From positions 1 through 64,000 of the IMG/VR virus record IMGVR_UViG_3300020477_001008: a stretch of 64,000 nucleotides of DNA; one strand, 5' to 3'. Position numbers and translations under genes: made by a program. The notes beneath the pieces were generated by a model. It was not told the DNA's origin. It searched no databases and was given only the letters and a program-made list of their open reading frames with translations. Shown one piece after another: positions 1-64,000 of this stretch (the stretch's first letter is position 1; every line of letters begins with the position of its first letter).

Positions 1-2
1 TA

Positions 3-275
3 ATTAATATTGCAGTTGCTATGCAATCAATATGGATCGATGGATTAAAAATAAGTAAGACTTTACCTGATGAAGATTTTTTTCTTCATCAAGATTTAAG
101 ATTTGGTAATGTAGTTGTAATTAAAACAGACAACGGTTACGATTTTAAAATAATTGATCCTGACTCTTGTGGTATAGTACAAGGTTACTATGGTACTGTT
201 AAAATTGAAAAAACTTTATTAAGACTTTCTAGATTGTGGCACGAAATCAATCTTTATCAGCTTCAACAAAAATAG
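3..275 (+). CDS. Protein kinase-like protein, C-terminal part (5' end outside window)
   Basis: HQDLRFGN (HxDxxxxN catalytic loop) and KIIDPD (DFG-like position); frame open from base 3. Confidence 0.55.
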   Translation: MNIAVAMQSIWIDGLKISKTLPDEDFFLHQDLRFGNVVVIKTDNGYDFKIIDPDSCGIVQGYYGTVKIEKTLLRLSRLWHEINLYQLQQK

Positions 276-370
276 CTTCATTGCGTTCATAAGACTTATC
301 TTTTATAACAAATAGTATTAGTTTTCCTAGAGGTATGATACCTTAAATATTTACACGAGAGAGGTATCAT

Positions 371-991
371 ATGTTCGATAATAATAAAGTAATCTTATGT
401 GACATAGACGGCGTTGTTTTTGATTGGCACTCTGCATTTGTAAATTGGATGGAAATGCAAGGCTATACATCAACACAGATGAAACATCACGATGCTGATA
501 TACATTTAGAATTTGGAATTGATTATAACGAAGCTATAATTAAAAAAGAAGAATTCAATACGAATATGATAGCTTCTACACTACAGCCTTTTGCTGACGC
601 AGACATTTATATTAATAAATTATATAACGAAGGTTATAGATTTATTGGTGTTACAAGTTTTAGTGATAAGCCAATAGCCCAGTACTATAGGTATCTAAAT
701 TTAGAAGATTATTTTCCAACGGATTGCTTCGGTACAATGATATTTGTATCTGCAGGCGAACCTAAAAGAGAAATCCTAGAACAGTTCGAGGGAACTGGAA
801 TGATCTACGTAGATGATAGAATACTTAATATTAATAGCGGATTAGTCTTAGGACTTAAACCGATTCTAATGAGTCATTCATATAATTTACACTACGAGAG
901 AAACGATGTTTTACGAGCTAGGAATTGGAAACAGTTATACGACCACATCAAGAATTTAGAACAACCTAAAAAAATAGACGACAAAAAGTAA
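371..991 (+). CDS. HAD-superfamily 5'-nucleotidase/phosphatase (T4 30.2-like)
   Basis: ILCDIDGV motif I, YVDDR motif IV; SD GAGAGG. Confidence 0.8.
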   Translation: MFDNNKVILCDIDGVVFDWHSAFVNWMEMQGYTSTQMKHHDADIHLEFGIDYNEAIIKKEEFNTNMIASTLQPFADADIYINKLYNEGYRFIGVTSFSDKPIAQYYRYLNLEDYFPTDCFGTMIFVSAGEPKREILEQFEGTGMIYVDDRILNINSGLVLGLKPILMSHSYNLHYERNDVLRARNWKQLYDHIKNLEQPKKIDDKK

Positions 992-1043
992 TCTCTCCCT
1001 TGTTAGTATAGCAAACAGTACTACAGGCAATTTCACTAAATTA

Positions 1044-1072
1044 GAAGCGGCTACTTCGAAAGTAGCCGTTTC
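1044..1072 (+). terminator. Terminator-like hairpin
   Basis: GAAGCGGCTACT/AGTAGCCGTTTC stem downstream of 371..991; weak U-tract. Confidence 0.5.
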
Positions 1073-1331
1073 ACGTTCAAAAAGACTTGTTTTAAGCGTC
1101 ATACAATGGGGTTAAAGCGACCGAGTGGGGTGTTAGTACCCCCGGATTTTTTGGTAATCCAATAATTAACAACTACGATAATAAATAATATTATAATAAC
1201 AAAAGGAGGCCACTGCCTCTTATTATTATGGTTACCTCCTCAAACAAAGTGTGGCAAACTAACAGCATCTCATAAATACTTTTAGCAACGATCCAATACA
1301 AAAAAATAATTTAAACCAGGTCTACCATAAG

Positions 1332-1541
1332 ATGAGAAAAAATTATTATGGCAGGCGTAGATGGAATAGCAATACTAGAAATAATAAAAACCACTCAGTA
1401 ACTACGAACAGTAATAGTAAATCTGCGTTTGCGAAATACAAAGAATTATTAGATAGAGCCTCAAAGGCAAACGATCCTATCGAAAAGATAAACCTACAGC
1501 AATCTGCTGAACATTGGCTAAAGGTTAGCAAGGAGGCCTAG
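1332..1541 (+). CDS. DUF4167-like small protein (alphaproteobacterial family)
   Basis: R/N-rich N-terminus followed by KYxxLxxxA...D..E...Q.AEHW helix pattern. Confidence 0.65.
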   Translation: MRKNYYGRRRWNSNTRNNKNHSVTTNSNSKSAFAKYKELLDRASKANDPIEKINLQQSAEHWLKVSKEA

Positions 1542-2764
1542 TGAAACCTTATTGCATAGCACCATTTGTACATTTATATCAACATAGTCAAAGTCTAGAT
1601 GATAGAGTATGTTGCATTAGTAAAATAAACAAAGCTGATGATAATAGAGATAATGGTGTTGATAATAACTTACAAAGCAAATGGGAAAATGAATATTATC
1701 AAGACATTAGAAAAAGAATGTTAGAACCAGGTTCAGATTTACCTGAATGTGCAGAATGTATTAGGTTAGAAAAACAAGGACAAACTAGCGATAGATTAAA
1801 TTTTGAAAGTCGTTTTAAAAATCAATATATAGAATTTAATACTATAACTGGTAACCAATATAACCATCCATTAGATTATGATTTACGTCCAGGAAACTTA
1901 TGTAATTTAGGTTGTAGAATGTGTAGTCCAATGAGTAGTACACAATTAAGTAAAGAATATAAAAAACATAAAGATGATTTTAATGATCTTGTTCCTGAAA
2001 CTTTTTTTACAATGGAAGATGGTTGTGATTGGGACTATAAAGAAAACCTAGATTGGATTAAAGAAAATTTGTTATCAGGTAAAACAAATAGAATTAAATT
2101 CCTTGGCGGTGAACCTACAATAATGCCAGGTGTATTAGAATTACTTGACTTTATGATTGATAATAGTTTAACACGAACATCATTATCTTTTACTACAAAT
2201 TGTACAAATGAAAACAGACATTTTGTTAGTAAAGTATCAAGGTTTACTGATGTATATTTTCATTTTTCAATAGATGGTATTGGTAGAACATTAGAATACA
2301 TTAGACATCCTGCTAAATGGAACAAAATAAATGAAAATATTAGAAAATTATCTTCTAATAAGAGTTGGATAGCACCAATGTGTAATACAACTATTCAAGC
2401 ATATAATATTCATCATTTAAAAGATTATGTTTATTGGTTAAAAGCATTAAACAAAATCAGACACGTAGAACTCAATACAGTAATAATAGATTATCCAAGT
2501 CATATGAGTTATAAAGTACTTCCAGTAGAATATAGAAATTGCTATATTGTTGATTTAATTAATGATCCTATAATGCAATGGGACGTAATAAAACAATCTA
2601 ATTTAAGAGCAAACCTTAAAACTATATTAGAAGATAAAACTGTTGAAGGTACTGATAAGTTTATAGAGCATACTAAAGCATTTGATAAAGTTAGGAATCA
2701 AAATATAAAAAATTATATTCCACAACTAGCTAGTTATTTTGGTCTTTCAAATAGGTATCAGTAA
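1541..2764 (+). CDS. Radical SAM protein with N-terminal SPASM/Twitch-like Cys cluster
   Basis: CNLGCRMC (CxxxCxxC), GGEP, N-terminal CxxP...CC...CxxC. Confidence 0.9.
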   Translation: MKPYCIAPFVHLYQHSQSLDDRVCCISKINKADDNRDNGVDNNLQSKWENEYYQDIRKRMLEPGSDLPECAECIRLEKQGQTSDRLNFESRFKNQYIEFNTITGNQYNHPLDYDLRPGNLCNLGCRMCSPMSSTQLSKEYKKHKDDFNDLVPETFFTMEDGCDWDYKENLDWIKENLLSGKTNRIKFLGGEPTIMPGVLELLDFMIDNSLTRTSLSFTTNCTNENRHFVSKVSRFTDVYFHFSIDGIGRTLEYIRHPAKWNKINENIRKLSSNKSWIAPMCNTTIQAYNIHHLKDYVYWLKALNKIRHVELNTVIIDYPSHMSYKVLPVEYRNCYIVDLINDPIMQWDVIKQSNLRANLKTILEDKTVEGTDKFIEHTKAFDKVRNQNIKNYIPQLASYFGLSNRYQ

Positions 2765-2766
2765 TA

Positions 2767-3018
2767 TTATTTCTTCTTAAATGAATCTGCTGTAAGTCCA
2801 GCTTTTGCAAATGCATCAGCTAATGAATTGTTTTGCATACTACCTGATGAAAAGTTTTTTGCAGGTCTTTCTTTCTTTTCAAATTTTCTTTTTGGCTTTC
2901 TTGTTGGTTTTATTTCAGCTTTAGGAATAGAGATAGAGGTAACTTTTTTAGGCTTTGGTGCTTTACGTTTTTTAGGAACGGCTTTTGGTATCATTATTGT
3001 TTGTTTTTTATTTGCCAT
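2767..3018 (-). CDS. Lys/Pro-rich basic hypothetical protein
   Basis: ORF abuts neighbours in a minus-strand run. Confidence 0.6.
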   Translation of the reverse strand: MANKKQTIMIPKAVPKKRKAPKPKKVTSISIPKAEIKPTRKPKRKFEKKERPAKNFSSGSMQNNSLADAFAKAGLTADSFKKK

Positions 3019-3023
3019 ATACT

Positions 3024-3296
3024 TTATTTACTTCTTCTTATGTTTTTTCGTTCAGATTCGCCTTCAATTTGATATTTTTCATTTATTGGAATCCAAAATT
3101 TTGGTGGATCTACATAATCTTCAGTATCTATTTCACTCCACATATAGTCAAATAGTTCATCTTTATCAAGTAATTCGATATTGTAGCTTTCTTCAGCACT
3201 ATTAATTTCATCCCACATTACTTCTCTGTTATACTCTACCTTTCTTTGGTAGTCCCAGTAAGCTTTAAGTTCTTTATATTCCTTTTTTGAAATCAT
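3024..3296 (-). CDS. Hypothetical protein
   Basis: ORF with SD AAGG; operon context. Confidence 0.65.
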   Translation of the reverse strand: MISKKEYKELKAYWDYQRKVEYNREVMWDEINSAEESYNIELLDKDELFDYMWSEIDTEDYVDPPKFWIPINEKYQIEGESERKNIRRSK

Positions 3297-3358
3297 AGTA
3301 CCTTTTTTACTGCCAGCGAGTGCTTATGGAAGTTTAGCACTCGCAACAATAATTTGAT

Positions 3359-3823
3359 TTAGTGTTTTGTGTCTTCGTCTTCATCTTCGTAATCACCATC
3401 GATTACGTCGTCTTCGTCGTCGTAGTCAAAGTCATCACCTTCATCATCGAAGTCGTCGTGATCTTCGTCATCATCGCCGTCATCGTATTCAAAGTCGTCT
3501 TCATCATCTGAATCATCTTCGTCATCATCTGAATCATCGTCTTCGTAATCTTCATCATCAGAATCATCGTCTTCGTAATCTTCATCATCTGAATCATCTT
3601 CATCATTTGAATCGTCTTCAAAGTCGTAGTCTTCTGGTAAACAAGCACAAGGATCATCGTAACAATCGTCACAAACTTCATCATCGTTCTCGTCTTCAAA
3701 ATCATCGTCGTAGTCTTCATCGTGTATTGAAGTTAGATCTAAATGTTCGAAAAGCTCTTCTAATTTGCTTTCGATCAAATCTAATCTTTCTTCAATAGAA
3801 TCTAATCTATTCTCGTTGTCCAT
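3359..3823 (-). CDS. Extremely acidic (poly-D/E) protein with N-terminal coiled coil and CxxC-x4-CxC
   Basis: Strong SD GAGAGAGG; D/E-dominated sequence; VCDDCYDDPCAC. Confidence 0.8.
   Translation of the reverse strand: MDNENRLDSIEERLDLIESKLEELFEHLDLTSIHDEDYDDDFEDENDDEVCDDCYDDPCACLPEDYDFEDDSNDEDDSDDEDYEDDDSDDEDYEDDDSDDDEDDSDDEDDFEYDDGDDDEDHDDFDDEGDDFDYDDEDDVIDGDYEDEDEDTKH
3531..3590. repeat. 30-bp tandem repeat encoding DDEDYEDDDS
   Basis: GAATCATCGTCTTCGTAATCTTCATCATC at 3531 and 3561, with degenerate flanking copies. Confidence 0.85.
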
Positions 3824-3918
3824 ATGGTTACCTCTCTCAAATAGTAATTTAAATGTAAAGTATGCAGTATTACTTAATGAGTGGTAATTAGGAATTACCT
3901 ACTGATAGAATGGTTTAG

Positions 3919-4653
3919 TTAAGCTTTAATGAGAAATTTTCTTATGATCCAAGCTGGTAGATCTAGCTCGTACCAACGTTCTTTATTGTCCCAGCTATAG
4001 GGCTTTGCGTGGTGTGTATTGTGTAATCCACTACCTAGGGTAATAAGGTTCACAAATAAGTTGTTCGTGCTTTTATCCGGCGTATTAAACAATCTATAGC
4101 CCCATTTATGACATATACTATTAACAGCACCAGCACTATGGAATGTTACTACAGCAGGTATTGAAATTAAAAATACAGCTATACGCCAATCAATTAAAGC
4201 TAGTATAATGTAACTTGAAAACAATATTTTTAAGTAGTTTTGATGTACAAATTTAATAAAAGGATCTCGTATTAAATCAGCAACATATTTTCTTTCAACA
4301 CTAAATGGTTTCCAAAATGTAGTCCACACTCTCCATAATGATTGATCACCGTGTGGGTCTCCTTCAGCATCAGGTACTTGGTGATGTTTTCTATGTATAC
4401 CACACCATAATACAGGACTACCAAAACAATTAAAAATACTCATTGCAATTAAGAACTTTCTTCTTAATGGTCCTGTTTTGAAACTGTTATGAGCTAGATA
4501 TCTATGTAAAGCAATTTCGCCACCTACTTTACCAAACATAATCCAACCAACAAGTGATAATGCTAACCAACTAAGATCAGCATACACTAATCCTGTTACT
4601 AACATTATGTGATTGAATAATAATATTAATTTTAACTTATATTCGTAGCTCAT
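3919..4653 (-). CDS. Membrane fatty-acid desaturase (delta-9 type)
   Basis: Three His boxes HRYLAH, HRKHH, HNTHH plus TM segments; start moved to MSYEY (4653). Confidence 0.9.
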   Translation of the reverse strand: MSYEYKLKLILLFNHIMLVTGLVYADLSWLALSLVGWIMFGKVGGEIALHRYLAHNSFKTGPLRRKFLIAMSIFNCFGSPVLWCGIHRKHHQVPDAEGDPHGDQSLWRVWTTFWKPFSVERKYVADLIRDPFIKFVHQNYLKILFSSYIILALIDWRIAVFLISIPAVVTFHSAGAVNSICHKWGYRLFNTPDKSTNNLFVNLITLGSGLHNTHHAKPYSWDNKERWYELDLPAWIIRKFLIKA

Positions 4654-5302
4654 TTTTGTATACCTTATTTGTAGCATATTTATTTGTACTAGCTTCAATA
4701 AGCTTCTGGTGTGCTGATTCTACTACTTTACCTGCTATAAATCCTACAATACGATCGTCATCAATTCCTTCTTTAACATCAACGCCGTGTGGCTGTGTAC
4801 AATTATTAATTAAAAATGCATCTGTATCTTCTGGTATATTACAAAAATGTTTAGGTTGTTTACTCATATCTTTGCTGTAATCATATTCATTACACATATA
4901 CAAAGTATCTCGTGAACCAGTTACAATAAATCTATATCCAATTGGCTCATTAGACATTTGATGATCTAACATCTCTTGAGTAATTGTCATATGATGTTTG
5001 TATGGTGCTTCGGTTTTATTTCCATCAACGTGAGGTGCAACGTTTCCAGTTGACCTAGCTAGTCTTACATAAAATTTATGTTCAAAAGGAAAGTATGTAT
5101 CTATCCATTCTAATAGCTCAGGATATTTTTGTTTTGCAAAATCGTTCCAAGGTTTCATATCACCTAATGGTTGACTAAAATCTTTTGTTCCTAATAGTGT
5201 TTCTTCTTTCCACCATACGTATTTTTCTGCACCAACAAAGTTATCAATAATCTTTTGTTTGTTAGGTATCGGTGGTATATCTAAGGGTGTGAATACTAGC
5301 AT
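4637..5302 (-). CDS. Putative 2OG-Fe(II) oxygenase/cupin-fold hydroxylase
   Basis: PHVD...PHGV (HxD...H triad). Confidence 0.55.
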   Translation of the reverse strand: MLVFTPLDIPPIPNKQKIIDNFVGAEKYVWWKEETLLGTKDFSQPLGDMKPWNDFAKQKYPELLEWIDTYFPFEHKFYVRLARSTGNVAPHVDGNKTEAPYKHHMTITQEMLDHQMSNEPIGYRFIVTGSRDTLYMCNEYDYSKDMSKQPKHFCNIPEDTDAFLINNCTQPHGVDVKEGIDDDRIVGFIAGKVVESAHQKLIEASTNKYATNKVYKNELRI

Positions 5303-5311
5303 TGTTCTCTC

Positions 5312-5854
5312 CTATTTCCAATCTGCTTTTGCACTTAATACTAATGATTTTATTTCTTGCTCTTGATCTATTATCCAATTAATTGTATCTATTACTGTTT
5401 TAAATGTTAGTTTAGGACCTTTGTAATCTTTATTAAATTCTGTTTCAACGTGACCCAATGCAAGGTTAGTTATTTTAACTCTTCTACCTTCAATGTCTTG
5501 TTGTAATATTTCTACTGCCGAATGTACAGCCGCTTTTTCTACAGGATACATTCTATGAACTACTTGCCAAGCAGTTTGAGGAACAGCATCAGTTCCAATG
5601 TTTATAATTAATTTTCCTTTGCTATATTGCCAATCTTGATATAGTTCGTTTAACATATTAACTTGAGAAAATCTATCGTGTGCATTATTAATGAACACAT
5701 CACAGTCTTGAACTTTTTTTATTATTTCCATTCTATGGAATATATCATTGATGTTATGTCCATTATCTCTACTAAAGCCAACTATCTCGTGACCTAAGCC
5801 ATCATAGATTGCTTTACCTATGCCTGATGTGTGTCCTGTAATGGCTACCTTCAT
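5312..5854 (-). CDS. Short-chain dehydrogenase/reductase (SDR)
   Basis: TGHTSGIG, FINNA, YxxxK (YPVEK). Confidence 0.9.
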   Translation of the reverse strand: MKVAITGHTSGIGKAIYDGLGHEIVGFSRDNGHNINDIFHRMEIIKKVQDCDVFINNAHDRFSQVNMLNELYQDWQYSKGKLIINIGTDAVPQTAWQVVHRMYPVEKAAVHSAVEILQQDIEGRRVKITNLALGHVETEFNKDYKGPKLTFKTVIDTINWIIDQEQEIKSLVLSAKADWK

Positions 5855-6243
5855 TTTTTATTCTTATCTGGTAAGCCTCTTTGTTGAACTAAATGTTTAT
5901 CTAATGCATCTGCTGGAAAACCTGTTATGGGTTTTGGTTCTTCTAGCATTGAAGCTAAAGATCCATCTCCATACATTTCTCTAACAATATCAGCACCACC
6001 AACAAACTCTTTATTGATATAAAGTTGTGGTATAGTTGGCCAATCACTAAAAGTTTTTATTTCTTCCCTTAGATTACCATTAGTATCATCTAAAACATTT
6101 ACATCTTGAAAGTCTGTTTCAAGTTTACCTAATATTTTACAAACTAATCCAGAGAATCCACATTGTGGAAAGTCTTTAGTACCTTTCATAAAAAGTACTA
6201 CCTTGTTTTCGTCTATAATCTTTTGTATTTCTTCGTTTGTCAT
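5851..6243 (-). CDS. grxD: Monothiol glutaredoxin Grx4
   Basis: FMKG..PQCGFS, WPTIPQLY, GGADI. Confidence 0.95.
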   Translation of the reverse strand: MTNEEIQKIIDENKVVLFMKGTKDFPQCGFSGLVCKILGKLETDFQDVNVLDDTNGNLREEIKTFSDWPTIPQLYINKEFVGGADIVREMYGDGSLASMLEEPKPITGFPADALDKHLVQQRGLPDKNKK

Positions 6244-6617
6244 TAGCAATTCCTTCCTGGAAATAACATATCCGGGTACATACCTGGTCCTGGGTATGGT
6301 CCTTTATCAGGATCTTCATTAACCCAATTATTCATATTGGGATATTTTAATTTAAAAATAACAGCTTGTTCCTTGTTGTCAAATACCAAAGCTAATTTTC
6401 CTTCTTCTAACCAGTGATCAATTATTGGTGCCTGATGCTTTTCAAGATAGTTCCAAACATCGTCCATAAAGTATCTGTCTGTTAGCACAGGCATTGGTCT
6501 ATCTTTGCCATCTGGTACAATAACAACTGGTGCATTAATTCTTACTACTCTATCTTTTAATTTTTTATATTTCTTTTGCTTGTATTTAACGTTTTTCATT
6601 GTGTGTATTAATTTCAT
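6243..6617 (-). CDS. Hypothetical protein
   Basis: TAATG coupling at both ends; start moved to MKLIH. Confidence 0.6.
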   Translation of the reverse strand: MKLIHTMKNVKYKQKKYKKLKDRVVRINAPVVIVPDGKDRPMPVLTDRYFMDDVWNYLEKHQAPIIDHWLEEGKLALVFDNKEQAVIFKLKYPNMNNWVNEDPDKGPYPGPGMYPDMLFPGRNC

Positions 6618-6781
6618 TAAGGGTGTAGCCAATCCTTCCAACTGAAGTTAGCAAATTTTTGTTTGTTTTCTTTTGTTATCTTTTTTAATTGTTCTAAAGG
6701 ACTTCCTTTTTTTCTTCCACCTTTGTTCCTATGTATTCTTCTAGGCTTTCTATTAGCTGACATATTCTTTTTACTTGTCAT
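6617..6781 (-). CDS. Small basic protein (54 aa, MTSKKNMSANRKPRR...)
   Basis: Hand translation; ATGA/TAATG coupling with neighbours. Confidence 0.5.
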   Translation of the reverse strand: MTSKKNMSANRKPRRIHRNKGGRKKGSPLEQLKKITKENKQKFANFSWKDWLHP

Positions 6782-6897
6782 AATAACATTCCTATTATTA
6801 AACCTATTACAATTCCTTCACACCAAAATGCCCATCTATGAGAACCTTTTGCTGTATGTTTTTTAATAAACTCTGTTGTCCATTCTTTACTTGTCAT
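6778..6897 (-). CDS. Small membrane protein (39 aa, MTSKEWTTEFIKKHTAKGSHRWAFWCEGIVIGLIIGMLL)
   Basis: Hand translation; SD AAGGA; C-terminal TM helix. Confidence 0.55.
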   Translation of the reverse strand: MTSKEWTTEFIKKHTAKGSHRWAFWCEGIVIGLIIGMLL

Positions 6898-7050
6898 TGT
6901 GTTCCTTTATCCATTGTTCTATTTTTCGTTGAGTTATATATAAATTACTTCCTGATAGTTTAGGAACATATCTTTTTACCCAATCATTAGATTGATATGC
7001 TTCTATCTTTTTAAAAAGATATCCTGCTAAACTTTTTGAGTAATTGTCAT

Positions 7051-7968
7051 TTAAAAGACCGGCCATTGAATTGTTTCCATTTCTTCGTTCATTGATTCAT
7101 ATGCTGGTGTAAGACAAACTCTATTAACACCACTTTCTCTTTTAAACCTATCCCAAGCTGAATCAAAAGTTGTACCTAATAGATAAGAGTCGCTAGGTAT
7201 TAAATTAAATTGTGAACAAATAGCTTCTTGTTTTTGTCTATACATTTCTTTTTTATCAAACACACTACTATTTAATGTTACAGCTTTGAACACATCAATT
7301 ATTGCGTGATTAAAATAACCAACACCTTGTAGTTCTCTTTGTATTAGTTCTTCTCTTCTACTAAATCTTATTCCAGCTCTTAATAAGCCAAGTCCATATG
7401 GTTTTGATACACTCCAAAATATTTGTTTTACTTTTTTGTTTACTGGAATTTTATGTGGACCTGTTGTACCTATAAATGCTAAATCAAGATATATGTCTAT
7501 ATCTAAATCACTATTAATTACTTCTTCGTATCTTTCATCAAAACATCCTGTTGCACTAAAAGGATTGCTCATATACAAAGGTACACCATCTATTAAATCT
7601 TCTGGAGTTGTAGCAATATGTTTAGGAGTCTTAACAAATGATGAGTATCTATATTCTCCTTTAAAGATTTGATATTCATCAACCCAATTACACATAGCAT
7701 CTATACTTTCGTGAATACCATTAGTTGGGTATGCCCATTTATATTCGCTAGTATCAATTACAGGACTTAAAAACTTTCTTACTTGTTCAGCACAAACGTT
7801 CCATTTATCCCTTCTTTTTTCAGAAGATGTCCCAGTATTTTCATTGGTGCTTTCAACATAAGAACCATATTGATAAGTTAAAGCTTTCTTAATATCTAAA
7901 TCTACAGGAGAATGGATTGCTTTACTTTTACCAAACGATTCATTAGTTAAGTGAAATGTTGATATCAT
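7051..7968 (-). CDS. PLP-dependent aminotransferase-like enzyme (class I/II fold)
   Basis: SNPFSATG, YLDLAF, WSVSKPYGLGLLRAG (PLP-lysine motif). Confidence 0.8.
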   Translation of the reverse strand: MISTFHLTNESFGKSKAIHSPVDLDIKKALTYQYGSYVESTNENTGTSSEKRRDKWNVCAEQVRKFLSPVIDTSEYKWAYPTNGIHESIDAMCNWVDEYQIFKGEYRYSSFVKTPKHIATTPEDLIDGVPLYMSNPFSATGCFDERYEEVINSDLDIDIYLDLAFIGTTGPHKIPVNKKVKQIFWSVSKPYGLGLLRAGIRFSRREELIQRELQGVGYFNHAIIDVFKAVTLNSSVFDKKEMYRQKQEAICSQFNLIPSDSYLLGTTFDSAWDRFKRESGVNRVCLTPAYESMNEEMETIQWPVF

Positions 7969-8017
7969 ACTATAATTGTAATATAAATTTGCCTAAATGT
8001 CTATGGCTATTTTCTTA

Positions 8018-8045
8018 TTGACTTTTAAAATTTATCTGTTATTAT
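8018..8045 (+). promoter_or_regulatory. sigma70-type promoter
   Basis: TTGACT-N16-TATTAT with extended -10 TG. Confidence 0.6.
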
Positions 8046-8066
8046 AGTATTAATAATAATGAATTA

Positions 8067-8402
8067 ATGGATTGGTCAAACTTATTACTCGCAGTTGGAT
8101 TGGTCTACGTGGCTTACGAGGCAGGTAGATGGGCTCAAAGAGAAGATTTTAAAAGAGATGCTGAAATTCACGTAATGATAATGAAAGCATTTGAAAAAGC
8201 ACAACAACAGAACCATTATCAAAGTATTGTGGACCATAATGAAGAGATGGAAAAAGCAAAAGAAGATTATGAAAAGGGTAATAAGGAACTGTGGGACGAA
8301 ATTGAACAAGATAGAGCTAAATGGGAAGCAGAAGAATTAGCCAATCAAATTGAAAAAACACTAGAAGACGACGATAAAAAAGATGACGATAGAACCAATT
8401 AA
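8067..8402 (+). CDS. Hypothetical protein, N-terminal TM plus coiled coil
   Basis: ORF downstream of promoter. Confidence 0.65.
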   Translation: MDWSNLLLAVGLVYVAYEAGRWAQREDFKRDAEIHVMIMKAFEKAQQQNHYQSIVDHNEEMEKAKEDYEKGNKELWDEIEQDRAKWEAEELANQIEKTLEDDDKKDDDRTN

Positions 8403-8703
8403 AGAGAAACTAGACGAAAAGATTAAACGATTAAACTCATCAAGGGTAGTGAAGAAAGTGACACCTAAGGGCGATTTATCTTGGTATGTGAAATGGATAT
8501 CAGTATTTCTTATACTGTTCGCCACAGTGGCTAGAAGTGTAGGTAGTTTGCCACAATACGATATGTGGTTTGGATTGTTTGGTACATTAGGTTGGGCTTG
8601 GGTTGGATATCTATGGCACGACAGAGCATTATTGGTTTTAAATTCTATTTTGGTTACATTATTAATAATAGGACTTGCAAATTTCTATTTTGGAGTGATA
8701 TAG
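8383..8703 (+). CDS. Small multi-pass membrane protein (DUF6552-like)
   Basis: WYVKW...WHDRALLVLN; three TM segments. Confidence 0.6.
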   Translation: MTIEPIKEKLDEKIKRLNSSRVVKKVTPKGDLSWYVKWISVFLILFATVARSVGSLPQYDMWFGLFGTLGWAWVGYLWHDRALLVLNSILVTLLIIGLANFYFGVI

Positions 8704-9023
8704 ATCTTTGTTTAAGCTATTTTACATCCTATTTCCAGCAATTTCCATAGTAATGATCTTTATTTTCCTATATTTCTATGCTGATGTTATGGCTTTGTAC
8801 TTTAATGATCTTTTTGCTAATTCTAGCAATAATGAGGTATGTATGGTAAGTAATCTTATATGCTAAACAAGAAAATGATAACAATGATCTTTGCATTAAC
8901 ATTGATAATGGGTTGCGTAAAGAACAATATTCCAGAACAATTTCAAGATGATAAAAACCCTAAACCAGTTATGTACGAAAGAACACAAATTTAGGTCGTA
9001 ATTAACCCTATTTTATCATATAC

Positions 9024-9031
9024 TATAAATA
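9024..9031 (+). promoter_or_regulatory. T4-type late promoter
   Basis: Perfect TATAAATA 5 nt before ATG 9037. Confidence 0.65.
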
Positions 9032-9036
9032 ATAAT

Positions 9037-9180
9037 ATGCAACAGGAAGAAAACTTAATCGAATGTGTATGTAATTGCGGTTGCGAACATCATTGCGAAG
9101 AACCTTGTACAGAGTGTTTGAAATGCGATGATTGTGATTGTCAATGTGGATGCCAATGTGGCCCAGAGGAAGACGAATAG
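9037..9180 (+). CDS. Metallothionein-like Cys-rich peptide (47 aa, 13 Cys)
   Basis: MQQEENLIECVCNCGCEHHCEEPCTECLKCDDCDCQCGCQCGPEEDE; missed by the ORF track. Confidence 0.7.
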   Translation: MQQEENLIECVCNCGCEHHCEEPCTECLKCDDCDCQCGCQCGPEEDE

Positions 9181-9222
9181 TCAATTAATGCACAATAATC
9201 AAACTAAATTAATCGGGAAAAT

Positions 9223-9471
9223 ATGAGTACAGGTAAACTAAAATGGTTTAATGCCAAAAAAGGTTACGGCTTCATTACCACTAGCGAAGGTAAAGACGTT
9301 TTCTTACATATTTCTGACCTACAAGCTTCAGGTATTGAAAGCTTACAAGAAGGCGAAGATTTGTCTTTTGATATGGGTGAGAATAGAGGTAAAGAAAAAG
9401 CTATTAACATAAAACAAGTTGGTGGAGAAGCACCAGCTGAGGCACCAGAACCTACAGAAAAATCAGAATAA
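9223..9471 (+). CDS. cspA: Cold-shock protein
   Basis: GKLKWFNAKKGYGFI (RNP1), DVFLHIS (RNP2). Confidence 0.95.
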   Translation: MSTGKLKWFNAKKGYGFITTSEGKDVFLHISDLQASGIESLQEGEDLSFDMGENRGKEKAINIKQVGGEAPAEAPEPTEKSE

Positions 9472-9564
9472 CATAACCGATTAATCTTCAGTAACTTAAT
9501 CTGTTAAAAGGCACGTTAAATCCTTGCGGCCTAGCTCTAAATAACTTATGAGCGAGGTAGAGCA

Positions 9565-9870
9565 ATGGCTAAAGCTAAAATCAATTTTAGGTCTTGGAAA
9601 GCAAGAGCACCAAAAATACCAGAATACACTTGTCCATTAATAGACGGTATATTGGACGACTTATCTGCAGACACAAACATAACAGCCAAGCAATACACAA
9701 AAGCAAAAAGAAAGCTGGAACGATTAAGAAAGCAAAATGATCGTTTAAGATCTAGTGGCATTTATTGGTACGAAAAATGCAAAAAGAACTTCAGCAGAAT
9801 AGATGAATCCGTTACAGAAGACGCAAAAAGCATATGGAATACGTTCTTTCCTTGGCTAAAAATAAAATAA
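9565..9870 (+). CDS. Hypothetical protein (PEYTCPLID motif, coiled coil)
   Basis: SD GAGG; TAAATA late-type element upstream. Confidence 0.7.
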   Translation: MAKAKINFRSWKARAPKIPEYTCPLIDGILDDLSADTNITAKQYTKAKRKLERLRKQNDRLRSSGIYWYEKCKKNFSRIDESVTEDAKSIWNTFFPWLKIK

Positions 9871-10039
9871 AATAACGGCTTTTTATTCCTGTTCATTGGT
9901 GATAATTACATATACTCGAGTGCGAGAAGTAGCGGTGCTCAGCCACTTAAAAAGGCTACATTTGGTCCGAAAGTAAGCGACGGTAACAGTTTAAAAAGGC
10001 TTATAAAAATCTTTCATTTAGTGACCGTATATAAAAAAC

Positions 10040-10107
10040 AGACTAAAACATAGTTTTTGTCTACCCCGCCAGAGCTTGATGCTCTATAAAGTGCGGGGCT
10101 TTTTTTT
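10040..10107. terminator. Back-to-back terminators
   Basis: + strand CCCCGC...GCGGGG followed by a T-run; - strand AGACAAAAAC..GTTTTAGTCT followed by GTTTTTT. Confidence 0.65.
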
Positions 10108-10109
10108 GA

Positions 10110-10313
10110 CTATTTTTTCAGAAGTTGTATTAGATAATCATCTCTAGAAATGTTGCTGTAAACAACATAGCCTCGGGCTCCATTGTAGGGATTTTGCATA
10201 TAGGTTTCATAGGTGTAGTAATGCTTGAACAAGATAAGCTCACCGGTATCTAATCGTTTGGGTAGCAGAGCAAAACGTCTGGTCCATCTGCTGTTCATAT
10301 TGTATAACCACAT
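10110..10313 (-). CDS. Hypothetical protein
   Basis: TAAATA upstream; terminator downstream. Confidence 0.6.
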   Translation of the reverse strand: MWLYNMNSRWTRRFALLPKRLDTGELILFKHYYTYETYMQNPYNGARGYVVYSNISRDDYLIQLLKK

Positions 10314-10352
10314 TGTAGTATTATTTACTGAAATTGCATAAGATCTTTATGG

Positions 10353-10380
10353 TTGACTTATAGGCAAACTCTGTTATAGT
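10353..10380 (+). promoter_or_regulatory. sigma70-type promoter
   Basis: TTGACT-N16-TATAGT with TG. Confidence 0.7.
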
Positions 10381-10411
10381 AATGATGTTTAATTAACAAT
10401 AGGAGCAAAAG

Positions 10412-10645
10412 ATGTTTAAATCATTTATAAAACATTGGACAAAGTCGCTCTTATTTGTAGCATCATTATTGATGATAGCTTACGGATCAATACAGTTAGG
10501 CGAATATATCGCAGTAGCGACCGCGAGCGAAAACGCAGATAGAGTGACATTGGCAGTTAGTATGGCGATTATAGTATTAATAGGTACTATAGGTTGGGCA
10601 TACAATGGTGCTAAATTTGATACAGAAATAGCCAAAAGAAAATAA
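10412..10645 (+). CDS. Two-TM membrane protein
   Basis: SD AGGAG; two hydrophobic helices. Confidence 0.7.
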   Translation: MFKSFIKHWTKSLLFVASLLMIAYGSIQLGEYIAVATASENADRVTLAVSMAIIVLIGTIGWAYNGAKFDTEIAKRK

Positions 10646-10716
10646 ACAAGTGGGGGCGATTGCTGTAATATTCTGTAACAAAACCATTAAATAACTTTAC
10701 CAAAGAGGTAAAGCAT

Positions 10717-10812
10717 ATGGAATTGTTTAAAGGACTAGTAGCATTTTTTATATTAGCAATAGTGATCGCCCTGCTATTGGGTTGGTATCATAGTACACTG
10801 ATTTGGATGTAA
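10717..10812 (+). CDS. Membrane microprotein (31 aa, MELFKGLVAFFILAIVIALLLGWYHSTLIWM)
   Basis: SD GAGG; hand translation. Confidence 0.5.
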   Translation: MELFKGLVAFFILAIVIALLLGWYHSTLIWM

Positions 10813-10820
10813 ATGTAAAA

Positions 10821-10868
10821 CGTTCATCTGGTATAACAGACGGAAGTAAGCACTAGCTGAAGGAACGC
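10821..10868 (+). ncRNA. Glutamine riboswitch (glnA / Downstream-peptide class)
   Basis: P1 CGTTC/GAACG, P2 TCTG/CAGA, junction CGGAAGTA, P3 AGC/GCT, GAA E-loop; 25 nt upstream of an ORF. Confidence 0.85.
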
Positions 10869-10893
10869 ACTTAACTGTAAAAAGGAGAGTGTT

Positions 10894-11067
10894 ATGAGAG
10901 ACACAAAAGGACTAGAAGCTTACACTGATAAGATCAATAAAGAAAAGAAGGCTAAGGCACTTAATAGAACACTACGTAAGAGTGTTGAAACGGGTGCAAA
11001 TGGCACACAGAACTATGTGGTCAAGAGTGGTAAGAACAAGGGTAAGATAGCTTCTAAAGGACAGTAG
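10894..11067 (+). CDS. Small basic protein under the riboswitch (57 aa, MRDTKGLEAYTDKINKEKKAKALNRTLRKSVETGANGTQNYVVKSGKNKGKIASKGQ)
   Basis: SD AAGGAG; hand translation. Confidence 0.75.
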   Translation: MRDTKGLEAYTDKINKEKKAKALNRTLRKSVETGANGTQNYVVKSGKNKGKIASKGQ

Positions 11068-11563
11068 AACTGAACATAAACAGGCTGGTTAACACACTGA
11101 AATAATGGGTGGTCAAAAGGTTAAGGTACATCTCTCTTCACCCAGAAAAAAGGTCATAAAAGTATATTCTAAGATCATAAAACCTACCGTAAGATATCTA
11201 CAGACCCAAAAAGACCATTTTTCCCACCTTTCCCATCATACCCCAAGGTTCTGATATTGCCCCGCCTTTCAGGCTATGAGCCCATAACTGATAGGGGCCA
11301 AATATTCCCACCTTTCTCTATAATGATCTATATTGGTCAGAGAGCCGATCAGCACTACGTTGCTTTCAGCACTCGTGCTGTCTAGCTTGATGCCTGACCG
11401 TAATATGCTTCCTATGTTGGTTGACTCCGGGTACTCTACAATACCGTCAACCACAACATATAGTCACAGCAGTATCAGAGAGAAAACATTTTTTGAACAC
11501 ATTTCAAACACATTTGATCTAATGGTTACTAGATATAGTGCCGTTGCAGAATGAACACACCCC

Positions 11564-11607
11564 TCACGACAGCGTTTGACCTGGGATCTAGCGTAGGGCT
11601 CGCTATT
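11564..11607. repeat. Bipartite repeat copy 1: TCACGAC-N24-AGGGCTCGCTATT
   Basis: Identical arms and exact 24-nt spacer in three copies. Confidence 0.9.
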
Positions 11608-11634
11608 AGCTTTCGCTGGCTTGGCAAGAATTGG

Positions 11635-11662
11635 TTGACAAATCTGGATAATGTGTTAATAT
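11635..11662 (+). promoter_or_regulatory. Early sigma70-type promoter
   Basis: GGTTGACA-N16-TAATAT with TG. Confidence 0.75.
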
Positions 11663-11697
11663 AGTATTAATTAACCAATATAGCCGAGGAGGGCAAT

Positions 11698-11919
11698 ATG
11701 GCAACTAAAGATACATTATACAAATTCCACGCAACAGTAACAATGCCAAGCGGAAAGCAAAGACATTTGTTTACTAACGACACAGTTAGCAGAACAAAAG
11801 TTCTTATTAAAGCTGGTGTTGATATGAGTGGTGTTAATTGGATTGCATTAGACACTCCAATGACTAAAGCTCAGGTGATAGCTTCTGGGGAACCAGCAGT
11901 TACTACTCAAGTAGCTTAA
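11698..11919 (+). CDS. Hypothetical early protein (ends -VA)
   Basis: Own promoter; SD GAGGAGG. Confidence 0.75.
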   Translation: MATKDTLYKFHATVTMPSGKQRHLFTNDTVSRTKVLIKAGVDMSGVNWIALDTPMTKAQVIASGEPAVTTQVA

Positions 11920-11924
11920 CTCGT

Positions 11925-11968
11925 TCACGACGGTTTTGGCGGGCTCTTATCGCAGAGGGCTCGCTATT
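11925..11968. repeat. Bipartite repeat copy 2
   Basis: TCACGAC-ggttttggcgggctcttatcgcag-AGGGCTCGCTATT. Confidence 0.9.
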
Positions 11969-11978
11969 AAAGATCTAA

Positions 11979-12215
11979 TTATTCTGAATAATCCGGAAGA
12001 GGGCCACCATACTTCTTACCTTTGACTGTTTTATGGCCCACAGTCTTTCTTTTACCATCTAGCTTGTGTTCACGATCCGAATCACGTCTACGCAATCCTT
12101 TTGATCTACAGCTTGATAACCAGCTGGCAGGTAGCTCTGAATCAGGCTTACCACTCTTACACACTTTGGTAGGGGCTGGTCCTATATTGTCTGTTATGAT
12201 GTCTGACACTTTCAT
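11979..12215 (-). CDS. Small basic late protein (possible internal head protein)
   Basis: Perfect TATAAATA at 12221-12228 on the - strand; MKVSDIIT N-terminus resembles T4-type capsid-targeting leaders. Confidence 0.65.
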   Translation of the reverse strand: MKVSDIITDNIGPAPTKVCKSGKPDSELPASWLSSCRSKGLRRRDSDREHKLDGKRKTVGHKTVKGKKYGGPLPDYSE

Positions 12216-12234
12216 ACAAGTATTTATAAACGGT

Positions 12235-12278
12235 TCACGACAGTAATTAGAGTTGCAAAACCAAAAGGGCTCGCTATT
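12235..12278. repeat. Bipartite repeat copy 3
   Basis: TCACGAC-agtaattagagttgcaaaaccaaa-AGGGCTCGCTATT. Confidence 0.9.
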
Positions 12279-12408
12279 GCCTTTAAGGGGTGGGGTGGTT
12301 TAAATGTACTACCTTTGTACTTTTGAACTTAAACCATTGATTCTTGGTGGTTTGGGGCCTGTTTTGTTTGTTTCAGTCTGCGTAGTCCCGGCCCCTGAGA
12401 CGAAGTTT

Positions 12409-12771
12409 CTAGTTTAGATATAATGGTCCAGTCCACTTAACAATGTAGCCTGGCACAAACACATTACCTCTAGGCTGATTGAGTGCTGGTGCATTCCAAC
12501 CTGCCGCTTTAAGGATGTCTCCTCTTTTGAAGTGTTTGAAGTCGTGCTTATTAACGAAGCCCCAAACTGATCTGCTTCCACCTCTATCGTGTCTTATGAT
12601 TTTGATGAACTTCTGTCTTGAAGAATCTTTTACTTCCCAACCATCATCAAACTCTTTAATCATATTCTCGTTTACTTCAGGTATGTCACCGTTTGCTTTG
12701 GTGTTCCATTTACGATAGTCTGCTTTAGCTTGATCTATCATTGTGTCTATTGCTTTGTATATGTCGTCCAT
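12409..12771 (-). CDS. Conserved-looking phage early protein (GDILKAAGWNAPA..RGN motif)
   Basis: SD GAGGA; own promoter at 12795-12822 (-). Confidence 0.75.
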   Translation of the reverse strand: MDDIYKAIDTMIDQAKADYRKWNTKANGDIPEVNENMIKEFDDGWEVKDSSRQKFIKIIRHDRGGSRSVWGFVNKHDFKHFKRGDILKAAGWNAPALNQPRGNVFVPGYIVKWTGPLYLN

Positions 12772-12794
12772 ATTATCCTCTCTGTTATATTATT

Positions 12795-12822
12795 AATATA
12801 CAGCAGATTGCATATTTGTCAA
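12795..12822 (-). promoter_or_regulatory. Early sigma70-type promoter (divergent)
   Basis: TTGACA-N16-TATATT on the - strand. Confidence 0.7.
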
Positions 12823-12824
12823 CC

Positions 12825-12868
12825 ACAACATATATGCCCTAACTATGGACCTCGATACTACATATAGT
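12825..12868. promoter_or_regulatory. Tandem NrdR-box-like pair (32-bp spacing)
   Basis: ACAACATATATG (12825) and ACTACATATAGT (12857) versus NrdR core aCwAtATaTwGt. Confidence 0.6.
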
Positions 12869-12894
12869 CTTTTATGTGCGTCAGCATAACACAC

Positions 12895-12922
12895 TTGCGT
12901 TTTTTAGCTTTGCTGGTATACT
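12895..12922 (+). promoter_or_regulatory. Promoter of the TC/CC-free operon (atypical -35)
   Basis: TTGCGT-N16-TATACT with TG. Confidence 0.65.
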
Positions 12923-12942
12923 AATAACAAAAAGGAGCAGTT

Positions 12943-13344
12943 ATGATATTATATACAAAACAATTTAGTAATGCAGTTAGACAAGTTATAAAGAAGCATA
13001 GAGCAAAAGTGCATACGAGATACACATTTGGCACGAGTGGGAGTTGCAGTATGTTTACTAGCGAAGGCAAAAGAAAGATTAGCTTTAACTGTATAGGAAC
13101 TAGAAAACAATTTAACTTAATAAGAAAAGATTTAGTTAAGTTGTTTGCAGGAACTTGGCAACAAAACTTTATGAAGTACAAATGGAACACGGACGGTTGG
13201 CACGATAAAAGAATGTTTAGGATAGAGGGAACTTGTTTGTTTGAGGACAAAACAAAGGAAGAGTTTGCAAAAATAATGAAACAAAGAACACACAACATAT
13301 TGTGGGGCAAGTTGGCAGGTGATACTACAGCTTGTGGAAATTAG
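12943..13344 (+). CDS. Basic, proline-free immediate-early protein
   Basis: SD AAGGAG; no Pro; Ser coded only by AGY. Confidence 0.8.
   Translation: MILYTKQFSNAVRQVIKKHRAKVHTRYTFGTSGSCSMFTSEGKRKISFNCIGTRKQFNLIRKDLVKLFAGTWQQNFMKYKWNTDGWHDKRMFRIEGTCLFEDKTKEEFAKIMKQRTHNILWGKLAGDTTACGN
13292..13335. promoter_or_regulatory. Tandem NrdR-box-like pair (32-bp spacing)
   Basis: acACAACATATTGTgg (13292) and ACTACAGCTTGT (13324), upstream of the -35 at 13349. Confidence 0.6.
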
Positions 13345-13348
13345 GGGG

Positions 13349-13376
13349 TTGACAAGTAGCAATACTATGTTAAATT
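13349..13376 (+). promoter_or_regulatory. Early promoter
   Basis: TTGACA-N16-TAAATT with TG. Confidence 0.75.
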
Positions 13377-13382
13377 AATATT

Positions 13383-13505
13383 ATGGTTAGCAAGTTAATA
13401 AAATTAATTACAAGTTATTACGCAAGTTATTATGCAAGTATTATTTTAATATTTGTAATACTAGCAATAATAGGTGCGTTGCTAACAGCTTGTACACTAA
13501 TATAG
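13383..13505 (+). CDS. Membrane microprotein, paralog A (MVSKLIKLITSYYASYYASIILIFVILAIIGALLTACTLI)
   Basis: Probably leaderless; aligns ungapped with 16123 and 23940 ORFs. Confidence 0.65.
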   Translation: MVSKLIKLITSYYASYYASIILIFVILAIIGALLTACTLI

Positions 13506-13515
13506 AGAGGACTAT

Positions 13516-14139
13516 ATGCAAAAGCAAAAGTATACAAAAGAAGAGATAGAAGCAGGCGTTAAGTTTTTACAAAACGCAAATGTAAACTTTGACTATGACA
13601 AAGACGATATGCAAATTAACTTTAGTATAGACGTTGGTTGCAGAATATGGACGGACGGTAGTAGCATATGGAGTAGGGGAGTTGTTAAAGGAGTTAAAGT
13701 TAGTAGCTTGAGTTTAACAGCAACACACAGCAAAGATATGTACGACAAAAAGGATTGGGCAAGTTTAAAGGACGAGGACTTGTACTGGAGTGGTGGACTT
13801 ACGGGTTATGCTTTTTACGATGGTAGTGGCAAAGACGGAACGTGGTACGATGGCGTTGACGACGAAAGTGCATTAATTAATAGGAACACTAGTAAACATA
13901 GCGACGGCTTAATTTACACGGACGACGGCTTTGTTAAAAATTTAATAAAGTACTTAAGAGACGAGTGTAGCTTTGATACTAGCTTTACAGACTTAACAAA
14001 GTTTTTGGACTTTAGCTATAGCGAACAAGGGATGCAGGATATGGAAACTGTAAACTTTGACGTGGAAATGGACGGGGACTTTTGGATTAAGTGTAATGAC
14101 GAGCTAGTTAAGTTTTTACATAACAAAAAAGTAGCTTAA
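13516..14139 (+). CDS. Acidic, proline-free immediate-early protein (207 aa, ends -VA)
   Basis: SD GAGAGG; no Pro. Confidence 0.85.
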   Translation: MQKQKYTKEEIEAGVKFLQNANVNFDYDKDDMQINFSIDVGCRIWTDGSSIWSRGVVKGVKVSSLSLTATHSKDMYDKKDWASLKDEDLYWSGGLTGYAFYDGSGKDGTWYDGVDDESALINRNTSKHSDGLIYTDDGFVKNLIKYLRDECSFDTSFTDLTKFLDFSYSEQGMQDMETVNFDVEMDGDFWIKCNDELVKFLHNKKVA

Positions 14140-14348
14140 TGAGTACACGTTACAGATACGACAAGGCAACGGACAATTACGTTGAGGACGAATGGCAAGG
14201 TACTATACTAGAACAATGCGAAGCACTTGTACTAGCATTAAAGGAAGAAAGTGCTACAGAAGACAATGTAGCACGAAAGGAAGAATTGGAAATGCTAGTA
14301 GGGGAAATAGAATATAGAATAGGAGCAGGAGGAAACTATTTAATTTAA
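14139..14348 (+). CDS. Small acidic proline-free protein
   Basis: TAATG coupling. Confidence 0.7.
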   Translation: MSTRYRYDKATDNYVEDEWQGTILEQCEALVLALKEESATEDNVARKEELEMLVGEIEYRIGAGGNYLI

Positions 14349-14354
14349 TATGAT

Positions 14355-14397
14355 ACTAGTTGTAGTGTTAGCTTTAATAGTTGGCACTACATATAGT
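14355..14397. promoter_or_regulatory. Tandem NrdR-box-like pair (31-bp spacing)
   Basis: ACTAGTTGTAGT (14355) and ACTACATATAGT (14386), upstream of the -35 at 14410. Confidence 0.6.
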
Positions 14398-14470
14398 GAA
14401 TTTAAGCGGTTGACAAATAATAGATGTGTGTTAATTTAAAACAATAAACCAAACGAGAGGTAAAAACAAA

Positions 14471-14761
14471 ATGGTAAAACTAGCAAAAGAATCAATCATA
14501 GACAGTATATTAAAAATTACTGACACTAATGAATTGAGAGAAATCTCAAATGCTTTACACCAACATAGAACTTATATGAATGCTCAAGCAACAAGAAATT
14601 TTGTTGTAGGAGATAAAGTAGAGTTCGAAGGCAGAAGAGGTAGAACTGTACAAGGTGTAGTTAAGAGAGTTAAAATCAAAAACATTATAGTTGAAGAAAC
14701 TAATTCACCGTTTGGTGGAAGATGGAATGTTTCTGCTTCATTACTAAAGAAAGTAGCATAA
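14471..14761 (+). CDS. Early protein with SH3/KOW-like C-terminal domain
   Basis: VGDKVEF..GVVKRV..WNVSASLL; SD GAGAGG. Confidence 0.7.
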   Translation: MVKLAKESIIDSILKITDTNELREISNALHQHRTYMNAQATRNFVVGDKVEFEGRRGRTVQGVVKRVKIKNIIVEETNSPFGGRWNVSASLLKKVA

Positions 14762-14955
14762 TGCCAAAAGGGATTTTAACTAACAAGCAAGTAGACAAAT
14801 TAATAGAACTTGGGCCGGACATAATCGCCGGCCTAGAGTGCAATTTAAATGGCTCAGGATTACCTTGTAGAACTGATAGATTATATGCGGTTGACAAAAT
14901 GATTGCTTATGTTAAACTACACGGATACAAAGTAATAGACAAGGATAAAAAATGA
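14761..14955 (+). CDS. Hypothetical early protein (start MPKGIL)
   Basis: TAATG coupling. Confidence 0.55.
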   Translation: MPKGILTNKQVDKLIELGPDIIAGLECNLNGSGLPCRTDRLYAVDKMIAYVKLHGYKVIDKDKK

Positions 14956-15188
14956 GAGACTTGACTGAACAGCAAAAGGCTTTACTAGACTTACACAAAC
15001 ACATTGGGCGAGCAGAACAGCTTCCTAACAATGTGTGGGAGGAGTTAGTAGAACTAAATGATACAGAAGTTTTGTATCAAAATGTCAATTGTTATTTAGG
15101 AGACAATTACGACAGTGATGCTCCAGTTTATAATTGGAGTAAGAATCAATTAAACTTTAACTTTACAGAGGAGGATGCAAATGCCTAA
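14952..15188 (+). CDS. Hypothetical early protein
   Basis: ATGA overlap; SD AAGGA. Confidence 0.65.
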   Translation: MRDLTEQQKALLDLHKHIGRAEQLPNNVWEELVELNDTEVLYQNVNCYLGDNYDSDAPVYNWSKNQLNFNFTEEDANA

Positions 15189-15399
15189 ACCAAAAAAGCA
15201 AAAGTACGAGTATGAACCATTACCGGAAGATTACATCGACTTTGATGAAGACGGTACTTTACTAGATGAAGAGTCTAGTGATGTATTAGATCAAGATGTA
15301 GAAAGTCTTGATGAACTACAAGAAGACGAAGAGTATAAAGAAGAAGATGGCTACGGCGGAGGCGTCGAAGGCATTTACAATTGGGACGAATGGAATTAA
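15181..15399 (+). CDS. Small acidic early protein
   Basis: SD GAGGAGG. Confidence 0.65.
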   Translation: MPKPKKQKYEYEPLPEDYIDFDEDGTLLDEESSDVLDQDVESLDELQEDEEYKEEDGYGGGVEGIYNWDEWN

Positions 15400-15464
15400 C
15401 AGGTTGACAAAACGTTAACTTGTGTTACATTTAAATTATATTAACTTTTACAGAGAGAGAAAAT

Positions 15465-15893
15465 ATGTCTACAAGATCAAGAATAGCAGTACAGCAACCA
15501 GACGGTAGCTGGGATTCAGTTTATCATCATTACGACGGATATCCTGAAGGAGTAGGTGTTTGCCTAAAGCAACACATTCCAACTTACGACAAAGCAGTTA
15601 AACTAGTAGCAGGTGGCGACATCAGTTACATAGATTGGGACACAGCAGTTGTAAAATATTATGCAAAGCGAAGTAGCTGGGACGATCCTAGAGGCGGTAG
15701 CGACGAAGCTTGGGAAGATGTGGCACCCATTAACAGTAAAACTTTTGCAGATTTAATTGACGTAACTAACGGTAGTAACGGATGTTATCTATACGTATAC
15801 TACTTTCAAACAAACGGTGTGCGTTGTTACAATCCCGATACAAGGGAAGAAGTGCGTATACCAAAATCGAGGAAAGAAGAAGAGGTAGCTTAA
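15465..15893 (+). CDS. Phage early protein of MSTRSxI...YxHxDGYP type
   Basis: MSTRSRIAV, YHHYDGYPEGVG; own promoter. Confidence 0.8.
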   Translation: MSTRSRIAVQQPDGSWDSVYHHYDGYPEGVGVCLKQHIPTYDKAVKLVAGGDISYIDWDTAVVKYYAKRSSWDDPRGGSDEAWEDVAPINSKTFADLIDVTNGSNGCYLYVYYFQTNGVRCYNPDTREEVRIPKSRKEEEVA

Positions 15894-16122
15894 TGTTTAC
15901 AACTTATATCTTTTTAGTGAAGTTAAGTTACTTAGGTCCTGTAGCTTTAATAATATAGAGCTACAGTACTACACGTACAAACAGTATAGCTATCAGATAG
16001 TATCTATAAGCTTAGAAACAACTGTTTGTACACAGTACAATTGTAACAGTATTGCTGAATGCATAATTGTACACAGTATAGTTGTAGGTCGTGGTTGACA
16101 GAATTGAAAAGGATGCTATACT

Positions 16123-16278
16123 ATGAGCAACAAAATTATTGGAGATAACGGAGAAATACAAGAAGTACCTTTAATCAAAAAAGGAATAACATTATTTCTT
16201 TGGTATCTCGTAGGTAGATACGGAGGTGTATTTTTAATATATTTCCTACTAGCTATAATAGGAGGCCTTGTGTCCTAG
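16123..16278 (+). CDS. Membrane microprotein, paralog B (51 aa)
   Basis: ...LIKKGITLFLWYLVGRYGGVFLIYFLLAIIGGLVS. Confidence 0.55.
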   Translation: MSNKIIGDNGEIQEVPLIKKGITLFLWYLVGRYGGVFLIYFLLAIIGGLVS

Positions 16279-16573
16279 TAGCTATTACAGAATTCGTATC
16301 AGACGAAGTCTATATCGGTTTTGATGGAACTTCGTAGTCTTTGTTGTGATACAGAATGTAGTGGGGTTCTTCCCGGTGCGGGTGTTATTACCACTTAAAA
16401 TCCAAATAACAACGATGCGAGTCATTTCAGGGATAGAGACTCTTGCTAAATGAAATCCTTAGGGGTTTAGATTCATCACTAAACCCCACTAAACACTCCA
16501 TAAAATATAGAAAAAGTTGGTTGACAATTACCCGAAATATGCTATATTAGTTTATATAACAGAGGAGTTGAAA

Positions 16574-17131
16574 ATGCCAAATTGGTGCAATAACAATATA
16601 ACAATAAGAGCCCCTAAAAAGAAACTAGATAAGATAGTTAAAGCGGCTAAAAACGGCGAGTTGCTAAATCATTTTTTACCAATGCCTAAAGTATTAGACG
16701 GCACAACAGCCGATGGTTCTAAAGACAAAGCAATGATAAAGAAGACAGGCTACTCAGACTGGTATAGTTGGAGAGTTGATAATTGGGGAACTAAATGGGA
16801 CATAGATATCTATGAAGGTTCTATTAGTAGAGTAGATGACGAAACGGTGCAGTTTGGTTTTGACTCTGCTTGGGCTCCACCCATTGATGCCTACAAGGCA
16901 GTTCAAGATAAACATCAAGACATTTCAATCACGGCTTACTATTACGAACCAGGAATGGACTTTGCTGGAGAGTATGCAGACGGTGTGATAAGTGAAGTTA
17001 ATGTGTCAGATGAAAAGGATTCTTACTTTGAAGATACCGCACTAGGTAAAGAGTTAGATGCTTACTACGGTATATTAGAATCTAGAGCTGAATGGGAAGC
17101 ACAAAGAAATGCGGAGGTTCATAGTGCCTGA
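16574..17131 (+). CDS. DUF1281/YubB-like ferredoxin-fold protein
   Basis: MPNWCNN, WYSWRVDNWGTKWD, FDSAWAPP, YYEPG; SD GAGGAG. Confidence 0.8.
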   Translation: MPNWCNNNITIRAPKKKLDKIVKAAKNGELLNHFLPMPKVLDGTTADGSKDKAMIKKTGYSDWYSWRVDNWGTKWDIDIYEGSISRVDDETVQFGFDSAWAPPIDAYKAVQDKHQDISITAYYYEPGMDFAGEYADGVISEVNVSDEKDSYFEDTALGKELDAYYGILESRAEWEAQRNAEVHSA

Positions 17132-17492
17132 TAATCTACCAACTGATAAAAAAGATTGTAGAGAACAAGAAGAAGTGATCGTTGATAAGGACGGTCACTT
17201 TTTAAGTCACTATGTTTTAGCAGAAAGATTACTACAAGTTGAGTATGCTCAAATTAGAGATGAGATACGCCACGAAGCAACAAGTGATACTTTAACATAT
17301 ATCCTTGAAGGTGGCTTTAGAGGTTTTCACAAATTTACTAAACAGCAACAAAGAGATGAATGGCTTGATGGTGCAGAAGAGAAATGGTTTCACTTGTACG
17401 AAACAGGAGAACTACCTTGGGAACCATATGAAGAAGATCCTATTGCTATTAGAGACCACGCAAAGCGAAAGGAGAACAATGCCACTATTTAA
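17124..17492 (+). CDS. Hypothetical early protein
   Basis: GTG start after GGAGG. Confidence 0.6.
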   Translation: MPDNLPTDKKDCREQEEVIVDKDGHFLSHYVLAERLLQVEYAQIRDEIRHEATSDTLTYILEGGFRGFHKFTKQQQRDEWLDGAEEKWFHLYETGELPWEPYEEDPIAIRDHAKRKENNATI

Positions 17493-17670
17493 ATTATTCG
17501 CAGATGTAGACTCAGTTGTTGAAGAAGCAGAACATCTTGAACAAATATTCAAAGATGGTATCGAAGCAGAAAACGATGATGAGGCTTATAAGATAGTTGA
17601 GAAGAAAGTAAAAGAGTTAAACTTTGGTGGACCTTACTACACTTTAAGTGATCAATGGGAGGACGACTAA
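17479..17670 (+). CDS. Hypothetical early protein (start MPLFKL)
   Basis: SD AGGAG. Confidence 0.6.
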   Translation: MPLFKLFADVDSVVEEAEHLEQIFKDGIEAENDDEAYKIVEKKVKELNFGGPYYTLSDQWEDD

Positions 17671-18218
17671 TGGAATTTTTACCTAGAGAAGAAGACAACA
17701 GATTAGATGATAGAACAGCAAGGTTCCACGCAAGAGTAATGAAAGAAGACCTTGCAACATTACCTTATGTTCCTACAACAGCAAACAGAGACATCAACAT
17801 AGCAAGAGCTCAAAACTATGTGACTTGGGACTATGATAAAGATATGTGGTGTTCGGTAGATCATTTAATGATGAACTTTTATATTAAAGCAACAACAGAT
17901 CAATCAAGAGAAGTATTAGAAGATATGATTAATAGAGATGTTGTTAGATTGATTAAAGGTCCTAGATATTATCAACAAGCAAAAGTATATTCTTTTATTG
18001 ATATGGATTATCCAGAAGATGAATCAATATATGATTTAGTCAAGAAGCCTAAGAAAGATAGAAAGGCACACAGCATTACTGGCGACGAAGGAGAGATTAC
18101 TTACTTTGTCACACTACACATTCAGGAATGTAATAACTTAGACCTTAGAGTTTATGATGAAGAAGGTCGTGGAGATTATTTTGACTTACACGGAACTAAC
18201 CTAGAGGAGGTAGCATAA
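17670..18218 (+). CDS. Hypothetical early protein (ends -VA)
   Basis: TAATG coupling, SD GGAGG. Confidence 0.7.
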   Translation: MEFLPREEDNRLDDRTARFHARVMKEDLATLPYVPTTANRDINIARAQNYVTWDYDKDMWCSVDHLMMNFYIKATTDQSREVLEDMINRDVVRLIKGPRYYQQAKVYSFIDMDYPEDESIYDLVKKPKKDRKAHSITGDEGEITYFVTLHIQECNNLDLRVYDEEGRGDYFDLHGTNLEEVA

Positions 18219-18466
18219 TGGCTTGGAGCCAAGAAGAAGAACACGAACATCTTAAATCACCTTACACGAAATATAGTATAGGTTTAGAATATACGGTATG
18301 GGTTGATGTAGATGCCAAAGATGAAAGCGAAGCAATAGATAAGGCCTGCAACGCAAATTATAGTTTGAATGTTTATATAGGTAAGAACCATCCTAGAGTA
18401 GCAGTTAGTACACACGCAGAACTAAATGAATATTCAGACCCAAAAGTATGGTGCGAAAATGACTAA
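18218..18466 (+). CDS. Hypothetical early protein (VxAxxxxEA motif)
   Basis: SD GAGGAGG. Confidence 0.65.
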   Translation: MAWSQEEEHEHLKSPYTKYSIGLEYTVWVDVDAKDESEAIDKACNANYSLNVYIGKNHPRVAVSTHAELNEYSDPKVWCEND

Positions 18467-18701
18467 AAAGAAATTAGATATGAAAGCAGTAAAGAAGGAG
18501 TTAGATAAGATGTTTGATGATTATGATTTAAGCAAAAAAGGTAGCGGAGCACCTAAAGGATCTAGATATATTGAAGTTGTAGTAGGTTTGCACATAGATG
18601 AAAACGCAGACCCCAGCGAGATCATTGAGAATGTTGATTATGATTTCAAGCACAAACACATAAAGGATATGTCGATACAAGATGTATTAACAGAGTTCTA
18701 G
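18459..18701 (+). CDS. Hypothetical early protein
   Basis: Overlaps upstream stop. Confidence 0.6.
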   Translation: MTKKKLDMKAVKKELDKMFDDYDLSKKGSGAPKGSRYIEVVVGLHIDENADPSEIIENVDYDFKHKHIKDMSIQDVLTEF

Positions 18702-18772
18702 TAAGGCACTAGATATAGTAGGTTGACAAATATTCAACTTATGTTAGTATTAAGAATAAGGAGAAGTTGCAA

Positions 18773-19156
18773 ATGACAAAAGAAATATATAACAAAGACA
18801 ATCCACACCAGGATATAGGTAAATCAAAATACAGAGTTAGAAGACATTACACTTGTTGGGTAGAATACGATGTAGTTGCTAATTCAAAAGAAGAAGCGGA
18901 AGATGCCGTTTTAGAACAAGGTGGCATTAACAAGATCGATTGGGAAGAAGGTTATCATAAAGATGAACCTGTAGAAGTTTATGCTAACGATTACAATTGG
19001 TCAGATTGTGATGATAGAGATTACGAAAAATACAGAGGACCATTAACAAACAAAGTTGCTGAATGTATTCCATACGAAGATAGTGATAGTATAGACTATC
19101 AAGATCCAGATTGGTCTACAGACGATTATGAATGGAAGAAAGAAGAAATAGCATAA
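18773..19156 (+). CDS. Hypothetical acidic early protein (VxAxSxEEA motif)
   Basis: Own promoter; SD AGGAG. Confidence 0.7.
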   Translation: MTKEIYNKDNPHQDIGKSKYRVRRHYTCWVEYDVVANSKEEAEDAVLEQGGINKIDWEEGYHKDEPVEVYANDYNWSDCDDRDYEKYRGPLTNKVAECIPYEDSDSIDYQDPDWSTDDYEWKKEEIA

Positions 19157-19281
19157 TGGCAAAACTTACTAAAAAAGAAAAGAAAGAATTATTAAAAGAG
19201 TTCTTACATTTCTGGCCACTATCAATAGTTGTCCCGGCTATGTTATTATTAATATTGTTTGGACCTTATATTGTAGGTTGA
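19156..19281 (+). CDS. Membrane microprotein (41 aa, MAKLTKKEKKELLKEFLHFWPLSIVVPAMLLLILFGPYIVG)
   Basis: TAATG coupling; hand translation. Confidence 0.55.
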   Translation: MAKLTKKEKKELLKEFLHFWPLSIVVPAMLLLILFGPYIVG

Positions 19282-19326
19282 CAGATCTAAGAACTATGTT
19301 AATATAAAGAATAACAAAAAGAAGAG

Positions 19327-20370
19327 GTGCAAATGCAAAAAAACGCAATCAAGATAAGAACAGGTATATTTGATAATCAACCTGTGCAAGATATCACTTT
19401 TAATTTAATAAAAGACTTCGAGCCTTATAAGACAGGCGGTGGCTTTTATTTGGTGGATGGGAAAACGGCAAGTGAAGGAGACTATCCTACTAGACCAATT
19501 AGAGTGAAAGTTAAAGATCCAGCTCACGCAGAGTACATAGCAGTAGAGCAACCTTTAACAAAAAAGAAAGTTGTTAAGAAGCCAACTGAAACTGATGAAC
19601 AAGCAATTGAAAGAATCAGAGAAAGGTTTGATATCTTAACTGAAATGGTAGAAGCAACACAAGAAGGAGTTGTCCGTGCAATGATAGTATCGGGACCTCC
19701 AGGTGTTGGTAAGTCATATGGTGTTGAAGCACAATTAAACAAGTCAGACATCTTTAATAAAATAGCAGACGAGAAGCCTAGGTTCGAAGTTGTTCGAGGG
19801 GCTATGTCCGCAATTGGTTTATACCAAAAACTATTCAAGTTCAGTAATGCAGGAAACATTCTTGTATTAGATGATTGTGATAGTATTTTATTTGATGATG
19901 TAGCACTTAACATCTTAAAGGCCGCACTAGACTCTAGTAAGAAAAGATATATCAGTTGGAATACTGAATCAAGAGTTCTTGCTAACGAAGGTGTTCCAGA
20001 TAGATTTGAATTTAGAGGATCAGTAATAATGATCACTAACATTAAATTTGATTATGTTAGATCTAAAAAATTACAAGATCACTTAAATGCAATTATGTCT
20101 AGATGTCACTACTTGGATCTTACAATGGATACAATTAGAGATAGAATGTTAAGATGTAAGCAGGTCCTTGCAGATGGAGAGATGTTAGCAGATTATATGT
20201 TCTCCAAAGAAAAGGAAAAAGAATTGATGGACTTTATGTGGGAATATAAAGAACATCTAAACGAGATTTCATTAAGGATGATCACTAAAATAGCCGACCT
20301 GGCAAAGATGTCAGATGATTGGAAGAAGTTAGCGAGAGTCACTTGTATGAAAAGGAGTTCCGCAGTATAG
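19327..20370 (+). CDS. AAA+ family ATPase
   Basis: Walker A GPPGVGKS, Walker B ILVLDD, ITN sensor-1, SR arginine finger. Confidence 0.9.
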   Translation: MQMQKNAIKIRTGIFDNQPVQDITFNLIKDFEPYKTGGGFYLVDGKTASEGDYPTRPIRVKVKDPAHAEYIAVEQPLTKKKVVKKPTETDEQAIERIRERFDILTEMVEATQEGVVRAMIVSGPPGVGKSYGVEAQLNKSDIFNKIADEKPRFEVVRGAMSAIGLYQKLFKFSNAGNILVLDDCDSILFDDVALNILKAALDSSKKRYISWNTESRVLANEGVPDRFEFRGSVIMITNIKFDYVRSKKLQDHLNAIMSRCHYLDLTMDTIRDRMLRCKQVLADGEMLADYMFSKEKEKELMDFMWEYKEHLNEISLRMITKIADLAKMSDDWKKLARVTCMKRSSAV

Positions 20371-20425
20371 CGGAATAGAGACTTAGGTTATTCACTTGCA
20401 ACCTCTCTTACCTAAGTCTTGACAC

Positions 20426-20453
20426 GGGGGTGGGCGTAAAAACCCACCCTTTT
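20426..20453 (+). terminator. Rho-independent terminator
   Basis: GGGTGGG/CCCACCC followed by TTTT. Confidence 0.75.
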
Positions 20454-20521
20454 ACTACGAATATAAGAGGTTGACGTATTTCAAATCCAATGTATATTAG
20501 TACTATAAAGGGAGGCAAACT

Positions 20522-20890
20522 ATGTCAAAAGAAGTTAAACAATTTACAACAGCAAAGATGAATCCAGCAGAAATCTTTGGTAATGCGTGTCTAAAGGCGA
20601 GATATGCTGTAGATGAATTTACAGCTAAACACGGTGAACCAATGTACTGTGGATTTGCTAACATTTCAATTCATCCTGCAAGAGGACCTTTTGTTTCTTG
20701 GTGCAAGAAGATGAATATTGGTAGCAATGGTTATGGTGGCGGTTGGAGAATTTCATATTATGATTTTATGAATGATCACCAATACAAACATACACAATCA
20801 ATGGATATAAAAGAAGTGGCTATGAACGCCGTTTCTTCGTACTTTGAAAGCTTAGGAATTACTGCCTATGCAGAAAGTAGGGCAGATTAA
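20522..20890 (+). CDS. Phage early protein (CGFA motif)
   Basis: Own promoter, SD GGAGG. Confidence 0.75.
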   Translation: MSKEVKQFTTAKMNPAEIFGNACLKARYAVDEFTAKHGEPMYCGFANISIHPARGPFVSWCKKMNIGSNGYGGGWRISYYDFMNDHQYKHTQSMDIKEVAMNAVSSYFESLGITAYAESRAD

Positions 20891-20970
20891 TTAGTAAAAC
20901 TGGCATAAAATAGGGGGTTGACATAATCCCCTTTTATGTTATTATGATTATATAAAGAGAGAGAGGTTAT

Positions 20971-21183
20971 ATGAAAAAAATAAGTAGAAACTTTTTTAAC
21001 ACATTAGCAACAATATTGATTGCAGTTGGTATTATTATGATTGCAGGTAGCGGTAATGATTGTGATGGTAAGTGTGTTGAGACAGCAAACACAATTAGCG
21101 AAATGTTAATGTATGCAGGAATAGGTTTAAGTTTTTTTATTACTGGTGCATTAGTTTTAATTAGTAATAGAGACGAGGCGTAA
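20971..21183 (+). CDS. Two-TM membrane protein
   Basis: Two hydrophobic helices flanking a CDGKC loop. Confidence 0.7.
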   Translation: MKKISRNFFNTLATILIAVGIIMIAGSGNDCDGKCVETANTISEMLMYAGIGLSFFITGALVLISNRDEA

Positions 21184-21833
21184 TGAAGAAACTTGTAATA
21201 TACTTTTTTTTAATTTATTTGTTCGCTTGGAAGTTAGTTGGTTATGCAGAAGCAAAAGACAAATACGATGAAGTTATTTTTACAGAACAAGCACAATTAA
21301 TTTTTGATACTACTTTACACGATTGGAAAGAGCACTATACAGATATCAATGAAGATCAAGTTAGATGTATGGCACAGAACATTTACTTTGAAGCAAGAGC
21401 AGAAAGTATGTTAGGTAAGACAGCAGTTGGCTTTGTGACTATTAATAGAGTTAATGATGATAGATGGCCTAACACCATTTGTAAAGTTGTTCATCAAGGA
21501 CCGCACAGAGAAAGTTGGAAAACTAAACAAGATGAGACACTAGCAGATGAAGATAGAATTTATTATCCTAGAAAGCACAGATGTCAATTCAGTTGGTATT
21601 GTGATGGTAAGAAAGATATTATTTGGGCAAACTATTCAGACGGTAGAACAATAGAACAGAATGCTAGAGCTTGGTTTGATAGTATAGTGATTGCACTAGC
21701 AGTTATGACTGGGCACGTCAACGATAACACAGACGGCAGTTTATACTATTACAATCATCACCTAGTATATCCTACTTGGGCTGATACACAAGAACTAAAA
21801 GTGATTATAGGTAATCACACATTTATGAGGTAA
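21183..21833 (+). CDS. SleB-like cell wall hydrolase (Hydrolase_2)
   Basis: NIYFEARAE, NRV...WPNTICKVV, CQFSWYCDG, IGNHTF; signal peptide. Confidence 0.9.
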   Translation: MKKLVIYFFLIYLFAWKLVGYAEAKDKYDEVIFTEQAQLIFDTTLHDWKEHYTDINEDQVRCMAQNIYFEARAESMLGKTAVGFVTINRVNDDRWPNTICKVVHQGPHRESWKTKQDETLADEDRIYYPRKHRCQFSWYCDGKKDIIWANYSDGRTIEQNARAWFDSIVIALAVMTGHVNDNTDGSLYYYNHHLVYPTWADTQELKVIIGNHTFMR

Positions 21834-22004
21834 TATGGATAGCGATTTATTTCAATATATACAGAAACTACAAGCAGAAAACAAGGCTTTAAAACTACAG
21901 GTTGCAGAAGAAACCAAAGAAAAGTACCAATTATATAACAGAATTAAGCACTTGACAGAATCCAAAAATAGTGTACATTTAAACAATAAAGAGAGGTAAA
22001 CTAT

Positions 22005-22985
22005 ATGGAGAAATTTACAACAAGACTTACAATAGCAATAATGGCGCTGATGGTTATGTTATCAATTTCAAATCAGGCTAAAGCAGGTTGGTATGATACC
22101 GCTAGTAAAGATCACAAGAAGTGGGCTAAAGAATTTTATCAAGTAAAAGACAAAGACAAATATACTAATGTTCACGAAACATTATTATCAGATGATATCA
22201 AACTAAAGTTTGGTTATATTAAATTTCCTGGAATCGAAATGAAGAGTTCTTTAAAGTCTGGTAAGAATAACTTTGCAGAAGTAATTGGTGCACAAGAGAT
22301 TGCTTACAATGGAGAAACATTTCATTCTATTATAGTTGACCATAGTAAATGCTACAAAGGTGAATGGGGTAATGACTGTGGTTCAAGTGGTGGTAGCAGT
22401 AGATCAGAATTAAAAGCAAAAGGTTATACATTTAACGAAGGCACAGAGAAATGGATTAACTATGCGGTACTGCCTGCAAACAATATTTTATTTGATGGTA
22501 GAAGCAGAACATTCACAGTTGGACAATGTCATCCACAAGATGATGACGGTGAAAGAATTACTTGGATGATCAAGTTCAGAGACAATACATTAGAATTAAA
22601 TCATAACTTCAAAAGCACACAACAAAATGATGGTACTTGGAAAAGAGGTTATGAAGTGTTTAGAACATTAAAGACATTTTCAGCTAATGAAAACAATGGT
22701 AGCTTTGATTGGACTAACATCAGAATCAACTTTAAGAATAGCAAGAAGGCAGATGGTAAATTACACATTTGGATAGATGGCAAACTGGCTTATGAATACA
22801 CAGGTCCTACTAACTGGAACGATGGTAAAAGAGACAAATGTCAGTTTAAATTTGGTTTATACACTAATGGTAATTTGACATCACCCTACAAAGAGCATAT
22901 GGAGAATATGACAGTATTTGTAGACTATATGGCTATTGCTAAAACAGAAGCAAAATTAGAGAAATTGCTTAAGAAAGACAAGTAA
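22005..22985 (+). CDS. Secreted polysaccharide lyase-like (concanavalin/jelly-roll) protein
   Basis: Signal peptide; RSEL, GQCH, GKLHIWIDGK, FKFGLY. Confidence 0.7.
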   Translation: MEKFTTRLTIAIMALMVMLSISNQAKAGWYDTASKDHKKWAKEFYQVKDKDKYTNVHETLLSDDIKLKFGYIKFPGIEMKSSLKSGKNNFAEVIGAQEIAYNGETFHSIIVDHSKCYKGEWGNDCGSSGGSSRSELKAKGYTFNEGTEKWINYAVLPANNILFDGRSRTFTVGQCHPQDDDGERITWMIKFRDNTLELNHNFKSTQQNDGTWKRGYEVFRTLKTFSANENNGSFDWTNIRINFKNSKKADGKLHIWIDGKLAYEYTGPTNWNDGKRDKCQFKFGLYTNGNLTSPYKEHMENMTVFVDYMAIAKTEAKLEKLLKKDK

Positions 22986-23053
22986 AATAGGGGATTGACA
23001 AAATGGGTAAATGTGTTAATATTAATAATATGCAAACAACAACAGAGGAGAAA

Positions 23054-23563
23054 ATGAATATAAAAGACTATATTTCAATTTCGATTATTGCTTTGGCTTT
23101 TATGCTTATCACTGGGATAGCAAAAGCTGAAGAGTTCAAAACAATATCAGGTTCTGTTGTAGGCGTTGAGGCTATATACGAAACCAAAAACATCCACGAG
23201 CCGCACGAACATTGTACGATACAGGAAGTTCCTATATACGGACAAGACCAAGGTGCGAATATCGTAGGTGCTATTATCGGTGGCTACATAGGTAGCAAGA
23301 TCGGTGGTGGTAAAGGTAATGATATAGCAATAGGTACAGGTGCAGTTATTGGTTCACAAATAGGCAACAAAAAGATAGTTGGCTACAAACAGGTTAGAAC
23401 TTGTGAAACAACCTACACTACCAGCTTACAAAAGGTTTTGAACTATTACATAATATCGTGGAAATCAAACGATGGTATGTTTAGCGGTAAAGCGAAAAGC
23501 ACAAAGCATTGGACTACTGGAGATCACATCAAAGTTAGACTGATAGCTCAACCAGTATTATAG
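23054..23563 (+). CDS. Glycine-zipper 2TM (YcfJ-like) exported protein
   Basis: GAIIGGYIGSKIGGGKG..AIGTGAVIGSQIG; SD GAGGAG. Confidence 0.85.
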   Translation: MNIKDYISISIIALAFMLITGIAKAEEFKTISGSVVGVEAIYETKNIHEPHEHCTIQEVPIYGQDQGANIVGAIIGGYIGSKIGGGKGNDIAIGTGAVIGSQIGNKKIVGYKQVRTCETTYTTSLQKVLNYYIISWKSNDGMFSGKAKSTKHWTTGDHIKVRLIAQPVL

Positions 23564-23584
23564 AACAACCATAACTTGCAACCA

Positions 23585-23613
23585 AGGGCGGGCCTTAAAA
23601 TCCGCCCTTTTTT
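23585..23613 (+). terminator. Rho-independent terminator
   Basis: AAGGGCGG/CCGCCCTT followed by T-run. Confidence 0.8.
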
Positions 23614-23652
23614 AATGGTTGACGGATAGCCAATTTCTGCTATTATAACACT

Positions 23653-23943
23653 ATGAACAGAGGAGCAATTATGCAAAAAGAAATGTTAAAAGGCCAAGGT
23701 GCTAATCCACTACCATTTGATTGTGTAGTATTGGATAGACCTGAAACGATCAAGAACCCATATAGCGGCGAGTCAGTAGAACTACAACCAGATGCAGTAG
23801 CAGTATATGATTGTATCAAAGGTGCTGAACTATTAGCACAAGGTATAGACGATGGCGGACATCCGTTATGGTGCAAGGTTAGAGAAGGCCTAGATTGGTT
23901 TAGACAATACTATGCCAAAGAGTATATGGTATTGTTAGATTGA
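23653..23943 (+). CDS. Hypothetical early protein (start may be 23671)
   Basis: Own promoter; SD GAGGAG. Confidence 0.7.
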   Translation: MNRGAIMQKEMLKGQGANPLPFDCVVLDRPETIKNPYSGESVELQPDAVAVYDCIKGAELLAQGIDDGGHPLWCKVREGLDWFRQYYAKEYMVLLD

Positions 23944-24056
23944 TTAAAAAGATCATTAAACTGGTAGCCAGTTACTATGCAGGATACATAGGTGGCTGGT
24001 TGCTAGTGTTTACCCTACTAGCGATTGCAGGTGCAATAATCTGTATCACTTGCTAG
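23940..24056 (+). CDS. Membrane microprotein, paralog C (MIKKIIKLVASYYAGYIGGWLLVFTLLAIAGAIICITC)
   Basis: TTGA overlap; aligns with paralog A. Confidence 0.6.
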   Translation: MIKKIIKLVASYYAGYIGGWLLVFTLLAIAGAIICITC

Positions 24057-24129
24057 ACTTTTCAAAATAAAAAAAAGAAAAAAATATTTTTCGACCTCGA
24101 CCGTGTATATGCGTCTGGGGTCGGAAACC

Positions 24130-24507
24130 TGAGAATGGGGCTAACGATTGCTAATAAAAAAAGTGGGCTATTATATAGGCGGCGAGATAAAAAGGGCTAT
24201 ATGCAATAGAGGTAAAAGCGAATGCTTTTTAAACTAAAGCACTTGCTTTGGTTTAGACTAGGAAAACAAATGTGGTTGAGGAAACTTGGTTGCTAAAAAA
24301 ATTACGCAGTAAAATTTTATGGGCTAGTGTATAGGCGACGGACTTATATGCATAGCTGATATGGTTAGGTATGCAAAACTAACATAACGGACTTATATGC
24401 AGTTAAAACGTACTTTAATACATTAGAAGCACTTTGATACTACTGAATATGGTTATGACGCTTAAACAGAAGGATATGCACGTTTAAAGGCGGTATTTAC
24501 AACGTAC
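24130..24507 (+). other. Second TC/CC-free tract (apparently non-coding)
   Basis: All Cs (about 48 by hand count) preceded by a purine; repeats (CGGACT)TATATGCA. Confidence 0.85.
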
Positions 24508-24946
24508 CTACCATTAGATCCTGTGGATAGTAAAAAGAACCCTAGAGCATAAGAATACTGTGGATCTCTCGGGCTAGTCAACACTTGAGCGAAGCGAATG
24601 CTTATAAGGGTTATTCAATATAACCACTGTGTCTACTGTATACCACTAGTTGTGAAAAGTTCAGCCCACCCAATTCCAAGGATCACTATAACGTTCCAAT
24701 TCACTTTTATATGGCTTTGCACTCAAACGTAGTACTATTACAAAACCAATAATAAGGATATAAAGCGTCATATAAAGTATATATGATTAACCAGGGTTAG
24801 AACACCTTTAGCTACTGTCAGAACGGTGGATTGTTCCTAGAGCTGAAAGCGAAAGGCTGACCGTACTATTAAGTGGTAGTTAACTAGCTTGAAAAATCGT
24901 TCGTACACATAAAAATTAATACTAATACATCTCTATTAAAATATAA

Positions 24947-25115
24947 CACATACACATATTAGTAAAAATATATCGCGGCATACACATACAGCAAATAATA
25001 AAAAACACATACGCCAAAATTTTTAAACGCATACACACCTCTAAAATAAAAAATCGCATACAAACCTATGTAAAAATACACATACACATACATAAAAAAA
25101 TAGGACGCATACACA
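24947..25115 (+). repeat. Iteron-like (C/G)CATAC repeats separated by A-tracts
   Basis: CATAC at 24949, 24979/85, 25008, 25030, 25057, 25081/87, 25108. Confidence 0.75.
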
Positions 25116-25166
25116 ATTGGCTGTATAATAGCTTGACTTTTAAGCAATATATGTTATATTACTACT

Positions 25167-25406
25167 ATGGGAATTAACTTTGATCTTCCAGAAGAGCAAC
25201 CAATTGAAACAGTATGGATTACTTGTACAGATAAGAACAAGACTATGGAAGCCAATGTAGTTTCTAAAAGACAGCACGAAATTGTTATGGTTACTAAAGA
25301 AGGTAATATTAGATTAAGTTTTAAAAAAGCAAACAGCTTTGGTAAAATCAAAGAAGGAGTTTGGACATCTAATATGGCAGGATATGAATTTGTATATACA
25401 GAATAA
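25167..25406 (+). CDS. Hypothetical protein, probably leaderless
   Basis: TTGACT-N16-TATATT promoter 25133-25160; ATG 6 nt after the -10. Confidence 0.7.
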   Translation: MGINFDLPEEQPIETVWITCTDKNKTMEANVVSKRQHEIVMVTKEGNIRLSFKKANSFGKIKEGVWTSNMAGYEFVYTE

Positions 25407-25886
25407 ATGGCAACAGAAAAAACTAAAAAACTACTGGACAAGCTCAACGATATTACGAGCACTCATAAAGATCTTAACGTACCCAAACACATACCTACTA
25501 GCAATATTATGTGGGTATCAGTTCTAGATATGTACGATTTTCCTAAACACTATGACAAAGTCAAAAAGCACAAAGAAGTAGATGAGGATGGTGTAGAGGA
25601 TTCTTGGTTTTACTATGATAGAATATATGGAGCAAGTCATACGCAAAGATTGATACAAGCAGATGGTTCAGAATATCAAGGCAAAATTTACGATAGACGT
25701 AAAGTTATAAAAAGAGAAGATGGTACTAAATTTTATACTAGATGTCATCAGACAGCAGATGGAAGATGGTTTGATGGATCTGGAATGCCTATGACACCAC
25801 CCACAGAGATAGACAATGAACAAGATGAAAAACAAATACCTGAAGAAGCCCAGTCCGAAGAGAAGGAAACTGGCTCGCAAGAATAA
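25407..25886 (+). CDS. Hypothetical protein
   Basis: Directly abuts upstream stop. Confidence 0.7.
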   Translation: MATEKTKKLLDKLNDITSTHKDLNVPKHIPTSNIMWVSVLDMYDFPKHYDKVKKHKEVDEDGVEDSWFYYDRIYGASHTQRLIQADGSEYQGKIYDRRKVIKREDGTKFYTRCHQTADGRWFDGSGMPMTPPTEIDNEQDEKQIPEEAQSEEKETGSQE

Positions 25887-26094
25887 GTTCTGGCTAAAGC
25901 TTAAAGGAACTTATCAAGAAGATACTACTATGTTAGATCACGACGAACTAGCAAAAGATGTAGAAAGATTGATTGCGGCTGTACAGCAAGATATGATGTG
26001 GGACGACAAAGATGTAAAAACCTGGGATATGATACAACAAGGAATTGTAGATTGGTCAGGAGAAGTAGCTAAAAAATATAGGAAGAAAAAATGA
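25816..26094 (+). CDS. Hypothetical protein (true start may be 25930)
   Basis: ORF track; overlap makes the start uncertain. Confidence 0.5.
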   Translation: MNKMKNKYLKKPSPKRRKLARKNKFWLKLKGTYQEDTTMLDHDELAKDVERLIAAVQQDMMWDDKDVKTWDMIQQGIVDWSGEVAKKYRKKK

Positions 26095-26215
26095 TTAGAT
26101 ATATAACAACTTTGATTTGGGAATTAATTAAAGACATTTTTACTGACTTAAAAATATGGTTATATGTAATGCTTATTATAGGAGTTAGTATTATTATTAA
26201 TTGGGCTTTGTTCTA

Positions 26216-26404
26216 ATGAGTGCCGTATATTATAAGGTTACAGTTACTAAAAATGATATGGAATGTACCTTATATTGGTGGGAAAAAACTTATTCTAAGT
26301 TATTGGAATCAGTTGACTTTTTGTACAAATATGCTAAAGTAGATGCAGTAGAACTTGAAATGATAACAAAAAAAGAATGGCATAAAGGAGAATATGGTTT
26401 CTAA
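26216..26404 (+). CDS. Hypothetical protein
   Basis: Overlaps the nadE start. Confidence 0.55.
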   Translation: MSAVYYKVTVTKNDMECTLYWWEKTYSKLLESVDFLYKYAKVDAVELEMITKKEWHKGEYGF

Positions 26405-27149
26405 AGAAATATCAAGTTGGATTAAAAGTTATGCTGGAGAGCATAACAGAGAAAGTTTAGTTGTTGGTATATCCGGAGGCATTGATAGTTCAGTTGTTAG
26501 TACTTTGTGTGCTATGACAGAACTACCTGTATATGCTTTAACTATGCCTATAAGACAAATTGAAAGTCAAAACGATTTAAGTATGAAACAAGGCGAATGG
26601 CTTGTTAAAAAATTTAACAATGTATCTCATTGTATTATTCCTTTAGATTCAGTTTATAATAATTTTCAAGATAGTTTAGGCAGTCCTTTTGATAATGAAC
26701 TTGCTTATGCAAATACAAAATCAAGATTACGTATGGTAACACTACACCAAATATCTGGATCTAAAAAAGGTTTAGTTGTAGGTACAGGAAACAAAGTAGA
26801 AGATTTTGGAGTAGGCTTTTTTACAAAATATGGAGATGGTGGAGTTGACTTATCACCAATTGGCGACTTGTTTAAATCTGAAGTTTATGCACTAGCTAAA
26901 GAACTTGATATAATGCAAGAAATAATTGACGCACCACCAACAGATGGTTTGTGGGAAGACGGTAGAACTGATCAAGATCAACTAGGTGGATTAACTTACG
27001 ATCAAATGGAACGAGCTATGGACTTAGATCAAAAAGGTGCAATTACAATTGATGATGATAGTGTATTAATACAAAACTATAGAAATATTAGAAAACAAAA
27101 TTTACATAAAATGGAACCAATACCAATCTACAAAAAGGAGTATAAATGA
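26394..27149 (+). CDS. nadE: NH3-dependent NAD+ synthetase
   Basis: GISGGIDS, N.KSRLRM, TGNKVE, GFFTKYGDG, PIGDLFKSEV, PPTDGL. Confidence 0.95.
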   Translation: MVSKEISSWIKSYAGEHNRESLVVGISGGIDSSVVSTLCAMTELPVYALTMPIRQIESQNDLSMKQGEWLVKKFNNVSHCIIPLDSVYNNFQDSLGSPFDNELAYANTKSRLRMVTLHQISGSKKGLVVGTGNKVEDFGVGFFTKYGDGGVDLSPIGDLFKSEVYALAKELDIMQEIIDAPPTDGLWEDGRTDQDQLGGLTYDQMERAMDLDQKGAITIDDDSVLIQNYRNIRKQNLHKMEPIPIYKKEYK

Positions 27150-27667
27150 TAAAGCATATCTGCGCCACACTATTGCTGGCTTGTAATTTAATATCTCAAC
27201 CAGTAAGTTATGAAACAAAAGATCAGTTTGTTCATCTTATTAAAGAGTGTGCAGTTGAATATAATGCTTACTTTGCCGAACCAGATAAAAGAATTCCTGT
27301 GCCATTAGTTGTAGCAGTTGCAGGACACGAGAGTGGTTGGGGTACTAGTAGATTTGCAACAGAAGGCTATAACTTTTTTGGAATTTATGCAGGACCTAAT
27401 GCAGTAGATTATATGGTACCAAAAGATAACGATCAAATTAAATTAGTAAAATTTGAATCAATATGTGATGGTGTGTATGGCTTTATGGATCTGTTATCAA
27501 AAGATAAACGATATAAAGACTTTAGAGATCAATTAATACATCAATGGATATCTGATGATATTAATTATGATGCATTAGTTTATCTATTATCACCTATATA
27601 TGCTACTGACCCAGGCTGGGGTCCTAAAGTATTACAAACAATTAAGCAATTAGAATTAAAATATTAA
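27146..27667 (+). CDS. GH73 glucosaminidase/muramidase (Bax/FlgJ-like)
   Basis: HESGWG.S, NFFGI, YATDP. Confidence 0.85.
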   Translation: MIKHICATLLLACNLISQPVSYETKDQFVHLIKECAVEYNAYFAEPDKRIPVPLVVAVAGHESGWGTSRFATEGYNFFGIYAGPNAVDYMVPKDNDQIKLVKFESICDGVYGFMDLLSKDKRYKDFRDQLIHQWISDDINYDALVYLLSPIYATDPGWGPKVLQTIKQLELKY

Positions 27668-28734
27668 CTAAAGTAATCTTCTTGATTACCTTCTCTTATA
27701 GTATCCATTGTTAAACAATGTATTCCACCATCCCAGAAATGTTTGTGTCGCCAATGCCACGGCCAAGCTTCTATTCCGTGAGCTTTAAATTTATCGTATG
27801 TTTCTTTATGGTAGCCGTTAGTAATTACTAAATTTTCATTTACACTAAAGCAGTTAACATCAAATACTGTTTCATCACAATAGCCAATCCATTCAGTTAA
27901 GTACTCTGAAACAAATTCTTGATACCATCTTTTTTTACGTGTTTTTGTAAAATAGTCAGGTACGTTCCACGCAGTCTTAGGCACTTCGATTACGTCCCAA
28001 CTTTTTAAAACTTCTGGAATATCTTCTTTATCCCAACAAGCAAGAAGTCCTGGTCTTAGTAATGCTAACTTACCATCAAGGTGTCCACCTACATTAACAA
28101 TATGATATCTAAACTTATCACCGAATGCTCTTTGTAACCATTCCATACCTAAGTTAGAACCTTTGCCTTTATGATGACCACGTGTTGGATGTACAGCAGA
28201 ATAAAAAATATCTTTGCCACATCTTAATATATTTGCTGAATGATACAATATTTTTTTATCATCGTGTTCTTCATATCCTTGTGTTGGACTATCAAAGTTA
28301 GGCATAGGCATTGAAATCCAATTATTACCTTGCTTATAATATTCTATAAAATGATTGTAAGTACCCCAGTTTTCAAAAAAACGACCATTGTTACCTGTGT
28401 AAAAATGAACTAACGTATCTCCATAAACACCAGCAGTATCTCTTGGTTGAAGTGGATGATTTGGAAATTGAAATTTAAATTTGCTTAAATCAATTTGGCC
28501 AAACTTCTTGTTTAAGTCAAATGTTATTTCTGGTCTTAATACATTAACACCAACACTTTCTAAAAAGTCTTTGACTTTTAAAACATCTTCTTCAGTCTCT
28601 TCGAATATTTGTTTTAGCCCAGCACGTAAATCATCTTCAGGAAATTGCTCTTTAGTTAACCAGTCTGTTGTATAACCTTTACCTAGTATAACTTCTTTTA
28701 ATGGTTGGAACTCTGTCCAAGAATTAGCTTTCAT
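27664..28734 (-). CDS. Amidinotransferase (glycine/inosamine-phosphate type)
   Basis: NSWTEFQPLKEVILG, PRD, HLDG, GGIHCLTMD..R. Confidence 0.85.
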   Translation of the reverse strand: MKANSWTEFQPLKEVILGKGYTTDWLTKEQFPEDDLRAGLKQIFEETEEDVLKVKDFLESVGVNVLRPEITFDLNKKFGQIDLSKFKFQFPNHPLQPRDTAGVYGDTLVHFYTGNNGRFFENWGTYNHFIEYYKQGNNWISMPMPNFDSPTQGYEEHDDKKILYHSANILRCGKDIFYSAVHPTRGHHKGKGSNLGMEWLQRAFGDKFRYHIVNVGGHLDGKLALLRPGLLACWDKEDIPEVLKSWDVIEVPKTAWNVPDYFTKTRKKRWYQEFVSEYLTEWIGYCDETVFDVNCFSVNENLVITNGYHKETYDKFKAHGIEAWPWHWRHKHFWDGGIHCLTMDTIREGNQEDYFS

Positions 28735-28845
28735 TTGTACACCTTTTTTATTATTATATTATTATTTATTTTATTAAGATGTGTACTATCACACCGGTTG
28801 GATTGTTAAGATTGTAATGTTTTTAAAGTTTAAAAAATAGAAGAA

Positions 28846-28935
28846 TTATTTCCTCTTCCATCTTTTACTTCTAGCTCTTCTTTTTTTACTGCCTCTTTTA
28901 CGTCTGCCCTTGTGGGTCTTATCCTGCCTAGCCAT
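28846..28935 (-). CDS. Very basic 29-aa peptide (MARQDKTHKGRRKRGSKKRRARSKRWKRK)
   Basis: Hand translation; SD AAAGG. Confidence 0.5.
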   Translation of the reverse strand: MARQDKTHKGRRKRGSKKRRARSKRWKRK

Positions 28936-29041
28936 AAAGCCTTTCATTACTTCAATGAACTGCTATTTGCTTACATTAATGTGATACAACCGTAAATGAA
29001 AATTGACGTATAGACAATAAAAAGTGCCCACATCGTCTTAC

Positions 29042-29194
29042 TCATTCAACATCCTTTTGATGTGCTTTACCTGATTTTCTACCACGCATATAATATTTTG
29101 ATGGTTCATAATCCCATCTCATACCGTGATGTCCACGTATATCAGCATACCACATTCTAAGTCTAACTATCATCTTTCTAATTTGTCTTGCCAT
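29042..29194 (-). CDS. Small basic protein (50 aa, MARQIRKMIVRLRMWYADIRGHHGMRWDYEPSKYY...)
   Basis: Hand translation; downstream of late promoter TATAAATA 29329-29336 (-) and a long hairpin leader. Confidence 0.65.
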   Translation of the reverse strand: MARQIRKMIVRLRMWYADIRGHHGMRWDYEPSKYYMRGRKSGKAHQKDVE

Positions 29195-29367
29195 TGGTGC
29201 TCAGTCTTTCGTTTTAACAAAGTTAACAAAATTTCAAAGTAGTCTTCTACAATATTTCTGTTAACGTTTTATCAAAACGACTGTGCCATTAGCCGAAATA
29301 ATAGGGTGTTCTACTTGAAGTTCATACCTATTTATAATTCAAGTTAAAATTTAACTTCAAACGACAA

Positions 29368-29472
29368 TTATTTGTAAATGAAAGGATCTCGCTTTTTGAG
29401 TTCTTTAATTTTTTTCTTGTAAGCGAAATGCATTTTGATCTCAATCCAGATGTTTTTGATCCACTTAATCAT
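29368..29472 (-). CDS. Small protein (34 aa, ...KELKKRDPFIYK)
   Basis: SD AGGAG; hand translation. Confidence 0.6.
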   Translation of the reverse strand: MIKWIKNIWIEIKMHFAYKKKIKELKKRDPFIYK

Positions 29473-29479
29473 ATTGCTC

Positions 29480-30661
29480 CTATCTGATTTTAATGATATT
29501 CATTAGCTCTGATAACTCAGGAAACGTTTTATCAAATGACTCTACTCTTACTAAATCCATTCTGTATATGTGCCTCTTAAACTCACCTATTTTATTACTA
29601 CTATCGCTGTTTTCCATAAATTGAATTACTTGGTTGAATCCTTTATAATTATAGTCTAAAAGCCTATCTTTTACAACCTCTTTTAAGAAGCTTGGTAATG
29701 TAGAGATGTTATAATGCTTGGGTTCGTGTAATGTATTTAGGTATACTTTCATACCAAAATTATCAGTCCAGTCTATGAATTCAGGCAAGTAAAAAGCATT
29801 AAAAATATTAACAGTATGACATATAGATAAATCTAGCTTATTTGATTCATATGTTTGCCACACTTCTAAATTCTTCAGTACTTGCTCCCATTTAGCTGGG
29901 TGTCTTTGGTATTCAAATTGTTTACCTATACCATCGATACTAAAATGCACATCAACATATTTGAAATGCGGAAATATATTATCAAGAGCATCTAATGGCA
30001 ATTGTGTTCCATTTGTGTTATAGTGTAAGCTGATTTTATGTGCGTGTCCTTGTTTTATAATCTTATGTAAAAGATCCAAATGTTCTTTTATCATAAACGG
30101 TTCACCACCTGTAAAATCCAAATGCTCTAGTACAGGAATTAGTGATTCAACATTTTTCCAAAACACTTCTGATTTTTCTGGCCAATCAAGTCTTTCATAA
30201 AACTTAATATCTTTATCAATTATATCATATTTTCTTTGTTCTGAAATCCATTTAGATGAGTATTGTGGAGAACAAATTCTGCATTTAAGATTACATATAT
30301 TTCCAAGTTTTAAATCCAAATATCTAGGAGCAGATTCTTCCCATATGATTTTATCATTAATTAAATGCTTGTATTTTGCATTATCTCTTACTCTTTTAGA
30401 TGCTTTACCCGACATTTCTTCCATCCAACATCTATGGCATCCACGTGGTTGTGTGCCAGATAAAAACCTTTTACGTATAGTAGCTAGTTCTTCACTATTC
30501 CATATTTCTTGGAATTCTTCACGTTGGATTTTATATTCTTGACCATTTTCCTTTTTTAGTGTATCTTTATACATACAGCACGGTTTTACTGTGCCGTTAG
30601 GTTGGACTTCTAAACCAGTCCAAGGAAGAATACAAAAATTTTGAGGTAATTTATTATCCAT
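29480..30661 (-). CDS. Radical SAM/SPASM-Twitch protein
   Basis: CNLKCRIC, GGEP, FCILPW..PCC..CHRC. Confidence 0.9.
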   Translation of the reverse strand: MDNKLPQNFCILPWTGLEVQPNGTVKPCCMYKDTLKKENGQEYKIQREEFQEIWNSEELATIRKRFLSGTQPRGCHRCWMEEMSGKASKRVRDNAKYKHLINDKIIWEESAPRYLDLKLGNICNLKCRICSPQYSSKWISEQRKYDIIDKDIKFYERLDWPEKSEVFWKNVESLIPVLEHLDFTGGEPFMIKEHLDLLHKIIKQGHAHKISLHYNTNGTQLPLDALDNIFPHFKYVDVHFSIDGIGKQFEYQRHPAKWEQVLKNLEVWQTYESNKLDLSICHTVNIFNAFYLPEFIDWTDNFGMKVYLNTLHEPKHYNISTLPSFLKEVVKDRLLDYNYKGFNQVIQFMENSDSSNKIGEFKRHIYRMDLVRVESFDKTFPELSELMNIIKIR

Positions 30662-31405
30662 ATGTTAAATGTCGCTTTTATCGGTTGTAGTTGGACGCAA
30701 GGTTACAATATTCCATATACTAGTACTTATCCGTATATTGTACACGAATTGTTAAACAAATACAAGGTTGAAAACAGAGTAGTTAATGCTGGAAGAAATG
30801 GTTCCAGTTGGGTTACATATCCAAGTACTATAAAATATATTAACGAAACGTATGATGCTGATATATTTGTAGTTCAGCATACAACACCGGACAGAGGTTT
30901 ATTGCAGTTTTCATCTAGCCAGTGGAAGTACCAAAAAATAGCTAGAGATCACGATGTGTATGAAAACTATTTGCAGTTATGGGATAACACACAAAGTTAT
31001 TATCATTTAACAATAGGAATGGCTGAACAAATAATTGCTGATGAAAAATCAGAATTAGTACAACATATTTTTCACGAAATACAACGCAAGAGTACATTAA
31101 CAAAACAACAAATAATTGATAGAGTTTCTTATTGGTATAATCAAGAAAGACATCATCCTCTTAACTTTGAAAAATATACAGAAGCAGTTGAGTATTGTAA
31201 TTATTATATTAAAGATAAAAACAAAAAAATTGTAAATTTATTTTGGTTAGATGATGAGTTTTGTAAATCATTTACAAATCTACCCAATAAAATAGTTGTA
31301 CAAAACGAAATAGATTTTAAACAATATGCAATTGATTCTGGATATCACTTTGATGATAAAGGAAATAAAATATTAGCTGAGGTACTAATACCCCAGCTTT
31401 TATAG
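30662..31405 (+). CDS. SGNH/GDSL-like protein
   Basis: GCSWT, NAGRNG, DSGYH. Confidence 0.7.
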   Translation: MLNVAFIGCSWTQGYNIPYTSTYPYIVHELLNKYKVENRVVNAGRNGSSWVTYPSTIKYINETYDADIFVVQHTTPDRGLLQFSSSQWKYQKIARDHDVYENYLQLWDNTQSYYHLTIGMAEQIIADEKSELVQHIFHEIQRKSTLTKQQIIDRVSYWYNQERHHPLNFEKYTEAVEYCNYYIKDKNKKIVNLFWLDDEFCKSFTNLPNKIVVQNEIDFKQYAIDSGYHFDDKGNKILAEVLIPQLL

Positions 31406-31558
31406 GATTATTTTTTAGCTTTCTTTTTAGGTTTACTCTCAACTTTTTTTGGAGGTTTACCAACTAAAAATTCTGTTAGTGCTTCTAAGTCTTTTATAAC
31501 TTTGTCGATAAATTTGGCCATATTAATCTCCTTGTTAATTGTTTAATAGTATATATGA

Positions 31559-31756
31559 TTATGATTTGTCTTTAGGAACTTTGACCCAACGGTCAACTTC
31601 TGTACCTTTTCTATTAGTATACTCTACTCTTAGAAACTGTGTACCTTTTGGTGCCGAGCCTGCCACAGATTTAAATATTTTTTTAAAGCCTAAGCCTTCT
31701 TTTTCTTGTGTAAACTCTTTATCATCGGTTATTTTAATTTTTATCTTTCTACCCAT
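31559..31756 (-). CDS. Small basic protein (start MGRKIK)
   Basis: ORF track, start adjusted. Confidence 0.6.
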   Translation of the reverse strand: MGRKIKIKITDDKEFTQEKEGLGFKKIFKSVAGSAPKGTQFLRVEYTNRKGTEVDRWVKVPKDKS

Positions 31757-31848
31757 AACTTTACTTATCCACAAAAATTTCGGGGGTACTAACACCCCAG
31801 GTGGTGGCGTTTCGGGTACTGTAGGGGTCTTAAAACAAATCTTTTTTT

Positions 31849-33072
31849 CTATGATTTAGCTATTTTTTCAAGATCTAGCAATTCTGGAAATATATCACGC
31901 CAATTTTCATTTCTTATATTATCTAAACGATTTGTGATTTCATACCAGTCTTTTATTAAGTGAGAGTAGTCAGCTTCATACAAATAACTTATTAGCGATT
32001 CATATCTTGTATGATTAGCATCTGTATTTTCTTTCATCCACGTTTGAGCATTAGTCCATTTCTCTGCAAGTTTATCTTTCATATCTTTTGGTAGTATTTG
32101 TATTCTCAAATGCTCAGGAGTTTGCAAAGGATTTAATAAACTATGTGGACCAACCCATTCCTTTTTAATCCAATCAATATGAAAATCTGAAACGTGAAAA
32201 CTATTAAACACGTCAACACACGACGCAACAAAAAAGAAAGCCCTAGGACATTTTTCAAAAACATTTTTTCTATTTTCTTCAACTTGCTCCCAGCTTTGCC
32301 CAGCACGAAGATATTCACCTCGCTTATGTGTTGCATCTAAACTAGCACCAATTTCTACATATTCAAACTTGTCCCATTCTTTGAATACGTCCATTCCTTT
32401 ATAAATTACTTGGCTAAAGTTTGTATTGTACTTTAGTCTTACGTGAAACATTTTCTTTTCTACTAATTTTTTTAATATTCTATAATGCTCTTCCATTATT
32501 AATGGTTCACCACCGGCAAAATATACTTCTTCTAAACCATCTACATATGGCTCAACTACTTCCCAAAATCTTTTTTCGTCTTTGTATGGTCTAATAACTT
32601 TAGAGTGATCTGGTTTACTGAATAATTTAGTTTGGTCTTCATACCAGCTTGATGATAAATCTGGACCACAAGTTCTACATTTAAAGTTACATAAGTTACT
32701 AAATCTAAAATCAATGTAAGGTAAATTAACTTTGTCAACAGTACCATCTTCTTTAGTTGATTCTACAACATCCCAATGATGATTTAATTTTTCATTAGAC
32801 CAAGTTCTAGTTGTATTAATACTATGTCTTTCTTGTTCGTAACAACGTGTACAGATCTTATTAGCTTTTCCATTTAGTAAGTCTTTACGTAATTGTTTTT
32901 GTTGCGGAGAATTCCAAGCTTGTTCTAATGTTATTTCTTTTAAGTTACCCATTATATCGTTACTATCACTCATACAACAAGTCAATACTCTACCATCTGG
33001 CCACGTGTGTAAATGTGTCCACGGTATCATACAAAAAGTTTTTGATTTAAGTAACTTATCTTTATCTAGCAT
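31849..33072 (-). CDS. Radical SAM/SPASM-Twitch protein
   Basis: CNFKCRTC, GGEP, FCMIPW..CC..CTRC. Confidence 0.9.
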   Translation of the reverse strand: MLDKDKLLKSKTFCMIPWTHLHTWPDGRVLTCCMSDSNDIMGNLKEITLEQAWNSPQQKQLRKDLLNGKANKICTRCYEQERHSINTTRTWSNEKLNHHWDVVESTKEDGTVDKVNLPYIDFRFSNLCNFKCRTCGPDLSSSWYEDQTKLFSKPDHSKVIRPYKDEKRFWEVVEPYVDGLEEVYFAGGEPLIMEEHYRILKKLVEKKMFHVRLKYNTNFSQVIYKGMDVFKEWDKFEYVEIGASLDATHKRGEYLRAGQSWEQVEENRKNVFEKCPRAFFFVASCVDVFNSFHVSDFHIDWIKKEWVGPHSLLNPLQTPEHLRIQILPKDMKDKLAEKWTNAQTWMKENTDANHTRYESLISYLYEADYSHLIKDWYEITNRLDNIRNENWRDIFPELLDLEKIAKS

Positions 33073-34072
33073 TGATTTCGCTTTTCCAACTTGGAATAAG
33101 CAGATTTTCAAACACACTTCTGTTATGAGAAAGTTTTGCTTTTATATCATCTTGTTGATATAATTCTGTCCATTCCTCAGGTGTTTTATGTACAAGAGTT
33201 TCTATCTCGTTCCACATAGCACTATATCTTTCATTGTAAGGTAAACTATCAAATGCTTCGTGGTTATATAATTCTGTGTAAGGTTCAAAGCCATTATCTA
33301 TTAAGAACTTCATTGTATCCTTACAACCGTGAACGATAAAAATTTTATTGTACAAAATTGGTTTCCAAGTTTTTTCTGTTATAAACAAACTAGTATCACT
33401 AACAATACTTTCATTTACTATTTCAAATCCCGCATAGTGATAATTTGGAGGTAATATTTCTTGATTTTGTCCTTCGTCAATTTCTTTACCTGTAAAATCT
33501 AATTTAAGATCATCTCCTTGAAATTTTGGATTAGTAAAATAATGATCAGGCACATTATTACCATATCTATTAATCCAAGATATCTCGCCAAATCCATCTA
33601 ATCCATTATCAAACAAATCAGTGACTAATTTTGCTCTATGTGTTTTTGCCGCTCCATTTAAACAAATAAATCTTCTAGTTTTTCTTTCATATGCTTTGGG
33701 TTGTTTAATACTTTTATTTTGTTTGTTTATTATTGTTCTGGATAGTAATTCAAAAGGTGCTGACACTATGTTTACAGGAAAATCTTTACGTTCAGTTCCT
33801 GCAAACCATTTATCTACATTTTCTTTTAGATTAACATCAGCCATTACTAAACTAGCATTATCTTCAGGCCAACCTTCTAAAGCTTCACGTACATACGGTA
33901 AAAAATTTTCTTTTGTTTGGAAATGTATTTCACCTTCCCACACTCTTTTAATTACAATATGATGTGTTTCTTTTTTATCTTGATTATTACGAATCCAATA
34001 ATTTAGGGCATTAAGTTGTCCTAAAATATCGTGTGTACAATCTAAATCAACTATGTGAAGTTCTTTATTCAT
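33062..34072 (-). CDS. Glycosyltransferase-like protein (E..F.TEK..KP family)
   Basis: FICLNG...HR, NES..FITEKTWKPI, GF. Confidence 0.6.
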   Translation of the reverse strand: MNKELHIVDLDCTHDILGQLNALNYWIRNNQDKKETHHIVIKRVWEGEIHFQTKENFLPYVREALEGWPEDNASLVMADVNLKENVDKWFAGTERKDFPVNIVSAPFELLSRTIINKQNKSIKQPKAYERKTRRFICLNGAAKTHRAKLVTDLFDNGLDGFGEISWINRYGNNVPDHYFTNPKFQGDDLKLDFTGKEIDEGQNQEILPPNYHYAGFEIVNESIVSDTSLFITEKTWKPILYNKIFIVHGCKDTMKFLIDNGFEPYTELYNHEAFDSLPYNERYSAMWNEIETLVHKTPEEWTELYQQDDIKAKLSHNRSVFENLLIPSWKSEINAR

Positions 34073-34539
34073 TTGTTTAATCTCTTTAACATATTTACTC
34101 TTTTTTGATGACGCCCACCTTCAAATTTAGTTTGGAAAAAATCTTCTATCATATATTGTGCTGTATCAGTATCTGTATAATCTGCACCTAAACACATAAC
34201 ATTCATATCGTTGTGTTCACGTGCTTGTTCAACATCATACCTATCTCTACAAACTACTGCTCTAATATTTTGAAATCTATTAGCCGCAATACAAACACCA
34301 AAACCAGATCCACATATTAAAATTCCGTGTGTATATATGTCAAATGTTTCACCAAACTTTTTAACATAATTAGGATAATCACATTTATCATTTGTATATG
34401 TTCCTACGTCTTGCATAACAGCAATTGGAAATGGTCCTTCATTATCGCTGTTAACAGGACACACCCAATCCATTAATTCATTTTTTAATTCAAGTCCTCT
34501 ATGGTCCGATCCCCACAATAAATCTATTGTTTTAGCCAT
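34069..34539 (-). CDS. rpiB: Ribose-5-phosphate isomerase B
   Basis: GSDHRG, DYP, ICGSGFG, AREHND.NV, FEGGRH. Confidence 0.9.
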   Translation of the reverse strand: MAKTIDLLWGSDHRGLELKNELMDWVCPVNSDNEGPFPIAVMQDVGTYTNDKCDYPNYVKKFGETFDIYTHGILICGSGFGVCIAANRFQNIRAVVCRDRYDVEQAREHNDMNVMCLGADYTDTDTAQYMIEDFFQTKFEGGRHQKRVNMLKRLNK

Positions 34540-35852
34540 TCTGTAAATCCTTCTAAATATTTTTCCTTGTTAAGTTTTAAAAACAGCTCTCTGTTATATA
34601 AAAGCTTGTCGTATATTTCAAAATACATACGATGTAAATCTTCATTCTTCATACCACACATTAAATTAATTTGTCTCCAGGCACTATCAATTCTTTCTGC
34701 TGAATTTTCTATCCAATCATAGTTACTATCAAACATTGGTTCAAATGTTTTGTAACCACAATCTTGTAGATGTGCTAGTGTACCACGTGAGCCAACTACA
34801 ATAAATGGATGTAGTTGTAATATTGGCTGATATACTTTTTCAGTTATAAACAACGGATCACCTGGTGCTGATTCGCAAACAGTCTCATTAATAATTGAAA
34901 AATAACTATTGGAATAGTGTTCAACTTTCATTCTTCTTTGATTTAATTGTTCACCTATATCATCAGCTGTGTTATCTAAAACAATCGGTATGCTTTCTTT
35001 TAAAAACTTTTGCATATCGTCAACTGCTTCTTTTGGATCACCTTTAGTAAACTGTTCAGCATCTTTTAAAGTAAAACTATCTACACTAGGTGTGAAATAA
35101 CGATTTAAGAAACTTGTATAACCATCTTTTAAATAGTTTCTTTTATACAATTGACTCATAATCCATATTCTATGTGGTCTAGGATTTGCATTACGACAAA
35201 CAAATTTCATTGTTCTAATTTCACTATCATCAACTGTATCTGGATGTACTAGTTCATCTGCAACTTTTATTTCACGCATTCTATCACGTGAAAAATACAT
35301 ACGATCAGTTTCTAAACGATAATTTAGTTCAAATATATTCAAGCCAAATGTTTTAATATTTGATTGCAGTCTACGTTTTTTAAGATATGTTTTAAAGTTT
35401 TCTTCCATACGCAAGTCACCAAACACAAGATTAATCTTGTCATCAGGTATACCCTTATCACCAAGAGTCCATAACAAGTCGTCCATAAATCTTGGCATAT
35501 TTAAATTGAAGCCTTCTGTAGGAAACCATATTAATATTTTAATTTGATCGTTGCATTTTATTTGATTTAATATATCTTCATCAATAAAATGAAACACGTT
35601 CTCGTAAAAGAAACTTAGATCAATCCATTCTGGTTGTATATGAAACCAAAATGTTTCTCCACTTGTTGCTAAAGCATCTGGGTTATTTTTTGTATATTCT
35701 ATGTTACAGTAATCTAATATCTCTTCAAGATATTCATATTTTACATTACCCCAATTGTTATGATGTTCATTGTTTCTTTTCCAGAAAGGAATGCAGTTAG
35801 GCAAAGGCCTACCATCTATCCACGTTTGATATAATAAATTAATTTTCTTCAT
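34524..35852 (-). CDS. Glycosyltransferase-like protein (TEK family)
   Basis: PRPHR, SIINET..FITEKVYQPI...HPF, GYKTF. Confidence 0.6.
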   Translation of the reverse strand: MKKINLLYQTWIDGRPLPNCIPFWKRNNEHHNNWGNVKYEYLEEILDYCNIEYTKNNPDALATSGETFWFHIQPEWIDLSFFYENVFHFIDEDILNQIKCNDQIKILIWFPTEGFNLNMPRFMDDLLWTLGDKGIPDDKINLVFGDLRMEENFKTYLKKRRLQSNIKTFGLNIFELNYRLETDRMYFSRDRMREIKVADELVHPDTVDDSEIRTMKFVCRNANPRPHRIWIMSQLYKRNYLKDGYTSFLNRYFTPSVDSFTLKDAEQFTKGDPKEAVDDMQKFLKESIPIVLDNTADDIGEQLNQRRMKVEHYSNSYFSIINETVCESAPGDPLFITEKVYQPILQLHPFIVVGSRGTLAHLQDCGYKTFEPMFDSNYDWIENSAERIDSAWRQINLMCGMKNEDLHRMYFEIYDKLLYNRELFLKLNKEKYLEGFTEWLKQ

Positions 35853-36597
35853 CTTGTATCCAATGTTCTACAACTTTATCAGCAAATGCTTTATGACATT
35901 CAGTTGACGGGTGACCAATCATAATTTTCTCGCCTTTTATTTCTGCCCAACCTTGTGGTTCTTTATTAATATGATCTTCTAACAAATTTCCAGTAAAGTC
36001 GTTTGCAATACCCCATTCAGCTAGTCCACCATCTTTACCGTGAAACCAAAACTGACTCCAATCAACTTGGTTATACCAAAATTCTAATTCGTCTCTTCCT
36101 TTAATTACACCTGCGTGATATTCATCTGTAAAAGTCTTTTGCCAGCAAAATAGTTTTAATCTTACGTTATGTACTTTACAATAATTTTGTAAAGCAACTA
36201 TTGAGCATAATGTTCTTAAAGCCTGTGTAACATTATGAAAATTATATTTCATATAATATTTTATAGGTTTTGATATTTTAGAATCTGCATCATTAATCCA
36301 GTCTAAATTACCTGCACTCTTTAGCCAAGTATAATTTTCTTTAGCTACAACGTGGTCACTTGTATGTTCTAACTTTCCTTTTGTAGTAACTTCAAATCTG
36401 TCTATTCCTGATATTTGCATTATAGCCATATCGGGTTTGAAATTAGAAATAGCTTTCATTAAATTTCTAATATTCATTTCATTACCACCACCACCTTCAG
36501 CAACATTGAACAATTCATATCTTTGTTCTAACCAATTTGCCCAGCTGTCTGGTGCGTGTGTAAAGGAACAACCTGATGTAACTAATCTTACTTGCAT
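35839..36597 (-). CDS. SGNH-like protein
   Basis: GCSFT, NVAEGGGGN, GHP. Confidence 0.65.
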   Translation of the reverse strand: MQVRLVTSGCSFTHAPDSWANWLEQRYELFNVAEGGGGNEMNIRNLMKAISNFKPDMAIMQISGIDRFEVTTKGKLEHTSDHVVAKENYTWLKSAGNLDWINDADSKISKPIKYYMKYNFHNVTQALRTLCSIVALQNYCKVHNVRLKLFCWQKTFTDEYHAGVIKGRDELEFWYNQVDWSQFWFHGKDGGLAEWGIANDFTGNLLEDHINKEPQGWAEIKGEKIMIGHPSTECHKAFADKVVEHWIQDEEN

Positions 36598-36609
36598 TGG
36601 ATATATTCT

Positions 36610-37557
36610 CTATTCTTTGTTATTATTTAAGCTACTATTAATGATTGATAGTGTGCTTTTAGCATTGTTCTTTAGTACTTGTACATTATAGTCAGTTATA
36701 CTGTTAAATGGGGTATAATCAAGTTTTAAGGCGGATTTTAAAGCGATTGTAAGCTGAAGTAGTCTCTTGCTATGCTCTTTTTCAAAGTCATAATTTTCAT
36801 CTATTAAATTGGAAAAAGTCTTATATCCTTTCCTTTTTAAGTTAGTTAAAAAGAAAGGTGTTGATGCTATAATAAAAGGGTGTTTATTAGCAATAGCCCT
36901 ATATGTTTTTTCAGTTGGATGAAACTCTTGATTTCCATCGTAGTGCGTTTCTGCTATTAAACTAAAATTAGTAACACGATATAATCGTTCATCATATGGG
37001 TAGCCAAGATAATGATTTCCTTCTACTTGAATATCATCTAATGTTTTTGTAATTCCAAATAAAGAGGAGTATCCTTCTCCTAATATTCCAGCACCCATTA
37101 ATAAATCATATAAATTTTTTCTGTTATATTTGTTTGCTTTACCACCTAGAAACAAATATCTAAGACTGCCTAAATGTTTGTTTGCAGTTTTACATTCTTT
37201 GTTAACAAATAATCTATGATATGCATCTAATTCAAATTGGTCTATAATTATATTTTTTCTTCCTGGTGCAAATTTTTCAAAAGAACTTAATGAAAAAATT
37301 ATTATATCCTGTGTTGGATTTAAACTAGCAAATTGTGTTTTTAAATGTTCGTCGTGTTCGTATGGATGCTCTCTTATATAAGAATATAAAATAGGAATTG
37401 TACTTCCTAATGTATCTTCAAATACTGGTTCATTGTGCGAACTAGCAATAGCAACAAAGTCTGCTTTGTTAATATTATCAACATATTCTACATCTATAAA
37501 TCTTGTTACAGATTCTAAATCATAAAAATATTTTGGATGTTTATATACCTTAACCAT
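36610..37557 (-). CDS. Glycosyltransferase-like protein (TEK family)
   Basis: SLIAET..TEKTYRAI..HPF, GYKTF..IDE.YD. Confidence 0.6.
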   Translation of the reverse strand: MVKVYKHPKYFYDLESVTRFIDVEYVDNINKADFVAIASSHNEPVFEDTLGSTIPILYSYIREHPYEHDEHLKTQFASLNPTQDIIIFSLSSFEKFAPGRKNIIIDQFELDAYHRLFVNKECKTANKHLGSLRYLFLGGKANKYNRKNLYDLLMGAGILGEGYSSLFGITKTLDDIQVEGNHYLGYPYDERLYRVTNFSLIAETHYDGNQEFHPTEKTYRAIANKHPFIIASTPFFLTNLKRKGYKTFSNLIDENYDFEKEHSKRLLQLTIALKSALKLDYTPFNSITDYNVQVLKNNAKSTLSIINSSLNNNKE

Positions 37558-37741
37558 CTTTGCCAGACTCTTTAAAGTCTATGTCAATTCTCTTTTCAAC
37601 ATCTTTTTCATTAAAAATGCTAGTTGCAATAACTGTTGTAATTGCTAACATTGGCATAGTATATACCATAGCTTCTGTCCATATCGCAATACTATATGTT
37701 GGTATTGCTATAATTAATATTTTATAAATTAATTTAACCAT
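37550..37741 (-). CDS. Small two-TM membrane protein
   Basis: Hydrophobic; overlaps neighbours. Confidence 0.55.
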   Translation of the reverse strand: MVKLIYKILIIAIPTYSIAIWTEAMVYTMPMLAITTVIATSIFNEKDVEKRIDIDFKESGKDG

Positions 37742-38651
37742 ATAATATTTTATTTTTAATCTCTCCACAATCAATTGATTCAGCTAATCTTCTATTATTC
37801 ATAAGCTTTGATGGAGATAATTTTTGTTGTATTTCTTCTATACTTAATTGTGTAAATTTTAACAGTTCATCTAAAGGATCATTATTATAATCAAGTAATT
37901 CGTCATACAATTGAAATCCCATTTTCTTTAATTCTTCGTAATATCTATCTGGATCACCTACACCATAATATAAAAATATTTGGAAGTTTAATATTGGCTT
38001 CCAAGTTTTTTCAGTAAAGAAAACGTGCTTGTCTTCGTGTGTTTCATTAATAACATTTAAGAAACTATCTTTCATAATATCTAATGGAACACTCTTGTCA
38101 TCTGCTTTTACTTCATCAACTGTTTTATCTAGAGTATAAAGATTTACTTTTTCTTCTGTTTTGAACCCGTGGTCGTATGTACCAATTAGGCTTACATAGT
38201 TATTTTTTATTAAGTTATGTTCTTCACAAAATTTAATAAACTTAATTCTTTTATGTTTAATTGCACCATTAAATGAACAAAAATGTTTTGACCTTGTAAA
38301 TGACATACCATTTAATCTATCTTCCTTCTGTTGAATATCTAAAAAATGATAAGGATAATGTAAAACTTTTCCAGCAAAAGGTACACCTTTACAATTTAAA
38401 TTTGGTGTAACAAATGTAATATCATAAGGATGTATATTTTCTAGTTGTCTAGTCATACAGTCAACAACTGTTTCACCAGACTTCATAACAGGGCCAGGAA
38501 TATCTGCTTCCCAAGGTTCAAAAATAATTAACTTTTTTTCTCCACTACCAATAAATTCATCTAGGTTTGGTAATGGATTATCGCAAAATAAGTCAGGCAT
38601 ATTTTGACTTGGTGTTGCTCTGTAATAAGGATTCTCAATAATAAAAGACAT
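37734..38651 (-). CDS. Glycosyltransferase-like protein (TEK family)
   Basis: NVINET..FFTEKTWKPI, GF. Confidence 0.6.
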   Translation of the reverse strand: MSFIIENPYYRATPSQNMPDLFCDNPLPNLDEFIGSGEKKLIIFEPWEADIPGPVMKSGETVVDCMTRQLENIHPYDITFVTPNLNCKGVPFAGKVLHYPYHFLDIQQKEDRLNGMSFTRSKHFCSFNGAIKHKRIKFIKFCEEHNLIKNNYVSLIGTYDHGFKTEEKVNLYTLDKTVDEVKADDKSVPLDIMKDSFLNVINETHEDKHVFFTEKTWKPILNFQIFLYYGVGDPDRYYEELKKMGFQLYDELLDYNNDPLDELLKFTQLSIEEIQQKLSPSKLMNNRRLAESIDCGEIKNKILYG

Positions 38652-39091
38652 TATTCGTATTCAAAGTTCTGGGTTTCACTATTCACTTGTAATTCTTTTG
38701 CACCATTGCGTAAATGAAATCTTCTTGCCATTTCTGTTAGTGGAGATAATGTTACATATCTTTTTATTTCTGGCATTTCTTCTTTCAACCACTTTTGTGC
38801 TTCAAAAACTATTTCTCTTCCAGAACCTTTTTTATAACTCCATAATGTATAAAACATAGCTATTGAACCTTCTTTTCCATCTTGTATTCGTTGCTTGGAA
38901 AAATCTAGCAACTCTTTATCTGTAATTGGTACTTCATTTGTAAACATCATACAAATTACGGCGTCAACCATTCCTTCGTTTTCTAGGACTAAAACTTTTC
39001 CACCGTCCATCTTTTCATCTATTGATATGCCAGGCCTAACTGGATCATCATCTAATAGTTGTAGCTCATCATCTTGGATTTCTCTTAACAT
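38651..39091 (-). CDS. GNAT-like phage protein
   Basis: FYTLWS..KGSGR, VTLSP, RFHLRNGA. Confidence 0.5.
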   Translation of the reverse strand: MLREIQDDELQLLDDDPVRPGISIDEKMDGGKVLVLENEGMVDAVICMMFTNEVPITDKELLDFSKQRIQDGKEGSIAMFYTLWSYKKGSGREIVFEAQKWLKEEMPEIKRYVTLSPLTEMARRFHLRNGAKELQVNSETQNFEYE

Positions 39092-39106
39092 AATTGTTGT
39101 CCTGTT

Positions 39107-39871
39107 CTAATCGTCTAAATCAAATAACCACGGTTCAATGATTGATAGTGTAAAAAGATATTGGGCTTCTGTTGCCGGATGTCCTCCGGGCATATCATCA
39201 AAACCTTTATCAATACACCATTCTTTCATACCACACTTCTTATTATAGAACCACCAGGTGTCTTTGTCAATCAGCTTTTCAAGATGTTTTGTCATTGGAT
39301 ACTCTGTACGGAATAAATCAGTATCCCAAGCTTTAAAATTCAATAATTCAATCTCATTGGCTTTGCAATATTGTTGGACAAGTAGGATATTTTCCAATGT
39401 ACGCATCATTTGTTCTTCCCTAGTATGATAGTTTTTAATGTATTCTTTAACCAATTTATTAACTATATCACTTTTGGTTTTCCAAACATCGTAGCCCCCA
39501 CCTGGCTTGATAAAGCTACCTTTAGTAGAACAATGCCATTTACCAGTTAATATTTGGTTAGTAAACCCAGCTTCATCTTTCATTGTTTCATATATGTCCA
39601 TATAAAGTGGATGTTCTTGATTTACATATAAACTAAATCTATTAGGATCACTCCACCCAATTATAACGTGAGTAATATCGTCTTGATGTTTTTGTAATCC
39701 TTTAATAACATTTCTTGCTATTAAAACATTATCACTAGCCATTTCTGAAACGTTTATTACTTTAGATTCTTTCCAAGGGTCTTTGGCTTTATTAATATGA
39801 TTAGGCCAAGCAATATTATCTTTCATAATATGTGCTGTAAATGAATCTCCACCTGTTAATACTGTTGTCAT
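39107..39871 (-). CDS. SGNH-like protein
   Basis: GDSFT, WS...R, GHP. Confidence 0.65.
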   Translation of the reverse strand: MTTVLTGGDSFTAHIMKDNIAWPNHINKAKDPWKESKVINVSEMASDNVLIARNVIKGLQKHQDDITHVIIGWSDPNRFSLYVNQEHPLYMDIYETMKDEAGFTNQILTGKWHCSTKGSFIKPGGGYDVWKTKSDIVNKLVKEYIKNYHTREEQMMRTLENILLVQQYCKANEIELLNFKAWDTDLFRTEYPMTKHLEKLIDKDTWWFYNKKCGMKEWCIDKGFDDMPGGHPATEAQYLFTLSIIEPWLFDLDD

Positions 39872-41061
39872 TCTGCCTCTATTATTTGTGTTAATGCGTC
39901 AATAAATGCAAAGTATCTATTGATTAAATTATATTGATTCTGTATTGCTATCTCTAATGTTTTAACAGGTAATCCATCTTTGCATATTTTTTCTACTTGG
40001 TCCAAAGCTTTTACCATTCTTAATTCTGGATCTAGTTCTTCATCGTAGCTTTCGTTTATGTGCGGATTAAATGTTTCATATCCATAATTTTTTAATTGTT
40101 TCAAATAGTTTGGTGTTGCTAAAACAATAAAAGGATGACAATTACCAATTGCTTTAACAAGCTTCTCACTTAAAAAGAATTGTGGATTGCAAGTTCCATT
40201 GCCTTTATGTGGATATGGTTGACAATGTCCGCTATGTGTTTCACTAACTAAACTCATAAATGTATCCATAAACAATTGCTTATTATATGGATAACCTGGA
40301 TGGTGTTTACCAAAGAAAACTTTTTCACTAATATTTTCATCTGCATCGTGTGAATTTGGCCACCACTTCCAAAATTTTTCCCAGTCTTTTTCATTTATAA
40401 TATCACTAACTAATTCATAATATTTGTCTTTGTTCCAGTTCTCGTGATCACCAGATCCTCTTAATAAATTAATAATACCTTTATCAACTAATCTTTTATT
40501 CCATAAATGAACAACGTGTCTTAACCTCATATACTTGTGAGGCTTACCATTCATATCTAAAAATTGTCTTTGCGGATTTTTATAAGCCGCTTCGTGTGGT
40601 GTACATATTTGTATTTCCTTGTTTAAGTATCTATGTACAAAGTCTACTTCAAAGTAAGGAACCTCAACAACATTAACTCTTCTTTTATGTAAGCTTTCTA
40701 AATGCTCAGGATTGTTTCCATAAAAATAAAATATTTGTCCAGGATCTATTCCGTGATCGTTTGCCGCTTGTTCACCTATTCTACTTTGCATTTGAACCCA
40801 TTCATTATCTGCAAAAGGAAATTCTCTCATATAGCAAATAGCCAAACGTGCCTGTTTCAATTTTAAGTAAGGCAACATCTCTTTCATTTTTGGATAGCTC
40901 CAAAAGTTTTCTATATCACTTCCTACCATAGCAACTTCAAACCAAAATTTTGTATCGCCACCTAGTGCAGGTAACTCTTCGAGATACTCAACATCTCTCA
41001 CAAAACGAGATATAGTTTCTAATGGTTCATAATGTCCCACGTAAGCTTTTTTAACTAACAT
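39868..41061 (-). CDS. Glycosyltransferase-like protein (TEK family)
   Basis: SLVSET..FLSEKLVKAI..HPF, GYETF..INESYD. Confidence 0.6.
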   Translation of the reverse strand: MLVKKAYVGHYEPLETISRFVRDVEYLEELPALGGDTKFWFEVAMVGSDIENFWSYPKMKEMLPYLKLKQARLAICYMREFPFADNEWVQMQSRIGEQAANDHGIDPGQIFYFYGNNPEHLESLHKRRVNVVEVPYFEVDFVHRYLNKEIQICTPHEAAYKNPQRQFLDMNGKPHKYMRLRHVVHLWNKRLVDKGIINLLRGSGDHENWNKDKYYELVSDIINEKDWEKFWKWWPNSHDADENISEKVFFGKHHPGYPYNKQLFMDTFMSLVSETHSGHCQPYPHKGNGTCNPQFFLSEKLVKAIGNCHPFIVLATPNYLKQLKNYGYETFNPHINESYDEELDPELRMVKALDQVEKICKDGLPVKTLEIAIQNQYNLINRYFAFIDALTQIIEAE

Positions 41062-41791
41062 TTGGTATTACTACTCTTTCAGCATATTGATCGTGTTGTT
41101 CTTTAGTTGGATGATTTCCTTGATCTAATTCTTCTTGAGTTAGGCTAGTATTTTCCACACACCATTCTCCAAGACTAGGTAACCATATTGTATGTTCATT
41201 TGTAATTTGTGAAGCTATTGGTCCACTAAATCTTCCTAGTTTATAATTTTCTATTTCAGGTTTCCACCAAAACATAATATTTTTTAATCCTTTACTTTTG
41301 CAATAATACTGTACTTTCAATATATTTTCAAGAGATTCTATGATTGCTTGTTCGTCTGAATAAAAGTGTTTTGCATAAGGTTCAACAAAATGTTTATGTA
41401 TAAGATCAGATGATCCTTTATGGTTAATATTGTTTCCACCTGTTTTAATCCAGAATTCAGGTTTTTTAACTGCATCTGAATTTATATCTGTATAGTCTCC
41501 AGCCCAGTCCGGCCATTCTGCTTTTTTAAATTCTGAGTGTAAAGGATGTGAGCTATCTATATAATAACTTTTTCTATGTATTCCAGACCACTGACAGATT
41601 ATTAATGGATTAGTATGCTTATCAGCTTCATTGATTACTGACCTAGCGATATAATCATTACCTGCCGCACAAGAACCTACATTAATAACATCGGTATGTT
41701 CAGCTAGTTTTCCTGCCCAAGTCATTTCATTATTATACGTAAATGAACAACCTGCAACAATAATTTTTTTATAATTAAATATTTTATTCAT
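41051..41791 (-). CDS. SGNH-like protein
   Basis: GCSFT, AAGNDYI, QWS...R, NHP. Confidence 0.65.
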   Translation of the reverse strand: MNKIFNYKKIIVAGCSFTYNNEMTWAGKLAEHTDVINVGSCAAGNDYIARSVINEADKHTNPLIICQWSGIHRKSYYIDSSHPLHSEFKKAEWPDWAGDYTDINSDAVKKPEFWIKTGGNNINHKGSSDLIHKHFVEPYAKHFYSDEQAIIESLENILKVQYYCKSKGLKNIMFWWKPEIENYKLGRFSGPIASQITNEHTIWLPSLGEWCVENTSLTQEELDQGNHPTKEQHDQYAERVVIPNVS

Positions 41792-42140
41792 CCCAATACA
41801 TCTTATTCATTTTTTGATACTCATATTCTTTTTTTAAATTTCTCATTTCTTGTTCTGTTACTCTATGATGAAATGTCATACCATTAATTGTTATACTAAT
41901 TCTTACGTAAGGATTAGGTGCACGGTGTGGCCTAGGTCCTCGCTCTTTATATTGTACGTACCAGTGTGTACCATCTCTATCAATACCAACTCCGGGTTTC
42001 CAATGGTCTAATATATTTTCAAAATCTTCTACAAGCAATTTATATCCATTTGTTAATTCTTCGTTAACAAGGATTGATATGTCAACTGTTTGTGTATTTT
42101 TCAACAAATATATTTTTATTTTTTTACTAAATTTTGTCAT
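41784..42140 (-). CDS. Hypothetical protein
   Basis: Overlaps both neighbours. Confidence 0.65.
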   Translation of the reverse strand: MTKFSKKIKIYLLKNTQTVDISILVNEELTNGYKLLVEDFENILDHWKPGVGIDRDGTHWYVQYKERGPRPHRAPNPYVRISITINGMTFHHRVTEQEMRNLKKEYEYQKMNKMYWDE

Positions 42141-43659
42141 TACTATCTACGTATTCTTGGCTTCCTGGATTAGCACCTTGTGGTTTTACTATCCAGCCTT
42201 CTTTTTTAGCTCTTTCTTCTAATTCTTTTTTATGCATTGATCCTTTTGTAGCATCGCCATCGAACAAACCAACTGGCTTGATAACAGTTTCAGGTATACT
42301 AACAAACCATTTTTGTAACTCTTTATGAGTAAATGTTTCAATAAAATTTTTATTTCTTCTAGTATCATATTGCGTATAAAAAGTTTTAAAGTCTCTATGT
42401 CTTGTTACTTCACTTGATGTATATGCGTGACCTGTTTTAATTACTCTTGTATACTCTATTAATCTTTTAATACCATCAATTTCCATATCGTGAACAAGTG
42501 GATTATCTTTGTTATCAGCTATCCATTTTTCTAATGCATCAGCTCTTTCATTTCTAATATGTGTTGGTAATGTTACAATACTTTGAAAACTTGGAAATCT
42601 TAATATATTAAAACTCATTGTAGGAAAATGTTTTCCATATTGTTCTTTTAAGTTAACCATCTCGTCCATAAACTCAGGTAATGAAAATAAACATAAAGCA
42701 TTAATAGTCATCATCATATGAAACTCACGTACATTACCTTCTTGTAAAAACTTGTGAATATTTCCTATCCACGTATCCCATAATAAACCATCTCTAATAT
42801 ATTCTGCTTGTTTTCCAAATGATTCATTGGATGTATACAAATCAAAATATTTAAAAGAGTGTGTTGCATCAACTAATCTTTGCATTAGCTCCGGTTTAGC
42901 TCCTAGGTTAGTATTAACAGCAAATCTAACATTACAATCTGGATTATTATTCCACCAATCAATTAATCTCCAAAAGTCTTGCGACATAGTTGCTTCACCG
43001 CCTGTTACTCTTAATTCTTCTAATGTATCTTTTAATTCATCTTCCCACCATTTAAAAAAAGCATCTATATAAGGATTGCCTTCATTTCTCTTTCCATATT
43101 TCATTGCCCACGAGCCGTCTTGCTGAAATGCTCTAGCACCATCACTAACTAAATTTTGATATGCTCCATTTTTCTTAATATCGTTTTGCCATTGTGTTGA
43201 AAAACTAGCATTACAATATGAACAAGAAAAATTACAGTTGGCATCAAAGGCAATTTCTAATGTTTTTAAAGGAACATCTTCTGTATAACTATATTTTGTT
43301 TTTGCTTCTTCTAATGCTTTTTCTTTATAGATAACTGATTTATATGTTCTATCTGATACATAATTTTTACCTAAGTCTTCAACTTTCCAACAGTATTCAC
43401 ACTCTTTAGGTCTTTCACCATCGAGCATTTGTTTACGCACCATCTTTTTATATTTGGTATTGTGAATAGCTTTAAAGTTTTTTTGTACTTCTTCTAAAGG
43501 AATTTTATGTGCTGGTGGGTGGTGGCAACTTGCAGTAGATCCTGAGTTCAACCATATAGTAGAGTTGTACCATTTAGCACCACAGAAGCTTGGGGATATT
43601 TTATCAATAACTCTATCCCGCCACTCTTGATAAGATTCGTTTGGCTTTTTATCTATCAT
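42127..43659 (-). CDS. Radical SAM/Twitch protein
   Basis: CNFSCSYC, GGE, FCGAKW..SCHH..CEYCW. Confidence 0.9.
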   Translation of the reverse strand: MIDKKPNESYQEWRDRVIDKISPSFCGAKWYNSTIWLNSGSTASCHHPPAHKIPLEEVQKNFKAIHNTKYKKMVRKQMLDGERPKECEYCWKVEDLGKNYVSDRTYKSVIYKEKALEEAKTKYSYTEDVPLKTLEIAFDANCNFSCSYCNASFSTQWQNDIKKNGAYQNLVSDGARAFQQDGSWAMKYGKRNEGNPYIDAFFKWWEDELKDTLEELRVTGGEATMSQDFWRLIDWWNNNPDCNVRFAVNTNLGAKPELMQRLVDATHSFKYFDLYTSNESFGKQAEYIRDGLLWDTWIGNIHKFLQEGNVREFHMMMTINALCLFSLPEFMDEMVNLKEQYGKHFPTMSFNILRFPSFQSIVTLPTHIRNERADALEKWIADNKDNPLVHDMEIDGIKRLIEYTRVIKTGHAYTSSEVTRHRDFKTFYTQYDTRRNKNFIETFTHKELQKWFVSIPETVIKPVGLFDGDATKGSMHKKELEERAKKEGWIVKPQGANPGSQEYVDSNDKI

Positions 43660-43662
43660 ATT

Positions 43663-43914
43663 TTAAGTCTTCAATATTACGTGATGTTTTTTTGGTTTAA
43701 CTCTAGGTTTGTATTTTTTAGTTAACAAATCTTTAGCTTTCTTTTCCAGCTTACTAAATCTACAATTGAATAATTTTCTTGAACCTTTACTAGTGACTAT
43801 AACTGGTTGATTGTGTTCATCTAATTCAATTGATTTAACTTTAGCCACAACGTTACGAAAGCGTCCCACCTCGATATAATCTCCAACTTTAATTTCTACT
43901 TTATAACTTTTCAT
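43663..43914 (-). CDS. Small basic beta-barrel-like protein
   Basis: IKVGD..VGRFRN..VKSI..DEHNQP. Confidence 0.6.
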   Translation of the reverse strand: MKSYKVEIKVGDYIEVGRFRNVVAKVKSIELDEHNQPVIVTSKGSRKLFNCRFSKLEKKAKDLLTKKYKPRVKPKKHHVILKT

Positions 43915-45409
43915 TATGTATCCATTTATTTAATAATTGTACACCCCAACCTGTAGCACCACCTGATGCTGTCATTGAACCTTTATCATTCCAAGTAACA
44001 CCTGCAATATCTAAATGAGCCCACGGTGTATCATTAACAAATCTTTGCAAAAATTGTGCCGCTGTTGTTGAACTTGCTTCACCACCTTTACCTACATTGT
44101 GCATATCTGCAATAGTTGAATCAACATATTTGTCGTATCTTTCACCTAGTGGATCACAAGGTAAACGCCAAAGTTTTTCATTAACTTCTTTTCCAGCTTT
44201 TAATAGTTGATCACTTAATTCATCATTGTTTGAAAATAATCCACCAAGTTGATCTCCTAACGCAATTGAAATAGCACCTGTGAGTGTTGCTAGATTAACC
44301 ATAGCTGATGGTTTATATTTGTCTTGTGTATACCATAAGCAATCAGCTAATACTACTCTACCTTCAGCATCTGTATTATCAATTTCAATAGTTTGTCCAC
44401 TTAATGATTTGATAACGTCACCTGGTTTATATGCATTACTTGATACCATATTTTCTACTAGTCCAATAACGCCTACAGCATTTACTTTTGATTTACGCAT
44501 AGCTAATGACATCATTGTACCAACAACTACTGCTGATCCACCCATATCATATTTCATATCTTTTAAACCTCTAGATGGTTTAATTGAATAGCCACCTGTA
44601 TCAAAACATACACCTTTACCAACTAACGCAATTGGTTTTGAATCTCCACCGTTCATCCATTCCATTACAACTACTTTGGATTCTCTAGCACTACCTTGTC
44701 CTACTGACAATAATGCTCTCATACCTATATCTTCTAATTCTTTTTCACCAAATACTTTTATGTTTAATCCTGTGTCTACTGCCATTGCTGTAACTCTATC
44801 TGCATATGATTGTGGATATAAAATATTAGATGGTTCTGAAATTAAATCTTTTGTAAAAAATATACTTTGAGCTATTGCTTTTTTATCTTGAAATAATTTA
44901 TTTGCAGACTCTTCATTGTCATCTTGAATAACTAAATCAAAATTTGTATATTTAGGAACTTTATCACCTGTATAATATTTGTTGAAGTTATATGTTTTTA
45001 GCATCATACCAAATGCAATATTAACTCCCATAGTATCAGCATAAATGGCTACCTTGCCTTTTGTTCCTCTGCTTTGTAATAAGCTATATATTTGTCCACC
45101 TAAGTCTTTACATTTATTTTCATCTCTTGATTCTGAAAAAGAATTAGGATTTAAAATTAATTTTTTTAAATCACCTAAACTAATAATCAATGCTTCATTG
45201 CTGTTTAATTTATTTGTAGTAACAAAAAATCCTGATCCAAAGTCTCCTTTGTAATCATTATTAGTAACAGTATTAGTAATTGCACCTTCTGTTAATTCGT
45301 CAACTCTTTTTGCTGACTCTGATAATATAAATTCTTTTTCTTTTTTAGATATGAAATGTATTTCACAACTTGTTTTTTCTTCTATTGTTTTTTTAAATTC
45401 TATATTCAT
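43901..45409 (-). CDS. pepA: Leucyl aminopeptidase (M17)
   Basis: VGKGVCFDTGG, MKYDMGG, NTDAEGR, ATLTGA, WAHLDIAG. Confidence 0.95.
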   Translation of the reverse strand: MNIEFKKTIEEKTSCEIHFISKKEKEFILSESAKRVDELTEGAITNTVTNNDYKGDFGSGFFVTTNKLNSNEALIISLGDLKKLILNPNSFSESRDENKCKDLGGQIYSLLQSRGTKGKVAIYADTMGVNIAFGMMLKTYNFNKYYTGDKVPKYTNFDLVIQDDNEESANKLFQDKKAIAQSIFFTKDLISEPSNILYPQSYADRVTAMAVDTGLNIKVFGEKELEDIGMRALLSVGQGSARESKVVVMEWMNGGDSKPIALVGKGVCFDTGGYSIKPSRGLKDMKYDMGGSAVVVGTMMSLAMRKSKVNAVGVIGLVENMVSSNAYKPGDVIKSLSGQTIEIDNTDAEGRVVLADCLWYTQDKYKPSAMVNLATLTGAISIALGDQLGGLFSNNDELSDQLLKAGKEVNEKLWRLPCDPLGERYDKYVDSTIADMHNVGKGGEASSTTAAQFLQRFVNDTPWAHLDIAGVTWNDKGSMTASGGATGWGVQLLNKWIHNEKL

Positions 45410-45410
45410 A

Positions 45411-45731
45411 TTAATTTCCTTCTTTATCGAAATCAGCATACATTGTATACTTTGCTGTTAATTCTTCGCCTGCTTTAATTTTTTTAATAGTACACAAATA
45501 ACGAACAGGTAATTGATGCCAAAAGCCTTTTAAGTTTATACAATTAGGTGTATCTGAATGATTATAAAAAGCACCTAAGGCAGTTCTAATAGCACCGTGT
45601 GGAAAGTTTTTGTTTTCAATATGTACAATACCTAATACAACTTCTTTATCAAAATCTTTTGTAGCAAACAAGCCTAAGCCTTGCACTTTAGATTCTTTAA
45701 TTGTTAAGCCATCTGGTAAAGGTTTATACAT
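45411..45731 (-). CDS. SET-domain protein-lysine methyltransferase
   Basis: GLGLFA, FYNHS..PN, IKAGEELT..Y. Confidence 0.9.
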   Translation of the reverse strand: MYKPLPDGLTIKESKVQGLGLFATKDFDKEVVLGIVHIENKNFPHGAIRTALGAFYNHSDTPNCINLKGFWHQLPVRYLCTIKKIKAGEELTAKYTMYADFDKEGN

Positions 45732-46040
45732 TTATCTTTTTCCTATCGGTGGATGTGTTGTTATTTCTTTGCAAACAAATTCAATTTCTTTGTTTTTAAT
45801 TTTTCGTATTATATCACAATCTTTTCCAGTTACACTTGATATAATCATATCTGTTGTAGTTTTTTGTCCTGATAATGCTAGTCCTGTATCAATACCGGTC
45901 TTTGCCATAGTCACAGATTTGTATGTTGAATAACTACTACCTGCCGCCGCTGTGGTACTTGACCCAAGTATAGTAGTTTCAATAAAACCACAACCTGATA
46001 ATGTCACTAATAACACTAATAATCCAAAAATTCTTACCAT
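45732..46040 (-). CDS. Putative lipoprotein
   Basis: MVRIFGLLVLLVTLSGC lipobox; start moved to 46040. Confidence 0.65.
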   Translation of the reverse strand: MVRIFGLLVLLVTLSGCGFIETTILGSSTTAAAGSSYSTYKSVTMAKTGIDTGLALSGQKTTTDMIISSVTGKDCDIIRKIKNKEIEFVCKEITTHPPIGKR

Positions 46041-46098
46041 ACGTAAATTCCTAAATAAATTGCTATCCACAATACTATCGCCCAAAATATTATAGTTC

Positions 46099-47484
46099 TC
46101 ATAAGCAACTTTCATAAAATTCTTCCAATTCCGGAAAAACTTTTTTAAATGATTTGTTCCTTCTTTTATCATATTCATTAATATATCTTACAAAATCATT
46201 TCTAGTTATATTTAAGTTAATTTGCTCAGCTTCGTTTGGATCTGCTTCTGCATATGACTTAAAACGCATTAATTTAGCTAGTTCAAAATCAAAAAACCCT
46301 TTATATGGGTTGTTATGTGTTTCAGCATTATTCTCCATAACTGCCACAGCAGGATCTAATAATGATCCATATTTTTTAGGTAATATTGAAGCACTCAAAT
46401 AAGCAGGGTGCCTTAAAATTGCTGTGTCTATTGTTATTGGTACTTTTCTATCATTGCTATAAAATTCTGTTTTTAATGGATGTATTATATCAAGTAACTT
46501 ATGCAACCTTGGCATACTTAATAATCCAGTTGTACACATAATTGTAATTTTTGTTTTTGGTAATTCAGTTAGCACACGACACATATTATCATACCATTGA
46601 TTAAAGTCTAACCCATCTCTAATATACTCTGCTTGTTCGCCAAATGTATCAACTGATGTGTATAGTCTTGTTAAACCAATTTTATTATCTAATGTTATAC
46701 GTTTCATTTTTTCAATGTATTGATCAAACAGTTTATCTGGTACGCAACCATTTGAGTTAATGCTTAATTCTAATTCTGGTCTTGGATTGTTATTAACATA
46801 ATCTAATACTTTAAAAGTATCTTTTGCTAATAGAGGTTCCCCGCCTGTAATTCTAAAAACCTGGAGAGTTTTGTACAGGTCGGGAAACCATTTCCAAAAA
46901 GCGTCAACATAAGGATTATGTTCACGATGCGGAATCGGTAATTTGCCTTGTTGTTTTAGCCAAGACAAGTTATTAAATTTATCGCTTGTAGGATATGCAC
47001 CTTCAGATTGTATTTCTTCCATCCAGGAACTACTGAATGCAGGACTACAATATGCACATTTTAAATTACAAACATTTGAAAAACTAACTTCAACATAAGT
47101 TGGATTAACATTTTCTACGCCAACCATTTTAGCAGTTTCTTCTAAATATGGTTTAGCCCACGGCTCGTGTGATTTAGAACTTCTATCGCTATAATGTTCT
47201 GGACCTAGATCTTCTACGTTCCAACAGTATTGACATTCAGGAGGTCGTACTCCTTTTAACATTAATTCTCTTTGTGATTTTTTATATTCAGTATTGTGTA
47301 AAGCACTAGGATTAGTTTTTAATTCTTCTACAGGAACTTGGTGTGTTCTAGGGTGATGACAACTATGTGTATGACCATATTGTAAATGAATAGTTGACTG
47401 ATACCATTTCGCTAGACAGAATGATGGCGATACAGCATTAAGCTGATCTCTTGTCTGCTTGATTTTAATAACTTCATCTGTCAT
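46099..47484 (-). CDS. Radical SAM/Twitch protein (paralog of 42127)
   Basis: CNLKCAYC, GGEP, FCLAKW..SCHH..CQYCW. Confidence 0.9.
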   Translation of the reverse strand: MTDEVIKIKQTRDQLNAVSPSFCLAKWYQSTIHLQYGHTHSCHHPRTHQVPVEELKTNPSALHNTEYKKSQRELMLKGVRPPECQYCWNVEDLGPEHYSDRSSKSHEPWAKPYLEETAKMVGVENVNPTYVEVSFSNVCNLKCAYCSPAFSSSWMEEIQSEGAYPTSDKFNNLSWLKQQGKLPIPHREHNPYVDAFWKWFPDLYKTLQVFRITGGEPLLAKDTFKVLDYVNNNPRPELELSINSNGCVPDKLFDQYIEKMKRITLDNKIGLTRLYTSVDTFGEQAEYIRDGLDFNQWYDNMCRVLTELPKTKITIMCTTGLLSMPRLHKLLDIIHPLKTEFYSNDRKVPITIDTAILRHPAYLSASILPKKYGSLLDPAVAVMENNAETHNNPYKGFFDFELAKLMRFKSYAEADPNEAEQINLNITRNDFVRYINEYDKRRNKSFKKVFPELEEFYESCL

Positions 47485-47619
47485 TTTTTTTAAAAAAACT
47501 TTTGATATAATTCCATAGACATTGTGTATATGCAGTTATAACAACAGCAGTAATTAATATTATACAAATTGGTATCCATATAATCCAAAAAATAATATCA
47601 CCTATTGTATCTAATATTT

Positions 47620-47871
47620 TCATTGTGCTTCTATTTGAAAGCCTTTCCACGGTTTAGGTTTGTATGTACCGTTATGTAGTGCTTCCATATTTTTTGCTAA
47701 TCGCTCTTCGTGTTCTGCTTTTAGTCTTGCTTTTTTTATCTCCATATCTTCATAAATTTTTTCAACGTTTTCTTCACCTGTTATAATCTGTGCTGTCTTT
47801 ATCATTGCACCCATTGGTAATCCAAACACAAATGTAAAAAATAATATTGCCATTGCTATTACTGTTTTCAT
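47620..47871 (-). CDS. Membrane-anchored hypothetical protein
   Basis: N-terminal TM; ATGA overlap. Confidence 0.6.
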   Translation of the reverse strand: MKTVIAMAILFFTFVFGLPMGAMIKTAQIITGEENVEKIYEDMEIKKARLKAEHEERLAKNMEALHNGTYKPKPWKGFQIEAQ

Positions 47872-48863
47872 ATAGTTTTATAAGTTATCCTTCCTTCAGA
47901 ATCTTTTTCTGTAACTAAATTTCCTTGTCTAGGTGGATTCCAATAAACTTTTTTAAAGAACTTTGATCCAGCTTCGTCTATTTCTGAAACAGGCATATTT
48001 AATTTTTTACGTAATTGATCTCCAAGAAATCTTGTTTCTTTTTCAAGCTTTTCCATACTCCAATTGTATTTTGACTTAACACAATATTGATCTTCTCCTG
48101 CAAACTTTGGCATAATTTCTTCTGTGAAATATTTTGTGTGCCAATCAAAGTGTGCAACATTTACAAAGTCAAACGTTGGATCTAAATTTGTTAAGTAACA
48201 ACCTAATCTTGTTCCATACAAAGCCCATAAGCCGTTTTCCACATCTCTACCTATGTTACTCCATATGAGTAATCTCCAATAATTTTTATCGTGTAAACTT
48301 GCTTCAAAATTATCTGGATCAACTTTTACTCCTCTATCCAAAGACATCTTTACACCTTCTCTAAATCCTGCTCTATAAGCCTGATAAGGTGTTGCATTAT
48401 TCATTACATAACTAAATGCTTCATTGAATTGAATATAATTTAAGTCCCAACAAAAGTCTACTTTGGATCTTTCATCCTCTGCAATCTCGTGTGTTTTCAT
48501 ATCTAAAACATATTGTACAGGCCAACATTTAATTCCACCATTACCATATACTAGTCCATTAATACTATTAATACCACACCAACTAATAACAGAACTTTCT
48601 AGTTTAACATCAGCTTGTCTAAAATCAATTACTTGATCAAAAAACTTTGGATCAACAATATTATCACCGTCAACAGAAATAAATCTATCCGTTTCACTTG
48701 CTTCAGCACAGGCTTTGTGTGCCGCATCTGAGCCTAATACTCCGTGTGTTCTTTTAGCCCAAGGACATTTTGTTTTTAAGTCAGCCCAGTTTTCTTCCAT
48801 ATTAGGTTCGTCAAAACTAATATAAAAAATGTCAATGTCAGTTACATCAATTATTTTACTCAT
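47868..48863 (-). CDS. GT-A fold glycosyltransferase-like protein
   Basis: FYISFDEP, AHKACA, SVDGDN (DxD), YGNGGIKCW, RAGFREGVK. Confidence 0.6.
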   Translation of the reverse strand: MSKIIDVTDIDIFYISFDEPNMEENWADLKTKCPWAKRTHGVLGSDAAHKACAEASETDRFISVDGDNIVDPKFFDQVIDFRQADVKLESSVISWCGINSINGLVYGNGGIKCWPVQYVLDMKTHEIAEDERSKVDFCWDLNYIQFNEAFSYVMNNATPYQAYRAGFREGVKMSLDRGVKVDPDNFEASLHDKNYWRLLIWSNIGRDVENGLWALYGTRLGCYLTNLDPTFDFVNVAHFDWHTKYFTEEIMPKFAGEDQYCVKSKYNWSMEKLEKETRFLGDQLRKKLNMPVSEIDEAGSKFFKKVYWNPPRQGNLVTEKDSEGRITYKTI

Positions 48864-49452
48864 CTTTTAATTCCTTATAACAATAATCGTCGTATATTCT
48901 TTTTGTATAAACACAATTATCTGTGTGTTTAGTATTATAAGAAACGACTGCTTCTTTATTTGTTAGCAAGTATAAAACCGGAATACGTGCATACTCAATT
49001 AAATTATGTGGATCACTATCGTAACATAAAATAAAATCTAAAAATTCTTGTCCTTCTATATTAATATTTTCAATTTTAGTATCATTTGTTATTTTGTATT
49101 TTTTCATCAAATAAGCTCTGAATGTTTCATCAAATTTAATAGTTAATTTTTGTTCTTTTATATTGTTTTCCACAATTACGTCCCCAGCTTCTAGTTTAGG
49201 TATTTTAAATAACCTATCATCTATAAGCTTTACAGCAATATCTGTTTTCTTCAACTTTATTGAATATTTACTCTGTTTTACATCCTTATCTATGTAATAA
49301 TGCACAGGATTTTTCTTGTTATTAATAAAGTCTTCTACGTCTTTATAATCAATTTCAAAGTATGTTTTAGACAAATCAGGTTGGTTACGATTAATACCTA
49401 ATATATTTCTAGTTTCTAAATCAAATAAAACGTATCTTTTTTCGTCTATCAT
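48856..49452 (-). CDS. Hypothetical protein
   Basis: Overlaps neighbours. Confidence 0.65.
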   Translation of the reverse strand: MIDEKRYVLFDLETRNILGINRNQPDLSKTYFEIDYKDVEDFINNKKNPVHYYIDKDVKQSKYSIKLKKTDIAVKLIDDRLFKIPKLEAGDVIVENNIKEQKLTIKFDETFRAYLMKKYKITNDTKIENINIEGQEFLDFILCYDSDPHNLIEYARIPVLYLLTNKEAVVSYNTKHTDNCVYTKRIYDDYCYKELKDE

Positions 49453-50300
49453 AATCCAATTTTCTTTTCTAATTTAACTATTATTTCATCTGTAAGAAAT
49501 TCTTTGTCTTGATAATGAAATGGTAAAGTTTGTTTATAATTTCCAATTTTTAAATCACAATCTTTTGAAAAATATGCACCAATATGTTTTGTCCAATTTT
49601 TAGAATAACCAGGACCCCAACCTTGTACATTTGATTTCATATGTACAAAAGTAGGATAGTTTAAATGTTTATTACATATTTCATTGCCTATGCCTAATAT
49701 TTTTCCAGCCAAAGCATAAACTACATCAGCACTTAAAAATGTTTGTCTTGGTGGTACTAAAAAGTCTTCTTTAAATGTATCATAGTTTCTAAAAATATGT
49801 TCAACTAATTTAAAATACTCTTCTGCTACATCGCTATTTTTATTAAAATGAAAAAATGCTGTATATATATTTGGTAAATTATTTGCTAAAAATGTTTGTC
49901 TATTTGAATTATTATTAGCTATTTCATTTCTATAAGTTTTAACTTGAGATGGTGATGTTAAATTTCTATTTGAAAAATAATCCCACCAATGTCCTATGTC
50001 ACTTAAAAATAACATATCAGTATCTAAAATAACTGTATGTTGATATGGAGTCATATAATAATATTTCCATTTGTTATTAATCTTCCAATCAGCCAATTGT
50101 GCGTCATCATTGAATGGCATTTCTATTACTTGATCAAATACAGTTTTATATTTGTCAGGAACAATTGTATCTTTGTCAACAGCAATACTAATACGTCTAA
50201 CAGATCTTTGTGTGTTGGTAATACTTAAAGCAAGAGCATAAGCCATACGAACATAATCATAATTACTATTTTGTGCTATTACTAGATATCCTTTACTCAT
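49449..50300 (-). CDS. GT-A glycosyltransferase (GT8/mannosyltransferase-like)
   Basis: TPY..TVILDTDML (DxD), FVHMK, PFHY. Confidence 0.7.
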   Translation of the reverse strand: MSKGYLVIAQNSNYDYVRMAYALALSITNTQRSVRRISIAVDKDTIVPDKYKTVFDQVIEMPFNDDAQLADWKINNKWKYYYMTPYQHTVILDTDMLFLSDIGHWWDYFSNRNLTSPSQVKTYRNEIANNNSNRQTFLANNLPNIYTAFFHFNKNSDVAEEYFKLVEHIFRNYDTFKEDFLVPPRQTFLSADVVYALAGKILGIGNEICNKHLNYPTFVHMKSNVQGWGPGYSKNWTKHIGAYFSKDCDLKIGNYKQTLPFHYQDKEFLTDEIIVKLEKKIGL

Positions 50301-50475
50301 TATCTAACTCTTCCCAACTGTTATCAGCTTCTTTATTTTTTTTGTATTTTTTTAAAACAGATGTATCACCACTGCCAATTGCTTTAAAAAAATCAGACAT
50401 CGCTGAACTTTTTTCTTTAATTGATTGACAACCAGTTAGCATTGTTATTGCAATTATTAATACAAATATTCTCAT
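50293..50475 (-). CDS. Small lipoprotein
   Basis: MLTGC lipobox. Confidence 0.6.
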   Translation of the reverse strand: MRIFVLIIAITMLTGCQSIKEKSSAMSDFFKAIGSGDTSVLKKYKKNKEADNSWEELDNE

Positions 50476-50792
50476 TATCTATTATCGCCATCTCCGTGGA
50501 TTGTATTATTTTTTAATCTTTCTTCAAGCTTTGTCTTGTTTGTATCGGCAACTTCTTGTAATGTAATATTTAAATCACCAGCTAGTGCTGAAAGATACCA
50601 AAGCACATCTCCTAATTCTTTTGTAATAGTTTCTTTAAAGTTTTCTTTTGCACCATCTCTAATGTGCTTTTTTACTTTTTCAGCTACTTCGCCTGCTTCT
50701 CCACATAGCCCTAAAGTTGGATATAATGTTGTATATTCTTTTGGATATCGCTTCATAGATGCAACAAATTCTTGATACTCGTTAAATGTCAT
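50475..50792 (-). CDS. MazG-like NTP pyrophosphohydrolase
   Basis: LGLCGEAGEVAEKVKK, ELGDVLWY. Confidence 0.9.
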   Translation of the reverse strand: MTFNEYQEFVASMKRYPKEYTTLYPTLGLCGEAGEVAEKVKKHIRDGAKENFKETITKELGDVLWYLSALAGDLNITLQEVADTNKTKLEERLKNNTIHGDGDNR

Positions 50793-51670
50793 TAGCTGTT
50801 CTCCTTAATAATTTTATCTGATAATCTGTTTAACGCAAATTTATTCATTACGTGTATGTTTGTGTTTTCAGTTTGACATAATAGATAGTCGCCTGGGTTG
50901 TTTGGTTTTTCTAATAAAAATTTAAATTTAGTTCCTTCAACATCTATAAAATCATCAAAGCCGTGTGAGTGTTGTAAAAATGGAACTGGTAATGGCTTAA
51001 CAAAATTATTATTTGCCATTCCATTTAATAAATGTATAGCTATACTAAATGCAAAATCATTTCTAAATGTTGGTGCATCAAAATGATAAAGTAATTTATA
51101 ATATTCATAATTGCGTTGTACGTGATTAACCATATCAAATAACATTTCAGATTCTTTTGTTTTTCTAAAAAATACTGCGGTTGCCCAATAAAAGTTAATT
51201 GACTGTTCTCCTATTCTAGAAAACTCTTCAAATTTTCTAGTTGAAAATATATCTTTTGAATCTCTATTAATTTGTATATCATAATCTAATTCCCAACACA
51301 TATCAAATTGATTATTGCAAATCATATAATCAACATCTAATATTAATGTTTCATCATATGGAGAGTAATGGAAAGAGTTATGCCTATCAATATTATAAAA
51401 TGTTTCAATTTGTTTAGAATATCTAGTATCGTAAAATCTTTTTTTGTTTGGAGTGTTTCTTCGTCTTTCAATTAGAATATTATCTATTTTACTATCAACA
51501 AATTCTTTACTATATGCTTTGTATAGCCAATTAACTGTGCCTTCATCTGTAACAATAGTTACAGAATTATTTTTCATATGTTTTTTGATTAGACAGCTAT
51601 TTGCTAAAGCTATCTTTCCGTAATCGATATGACGATTATTATGTGCGTAAAATAGAATACCTCTAGACAT
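50792..51670 (-). CDS. GT-A glycosyltransferase (paralog of 49449)
   Basis: SPYDETLILDVDY, FRNDFAFSIA, HVMNK. Confidence 0.7.
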   Translation of the reverse strand: MSRGILFYAHNNRHIDYGKIALANSCLIKKHMKNNSVTIVTDEGTVNWLYKAYSKEFVDSKIDNILIERRRNTPNKKRFYDTRYSKQIETFYNIDRHNSFHYSPYDETLILDVDYMICNNQFDMCWELDYDIQINRDSKDIFSTRKFEEFSRIGEQSINFYWATAVFFRKTKESEMLFDMVNHVQRNYEYYKLLYHFDAPTFRNDFAFSIAIHLLNGMANNNFVKPLPVPFLQHSHGFDDFIDVEGTKFKFLLEKPNNPGDYLLCQTENTNIHVMNKFALNRLSDKIIKENS

Positions 51671-51675
51671 AGGAA

Positions 51676-52023
51676 TTACTCTACTAGTTTATGTACTTTT
51701 CTTTTATTTGCTAGTTCGCTATGTTGTCTATGATATTCGTTAACTGATTCAAACCACCTGGTTGTAATTTGATTATAAAAGTCTTGTAAATCTTCTATAT
51801 CAATTGGTGTTTTATTTGAATCTAACATTATCATTGATTTTTTGCCTTGCTTACAAAAAGAATCAATAAATGCTATTAATGTTTCATTAATATGAAATAT
51901 ACCACCATTGTAAGCATAATTCAATTGTGCTTCGCATCTATCTTTAAGCTTTTCTTTTTGGTTAGCCAATGTTGATCTATAGTTGGCAAATTCCAATGCT
52001 TTTTCAAGTCTTTGATCGGTCAT
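51676..52023 (-). CDS. Conserved-looking hypothetical protein
   Basis: ORF between tail genes and the GT island. Confidence 0.7.
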   Translation of the reverse strand: MTDQRLEKALEFANYRSTLANQKEKLKDRCEAQLNYAYNGGIFHINETLIAFIDSFCKQGKKSMIMLDSNKTPIDIEDLQDFYNQITTRWFESVNEYHRQHSELANKRKVHKLVE

Positions 52024-52061
52024 AAAAAAACCCTCCAGTGTGTTTATAATACACTAGAGGG
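52024..52061 (-). terminator. Rho-independent terminator of the tail operon, overlapping a TTGACT-N17-TATTAT promoter
   Basis: CCCTCTAGTGT/ACACTGGAGGG followed by T7 on the - strand. Confidence 0.75.
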
Positions 52062-52098
52062 CTTTATAAGTCAACTAATTTATATAATATTATATCAA

Positions 52099-53028
52099 TT
52101 ATAACGTAGCTGTATTGGCAAAACTTGGAGAAGCCACTTGTACGTAAGAGGCATTATCCGCTTTGTCAAAAGTAACAGTACTTGATATTGTACCATCTAC
52201 TGAGTCAGTACCAGTCCAACCTGTACCTTCATTTGGTGCAGTACCTAAACCGCCACCAGTGTATGTACCAGTTTCTGCCGCGTGATCATCGTTCAAATCA
52301 ACCTGGAAAGTTAGTAATCCAGATCCATCTGTTTTAGCTTGGATATGTATATCGTTCGCTGTGTAATCACCTGAACCAATTGGTGCTGACATAATTGTTT
52401 GGTTAGAAGTTGTTAAATCTCTATAACCAACTGATGTGTTAGTACCATATGATCCGCCTGATTTTGTAGTGTCTGTTGCATTCATAGTCACAGTACCTAG
52501 ACCTGTACCTAAGTTAGTCCAAGCCGTGTTTTGGTCTGTTGAAGAACCGCCTGATCTTGCTACAACTATGTGGATTTTACCACCTGAGTTGAAAAAGTAT
52601 CTAGCCGCATTCTGCGAACCAAAGTTAACAGTGAAAGTATGTGTAATAGTACCACTCCAAGAATCAGTTCTTGAAGATGAAATACCAGCTTGTCCCGTTG
52701 ACAAGTTAGAGGCATCAGCCGTGTCTGCGTTAGTATCGATTAACGTGACGTCTGCCGCTAAATTTGACAAAGGTAAAATATTTCCACCTGTTGTTACTGT
52801 GTTAGATGCATTAGTTAGTGTTGTTCCTTGGTGATTGGCCGCTTTTTGTAGACCTGAAAGTAAAGAATTCCATTGAGCCGCTGTAATCGTAGCGCCTGCA
52901 CTCAAAGTTGTTATCTCTGATAAGCCGTATCCTTTTGCTCCCGAGCCGGTACCAATCACTGCATTTACGTTATTAGCAAACGTGTTATAGTCTGCCGCTG
53001 TAATTGTATCACCTTGTTGATAAGCCAT
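52099..53028 (-). CDS. Virion structural protein (tail/baseplate-associated)
   Basis: G/T/S/A-rich; ITAADYN/ITAAQWN repeats; RYFFNSGG. Confidence 0.7.
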   Translation of the reverse strand: MAYQQGDTITAADYNTFANNVNAVIGTGSGAKGYGLSEITTLSAGATITAAQWNSLLSGLQKAANHQGTTLTNASNTVTTGGNILPLSNLAADVTLIDTNADTADASNLSTGQAGISSSRTDSWSGTITHTFTVNFGSQNAARYFFNSGGKIHIVVARSGGSSTDQNTAWTNLGTGLGTVTMNATDTTKSGGSYGTNTSVGYRDLTTSNQTIMSAPIGSGDYTANDIHIQAKTDGSGLLTFQVDLNDDHAAETGTYTGGGLGTAPNEGTGWTGTDSVDGTISSTVTFDKADNASYVQVASPSFANTATL

Positions 53029-53030
53029 TG

Positions 53031-54350
53031 TTATTTCACTCCTATTGCAATAGTTATTTTGTCAACCTCTTCGGTTGTTTTTGACACTAGAGCTCTACCA
53101 AAGGTAGCTTTCCAGTTGTCATTTGGATCGGCTTTTACAGCAACACCTGGAATATCACTGCTAACCAATCTATCACCTTTTGCAACTGGTCCCTTAACTT
53201 TGCAAGAAACCCTTCCAGAAAAAGCTACAAATGGGTGAGTAGTATCATCTCCCGCTCCGTCATTCATTCTAAATGCTGGAGTTTCAGAAATAACACCAAA
53301 TACGTTTTCATCTGCCCTGTCGGCAGTTTTTGTAATTTCTTCTACACCACCTAGTGCAACAATTGTACCTGGATCCATAGTAACGTCTGCCGCAAATCTT
53401 TCAGCGATATCGGCGTATTGGGCTGAAGTTGCCACACCGTATATGGTTGCATAACGTTTAGTATTTGATCCTAAATCAACTGAAGCATTCGCAGTAGGTT
53501 CTAACTTACCTGCGTGTGCCTGTGTAGTAGTTTTAGTTAAAATCATTATTTTAGCCGAGTCATAACTTACCGCGGCGTTACTAGCATCTTGTACTGCAAG
53601 AGCTTCGTCTGCCAACGGAGCTACTGCCGCCGGATCTAAATAACCATCTCTAATATTCAAACCAGCTTGTAGCGAACCTGTTGCCGCCGCACCTGATGTT
53701 GTTACTGAGAAGTTATTTCTAATATCATATTGTAAAGTTCCATTTGTCATAGCCGCTGTTTGACCAGTACTAATATCAAATGAAGCTGGAGCATATAAGG
53801 CAATTACTTGATCAGCACCTGCACCTGTTTTTCCAATTATTGCAGTTACTTCAACATCAGTATCACCAGATACGTTAGTACCTGCTGTGTAACCAGCTCT
53901 TCTAGCCGCTGTTGCCCAAGCATTTGGACCAACTTTAAGTGTTACTGAAGTTTGTCTAGCATTTGCAGTTGCCATAGCAGTCGCCTGCCAAGCCGCTCCA
54001 TCATAAATTTTTAAAATTTTATCTGAAGTAGTATCCATCCACAAAGTACCTGCTGTTGCAGAACTTGGCGCTGATGTTCCTACTGTTACGTTTAATCTAT
54101 CCCAAGCTGTACCGTCATATGCTTTTAATACAGATTCACCTGTATCATACCATAATTGTCCTGTTTGTGGACTTGATGGTGCAGAGCTGTTAGCTTGATT
54201 TTCTAGTAATTTTACAAAGTCCTCAGCGATTAACTCACCGTAACCTGTATAGTTTTTTCCAATCAGTGTTATGCCACCTACAACCTGAGTAGTACCCGGT
54301 GTAACTGTGGTAACAACTGTTCCTCTTGTATTATTAATTGTATAAGACAT
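53031..54350 (-). CDS. Tail fibre/baseplate protein with C-terminal autoproteolytic chaperone-like domain
   Basis: LIGKNY.GYGE, GQLWYD; ATSAQYADIAE...GVIS..PAF.MN...GRV.CKV.G...KGD.LVSS. Confidence 0.75.
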   Translation of the reverse strand: MSYTINNTRGTVVTTVTPGTTQVVGGITLIGKNYTGYGELIAEDFVKLLENQANSSAPSSPQTGQLWYDTGESVLKAYDGTAWDRLNVTVGTSAPSSATAGTLWMDTTSDKILKIYDGAAWQATAMATANARQTSVTLKVGPNAWATAARRAGYTAGTNVSGDTDVEVTAIIGKTGAGADQVIALYAPASFDISTGQTAAMTNGTLQYDIRNNFSVTTSGAAATGSLQAGLNIRDGYLDPAAVAPLADEALAVQDASNAAVSYDSAKIMILTKTTTQAHAGKLEPTANASVDLGSNTKRYATIYGVATSAQYADIAERFAADVTMDPGTIVALGGVEEITKTADRADENVFGVISETPAFRMNDGAGDDTTHPFVAFSGRVSCKVKGPVAKGDRLVSSDIPGVAVKADPNDNWKATFGRALVSKTTEEVDKITIAIGVK

Positions 54351-54436
54351 TATTAGTTGCTCCTATTTCTATTTATGCGTAGTTTCATTAAAACCGGTGT
54401 TATATAGCATAAAATTAACTGTTTCCTTTTGTTGCA

Positions 54437-55087
54437 TTATTGCATTTGTACCCTTACGGTATACACTATTTCTATTTGTCTATTGGTACTTTTTTGTACT
54501 GGGTGGAAAATAACGTGCGATAGCATTAAAGCCTGCGTATTATCTAATGTTCCACTTGTAGTATCTTGATAATAACCAAATAAACCTAGCTCATCAAACA
54601 CATAATTTGAGTCTGTTGTAGCTGAATCACTTGCATCTTGCGTAGCTGGTTCACCAAAATCTAAAGTACATTTTACTTTTAGATCTGTATATGCGCCAGT
54701 TGATGGCAAAATTTCAATATTATTGTTTGGATCTGTAGTTGCTGTTGTGCTTGTACCTGATGGTTTAGCTACAGCTTTTGTATAAGTTCTGTTATACAAA
54801 TCTGATGAATTATCTTTTGTAGCAGTTGTGTTTGTACTTTTGTACTTAATACTACCTGTTGATAATATATCAGATCCACCGTTACCAAAGCCCATCCAAT
54901 AAATTCCTGAGTCATTTAACGTATGATAACTTAAAGCTGAAGCTATCACGTAAGCCATATTACCAAAATGGATTGCGTTTTTTTGGTCTACTAATACCTC
55001 TCCGGTATTTTTATCCTTAATTAAAATGTGACCTTCCATTTTAATTTTACCTTCTTCATCTGGCTTTTGTACGTTATTTTCTGACAT
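54437..55087 (-). CDS. Baseplate/tail structural protein
   Basis: KNAIH..N, FDELGL, HVIFHPVQKS.NR. Confidence 0.65.
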   Translation of the reverse strand: MSENNVQKPDEEGKIKMEGHILIKDKNTGEVLVDQKNAIHFGNMAYVIASALSYHTLNDSGIYWMGFGNGGSDILSTGSIKYKSTNTTATKDNSSDLYNRTYTKAVAKPSGTSTTATTDPNNNIEILPSTGAYTDLKVKCTLDFGEPATQDASDSATTDSNYVFDELGLFGYYQDTTSGTLDNTQALMLSHVIFHPVQKSTNRQIEIVYTVRVQMQ

Positions 55088-55160
55088 AATTTTTCCCTAT
55101 ATTATATTATAATGATATTTATTGTCAACATTATAATAGTATTTAATCTCCTTATATTCC

Positions 55161-57680
55161 TTATATTACAGTCGCATTCTGACGTGCTAATAACACCCAA
55201 CCAGTAGTCTGATAAAGTAGTGTTACTGTGTCCTCAACATTGTTGAATAATATACTTGTTCCATTTACAAAGTTAGTTGGAGTAACAGTACCGTTACCGC
55301 CGTTCACTTTCATTGAAATTATTTTAATCTGTCCTTCTACTCCATCTGCTAGTGAGTAAGCATCTGTACCAGTTGTTGTTAGTAATGTGACTGTTTCTGC
55401 TAAACTTATTGTTCCTGCTCCACTGATGTTTTGTACACCGTGAACAGTTTTATTAGCTTTTACTGTACCTGCAAAGTAAGCCGTATCATTAGTCTCTGGT
55501 GCGTAAACAGAATATCTGTTTGTGGCTGTACCATTATCAAGAGTTGTTTTAGCTAATACACCAATTAAATTTGTTGTTGATGAACTAGCATCATCCATAC
55601 CGGCTTTTGCCGCTAAACCTACAACATTCGTTGCTGTTAGGTTATGAGTACCTGTTGTAATATCTCCAACTATGTGTCTACCAACCACACCTGATACAGT
55701 AGTAGCCGCACCTGAGTTTTCAAGTGATGTCCAATCATAGTTACCTAACCATCTACCGTCATTGGTTGGATTATCTGCACCAAAACTGTAACCTGCTAAA
55801 TCAAATCTTGTGTCAGTTAATAAACCTTGTTTTCTATTTCCTGAATCAGTATTAGCACCTAAAGTAAGTTTGTTACCTATTGCTTGGTTGTAATGTCTTT
55901 GAGTATTATCTAAACCTGTTGTTGTAAAAAAGCTTTGAGCTTTTTGAATTCTTGCTTGAGTTGTTGCGTTCCAATGTCCTGGTGTTGAACCTATATCAAG
56001 TTTACCAGTTGGTTTTAATTTAAGTTCACCTGTAGCTGTAAGTGTTAGATCTTTTGCTTTGTATTCTGCGTTAATTGGACCATATGCTTCTGCATCAGTA
56101 ATAGGAGATCCAGAATCATATCTTCTTATGTTATCATATGCTCTGTTTTCGTGAACAATCTTACCTCTGGCATCACCAGAGAAAATTGTTACCCTTGCCT
56201 CTGCGTCAGCATTATCTGATCTATCAATAGTTTTAAATTGCCACATTGAACCATTCTTACTTGCATTAACATAAGACTCATACAATGGATGTGAATTATT
56301 GAATAATGAAATATTAAAGCCGGCGTTACCATTTTTATCATAATGGTATGCACTTAGATTGGCACCAGTGTCTACTGACACACCCGCGTTGTTAGTATTT
56401 TGTAAAAATGTTATACCTGATAGTAAATCACTCTTGATTCTAATATCACTAAGGTTAGTAGCACCTGCAATACTTGTTGTAGTATTCAAATAGTCTGCTT
56501 GTAAACTGTCACCAACTGCTGAAGCTGATCTAGTAGATAAACCACCTGATGCGTATGCTGTAAATCCAGTTGTATCTGTTCCACTTAACTCAAATGTATT
56601 TGTTGTTTTGTTTGCAACTTCATATGTGTTAGTGTTAAGTTGAGTCATTCCAACAACGCCAGTGATAGTAACTCTATCACCATTAATCCATTTATGTCCA
56701 TTAGCAGTAACCACACCTGGGTTAGCTTGAGTTACACCTGTTATAGCAATTGAATATGCTCCAGATGTAATACTTGCATTAGAAGTTAAATCTGTTGTAA
56801 TGTTTCTATCTGCATAAGTTGAAAGTTTAATATCACCTGTTGAACTTGTTAATGTGTTTGCTTTTAAGTCACCATCCCAATCGGTACTATCACTTGAGTT
56901 CACCCAAGCACTACCGTTGTATTTTAAAACTTGTCCATTACTAGGTCCTGATATTGTTGTATCAGTCATTCCTGATAATGTTGTTGTAGTTGAATCTGCA
57001 ACTACCCAATTGGTACCATTATATTGTAAAATTTTAGTTGATGCTATACCAGTTGTATCTACATCTGATAATGCATTAATACTTGATGCCGCTATTCTAA
57101 CATCTGCTCTTGCATCTGCTCTAGCATTTGTGAAATATAAATTAGAACCTTCTGTTAGATTTGCTGTTGTTTTAGTTCCTAATCTTGTATCCCATCTTGC
57201 GTCTGTATAGTAAAGGTTCGTACCTTCACTTAAATTTGTTGTTGACTTGGCCGCTAACCTAGTATCAAATCTTGCAGTTGTATAATATAAGTTTGTCGAA
57301 CCTTCTGGCAAATAATCTGTGTTACTAAAATTACCAAATTTAATACTTGTTGTACCGTGATCATAATACATATGATACTTGTCATCTGAGGCACCTGGCG
57401 TAGCTACATCTGATAAATCACCTATTTTTGCTGTTCCAGTTAAGTAGGCTCCTACTCTTGCGTTTGTGTAGTATAAGTTTGTACCTTCTGTTAAATCACT
57501 TGTAGTAAAATTTGTAATTTGATTAGCTTTTACAGAATGTCCTATTTCTAAAAAGTTTAAGTCAACTTCTTCGTGTGTTAGCGGTCTATTAACAATGTCA
57601 ATAGTCGCATCTACATTAGCCTTCAGATTAACTACTGAAGAGCTTGAAGTTGATCGTAATGTAATATTTCCTAGTGCCAT
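55161..57680 (-). CDS. Long tail fibre / receptor-binding protein
   Basis: PLTHEEVDLNF anchor; four LxEGxNLY(Y/F)TxAR repeats; LSDV/W-V-N repeats; beta-rich C-terminus. Confidence 0.75.
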   Translation of the reverse strand: MALGNITLRSTSSSSVVNLKANVDATIDIVNRPLTHEEVDLNFLEIGHSVKANQITNFTTSDLTEGTNLYYTNARVGAYLTGTAKIGDLSDVATPGASDDKYHMYYDHGTTSIKFGNFSNTDYLPEGSTNLYYTTARFDTRLAAKSTTNLSEGTNLYYTDARWDTRLGTKTTANLTEGSNLYFTNARADARADVRIAASSINALSDVDTTGIASTKILQYNGTNWVVADSTTTTLSGMTDTTISGPSNGQVLKYNGSAWVNSSDSTDWDGDLKANTLTSSTGDIKLSTYADRNITTDLTSNASITSGAYSIAITGVTQANPGVVTANGHKWINGDRVTITGVVGMTQLNTNTYEVANKTTNTFELSGTDTTGFTAYASGGLSTRSASAVGDSLQADYLNTTTSIAGATNLSDIRIKSDLLSGITFLQNTNNAGVSVDTGANLSAYHYDKNGNAGFNISLFNNSHPLYESYVNASKNGSMWQFKTIDRSDNADAEARVTIFSGDARGKIVHENRAYDNIRRYDSGSPITDAEAYGPINAEYKAKDLTLTATGELKLKPTGKLDIGSTPGHWNATTQARIQKAQSFFTTTGLDNTQRHYNQAIGNKLTLGANTDSGNRKQGLLTDTRFDLAGYSFGADNPTNDGRWLGNYDWTSLENSGAATTVSGVVGRHIVGDITTGTHNLTATNVVGLAAKAGMDDASSSTTNLIGVLAKTTLDNGTATNRYSVYAPETNDTAYFAGTVKANKTVHGVQNISGAGTISLAETVTLLTTTGTDAYSLADGVEGQIKIISMKVNGGNGTVTPTNFVNGTSILFNNVEDTVTLLYQTTGWVLLARQNATVI

Positions 57681-57688
57681 AACAATAT

Positions 57689-60600
57689 TTATTCCTCATT
57701 AAAGTACCCAGTTTTATCACCTGATGGTGTAGTATATCCTGGCTGTACGTATGTTGTATTATGCAATTTAAAGTTACTTAGACCACCTTGTCTAATGAAT
57801 ATAGCTTGTTCTGATGGGTCAAGTTCTGCTTTATCCCACTCAACACTATCAAACATAACTGCGTCCCAGTTAGCTTGTATAGTTTTATCAACTAGTTTAG
57901 TACCAGCTGGATCAAAACCAGACCATCTAGCTGAAGTATCAGCATTTGGTATATCGTGCTGTGAACTTGATGAATATATAACTTCATCTGTAGTGTGATT
58001 TGTAATTGGAGTACCTAAAATACCTCTACGTATTTTTTTCAAAGTATTACCACTTACTTCACTAAATTCTATTAATTCGTCTCCAATCCAAACATAACCA
58101 GGATTGGTTGAGCTTACTGATCCTGTAATAATTGCAGGGATTGTTCCAATAGCCGCTGTTGTTGGATTACCACTTGAATCGTAATTTGTATCAGGATCTG
58201 GAACACTAACACTATCAAATAAAACACTAGCATTAGCAACTGTAATTTGATTAACAGTTAAATCAATGTTTGCACTCAAGCTTGTTTCACAAACTTTTGG
58301 TAATCTTTTAAATTGTGCTTTGTTATCATTACCATAAAAAATTCTAAATGCATATTGATCACCATAGCCCATAGTTTCTGTTGTATCCCCATCACTATCT
58401 AAATCTTTTTTATCTGCCGCAGTTTCTTGATAAGTTATAACTGTAATTTTTAAAGTTTCTTTCATTTGCATTAAGAAGTTTTCTTCTGGTCTATCTTCTT
58501 GTAATGGTCTTAAGAAACCTGCACCATCGAATTTAGTTACAACTAAATTCCATTTACCTGCCGCATAGTCAGTTGCAAAATTTGCCGTACTTGTATGATC
58601 TGAAGCCGCAAAATAAATGTATTCGTCAATTAAATCCCATCTAGAAAACTGCATACCAGATTCACCTGCAAGATTTTTATGTTGTACGTTACATCTATAA
58701 ATTTTGCCTTGGTATTCAACAACGTCTTTAACTTTGTATTCTGATACACTACTCCAAGCCGGGAAGTGACTAATATCATCATACTTCACAAAATTATTTG
58801 TTGTAATTTGATCATTATCATCAATAGTTATTTTTGTTGAATAACTTGTAGTTGGTTGCCATAACAATGAAGTTTGGAATAACGTATTAAAGAAATCTTG
58901 TACAGCATCTTCATCCCATTTTAATGAAGTATCAAAATCTGAAATATCAAAACCTAAGCTTTCAATTGCTTCATCGTCTGCATAACTTGTAAGATTAAAA
59001 TCTGTAGCAGTAGCAAAACCATCTGATATCATTGAGTTAAAATCAATATCTCTAAATGGAGATAATTTAACTCTTAGTTTTCTCATAAACTCAGTTATTT
59101 GATCTGTTGAGTTTATATCAAGTGCCGCTAACTCATTTGCAAAATGATATTTTGCAATTCTTTCAATTGCACTATTAGTTGAACCATAAGTTAAGTCACC
59201 TGCTCCACCTGTGCTTTGAATTTCTGTACTTGTTTTCTTTTTCTTTAATTCAACTAATTGAGTTTTATCATCACTAAACACTTGTACAGTTTTTGTTGTA
59301 TACGAACCAGAATTTTCATCCCAGCTAGAATATGTTAATCCATCTGGGTGGTTTTCAGTAACTAATTCAATTTGTTTACTAATTCTATCAAACACTAAAG
59401 TTTCTTTACTTGTTCTAGTTTCAGCAACATTAACATTTGCATTTTCAAGTGGTGTTTGTTTTTTACTAGTATAGTTAATTAATTTTGAGTGATATGGTTT
59501 AGCTTCATTAATATAATCTTTAACGTAACTAAATGTATCAGGTGCGTATGAAACTGATTGTTGTAAAGATAAATCTTTTTGTACAGCGTCAAAATATGTT
59601 GTTTTTATAATCCAATCAATATTGTTTTGTTCTTCAAACACAAAGTTAACTGATGCAAATAATAAATTATTTAGATAAGTTTTTTGTGATCCTAAGAATA
59701 GATATGTGTATAATAAATTCATCCATTCTCTTACACCAGTTGATATATCATCTGTTGTTGTCCAGAACTTATTATTCAATTGTGTTGTAGATGTCTTACT
59801 ACTAATTCTTACAAGCTCAGGATTATCTGCTTTACCTGTAAATGTACTCACAGTAGTTGTAGTACTTGCTATATTTGAATTAGAAGTTTCATTATAACTT
59901 CCTGTTGACGTTGTTGCCATTCCTGCCGTAAAGTCAAGATTTGCAGTAGCAACTGGAGCCTGTCCATTTAATACAACATCTCTATCACCATATACATAAA
60001 TTGCTGACTTACTGTTGTAATCATAATTTACTTTAATTACATCATAATCAGATAATGTAGATAAATCTATATTTGCTTTGTAGTCAACTGTTTTATTAAC
60101 AATTATACTATCATCATATCCATTTACATAATAATCTGATTTGTCATATAATGTTTTATCAGTTAATGTATTTTCCCATTCCGGATAATCTACATCAAGG
60201 TTTGTTACTTTTAATATATTGTTTAACGTATATGCAAATACTCTTCTTGCTTCTTTAATATTTTTAAACCAAGTTTGTCTAGGTCTTACACTATTACCGT
60301 ATTGTGAGTACTTACTTAATATTGACGTATCAGGTACTGCTTTTCCTGATGCATCTTTTCCAGATAATGAATCAGTAAGCTTGTTCCAAATCATTTTATC
60401 AACGACTGTATCAGGATCATTTTCTTTAATCATAATCCATTGTTTGTGTATTGGAACGTCTTTATCAATTTTCTTATAGTTCAATCTAAATACTGAATCG
60501 CTAGTAATATGTTTTGTTGCATTTGAAATAGTTAATGCAGTAGTTGATATTGGTGCATACCAATTAACACCATACGAAGTAGGATTTTTAATTAGTCTAC

Positions 60601-63600
60601 TTATTTGTGTTGTTGATAAAGATCTGTATTTTGAATCTGCAACTTTTGTTTTGTTTTTAGTCCAGAAATAATATTTTGTAGATGTAAATCCATCTTTACT
60701 TGTTTTAGTAATTGTGCAATAGTTTGTAGTATTTGCCACAGTACCGTCACCTGTATAATTTGCAGGTAACTCTGAACTTTCTGTCCATTCATAAATGTCA
60801 ACTGTTGATCCTGGGAATAATTTACCCCAATTGTTTTGTCTATATTCATCACTAAAGTTTTCGTATTCAAGATATCTAAGAGTAGATGTATCCCACCACG
60901 TTAAACCATTGTGATCAGCGTCCCACGGAGAGTTTATACTTACTCTGTTTGTACTAGAATGATTAGTATACACAGCCGGATCTGATTGTGTAATATAATT
61001 TATTTCTCTTTGAGCATTACCAGGTATTAAATTTTTAACTGGATCAATTACTTCAAATGGTACTTCACTAGTATAATCATTTGTATCAATTAATGTTAAT
61101 TTAGATTGAGAAAATAGTTTAGTATTAACTTGCGAATTCTTTTTATTAGTTCTTGCTGAACTATCAAAAATTGATTGTCTAATACTTGCATCTGGTTGAT
61201 CGTAATCAACATCAGAGTGTACAAGCCAATAATTAGAACCAATTTTAACACTACCAATTTCGTCACCAGTAGAACTAATAACTGCGGCTGTAATACTGAT
61301 TAATCCTGAATGCCTATCTGCAGGATTCAAATAACTTGAACCATCTGGATTATTTGGATCATCTGCGTGAGGTGTAACAGTTATAGTTGGTAGAGCTTGA
61401 TAATTATCACCTGGTGCTGATAAAGTTATACCATTTATTGCGGCAAGATTACCACGTGCATTTGTTAAGTAAGTTCCTAATCCACCACTAGTTGAACCAG
61501 TAAGATTATAATTATGAGCTTTGTTTAATGAAAATGCTGTTCCATTTAAGTCTTTAAGTGTTACAGATGTTGCACCAGTTACACCAGCAACTACTGTTCC
61601 TGATGCTCCTGTTGTAGCTTGAGTAATTGTTTCTCCTGTTACTACTGTTATTGCTGAATTAGTAGTTAATACTAAATCAATTTTTGCAGTTGCAGTTGCT
61701 CCAGCACCTGAGTCATCACCAGTTCGTGGTGTAATTGTAACATTTGGTGCTAGTAAATATCCTACACCAACATTGTCTACTGTTAAACTTGTTACCGGTC
61801 CTCTTGATGAAACACCTTTATTAAATGCTATATCATCGTGTCTTGTTTTAATAGTAGTATTAGCAGTCATTCTCATTGTGTACCAATAACTATCTCCGCC
61901 ATTGTCTAACCAAATTTTATCTCCTTCAGTAAACGTAACAGTTGAACAAACATTAGAAACAAAGTCTTTAACTGTTGCCGCCAAGTCTGCACCAATATTA
62001 GATGTGTCAATACCATTATTTCTAGTAGCAAGTCTTACATCTTTATATGTATAAAGAGGATGTTTATTTGAACCATTAAAGAAAGTACTTGAATATGCTG
62101 ATACAGTTGTTGCCGCAACAACATCATTTTCTGGTAAATCAAATACATTGTAAATTGCTTTTTTATAATTTACAGAAATTTTTGCAGTACCAGTTGTTGA
62201 TCCTGTAGTTGCAAATCTAATTCTTAATGTAGCATTTGCTCTATCTGTAATTGGCGTACCAAAAGATGTTGCAACTGCATTAGTAGATAAACTTTGATTT
62301 GAAAGTAAACTGTTTGGTGTTGCTGTTGTACCAATATCAAATTGTGGATTCGATCCATCAAATGCAGTATTGATTACAATTTGTACATTAGCAATTGAAT
62401 CTGGTTTAATTAATTGATCTGTAAAGTCTACATATTTGTTGTCACTATCTGTGATAGTATCTTTAACAACAATACCAATTGTTGGATTATCTGAAAATTC
62501 TTTTCTATAACCATAACTACCATTTTCAACATAAGCTTTATTAATTACACCCGATGATGCACTAACAACACCAGTTGCTGGTGATGTTCCTGAAATAGTC
62601 ATAGTAGGTGAAACATAATTTGAACCACCTTTGTTAATTGTTAAATTTAATATTGCACCAAATGTTGAATCCCCGTATGCTGATCCAGACCTTGCTGTAA
62701 CAGTATGTGATCCAGTTGTACTTGCACCTCCAGTACCACCTGTTATTTGATTTGTTGTATCAAATGTATTTGTGTGATCGTAAATGTGTAAAATTGTACT
62801 TGTACCATCTGTATATACATTAATTACTTTACCAGTTGCACCTGTATTTGCCTGTGTTATAGTTTCCCCATATTGGAATGGCGTACTTGCATTTGATAAT
62901 GTTGTATTAATTTGGTACGTTGGATTATTTCCTTTAAACCTAATAACAGCACTAGAACCAGCTGAATCTGATCCACCTGTTTTAATTGATACGTTACCTG
63001 GTTCACCGTAATATGCACCACCAGGATTTGTTAATGTTATTGATGTAATACCACCACTACCGTTGATTGTTGCAACTGTACCTGATGCAGATGTACCACC
63101 GTTTCCGTCAGCTTCAATTGTATCTCCAACTGAATAACCTGAACCAGCAGTTGTTACTACCATTGCTGATACCCCATCAGCAACATTGGCTACAGAAACA
63201 TTTGCATTAGCTCCACCAAAGTCTGTAAAGTTAATTGTTTTTTCAATTACTTGATCTGTTAGTGATAACTGAAATGTTTTTGTTCCATATGTAGTTGTTG
63301 TAATTGTACTTGCGTCTGCATTTTTATGATCTGGTAATACAGCTTCAAATGTAGCATTAGCAGTTGTTACTAATTTTCCAGCAGTCTCATTCATTGATAC
63401 TGTTAATGGATTAGTTGTAATAACACTTTCAATTCCGTGATTTGTATCTGTTAATCTGTATACGTTCCAGTCACCATTGTCATCTTTTGCTACCCAGGTA
63501 GTTGACCCTATAGCAACATCAGTGTTACTTGCTACGGTATTACCGTATTGTGTTTTTAAATTTGCTTTCTCTAATGCTTGGAAATTTGTATCATTAATAT

Positions 63601-64000
63601 GTACGTATCCAGCTGTTGGTAAATCAAATGATTCTGCTCTAGTTGGCCAAATAACATCTGATACTTTAGAGCCTGTTGGCTTTTTAGTCCAGTTTAAACT
63701 GTCATCAGCATCAATAGTAATAATATCATCAGTAATAATATCTGTAGTAACTACATTATCAATTCTTGGTAAAAATTTAACTACTTGAGGATTTGTTTTA
63801 ATTTTAGTTGGATCAAGTCTAAATTCCATAGATTGATTAATTTCTGTACCACCAAATTCACCAACTTTAAATGCATAATACTCATAAAGATTAATTTCTT
63901 GTCTTTCATTAATAATATCAGTTCTTAAAATTTTATCAACTGAGTTTCTAGAACCTTTTTGTCTTACAAATCCTTGATAGAATCTTGTTTGACTTTCATC
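57689..64000 (-). CDS. Very large baseplate wedge-like virion protein (5' end outside window)
   Basis: Frame open to the window edge (...FYQGFVRQKGS...); GSGY/GGAY beta repeats; KPYHSK. Confidence 0.75.
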   Translation of the reverse strand, partial: DESQTRFYQGFVRQKGSRNSVDKILRTDIINERQEINLYEYYAFKVGEFGGTEINQSMEFRLDPTKIKTNPQVVKFLPRIDNVVTTDIITDDIITIDADDSLNWTKKPTGSKVSDVIWPTRAESFDLPTAGYVHINDTNFQALEKANLKTQYGNTVASNTDVAIGSTTWVAKDDNGDWNVYRLTDTNHGIESVITTNPLTVSMNETAGKLVTTANATFEAVLPDHKNADASTITTTTYGTKTFQLSLTDQVIEKTINFTDFGGANANVSVANVADGVSAMVVTTAGSGYSVGDTIEADGNGGTSASGTVATINGSGGITSITLTNPGGAYYGEPGNVSIKTGGSDSAGSSAVIRFKGNNPTYQINTTLSNASTPFQYGETITQANTGATGKVINVYTDGTSTILHIYDHTNTFDTTNQITGGTGGASTTGSHTVTARSGSAYGDSTFGAILNLTINKGGSNYVSPTMTISGTSPATGVVSASSGVINKAYVENGSYGYRKEFSDNPTIGIVVKDTITDSDNKYVDFTDQLIKPDSIANVQIVINTAFDGSNPQFDIGTTATPNSLLSNQSLSTNAVATSFGTPITDRANATLRIRFATTGSTTGTAKISVNYKKAIYNVFDLPENDVVAATTVSAYSSTFFNGSNKHPLYTYKDVRLATRNNGIDTSNIGADLAATVKDFVSNVCSTVTFTEGDKIWLDNGGDSYWYTMRMTANTTIKTRHDDIAFNKGVSSRGPVTSLTVDNVGVGYLLAPNVTITPRTGDDSGAGATATAKIDLVLTTNSAITVVTGETITQATTGASGTVVAGVTGATSVTLKDLNGTAFSLNKAHNYNLTGSTSGGLGTYLTNARGNLAAINGITLSAPGDNYQALPTITVTPHADDPNNPDGSSYLNPADRHSGLISITAAVISSTGDEIGSVKIGSNYWLVHSDVDYDQPDASIRQSIFDSSARTNKKNSQVNTKLFSQSKLTLIDTNDYTSEVPFEVIDPVKNLIPGNAQREINYITQSDPAVYTNHSSTNRVSINSPWDADHNGLTWWDTSTLRYLEYENFSDEYRQNNWGKLFPGSTVDIYEWTESSELPANYTGDGTVANTTNYCTITKTSKDGFTSTKYYFWTKNKTKVADSKYRSLSTTQISRLIKNPTSYGVNWYAPISTTALTISNATKHITSDSVFRLNYKKIDKDVPIHKQWIMIKENDPDTVVDKMIWNKLTDSLSGKDASGKAVPDTSILSKYSQYGNSVRPRQTWFKNIKEARRVFAYTLNNILKVTNLDVDYPEWENTLTDKTLYDKSDYYVNGYDDSIIVNKTVDYKANIDLSTLSDYDVIKVNYDYNSKSAIYVYGDRDVVLNGQAPVATANLDFTAGMATTSTGSYNETSNSNIASTTTTVSTFTGKADNPELVRISSKTSTTQLNNKFWTTTDDISTGVREWMNLLYTYLFLGSQKTYLNNLLFASVNFVFEEQNNIDWIIKTTYFDAVQKDLSLQQSVSYAPDTFSYVKDYINEAKPYHSKLINYTSKKQTPLENANVNVAETRTSKETLVFDRISKQIELVTENHPDGLTYSSWDENSGSYTTKTVQVFSDDKTQLVELKKKKTSTEIQSTGGAGDLTYGSTNSAIERIAKYHFANELAALDINSTDQITEFMRKLRVKLSPFRDIDFNSMISDGFATATDFNLTSYADDEAIESLGFDISDFDTSLKWDEDAVQDFFNTLFQTSLLWQPTTSYSTKITIDDNDQITTNNFVKYDDISHFPAWSSVSEYKVKDVVEYQGKIYRCNVQHKNLAGESGMQFSRWDLIDEYIYFAASDHTSTANFATDYAAGKWNLVVTKFDGAGFLRPLQEDRPEENFLMQMKETLKITVITYQETAADKKDLDSDGDTTETMGYGDQYAFRIFYGNDNKAQFKRLPKVCETSLSANIDLTVNQITVANASVLFDSVSVPDPDTNYDSSGNPTTAAIGTIPAIITGSVSSTNPGYVWIGDELIEFSEVSGNTLKKIRRGILGTPITNHTTDEVIYSSSSQHDIPNADTSARWSGFDPAGTKLVDKTIQANWDAVMFDSVEWDKAELDPSEQAIFIRQGGLSNFKLHNTTYVQPGYTTPSGDKTGYFNEE

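What the first reader, a model, noticed from the sequence alone, without database searches (positions are those of the whole stretch)
29480..51670. 22-kb radical SAM / SGNH / glycosyltransferase island next to the tail genes
Seen: four radical SAM-SPASM/Twitch enzymes (a fifth at 1541), four G(C/D)S(F/W)T...H SGNH-like proteins, five (T/S)EK-motif GT-like paralogs, three DxD GT-A proteins, RpiB, a GNAT-like protein and MazG, mostly overlapping in one run. Inference: an assembly line for a complex acylated/oxidised glycan placed on the virion, the host surface or the DNA. If DNA, it could supply the bulky adduct implied by the GA/GG-free tracts.
Basis: partly seen in the sequence, partly recalled or inferred. 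Interest (0 to 1): 0.65.

Follow-up and report, generated by a model that had tools for sequence, protein, structure and literature searches.

The report
Phage sugar-building island beside tail fibres
A marine jumbo phage carries, right after its last tail/baseplate gene, a 22-kb block of sugar-transferring, acyl-handling and radical-chemistry enzymes that most likely builds a decorated sugar chain on a phage or cell surface component rather than on DNA; blocks of this kind are known, but this enzyme mix is unusual.

Summary
There are four N-terminal-twitch radical SAM enzymes (NF033640, 311-399 bits), four SGNH-fold paralogs, and five "TEK" paralogs. The one TEK paralog I modelled has a GT-B glycosyltransferase fold. 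There are also two GT8-like proteins, one GT2-like DxD protein, RpiB, a weak GNAT match and MazG.

The record is a PA5oct-like jumbo myovirus fragment of 242.6 kb, with a major capsid protein 69.6% identical to PA5oct's. The island starts directly after a gene whose PA5oct counterpart was detected in virions, behind a terminator-like hairpin. That gene order is kept in 16+ related marine phage contigs.

Distant relatives of the TEK and radical SAM genes sit among, or are fused to, nucleotide-sugar enzymes. This supports the "glycan assembly and tailoring line" reading (about 0.75).

The acceptor is not shown. I favour a virion baseplate/fibre protein (about 0.4) over the host envelope (about 0.25). 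I found nothing supporting DNA (about 0.05) or a link to the YC-free tracts.

GT plus radical SAM cassettes beside tail fibres have been described in pelagimyophages, so I rate this a new variant of a known kind. The whole record holds 24 radical SAM genes.

The parts
52099..53028 (-). 309-aa Ser/Thr/Gly-rich protein ('STGN309'), the last gene of the baseplate/fibre string and the proposed acceptor.
   Evidence: S+T is 27% against a genome mean of 13%. It is 27% identical (E 2e-21) to PA5oct gp360, which carries an ESI-MS/MS note and sits in the same position. The family has 2353 representatives. Six of the nine long members scanned carry fn3/Ig/Calx-beta/VWA-type domains. It is always followed by p115-GT8-GT8-p198-DxDB in related loci that extend far enough.
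52027..52065 (-). 15-bp stem hairpin followed by U7: a terminator-like site that separates the fibre genes from the island. It is overlapped by a TTGACT-17-TATTAT promoter-like site.
   Evidence: dG -22.5 kcal/mol, z -5.0, 0 of 200 shuffles fold as well. Promoter-like site at 52074-52046.
51676..52023 (-). p115, a conserved small protein of unknown function
   Evidence: Kept after STGN309 in related phage loci and in Bdellovibrionales contig L025 (31% id). No Pfam or PHROG match.
50792..51670 (-). GT8-like (GT-A) glycosyltransferase b, DxD motif
   Evidence: The A5 profile hits glycogenin at E 0.003 with the DxD aligned. It is aligned with 49449 in A5 at 24% identity.
50475..50792 (-). MazG-type nucleotide pyrophosphohydrolase, an accessory gene and not a conserved member
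   Evidence: PF03819 4.7e-12. No MazG match in any of the 18 related loci. In seven of them a 217280-like gene lies between the two GT8-like genes.
50293..50475 (-). 60-aa small protein with an N-terminal hydrophobic segment (lipoprotein-like)
49449..50300 (-). GT8-like (GT-A) glycosyltransferase a, DxD motif
   Evidence: phrog_1903, unknown function; 39% id to the L025 homolog
48856..49452 (-). p198, conserved protein of unknown function
   Evidence: Kept between GT8a and DxDB in related loci. No family match.
47868..48863 (-). DxD-B protein, GT2-like by transitivity
   Evidence: No Pfam, NCBIfam or PDB-profile hit of its own. Family member L025:11424-12971 hits PF00535 at 6.9e-7. It has a paralog at 197293-197991. 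Related genes (DxDB/DxDB2) sit in a radical SAM cassette of many Bdellovibrionota.
47620..47871 (-). 83-aa protein with one predicted membrane segment
46099..47484 (-). N-terminal-twitch radical SAM enzyme
   Evidence: NF033640 348 bits
45732..46178 (-). 148-aa protein with one predicted membrane segment
45411..45731 (-). SET-domain protein (putative protein lysine methyltransferase), variable accessory gene
   Evidence: PF00856 7.8e-10. Present in only some relatives.
43901..45439 (-). M17 leucyl aminopeptidase, variable accessory gene
   Evidence: PF00883 3.8e-117. 95% id to L003/L004 and absent from most relatives.
43663..43914 (-). p83, small conserved protein
42127..43659 (-). N-terminal-twitch radical SAM enzyme
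   Evidence: NF033640 311 bits
41784..42140 (-). p118, unknown; no match in the related phage loci
41051..41791 (-). SGNH-fold paralog
39868..41061 (-). TEK (SEK) GT-B paralog
39107..39871 (-). SGNH-fold paralog (the one modelled)
   Evidence: pLDDT 91. TesA E 9e-5, TM by target 0.64-0.68; PatB also matches.
38651..39091 (-). GNAT-like protein (weak), variable
   Evidence: PF05292, MCD C-terminal domain, 25.1 bits, partial. Present in few relatives.
37734..38651 (-). TEK GT-B paralog
37550..37774 (-). 74-aa protein with two predicted membrane segments
36610..37557 (-). TEK GT-B paralog
35839..36597 (-). SGNH-fold paralog
34524..35852 (-). TEK GT-B glycosyltransferase-fold protein (the one modelled)
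   Evidence: pLDDT 86, pTM 0.88. VIA Z 12.6 to H. pylori alpha1,3-FucT and 12.2 to T4 BGT. R228, E323, E338 and K339 are invariant.
34069..34539 (-). RpiB/LacAB sugar-phosphate isomerase
   Evidence: PF02502 1.2e-41. Present in about half of the relatives, at varying places.
33062..34072 (-). TEK GT-B paralog
31849..33117 (-). N-terminal-twitch radical SAM enzyme
   Evidence: NF033640 399 bits
30662..31405 (+). SGNH-fold paralog, the only + strand gene
   Evidence: PF00657 16.6 bits, below cut-off; aligned in A2/A4
29480..30661 (-). N-terminal-twitch radical SAM enzyme, last gene of the island
   Evidence: NF033640 381 bits

Best explanation
The island is a phage-encoded, cytoplasmic set of enzymes that builds and tailors an oligosaccharide. 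It has two parts.

Module A (53028 down to about 42127) starts with a virion baseplate/fibre protein (STGN309). A terminator-like hairpin follows. Then come a small conserved protein, two GT8-like transferases, a GT2-like transferase and two N-terminal-twitch radical SAM enzymes.

Module B (42140 down to 29480) holds five GT-B transferases of a phage family with no Pfam or PHROG match, four SGNH-fold acyl esterase/transferase-like proteins, two more radical SAM enzymes, RpiB and a weak GNAT match.

Inferred mechanism:
- The eight transferases add sugars one by one from nucleotide sugars. These come mostly from the host, since no nucleotide-sugar synthesis genes are in this record.
- The SGNH proteins put on or trim O-acyl groups.
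- The radical SAM enzymes, each with an auxiliary cluster, change sugar units by hydrogen-atom abstraction (oxidation, epimerisation, dehydration or decarboxylation, as BtrN and BlsE do).
- The acceptor is most likely the adjacent virion protein or its fibre neighbours, glycosylated in the cytoplasm before assembly.

What is shown: the folds and families, the synteny, and the sugar-enzyme context in relatives. What is inferred: the chemistry of each step and the acceptor.

The glycan reading alone is about 0.75. With the virion acceptor included it is about 0.4.
For: Enzyme identities.

Sugar context of relatives:
- L001 has a carbamoyltransferase and UDP-glucose dehydrogenase next to a TEK homolog.
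- L044 has RmlC, three SDR epimerase/dehydratases, a GT7 and a cytidylyltransferase.
- L045 has UDP-glucose dehydrogenase, carbamoyltransferase and four or five radical SAM genes.
- TEK-fold domains occur fused to Epimerase/GDP_Man_Dehyd and to UDP-glucose dehydrogenase in uncultured phage proteins.
- Bacterial homologs of the DxD-B/radical SAM genes lie near GT2 and PMT_2 genes.

Virion link:
- The giant/p216/fib439/STGN309 string matches PA5oct gp355/357/358-359/360, all of which carry an ESI-MS/MS note in the record.
- The order STGN309-p115-GT8-GT8-p198-DxDB-rSAM is kept in 16+ phage loci down to 33-67% identity, in distant L047, and in two Bdellovibrionales contigs.
- STGN309 is 27% Ser+Thr.

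Cytoplasmic setting: all island enzymes are predicted soluble, and the record has no large multi-span protein of the flippase/polymerase/initiating-transferase kind.
Against: - No direct evidence of any glycan, and none for the acceptor.
- The hairpin and the absence of the late-type ATAAATA motif inside the island suggest the enzymes are not co-transcribed with the late fibre genes.
- The adjacency could simply be inherited gene order in a hypervariable region.
- PA5oct has the STGN309 homolog without any transferases.
- The general bacterial cassette (DxDB-p280-rSAM-rSAM) lacks STGN309 in all but 2 of 68 loci.
- The predicted complex of STGN309 with GT8a gave no answer.
- The published view for analogous islands in pelagimyophages is host O-chain modification (PMC7029224).
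- The record is only about 55% complete, so genes counted as absent may lie elsewhere.
Confidence: 0.4

Rival explanations
1. Host-envelope remodelling. The enzymes alter the host's LPS O-chain, capsule or another surface glycan during infection, for example to block superinfection by competing phages. They would work on cytoplasmic lipid-linked or nucleotide-linked intermediates and use the host's own export machinery.
For: This is the published reading for GT- and radical-SAM-rich 'host recognition clusters' beside the tail fibres of pelagimyophages, where GT8 is the commonest family (PMC7029224). Relatives carry deoxy-sugar and uronic-acid genes typical of O-antigen clusters. Homologous radical SAM/DxD-B cassettes are chromosomal in Bdellovibrionota, in one locus (L024) near GT2 and PMT_2 genes. 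A hairpin separates the island from the late fibre genes, and an early-like promoter site lies at its head.
Against: The 242-kb record has no initiating phosphoglycosyl transferase, flippase, polymerase or ABC exporter, and no large multi-span protein apart from SbmA-like and desaturases. The tight, conserved linkage to one virion gene is not explained.
Confidence: 0.25
2. DNA hypermodification. The GT-B proteins glycosylate modified bases in phage DNA as T4 alpha- and beta-glucosyltransferases do. MazG clears a canonical dNTP, and the result explains the dinucleotide-purged tracts.
For: T4 BGT ties for the best structural match (Z 12.2 against 12.6), and T4 AGT and phage HY126 GT also match. 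The capsid is of the T4 gp23 family. MazG is present. A real 1,568-bp YC-free tract exists at 12882-14449.
Against: All GT-B enzymes match at a similar level, so the BGT hit shows fold only. No PF00303-type hydroxymethylase is present, and the one hit is a spurious match in a gp46-like SMC protein. MazG has no match in any of the 18 related loci. Eight transferases, four SGNH proteins and four radical SAM enzymes are far more than any known DNA sugar modification uses. Homologous cassettes sit in bacterial chromosomes. The purged tracts lie in a separate early-gene block, and nothing ties them to the island.
Confidence: 0.05
3. Protein or peptide maturation. The twitch/SPASM radical SAM enzymes cross-link, epimerise or otherwise modify a peptide or protein substrate (STGN309 or a small precursor). 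The M17 aminopeptidase and SET methyltransferase act on the same substrate, and the transferases add sugars to it.
For: Most characterised SPASM/twitch enzymes act on peptides, and the best solved sequence relative is SkfB (E 1.7e-9). M17 and SET lie inside the island. The second radical SAM cluster lies a few kb downstream of SbmA/BacA-like and ClpP genes.
Against: No precursor-like small gene is conserved next to the radical SAM genes. M17 and SET are variable accessories. STGN309 has no Cys. Other solved relatives act on nucleotides and sugars: viperin, MoaA, BlsE and BtrN, with the N-terminal twitch region matching BtrN's twitch domain. The gene context in relatives is nucleotide-sugar enzymes.
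Confidence: 0.1
4. A small-molecule product. The island makes a soluble glycoside, aminocyclitol-like or nucleoside-like metabolite that acts on the host or on competitors, not a polymer-bound glycan.
For: Radical SAM enzymes with a twitch domain that act on sugars (BtrN, BlsE) belong to antibiotic pathways (plus my own knowledge). All enzymes are soluble. RpiB could supply a pentose phosphate.
Against: No scaffold-forming enzyme, resistance gene or exporter was recognised. Five plus three paralogous transferases suit an oligosaccharide better than a small glycoside. The linkage to a virion gene is unexplained.
Confidence: 0.1

Closest known systems
'Host recognition cluster' of pelagimyophages (Zaragoza-Solas et al. 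2020, mSystems, PMC7029224) and the LPS-gene clusters of cyanomyophages
   Same: A large variable island in the tail-fibre region of marine T4-type phages. It holds many glycosyltransferases, GT8 being the commonest, plus cassettes of radical SAM genes. The function has not been tested.
   Different: This phage is of the PA5oct-like jumbo lineage (MCP 69.6% id) and is at least 242 kb, against 132-164 kb. Its island is dominated by an unannotated GT-B family, an SGNH family and N-terminal-twitch radical SAM paralogs. Module A is syntenic rather than non-syntenic across relatives.
T4-like Tara genome TARA_ERS488813_N000010, with 12 radical SAM genes and Fe-S assembly genes (Nishimura et al. 2017, mSphere, PMC5332604)
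   Same: A marine T4-type phage with an expansion of radical SAM genes, noted in passing.
   Different: Identity with the present lineage was not tested. No link to glycosyltransferases or fibres was drawn there. The present record has 24 radical SAM genes.
Virion glycosylation by phage or virus-encoded transferases (mycobacteriophage capsid and tail proteins; chlorovirus capsid glycans)
   Same: Virus-encoded transferase genes lie beside structural genes, and structural proteins are glycosylated in the cytoplasm. Mycobacteriophage announcements cite this (PMC11256854). The chlorovirus case is from my own knowledge.
   Different: Those systems use one to a few transferases of annotated families and no radical SAM or SGNH enzymes. 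Here, glycosylation of the virion is only inferred.
H. pylori alpha1,3-fucosyltransferase (GT10) and T4 beta-glucosyltransferase (GT63)
   Same: These are the best structural matches of the TEK protein (Z 12.6 and 12.2, about 280-310 residues aligned). From my own knowledge, GT10 enzymes carry a conserved TEK-type motif plus an Arg for the GDP-sugar. The TEK family has invariant R228, E338 and K339.
   Different: 9-13% identity. None of 22 family members hits PF00852. The profile finds no solved relative by sequence. Residue-level equivalence was not tested.
NF033640 N_Twi_rSAM family
   Same: Full-length matches well over the cut-off, with all cluster ligands present.
   Different: I found no paper describing a substrate for this family. 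The 17 paralogs in one phage record are an extreme expansion.
Pseudomonas jumbo phage PA5oct baseplate/fibre string gp355-gp360
   Same: Same gene order and homologous proteins, each with an ESI-MS/MS note in the record.
   Different: In PA5oct the string ends at gp360 with no transferase, SGNH or radical SAM genes after it.

Membership tests
NF033640 N_Twi_rSAM (twitch domain N-terminal to the radical SAM core) | Full-length HMM score over the curated cut-off (170 bits) | tested here: met
   311-399 bits for the four island genes and 288 for 1541-2764. 17 genes in the record are over the cut-off.
NF033640 N_Twi_rSAM | CX3CX2C radical SAM cluster motif, GGE SAM-binding motif, and four Cys in the N-terminal twitch domain | tested here: met
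   C123/C127/C130, G185-G186-E187 and C10/C28/C75/C78 are invariant in 9 paralogs. Pfam places SPASM at residues 10-79, ahead of Radical_SAM at 119-269.
NF033640 N_Twi_rSAM | Reductive SAM cleavage and a defined substrate | not testable with these tools
   I found no paper on a substrate for the family.
SGNH/GDSL hydrolase superfamily | Flavodoxin-like SGNH fold | tested here: met
   Model pLDDT 91. TesA 1ivn/5tic E 9e-5, TM by target 0.64-0.68; EstA and PatB also match.
SGNH/GDSL hydrolase superfamily | Block I Gly-x-Ser nucleophile and block V His | tested here: met
   G8, S10 and H231 are invariant in 40 sequences. Both blocks align with TesA and 6hfz in the profile search.
SGNH/GDSL hydrolase superfamily | Block V Asp three residues before the His; block II Gly and block III Asn | tested here: inconclusive
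   No conserved Asp at -3, where most members read G-x-H-P. A/G-x-N is present near residue 45-50, but its equivalence is not established.
SGNH/GDSL hydrolase superfamily | Pfam score over the gathering cut-off | tested here: not met
   PF00657 16.6 bits against 23.6. DUF6071 22-23 bits against 27.
GT-B fold glycosyltransferases | Two Rossmann-like domains with a cleft | tested here: met
   The top 50 VIA matches are nearly all GT-B glycosyltransferases, Z 9.2-12.6. 85 Foldseek hits at E <= 0.001.
GT10 alpha1,3-fucosyltransferases | Sequence match to PF00852, and a donor-binding Arg / Glu-Lys motif in equivalent positions | tested here: inconclusive
   No PF00852 hit in 22 members. R228, E338 and K339 are invariant, but no residue-level superposition was available. 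The Atlas lead scored 0.79 only.
T4-type DNA glucosyltransferases (GT63/GT72) | A pathway for a hydroxymethylated base in the same genome | tested here: not met
   PF00303 gives only an 18.9-bit hit inside a gp46-like SMC protein. The record is about 55% complete, so absence is not proven.
GT8 (glycogenin/LgtC type, GT-A) | Profile similarity that includes the DxD motif | tested here: met
   A5 against the PDB: 19 of 20 hits are glycogenins, best E 0.003, with DxD aligned. The match is weak and covers residues 12-108 only.
GT8 (glycogenin/LgtC type, GT-A) | Pfam match, or a GT-A fold shown by a model | not tested
   No Pfam hit at E 0.01.
GT2 (GT-A) | PF00535 match | tested here: inconclusive
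   The window protein 47868-48863 has no hit. One homolog of 8 (L025:11424-12971, 37% id) hits at 6.9e-7. The PDB profile search found nothing.
RpiB/LacAB sugar-phosphate isomerases | PF02502 over the cut-off across the full domain | tested here: met
   142 bits, 1.2e-41, profile positions 4-138 of 138.
GNAT acyltransferases | Match to a GNAT-fold family across the acyl-CoA site | tested here: inconclusive
   Only PF05292 (MCD C-terminal domain) at 25.1 bits, profile positions 63-140 of 253.
Pelagimyophage host recognition cluster | Lies in a pelagimyophage genome (Tevenvirinae-like, 132-164 kb) | tested here: not met
   The MCP is closest to PA5oct-like jumbo phages (69.6%). The record is 242.6 kb and estimated 55% complete.
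Pelagimyophage host recognition cluster | Tail-fibre genes together with glycosyltransferase and radical SAM cassettes in one variable island | tested here: met
RiPP biosynthetic cluster | Precursor peptide gene next to the maturase | tested here: inconclusive
   No conserved small precursor-like ORF was seen, but no dedicated search was made.

The most novel reading that the evidence does not exclude
A widespread group of marine jumbo phages coats a baseplate/fibre protein with an acylated oligosaccharide whose sugars are re-worked by a battery of N-terminal-twitch radical SAM enzymes. The substrate of this family is unknown, and its closest cellular copies are chromosomal in predatory Bdellovibrionota. 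If true, this would be the first virion glycan tailored by radical SAM chemistry, and it would give the NF033640 family a function.
Probability: 0.25. Interest if true: 0.8.

Novelty: new variant of a known kind. Interest (0 to 1): 0.55.

Why it matters
If the acceptor is a fibre or baseplate protein, these phages modify their own host-recognition apparatus with a complex glycan. That would bear on host range, particle stability and recognition in the ocean.

The island also offers a route to a function for several uncharacterised protein sets:
- the N-terminal-twitch radical SAM enzymes;
- a GT-B family with no match among GenBank phage records;
- an SGNH family;
- a DxD family.

The radical SAM and DxD-B genes also occur in chromosomes of predatory Bdellovibrionota. 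With 24 radical SAM genes, this record is an extreme case of iron-sulfur enzyme load in a virus.

If the island is instead ordinary host O-chain remodelling, it adds detail to an effect already proposed for pelagimyophages.

Tried and rejected
- **Another genetic code** for the short-ORF block at 8-27 kb: reading TAG, TGA or TAA as sense does not merge the ORFs. The block is an early-gene region with many small genes and strong promoters.
- **tRNA genes:** none in the window.
- **Nucleotide search:** megablast of the island against GenBank phages gave no match.
- **Profile searches against solved structures:** TEK gave only a chance rubrerythrin hit. DxD-B gave nothing meaningful. STGN309 gave nothing.
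- **Pfam on all 22 TEK family members:** no glycosyltransferase family.
- **PHROGs:** no match for TEK, SGNH, DxD-B, GT8b, p115, p198 or STGN309.
- **Thymidylate-synthase-like hit at 85361-85672:** rejected as spurious, because it lies in a gp46-like SMC/AAA protein.
- **GGTTGAC at 53061 (-) as an early promoter for the island:** rejected. It has no -10 element and lies inside coding sequence.
- **T4 late motif TATAAATA:** only 3 sites against 15 expected. The shorter ATAAATA motif is the one enriched upstream of genes.
- **Locus searches that failed:** alignments A1 and A7 were too divergent. A single-protein scan of bacterial genomes found nothing. The alignment A10 scan then worked.
- **Complex prediction of STGN309 with GT8a:** no answer (score 0.01). 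This is evidence neither for nor against binding.
- **Purged tracts and the island:** related loci (720 kb) show only 200-300-bp tracts, and there was no control set, so co-occurrence was not established.
- **Caveats on absence:** The search for homologous proteins sees only 0.55-1.75 times the query length, so shorter or fused kin may have been missed there. The structure searches did show fused kin.

Full report
**What the window is.** The window is the first 64 kb of a single 242,646-bp virus record. GC is 32%, IMG/VR classes it as linear, and CheckV estimates it about 55% complete. It carries a T4 gp23-family major capsid gene at 114769-115947. That protein is 69.6% identical to the capsid of Pseudomonas jumbo phage PA5oct and 68.5% identical to that of Sinorhizobium phage Phosso. 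Relatives of the island proteins come from Tara Oceans and other marine metagenomes. The phage is therefore a marine member of the PA5oct-like jumbo myovirus group, not a pelagimyophage in the strict sense.

**Check of the observation.**
- *Layout.* All genes are on the - strand except 30662-31405, and 23 of 30 junctions overlap or abut.
- *Radical SAM.* The four proteins score 311-399 bits on NCBIfam NF033640, 'twitch domain-containing radical SAM protein' (cut-off 170). The fifth, at 1541-2764, scores 288 bits. Pfam places the SPASM/twitch match N-terminal to the radical SAM core. Four N-terminal Cys, the CX3CX2C motif and GGE are invariant among nine paralogs.
- *SGNH-like.* The four proteins are mutual paralogs. 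A 40-sequence alignment keeps only Gly8, Ser10, Arg78 and His231. Its profile hits GDSL and TesA chains at E 1e-4 to 1e-3, with blocks I and V aligned. A model of 39107-39871 (pLDDT 91) matches TesA, EstA and peptidoglycan O-acetyltransferase PatB. They fall below Pfam thresholds.
- *TEK.* The five proteins are paralogs with invariant R228, E323, E338 and K339. They have no Pfam, NCBIfam, PHROG or PDB-sequence match, and no tblastn match in 50,697 GenBank phage records. A model of 34524-35852 (pLDDT 86, pTM 0.88) has a GT-B glycosyltransferase fold. VIA gives Z 12.6 to H. pylori alpha1,3-fucosyltransferase and 12.2 to T4 beta-glucosyltransferase. Phage HY126 GT and TarM score 11.5, and T4 alpha-glucosyltransferase 10.9.
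- *DxD proteins.* 49449 and 50792 form one family whose profile hits glycogenin (GT8) at E 0.003 with the DxD aligned. 47868 belongs to a second family ('DxD-B', paralog at 197293). It has no direct hit, but one homolog matches Glycos_transf_2 at 6.9e-7.
- *Others.* RpiB (1e-41) and MazG (5e-12) are clear. 'GNAT-like' rests on a weak partial match to the malonyl-CoA decarboxylase C-terminal domain.

**Anatomy and surroundings.** Upstream on the - strand lies a string of structural genes:
- a 4,061-aa ORF (57689-69874, running out of the window);
- p839;
- p216;
- a 439-aa fibre protein with an intramolecular-chaperone domain;
- a 309-aa Ser/Thr/Gly-rich protein at 52099-53028, here called STGN309.

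These correspond in order and sequence to PA5oct gp355, gp357, gp358/359 and gp360. All of those carry an ESI-MS/MS note in the record, and several are named virion structural proteins.

The STGN309 family is large, with 2,353 representatives at E <= 0.001. Six of the nine long members I scanned carry fn3, Ig-like, Calx-beta or VWA domains after the shared N-terminal domain. That pattern suits a surface-exposed virion protein.

The motif ATAAATA is 36-fold enriched upstream of genes in this genome. It precedes three of the fibre genes, and none occurs inside the island.

Between STGN309 and the first island gene there is a 15-bp-stem hairpin followed by U7 (dG -22.5, z -5.0). A TTGACT-17-TATTAT site overlaps it. 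The island is therefore adjacent to the late fibre operon but probably not part of it.

The + strand block at 8-25 kb has many short ORFs. It is an early-gene region with 12 sites of a strong GGTTGACA-N12-TGTGTTAATAT-type promoter. It is not a recoded region.

**Conservation.** In 16+ related IMG/VR loci the order is kept at 30-90% identity: giant-p839-p216-fib439-STGN309-p115-GT8b-(217280-like gene)-GT8a-p198-DxDB-(RpiB)-rSAM-rSAM-SGNH-TEK. It is also kept in a more distant contig that has a tail-collar protein upstream (L047).

The TEK/SGNH/radical SAM core of module B is found in 14 loci. RpiB, GNAT, M17 and SET come and go. None of the 18 related loci has a MazG match, and seven of them carry a 217280-like gene between the two GT8-like genes.

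A contig binned as Bdellovibrionales carries rplS, trmD, rimM and pheST. It also carries STGN309-p115-GT8b-GT8a-(157 aa)-DxDB-rSAM-rSAM at 30-48% identity. A second such contig exists (L108).

**Evidence that the chemistry is sugar chemistry.** Distant TEK homologs lie among nucleotide-sugar enzymes:
- carbamoyltransferase and UDP-glucose/GDP-mannose dehydrogenase (L001, L045);
- dTDP-sugar isomerase (RmlC), three SDR epimerase/dehydratases, a GT7 and a cytidylyltransferase (L044).

In each case they sit beside N-terminal-twitch radical SAM genes.

Structure searches find TEK-fold domains fused to Epimerase/GDP_Man_Dehyd and to UDP-glucose dehydrogenase in uncultured phage proteins. Giant-virus GT10 fucosyltransferases appear among the weaker matches.

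The nearest solved relatives of the radical SAM family are all remote. They include both peptide-modifying enzymes (SkfB, SuiB) and nucleotide- or sugar-modifying ones (viperin, MoaA, BlsE, BtrN). The N-terminal twitch region matches BtrN's twitch domain.

This record itself has no SDR epimerase and no sugar nucleotidyltransferase. Donors would therefore come from the host, or from the missing part of the genome.

**Which acceptor.** All island enzymes are predicted soluble. The record has no large multi-span protein other than an SbmA/BacA-like protein and desaturases. So there is no phage-encoded flippase, polymerase or initiating transferase.

Combined with the conserved adjacency to a virion protein, this makes cytoplasmic glycosylation of a baseplate/fibre protein my preferred reading.

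Several points count against that reading:
- the adjacency may be simple inheritance of gene order;
- the island seems to be transcribed separately from the fibre genes;
- PA5oct has the STGN309 homolog without transferases;
- the general bacterial cassette lacks STGN309;
- the complex prediction gave no answer.

For the analogous 'host recognition cluster' of pelagimyophages, which holds fibres, many GTs (mostly GT8) and radical SAM cassettes, the literature proposes host O-chain modification (PMC7029224). That remains a serious rival.

**The DNA idea.** T4 BGT is a tied top structural match, but all GT-B enzymes score similarly, so this shows fold only. No hydroxymethylase of the thymidylate synthase family is present. 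The single hit is spurious, inside a gp46-like protein. MazG is not a conserved member of the block.

The 'GA/GG-free' tract is real. Window 12882-14449 has 188 C, none preceded by T or C, against about 73 expected. It lies in the early-gene block, 15 kb from the island, and nothing connects the two. I put DNA at about 0.05.

**Wider finding.** The record holds 17 N_Twi radical SAM genes over the cut-off, six of a second radical SAM/SPASM family, and one further 598-aa radical SAM protein. That makes 24 in all.

Eleven of them lie within a run of twelve genes at 198.8-215.6 kb. Nearby are an SbmA/BacA-like protein, one of three ClpP paralogs and an FNR-like reductase.

One paralog (199919-201391) has 2,703 homologs at E <= 1e-10. 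It is 60-68% identical to genes in 68 bacterial loci, mostly Bdellovibrionota. These include an isolate and MAG chromosome-scale assemblies. In those loci the cassette DxDB-p280-second-family rSAM-this rSAM recurs.

Nishimura et al. (PMC5332604) noted a T4-like Tara genome with 12 radical SAM genes. I found no paper that assigns a substrate to this family.

**Verdict.** A glycan-building and glycan-tailoring island is well supported (about 0.75). The acceptor is open: virion protein about 0.4, host envelope about 0.25, peptide or small molecule about 0.1 each, DNA about 0.05. GT plus radical SAM islands next to fibres are already described, so this is a new variant of a known kind. The points of interest are the enzyme families involved and the scale of the radical SAM expansion.

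Noticed in passing
window 12882-14449 (also 24129-24507, 20931-21223, 22886-23075): A 1,568-bp stretch has 188 C, none preceded by T or C on the + strand (about 73 TC+CC expected). The longest such tract in shuffled genomes is 113-142 bp. It lies in the early-promoter block, and the + strand is the mRNA sense. No cause was found.
   Followed up: partly
G000:C1 198815-215619 and scattered (1541, 75830, 90887, 93476, 134802, 136166, 169793, 218885): The record has 24 radical SAM genes: 17 N-terminal-twitch, 6 of a second radical SAM/SPASM family and one 598-aa protein. Eleven of them lie within a run of twelve genes at 198.8-215.6 kb. Nearby are SbmA/BacA-like (194786-195754), ClpP (196706-197293, three paralogs in the genome), an FNR-like reductase (215743-216510) and an ATP-dependent DNA ligase (220719-222014).
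   Followed up: partly
G000:C1 199919-201391; loci L049-L116: This radical SAM paralog is 60-68% identical to genes in bacterial assemblies, mostly Bdellovibrionota (68 loci). There it sits in a recurring cassette with DxD-B-type, p280 and second-family radical SAM genes. Such conservation between a phage and predatory bacteria is unusual.
   Followed up: partly
window 8000-25200, + strand: Twelve sites of a strong early-type promoter (GGTTGACA, 12 bases, TGTGTTAATAT-like extended -10) sit in front of short ORFs. Genome-wide, ATAAATA is 36-fold enriched upstream of genes (late-type motif), while the full T4 motif TATAAATA is depleted (3 sites against 15 expected).
   Followed up: yes
window 57689-64000, continuing to G000:C1 69874: One ORF of 4,061 aa runs out of the window. 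Its C-terminal part matches PA5oct gp355 only weakly (27% over 116 residues, E 8e-6). gp355 is a 3,858-aa protein named 'virion structural protein' in the record, and it occupies the same position.
   Followed up: partly
window 43901-45439: The M17 aminopeptidase is 95% identical to the copy in loci L003/L004, while most neighbouring genes are 43-73% identical there. It may be recently exchanged or under strong constraint.
   Followed up: no
window 3919-4698 and G000:C1 97006-97770; 86794-87624; 88161-88865 and 90120-90887: Two fatty-acid desaturase paralogs, an Asp/Asn beta-hydroxylase-like protein and two 2OG-Fe(II) oxygenase paralogs give the phage a large redox-enzyme repertoire beyond the radical SAM genes.
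   Followed up: no
window 28734-29480: A 746-bp gap after the island has only tiny ORFs on the - strand and a TATAAATAG site at 29329 with no gene of 60 aa or more within 150 nt.
   Followed up: no
window 26394-27149, 21183-21833, 19327-20370: An NAD synthetase-like gene (phrog_11189, 1e-75), an endolysin-like gene and a phrog_1250 protein lie in or beside the early block.
   Followed up: no
whole record G000: CheckV puts completeness at 55%. If that is right, the full genome would be about 440 kb. The related contig IMGVR_UViG_3300020477_000990 is 328 kb and Phosso is 469 kb.
   Followed up: no
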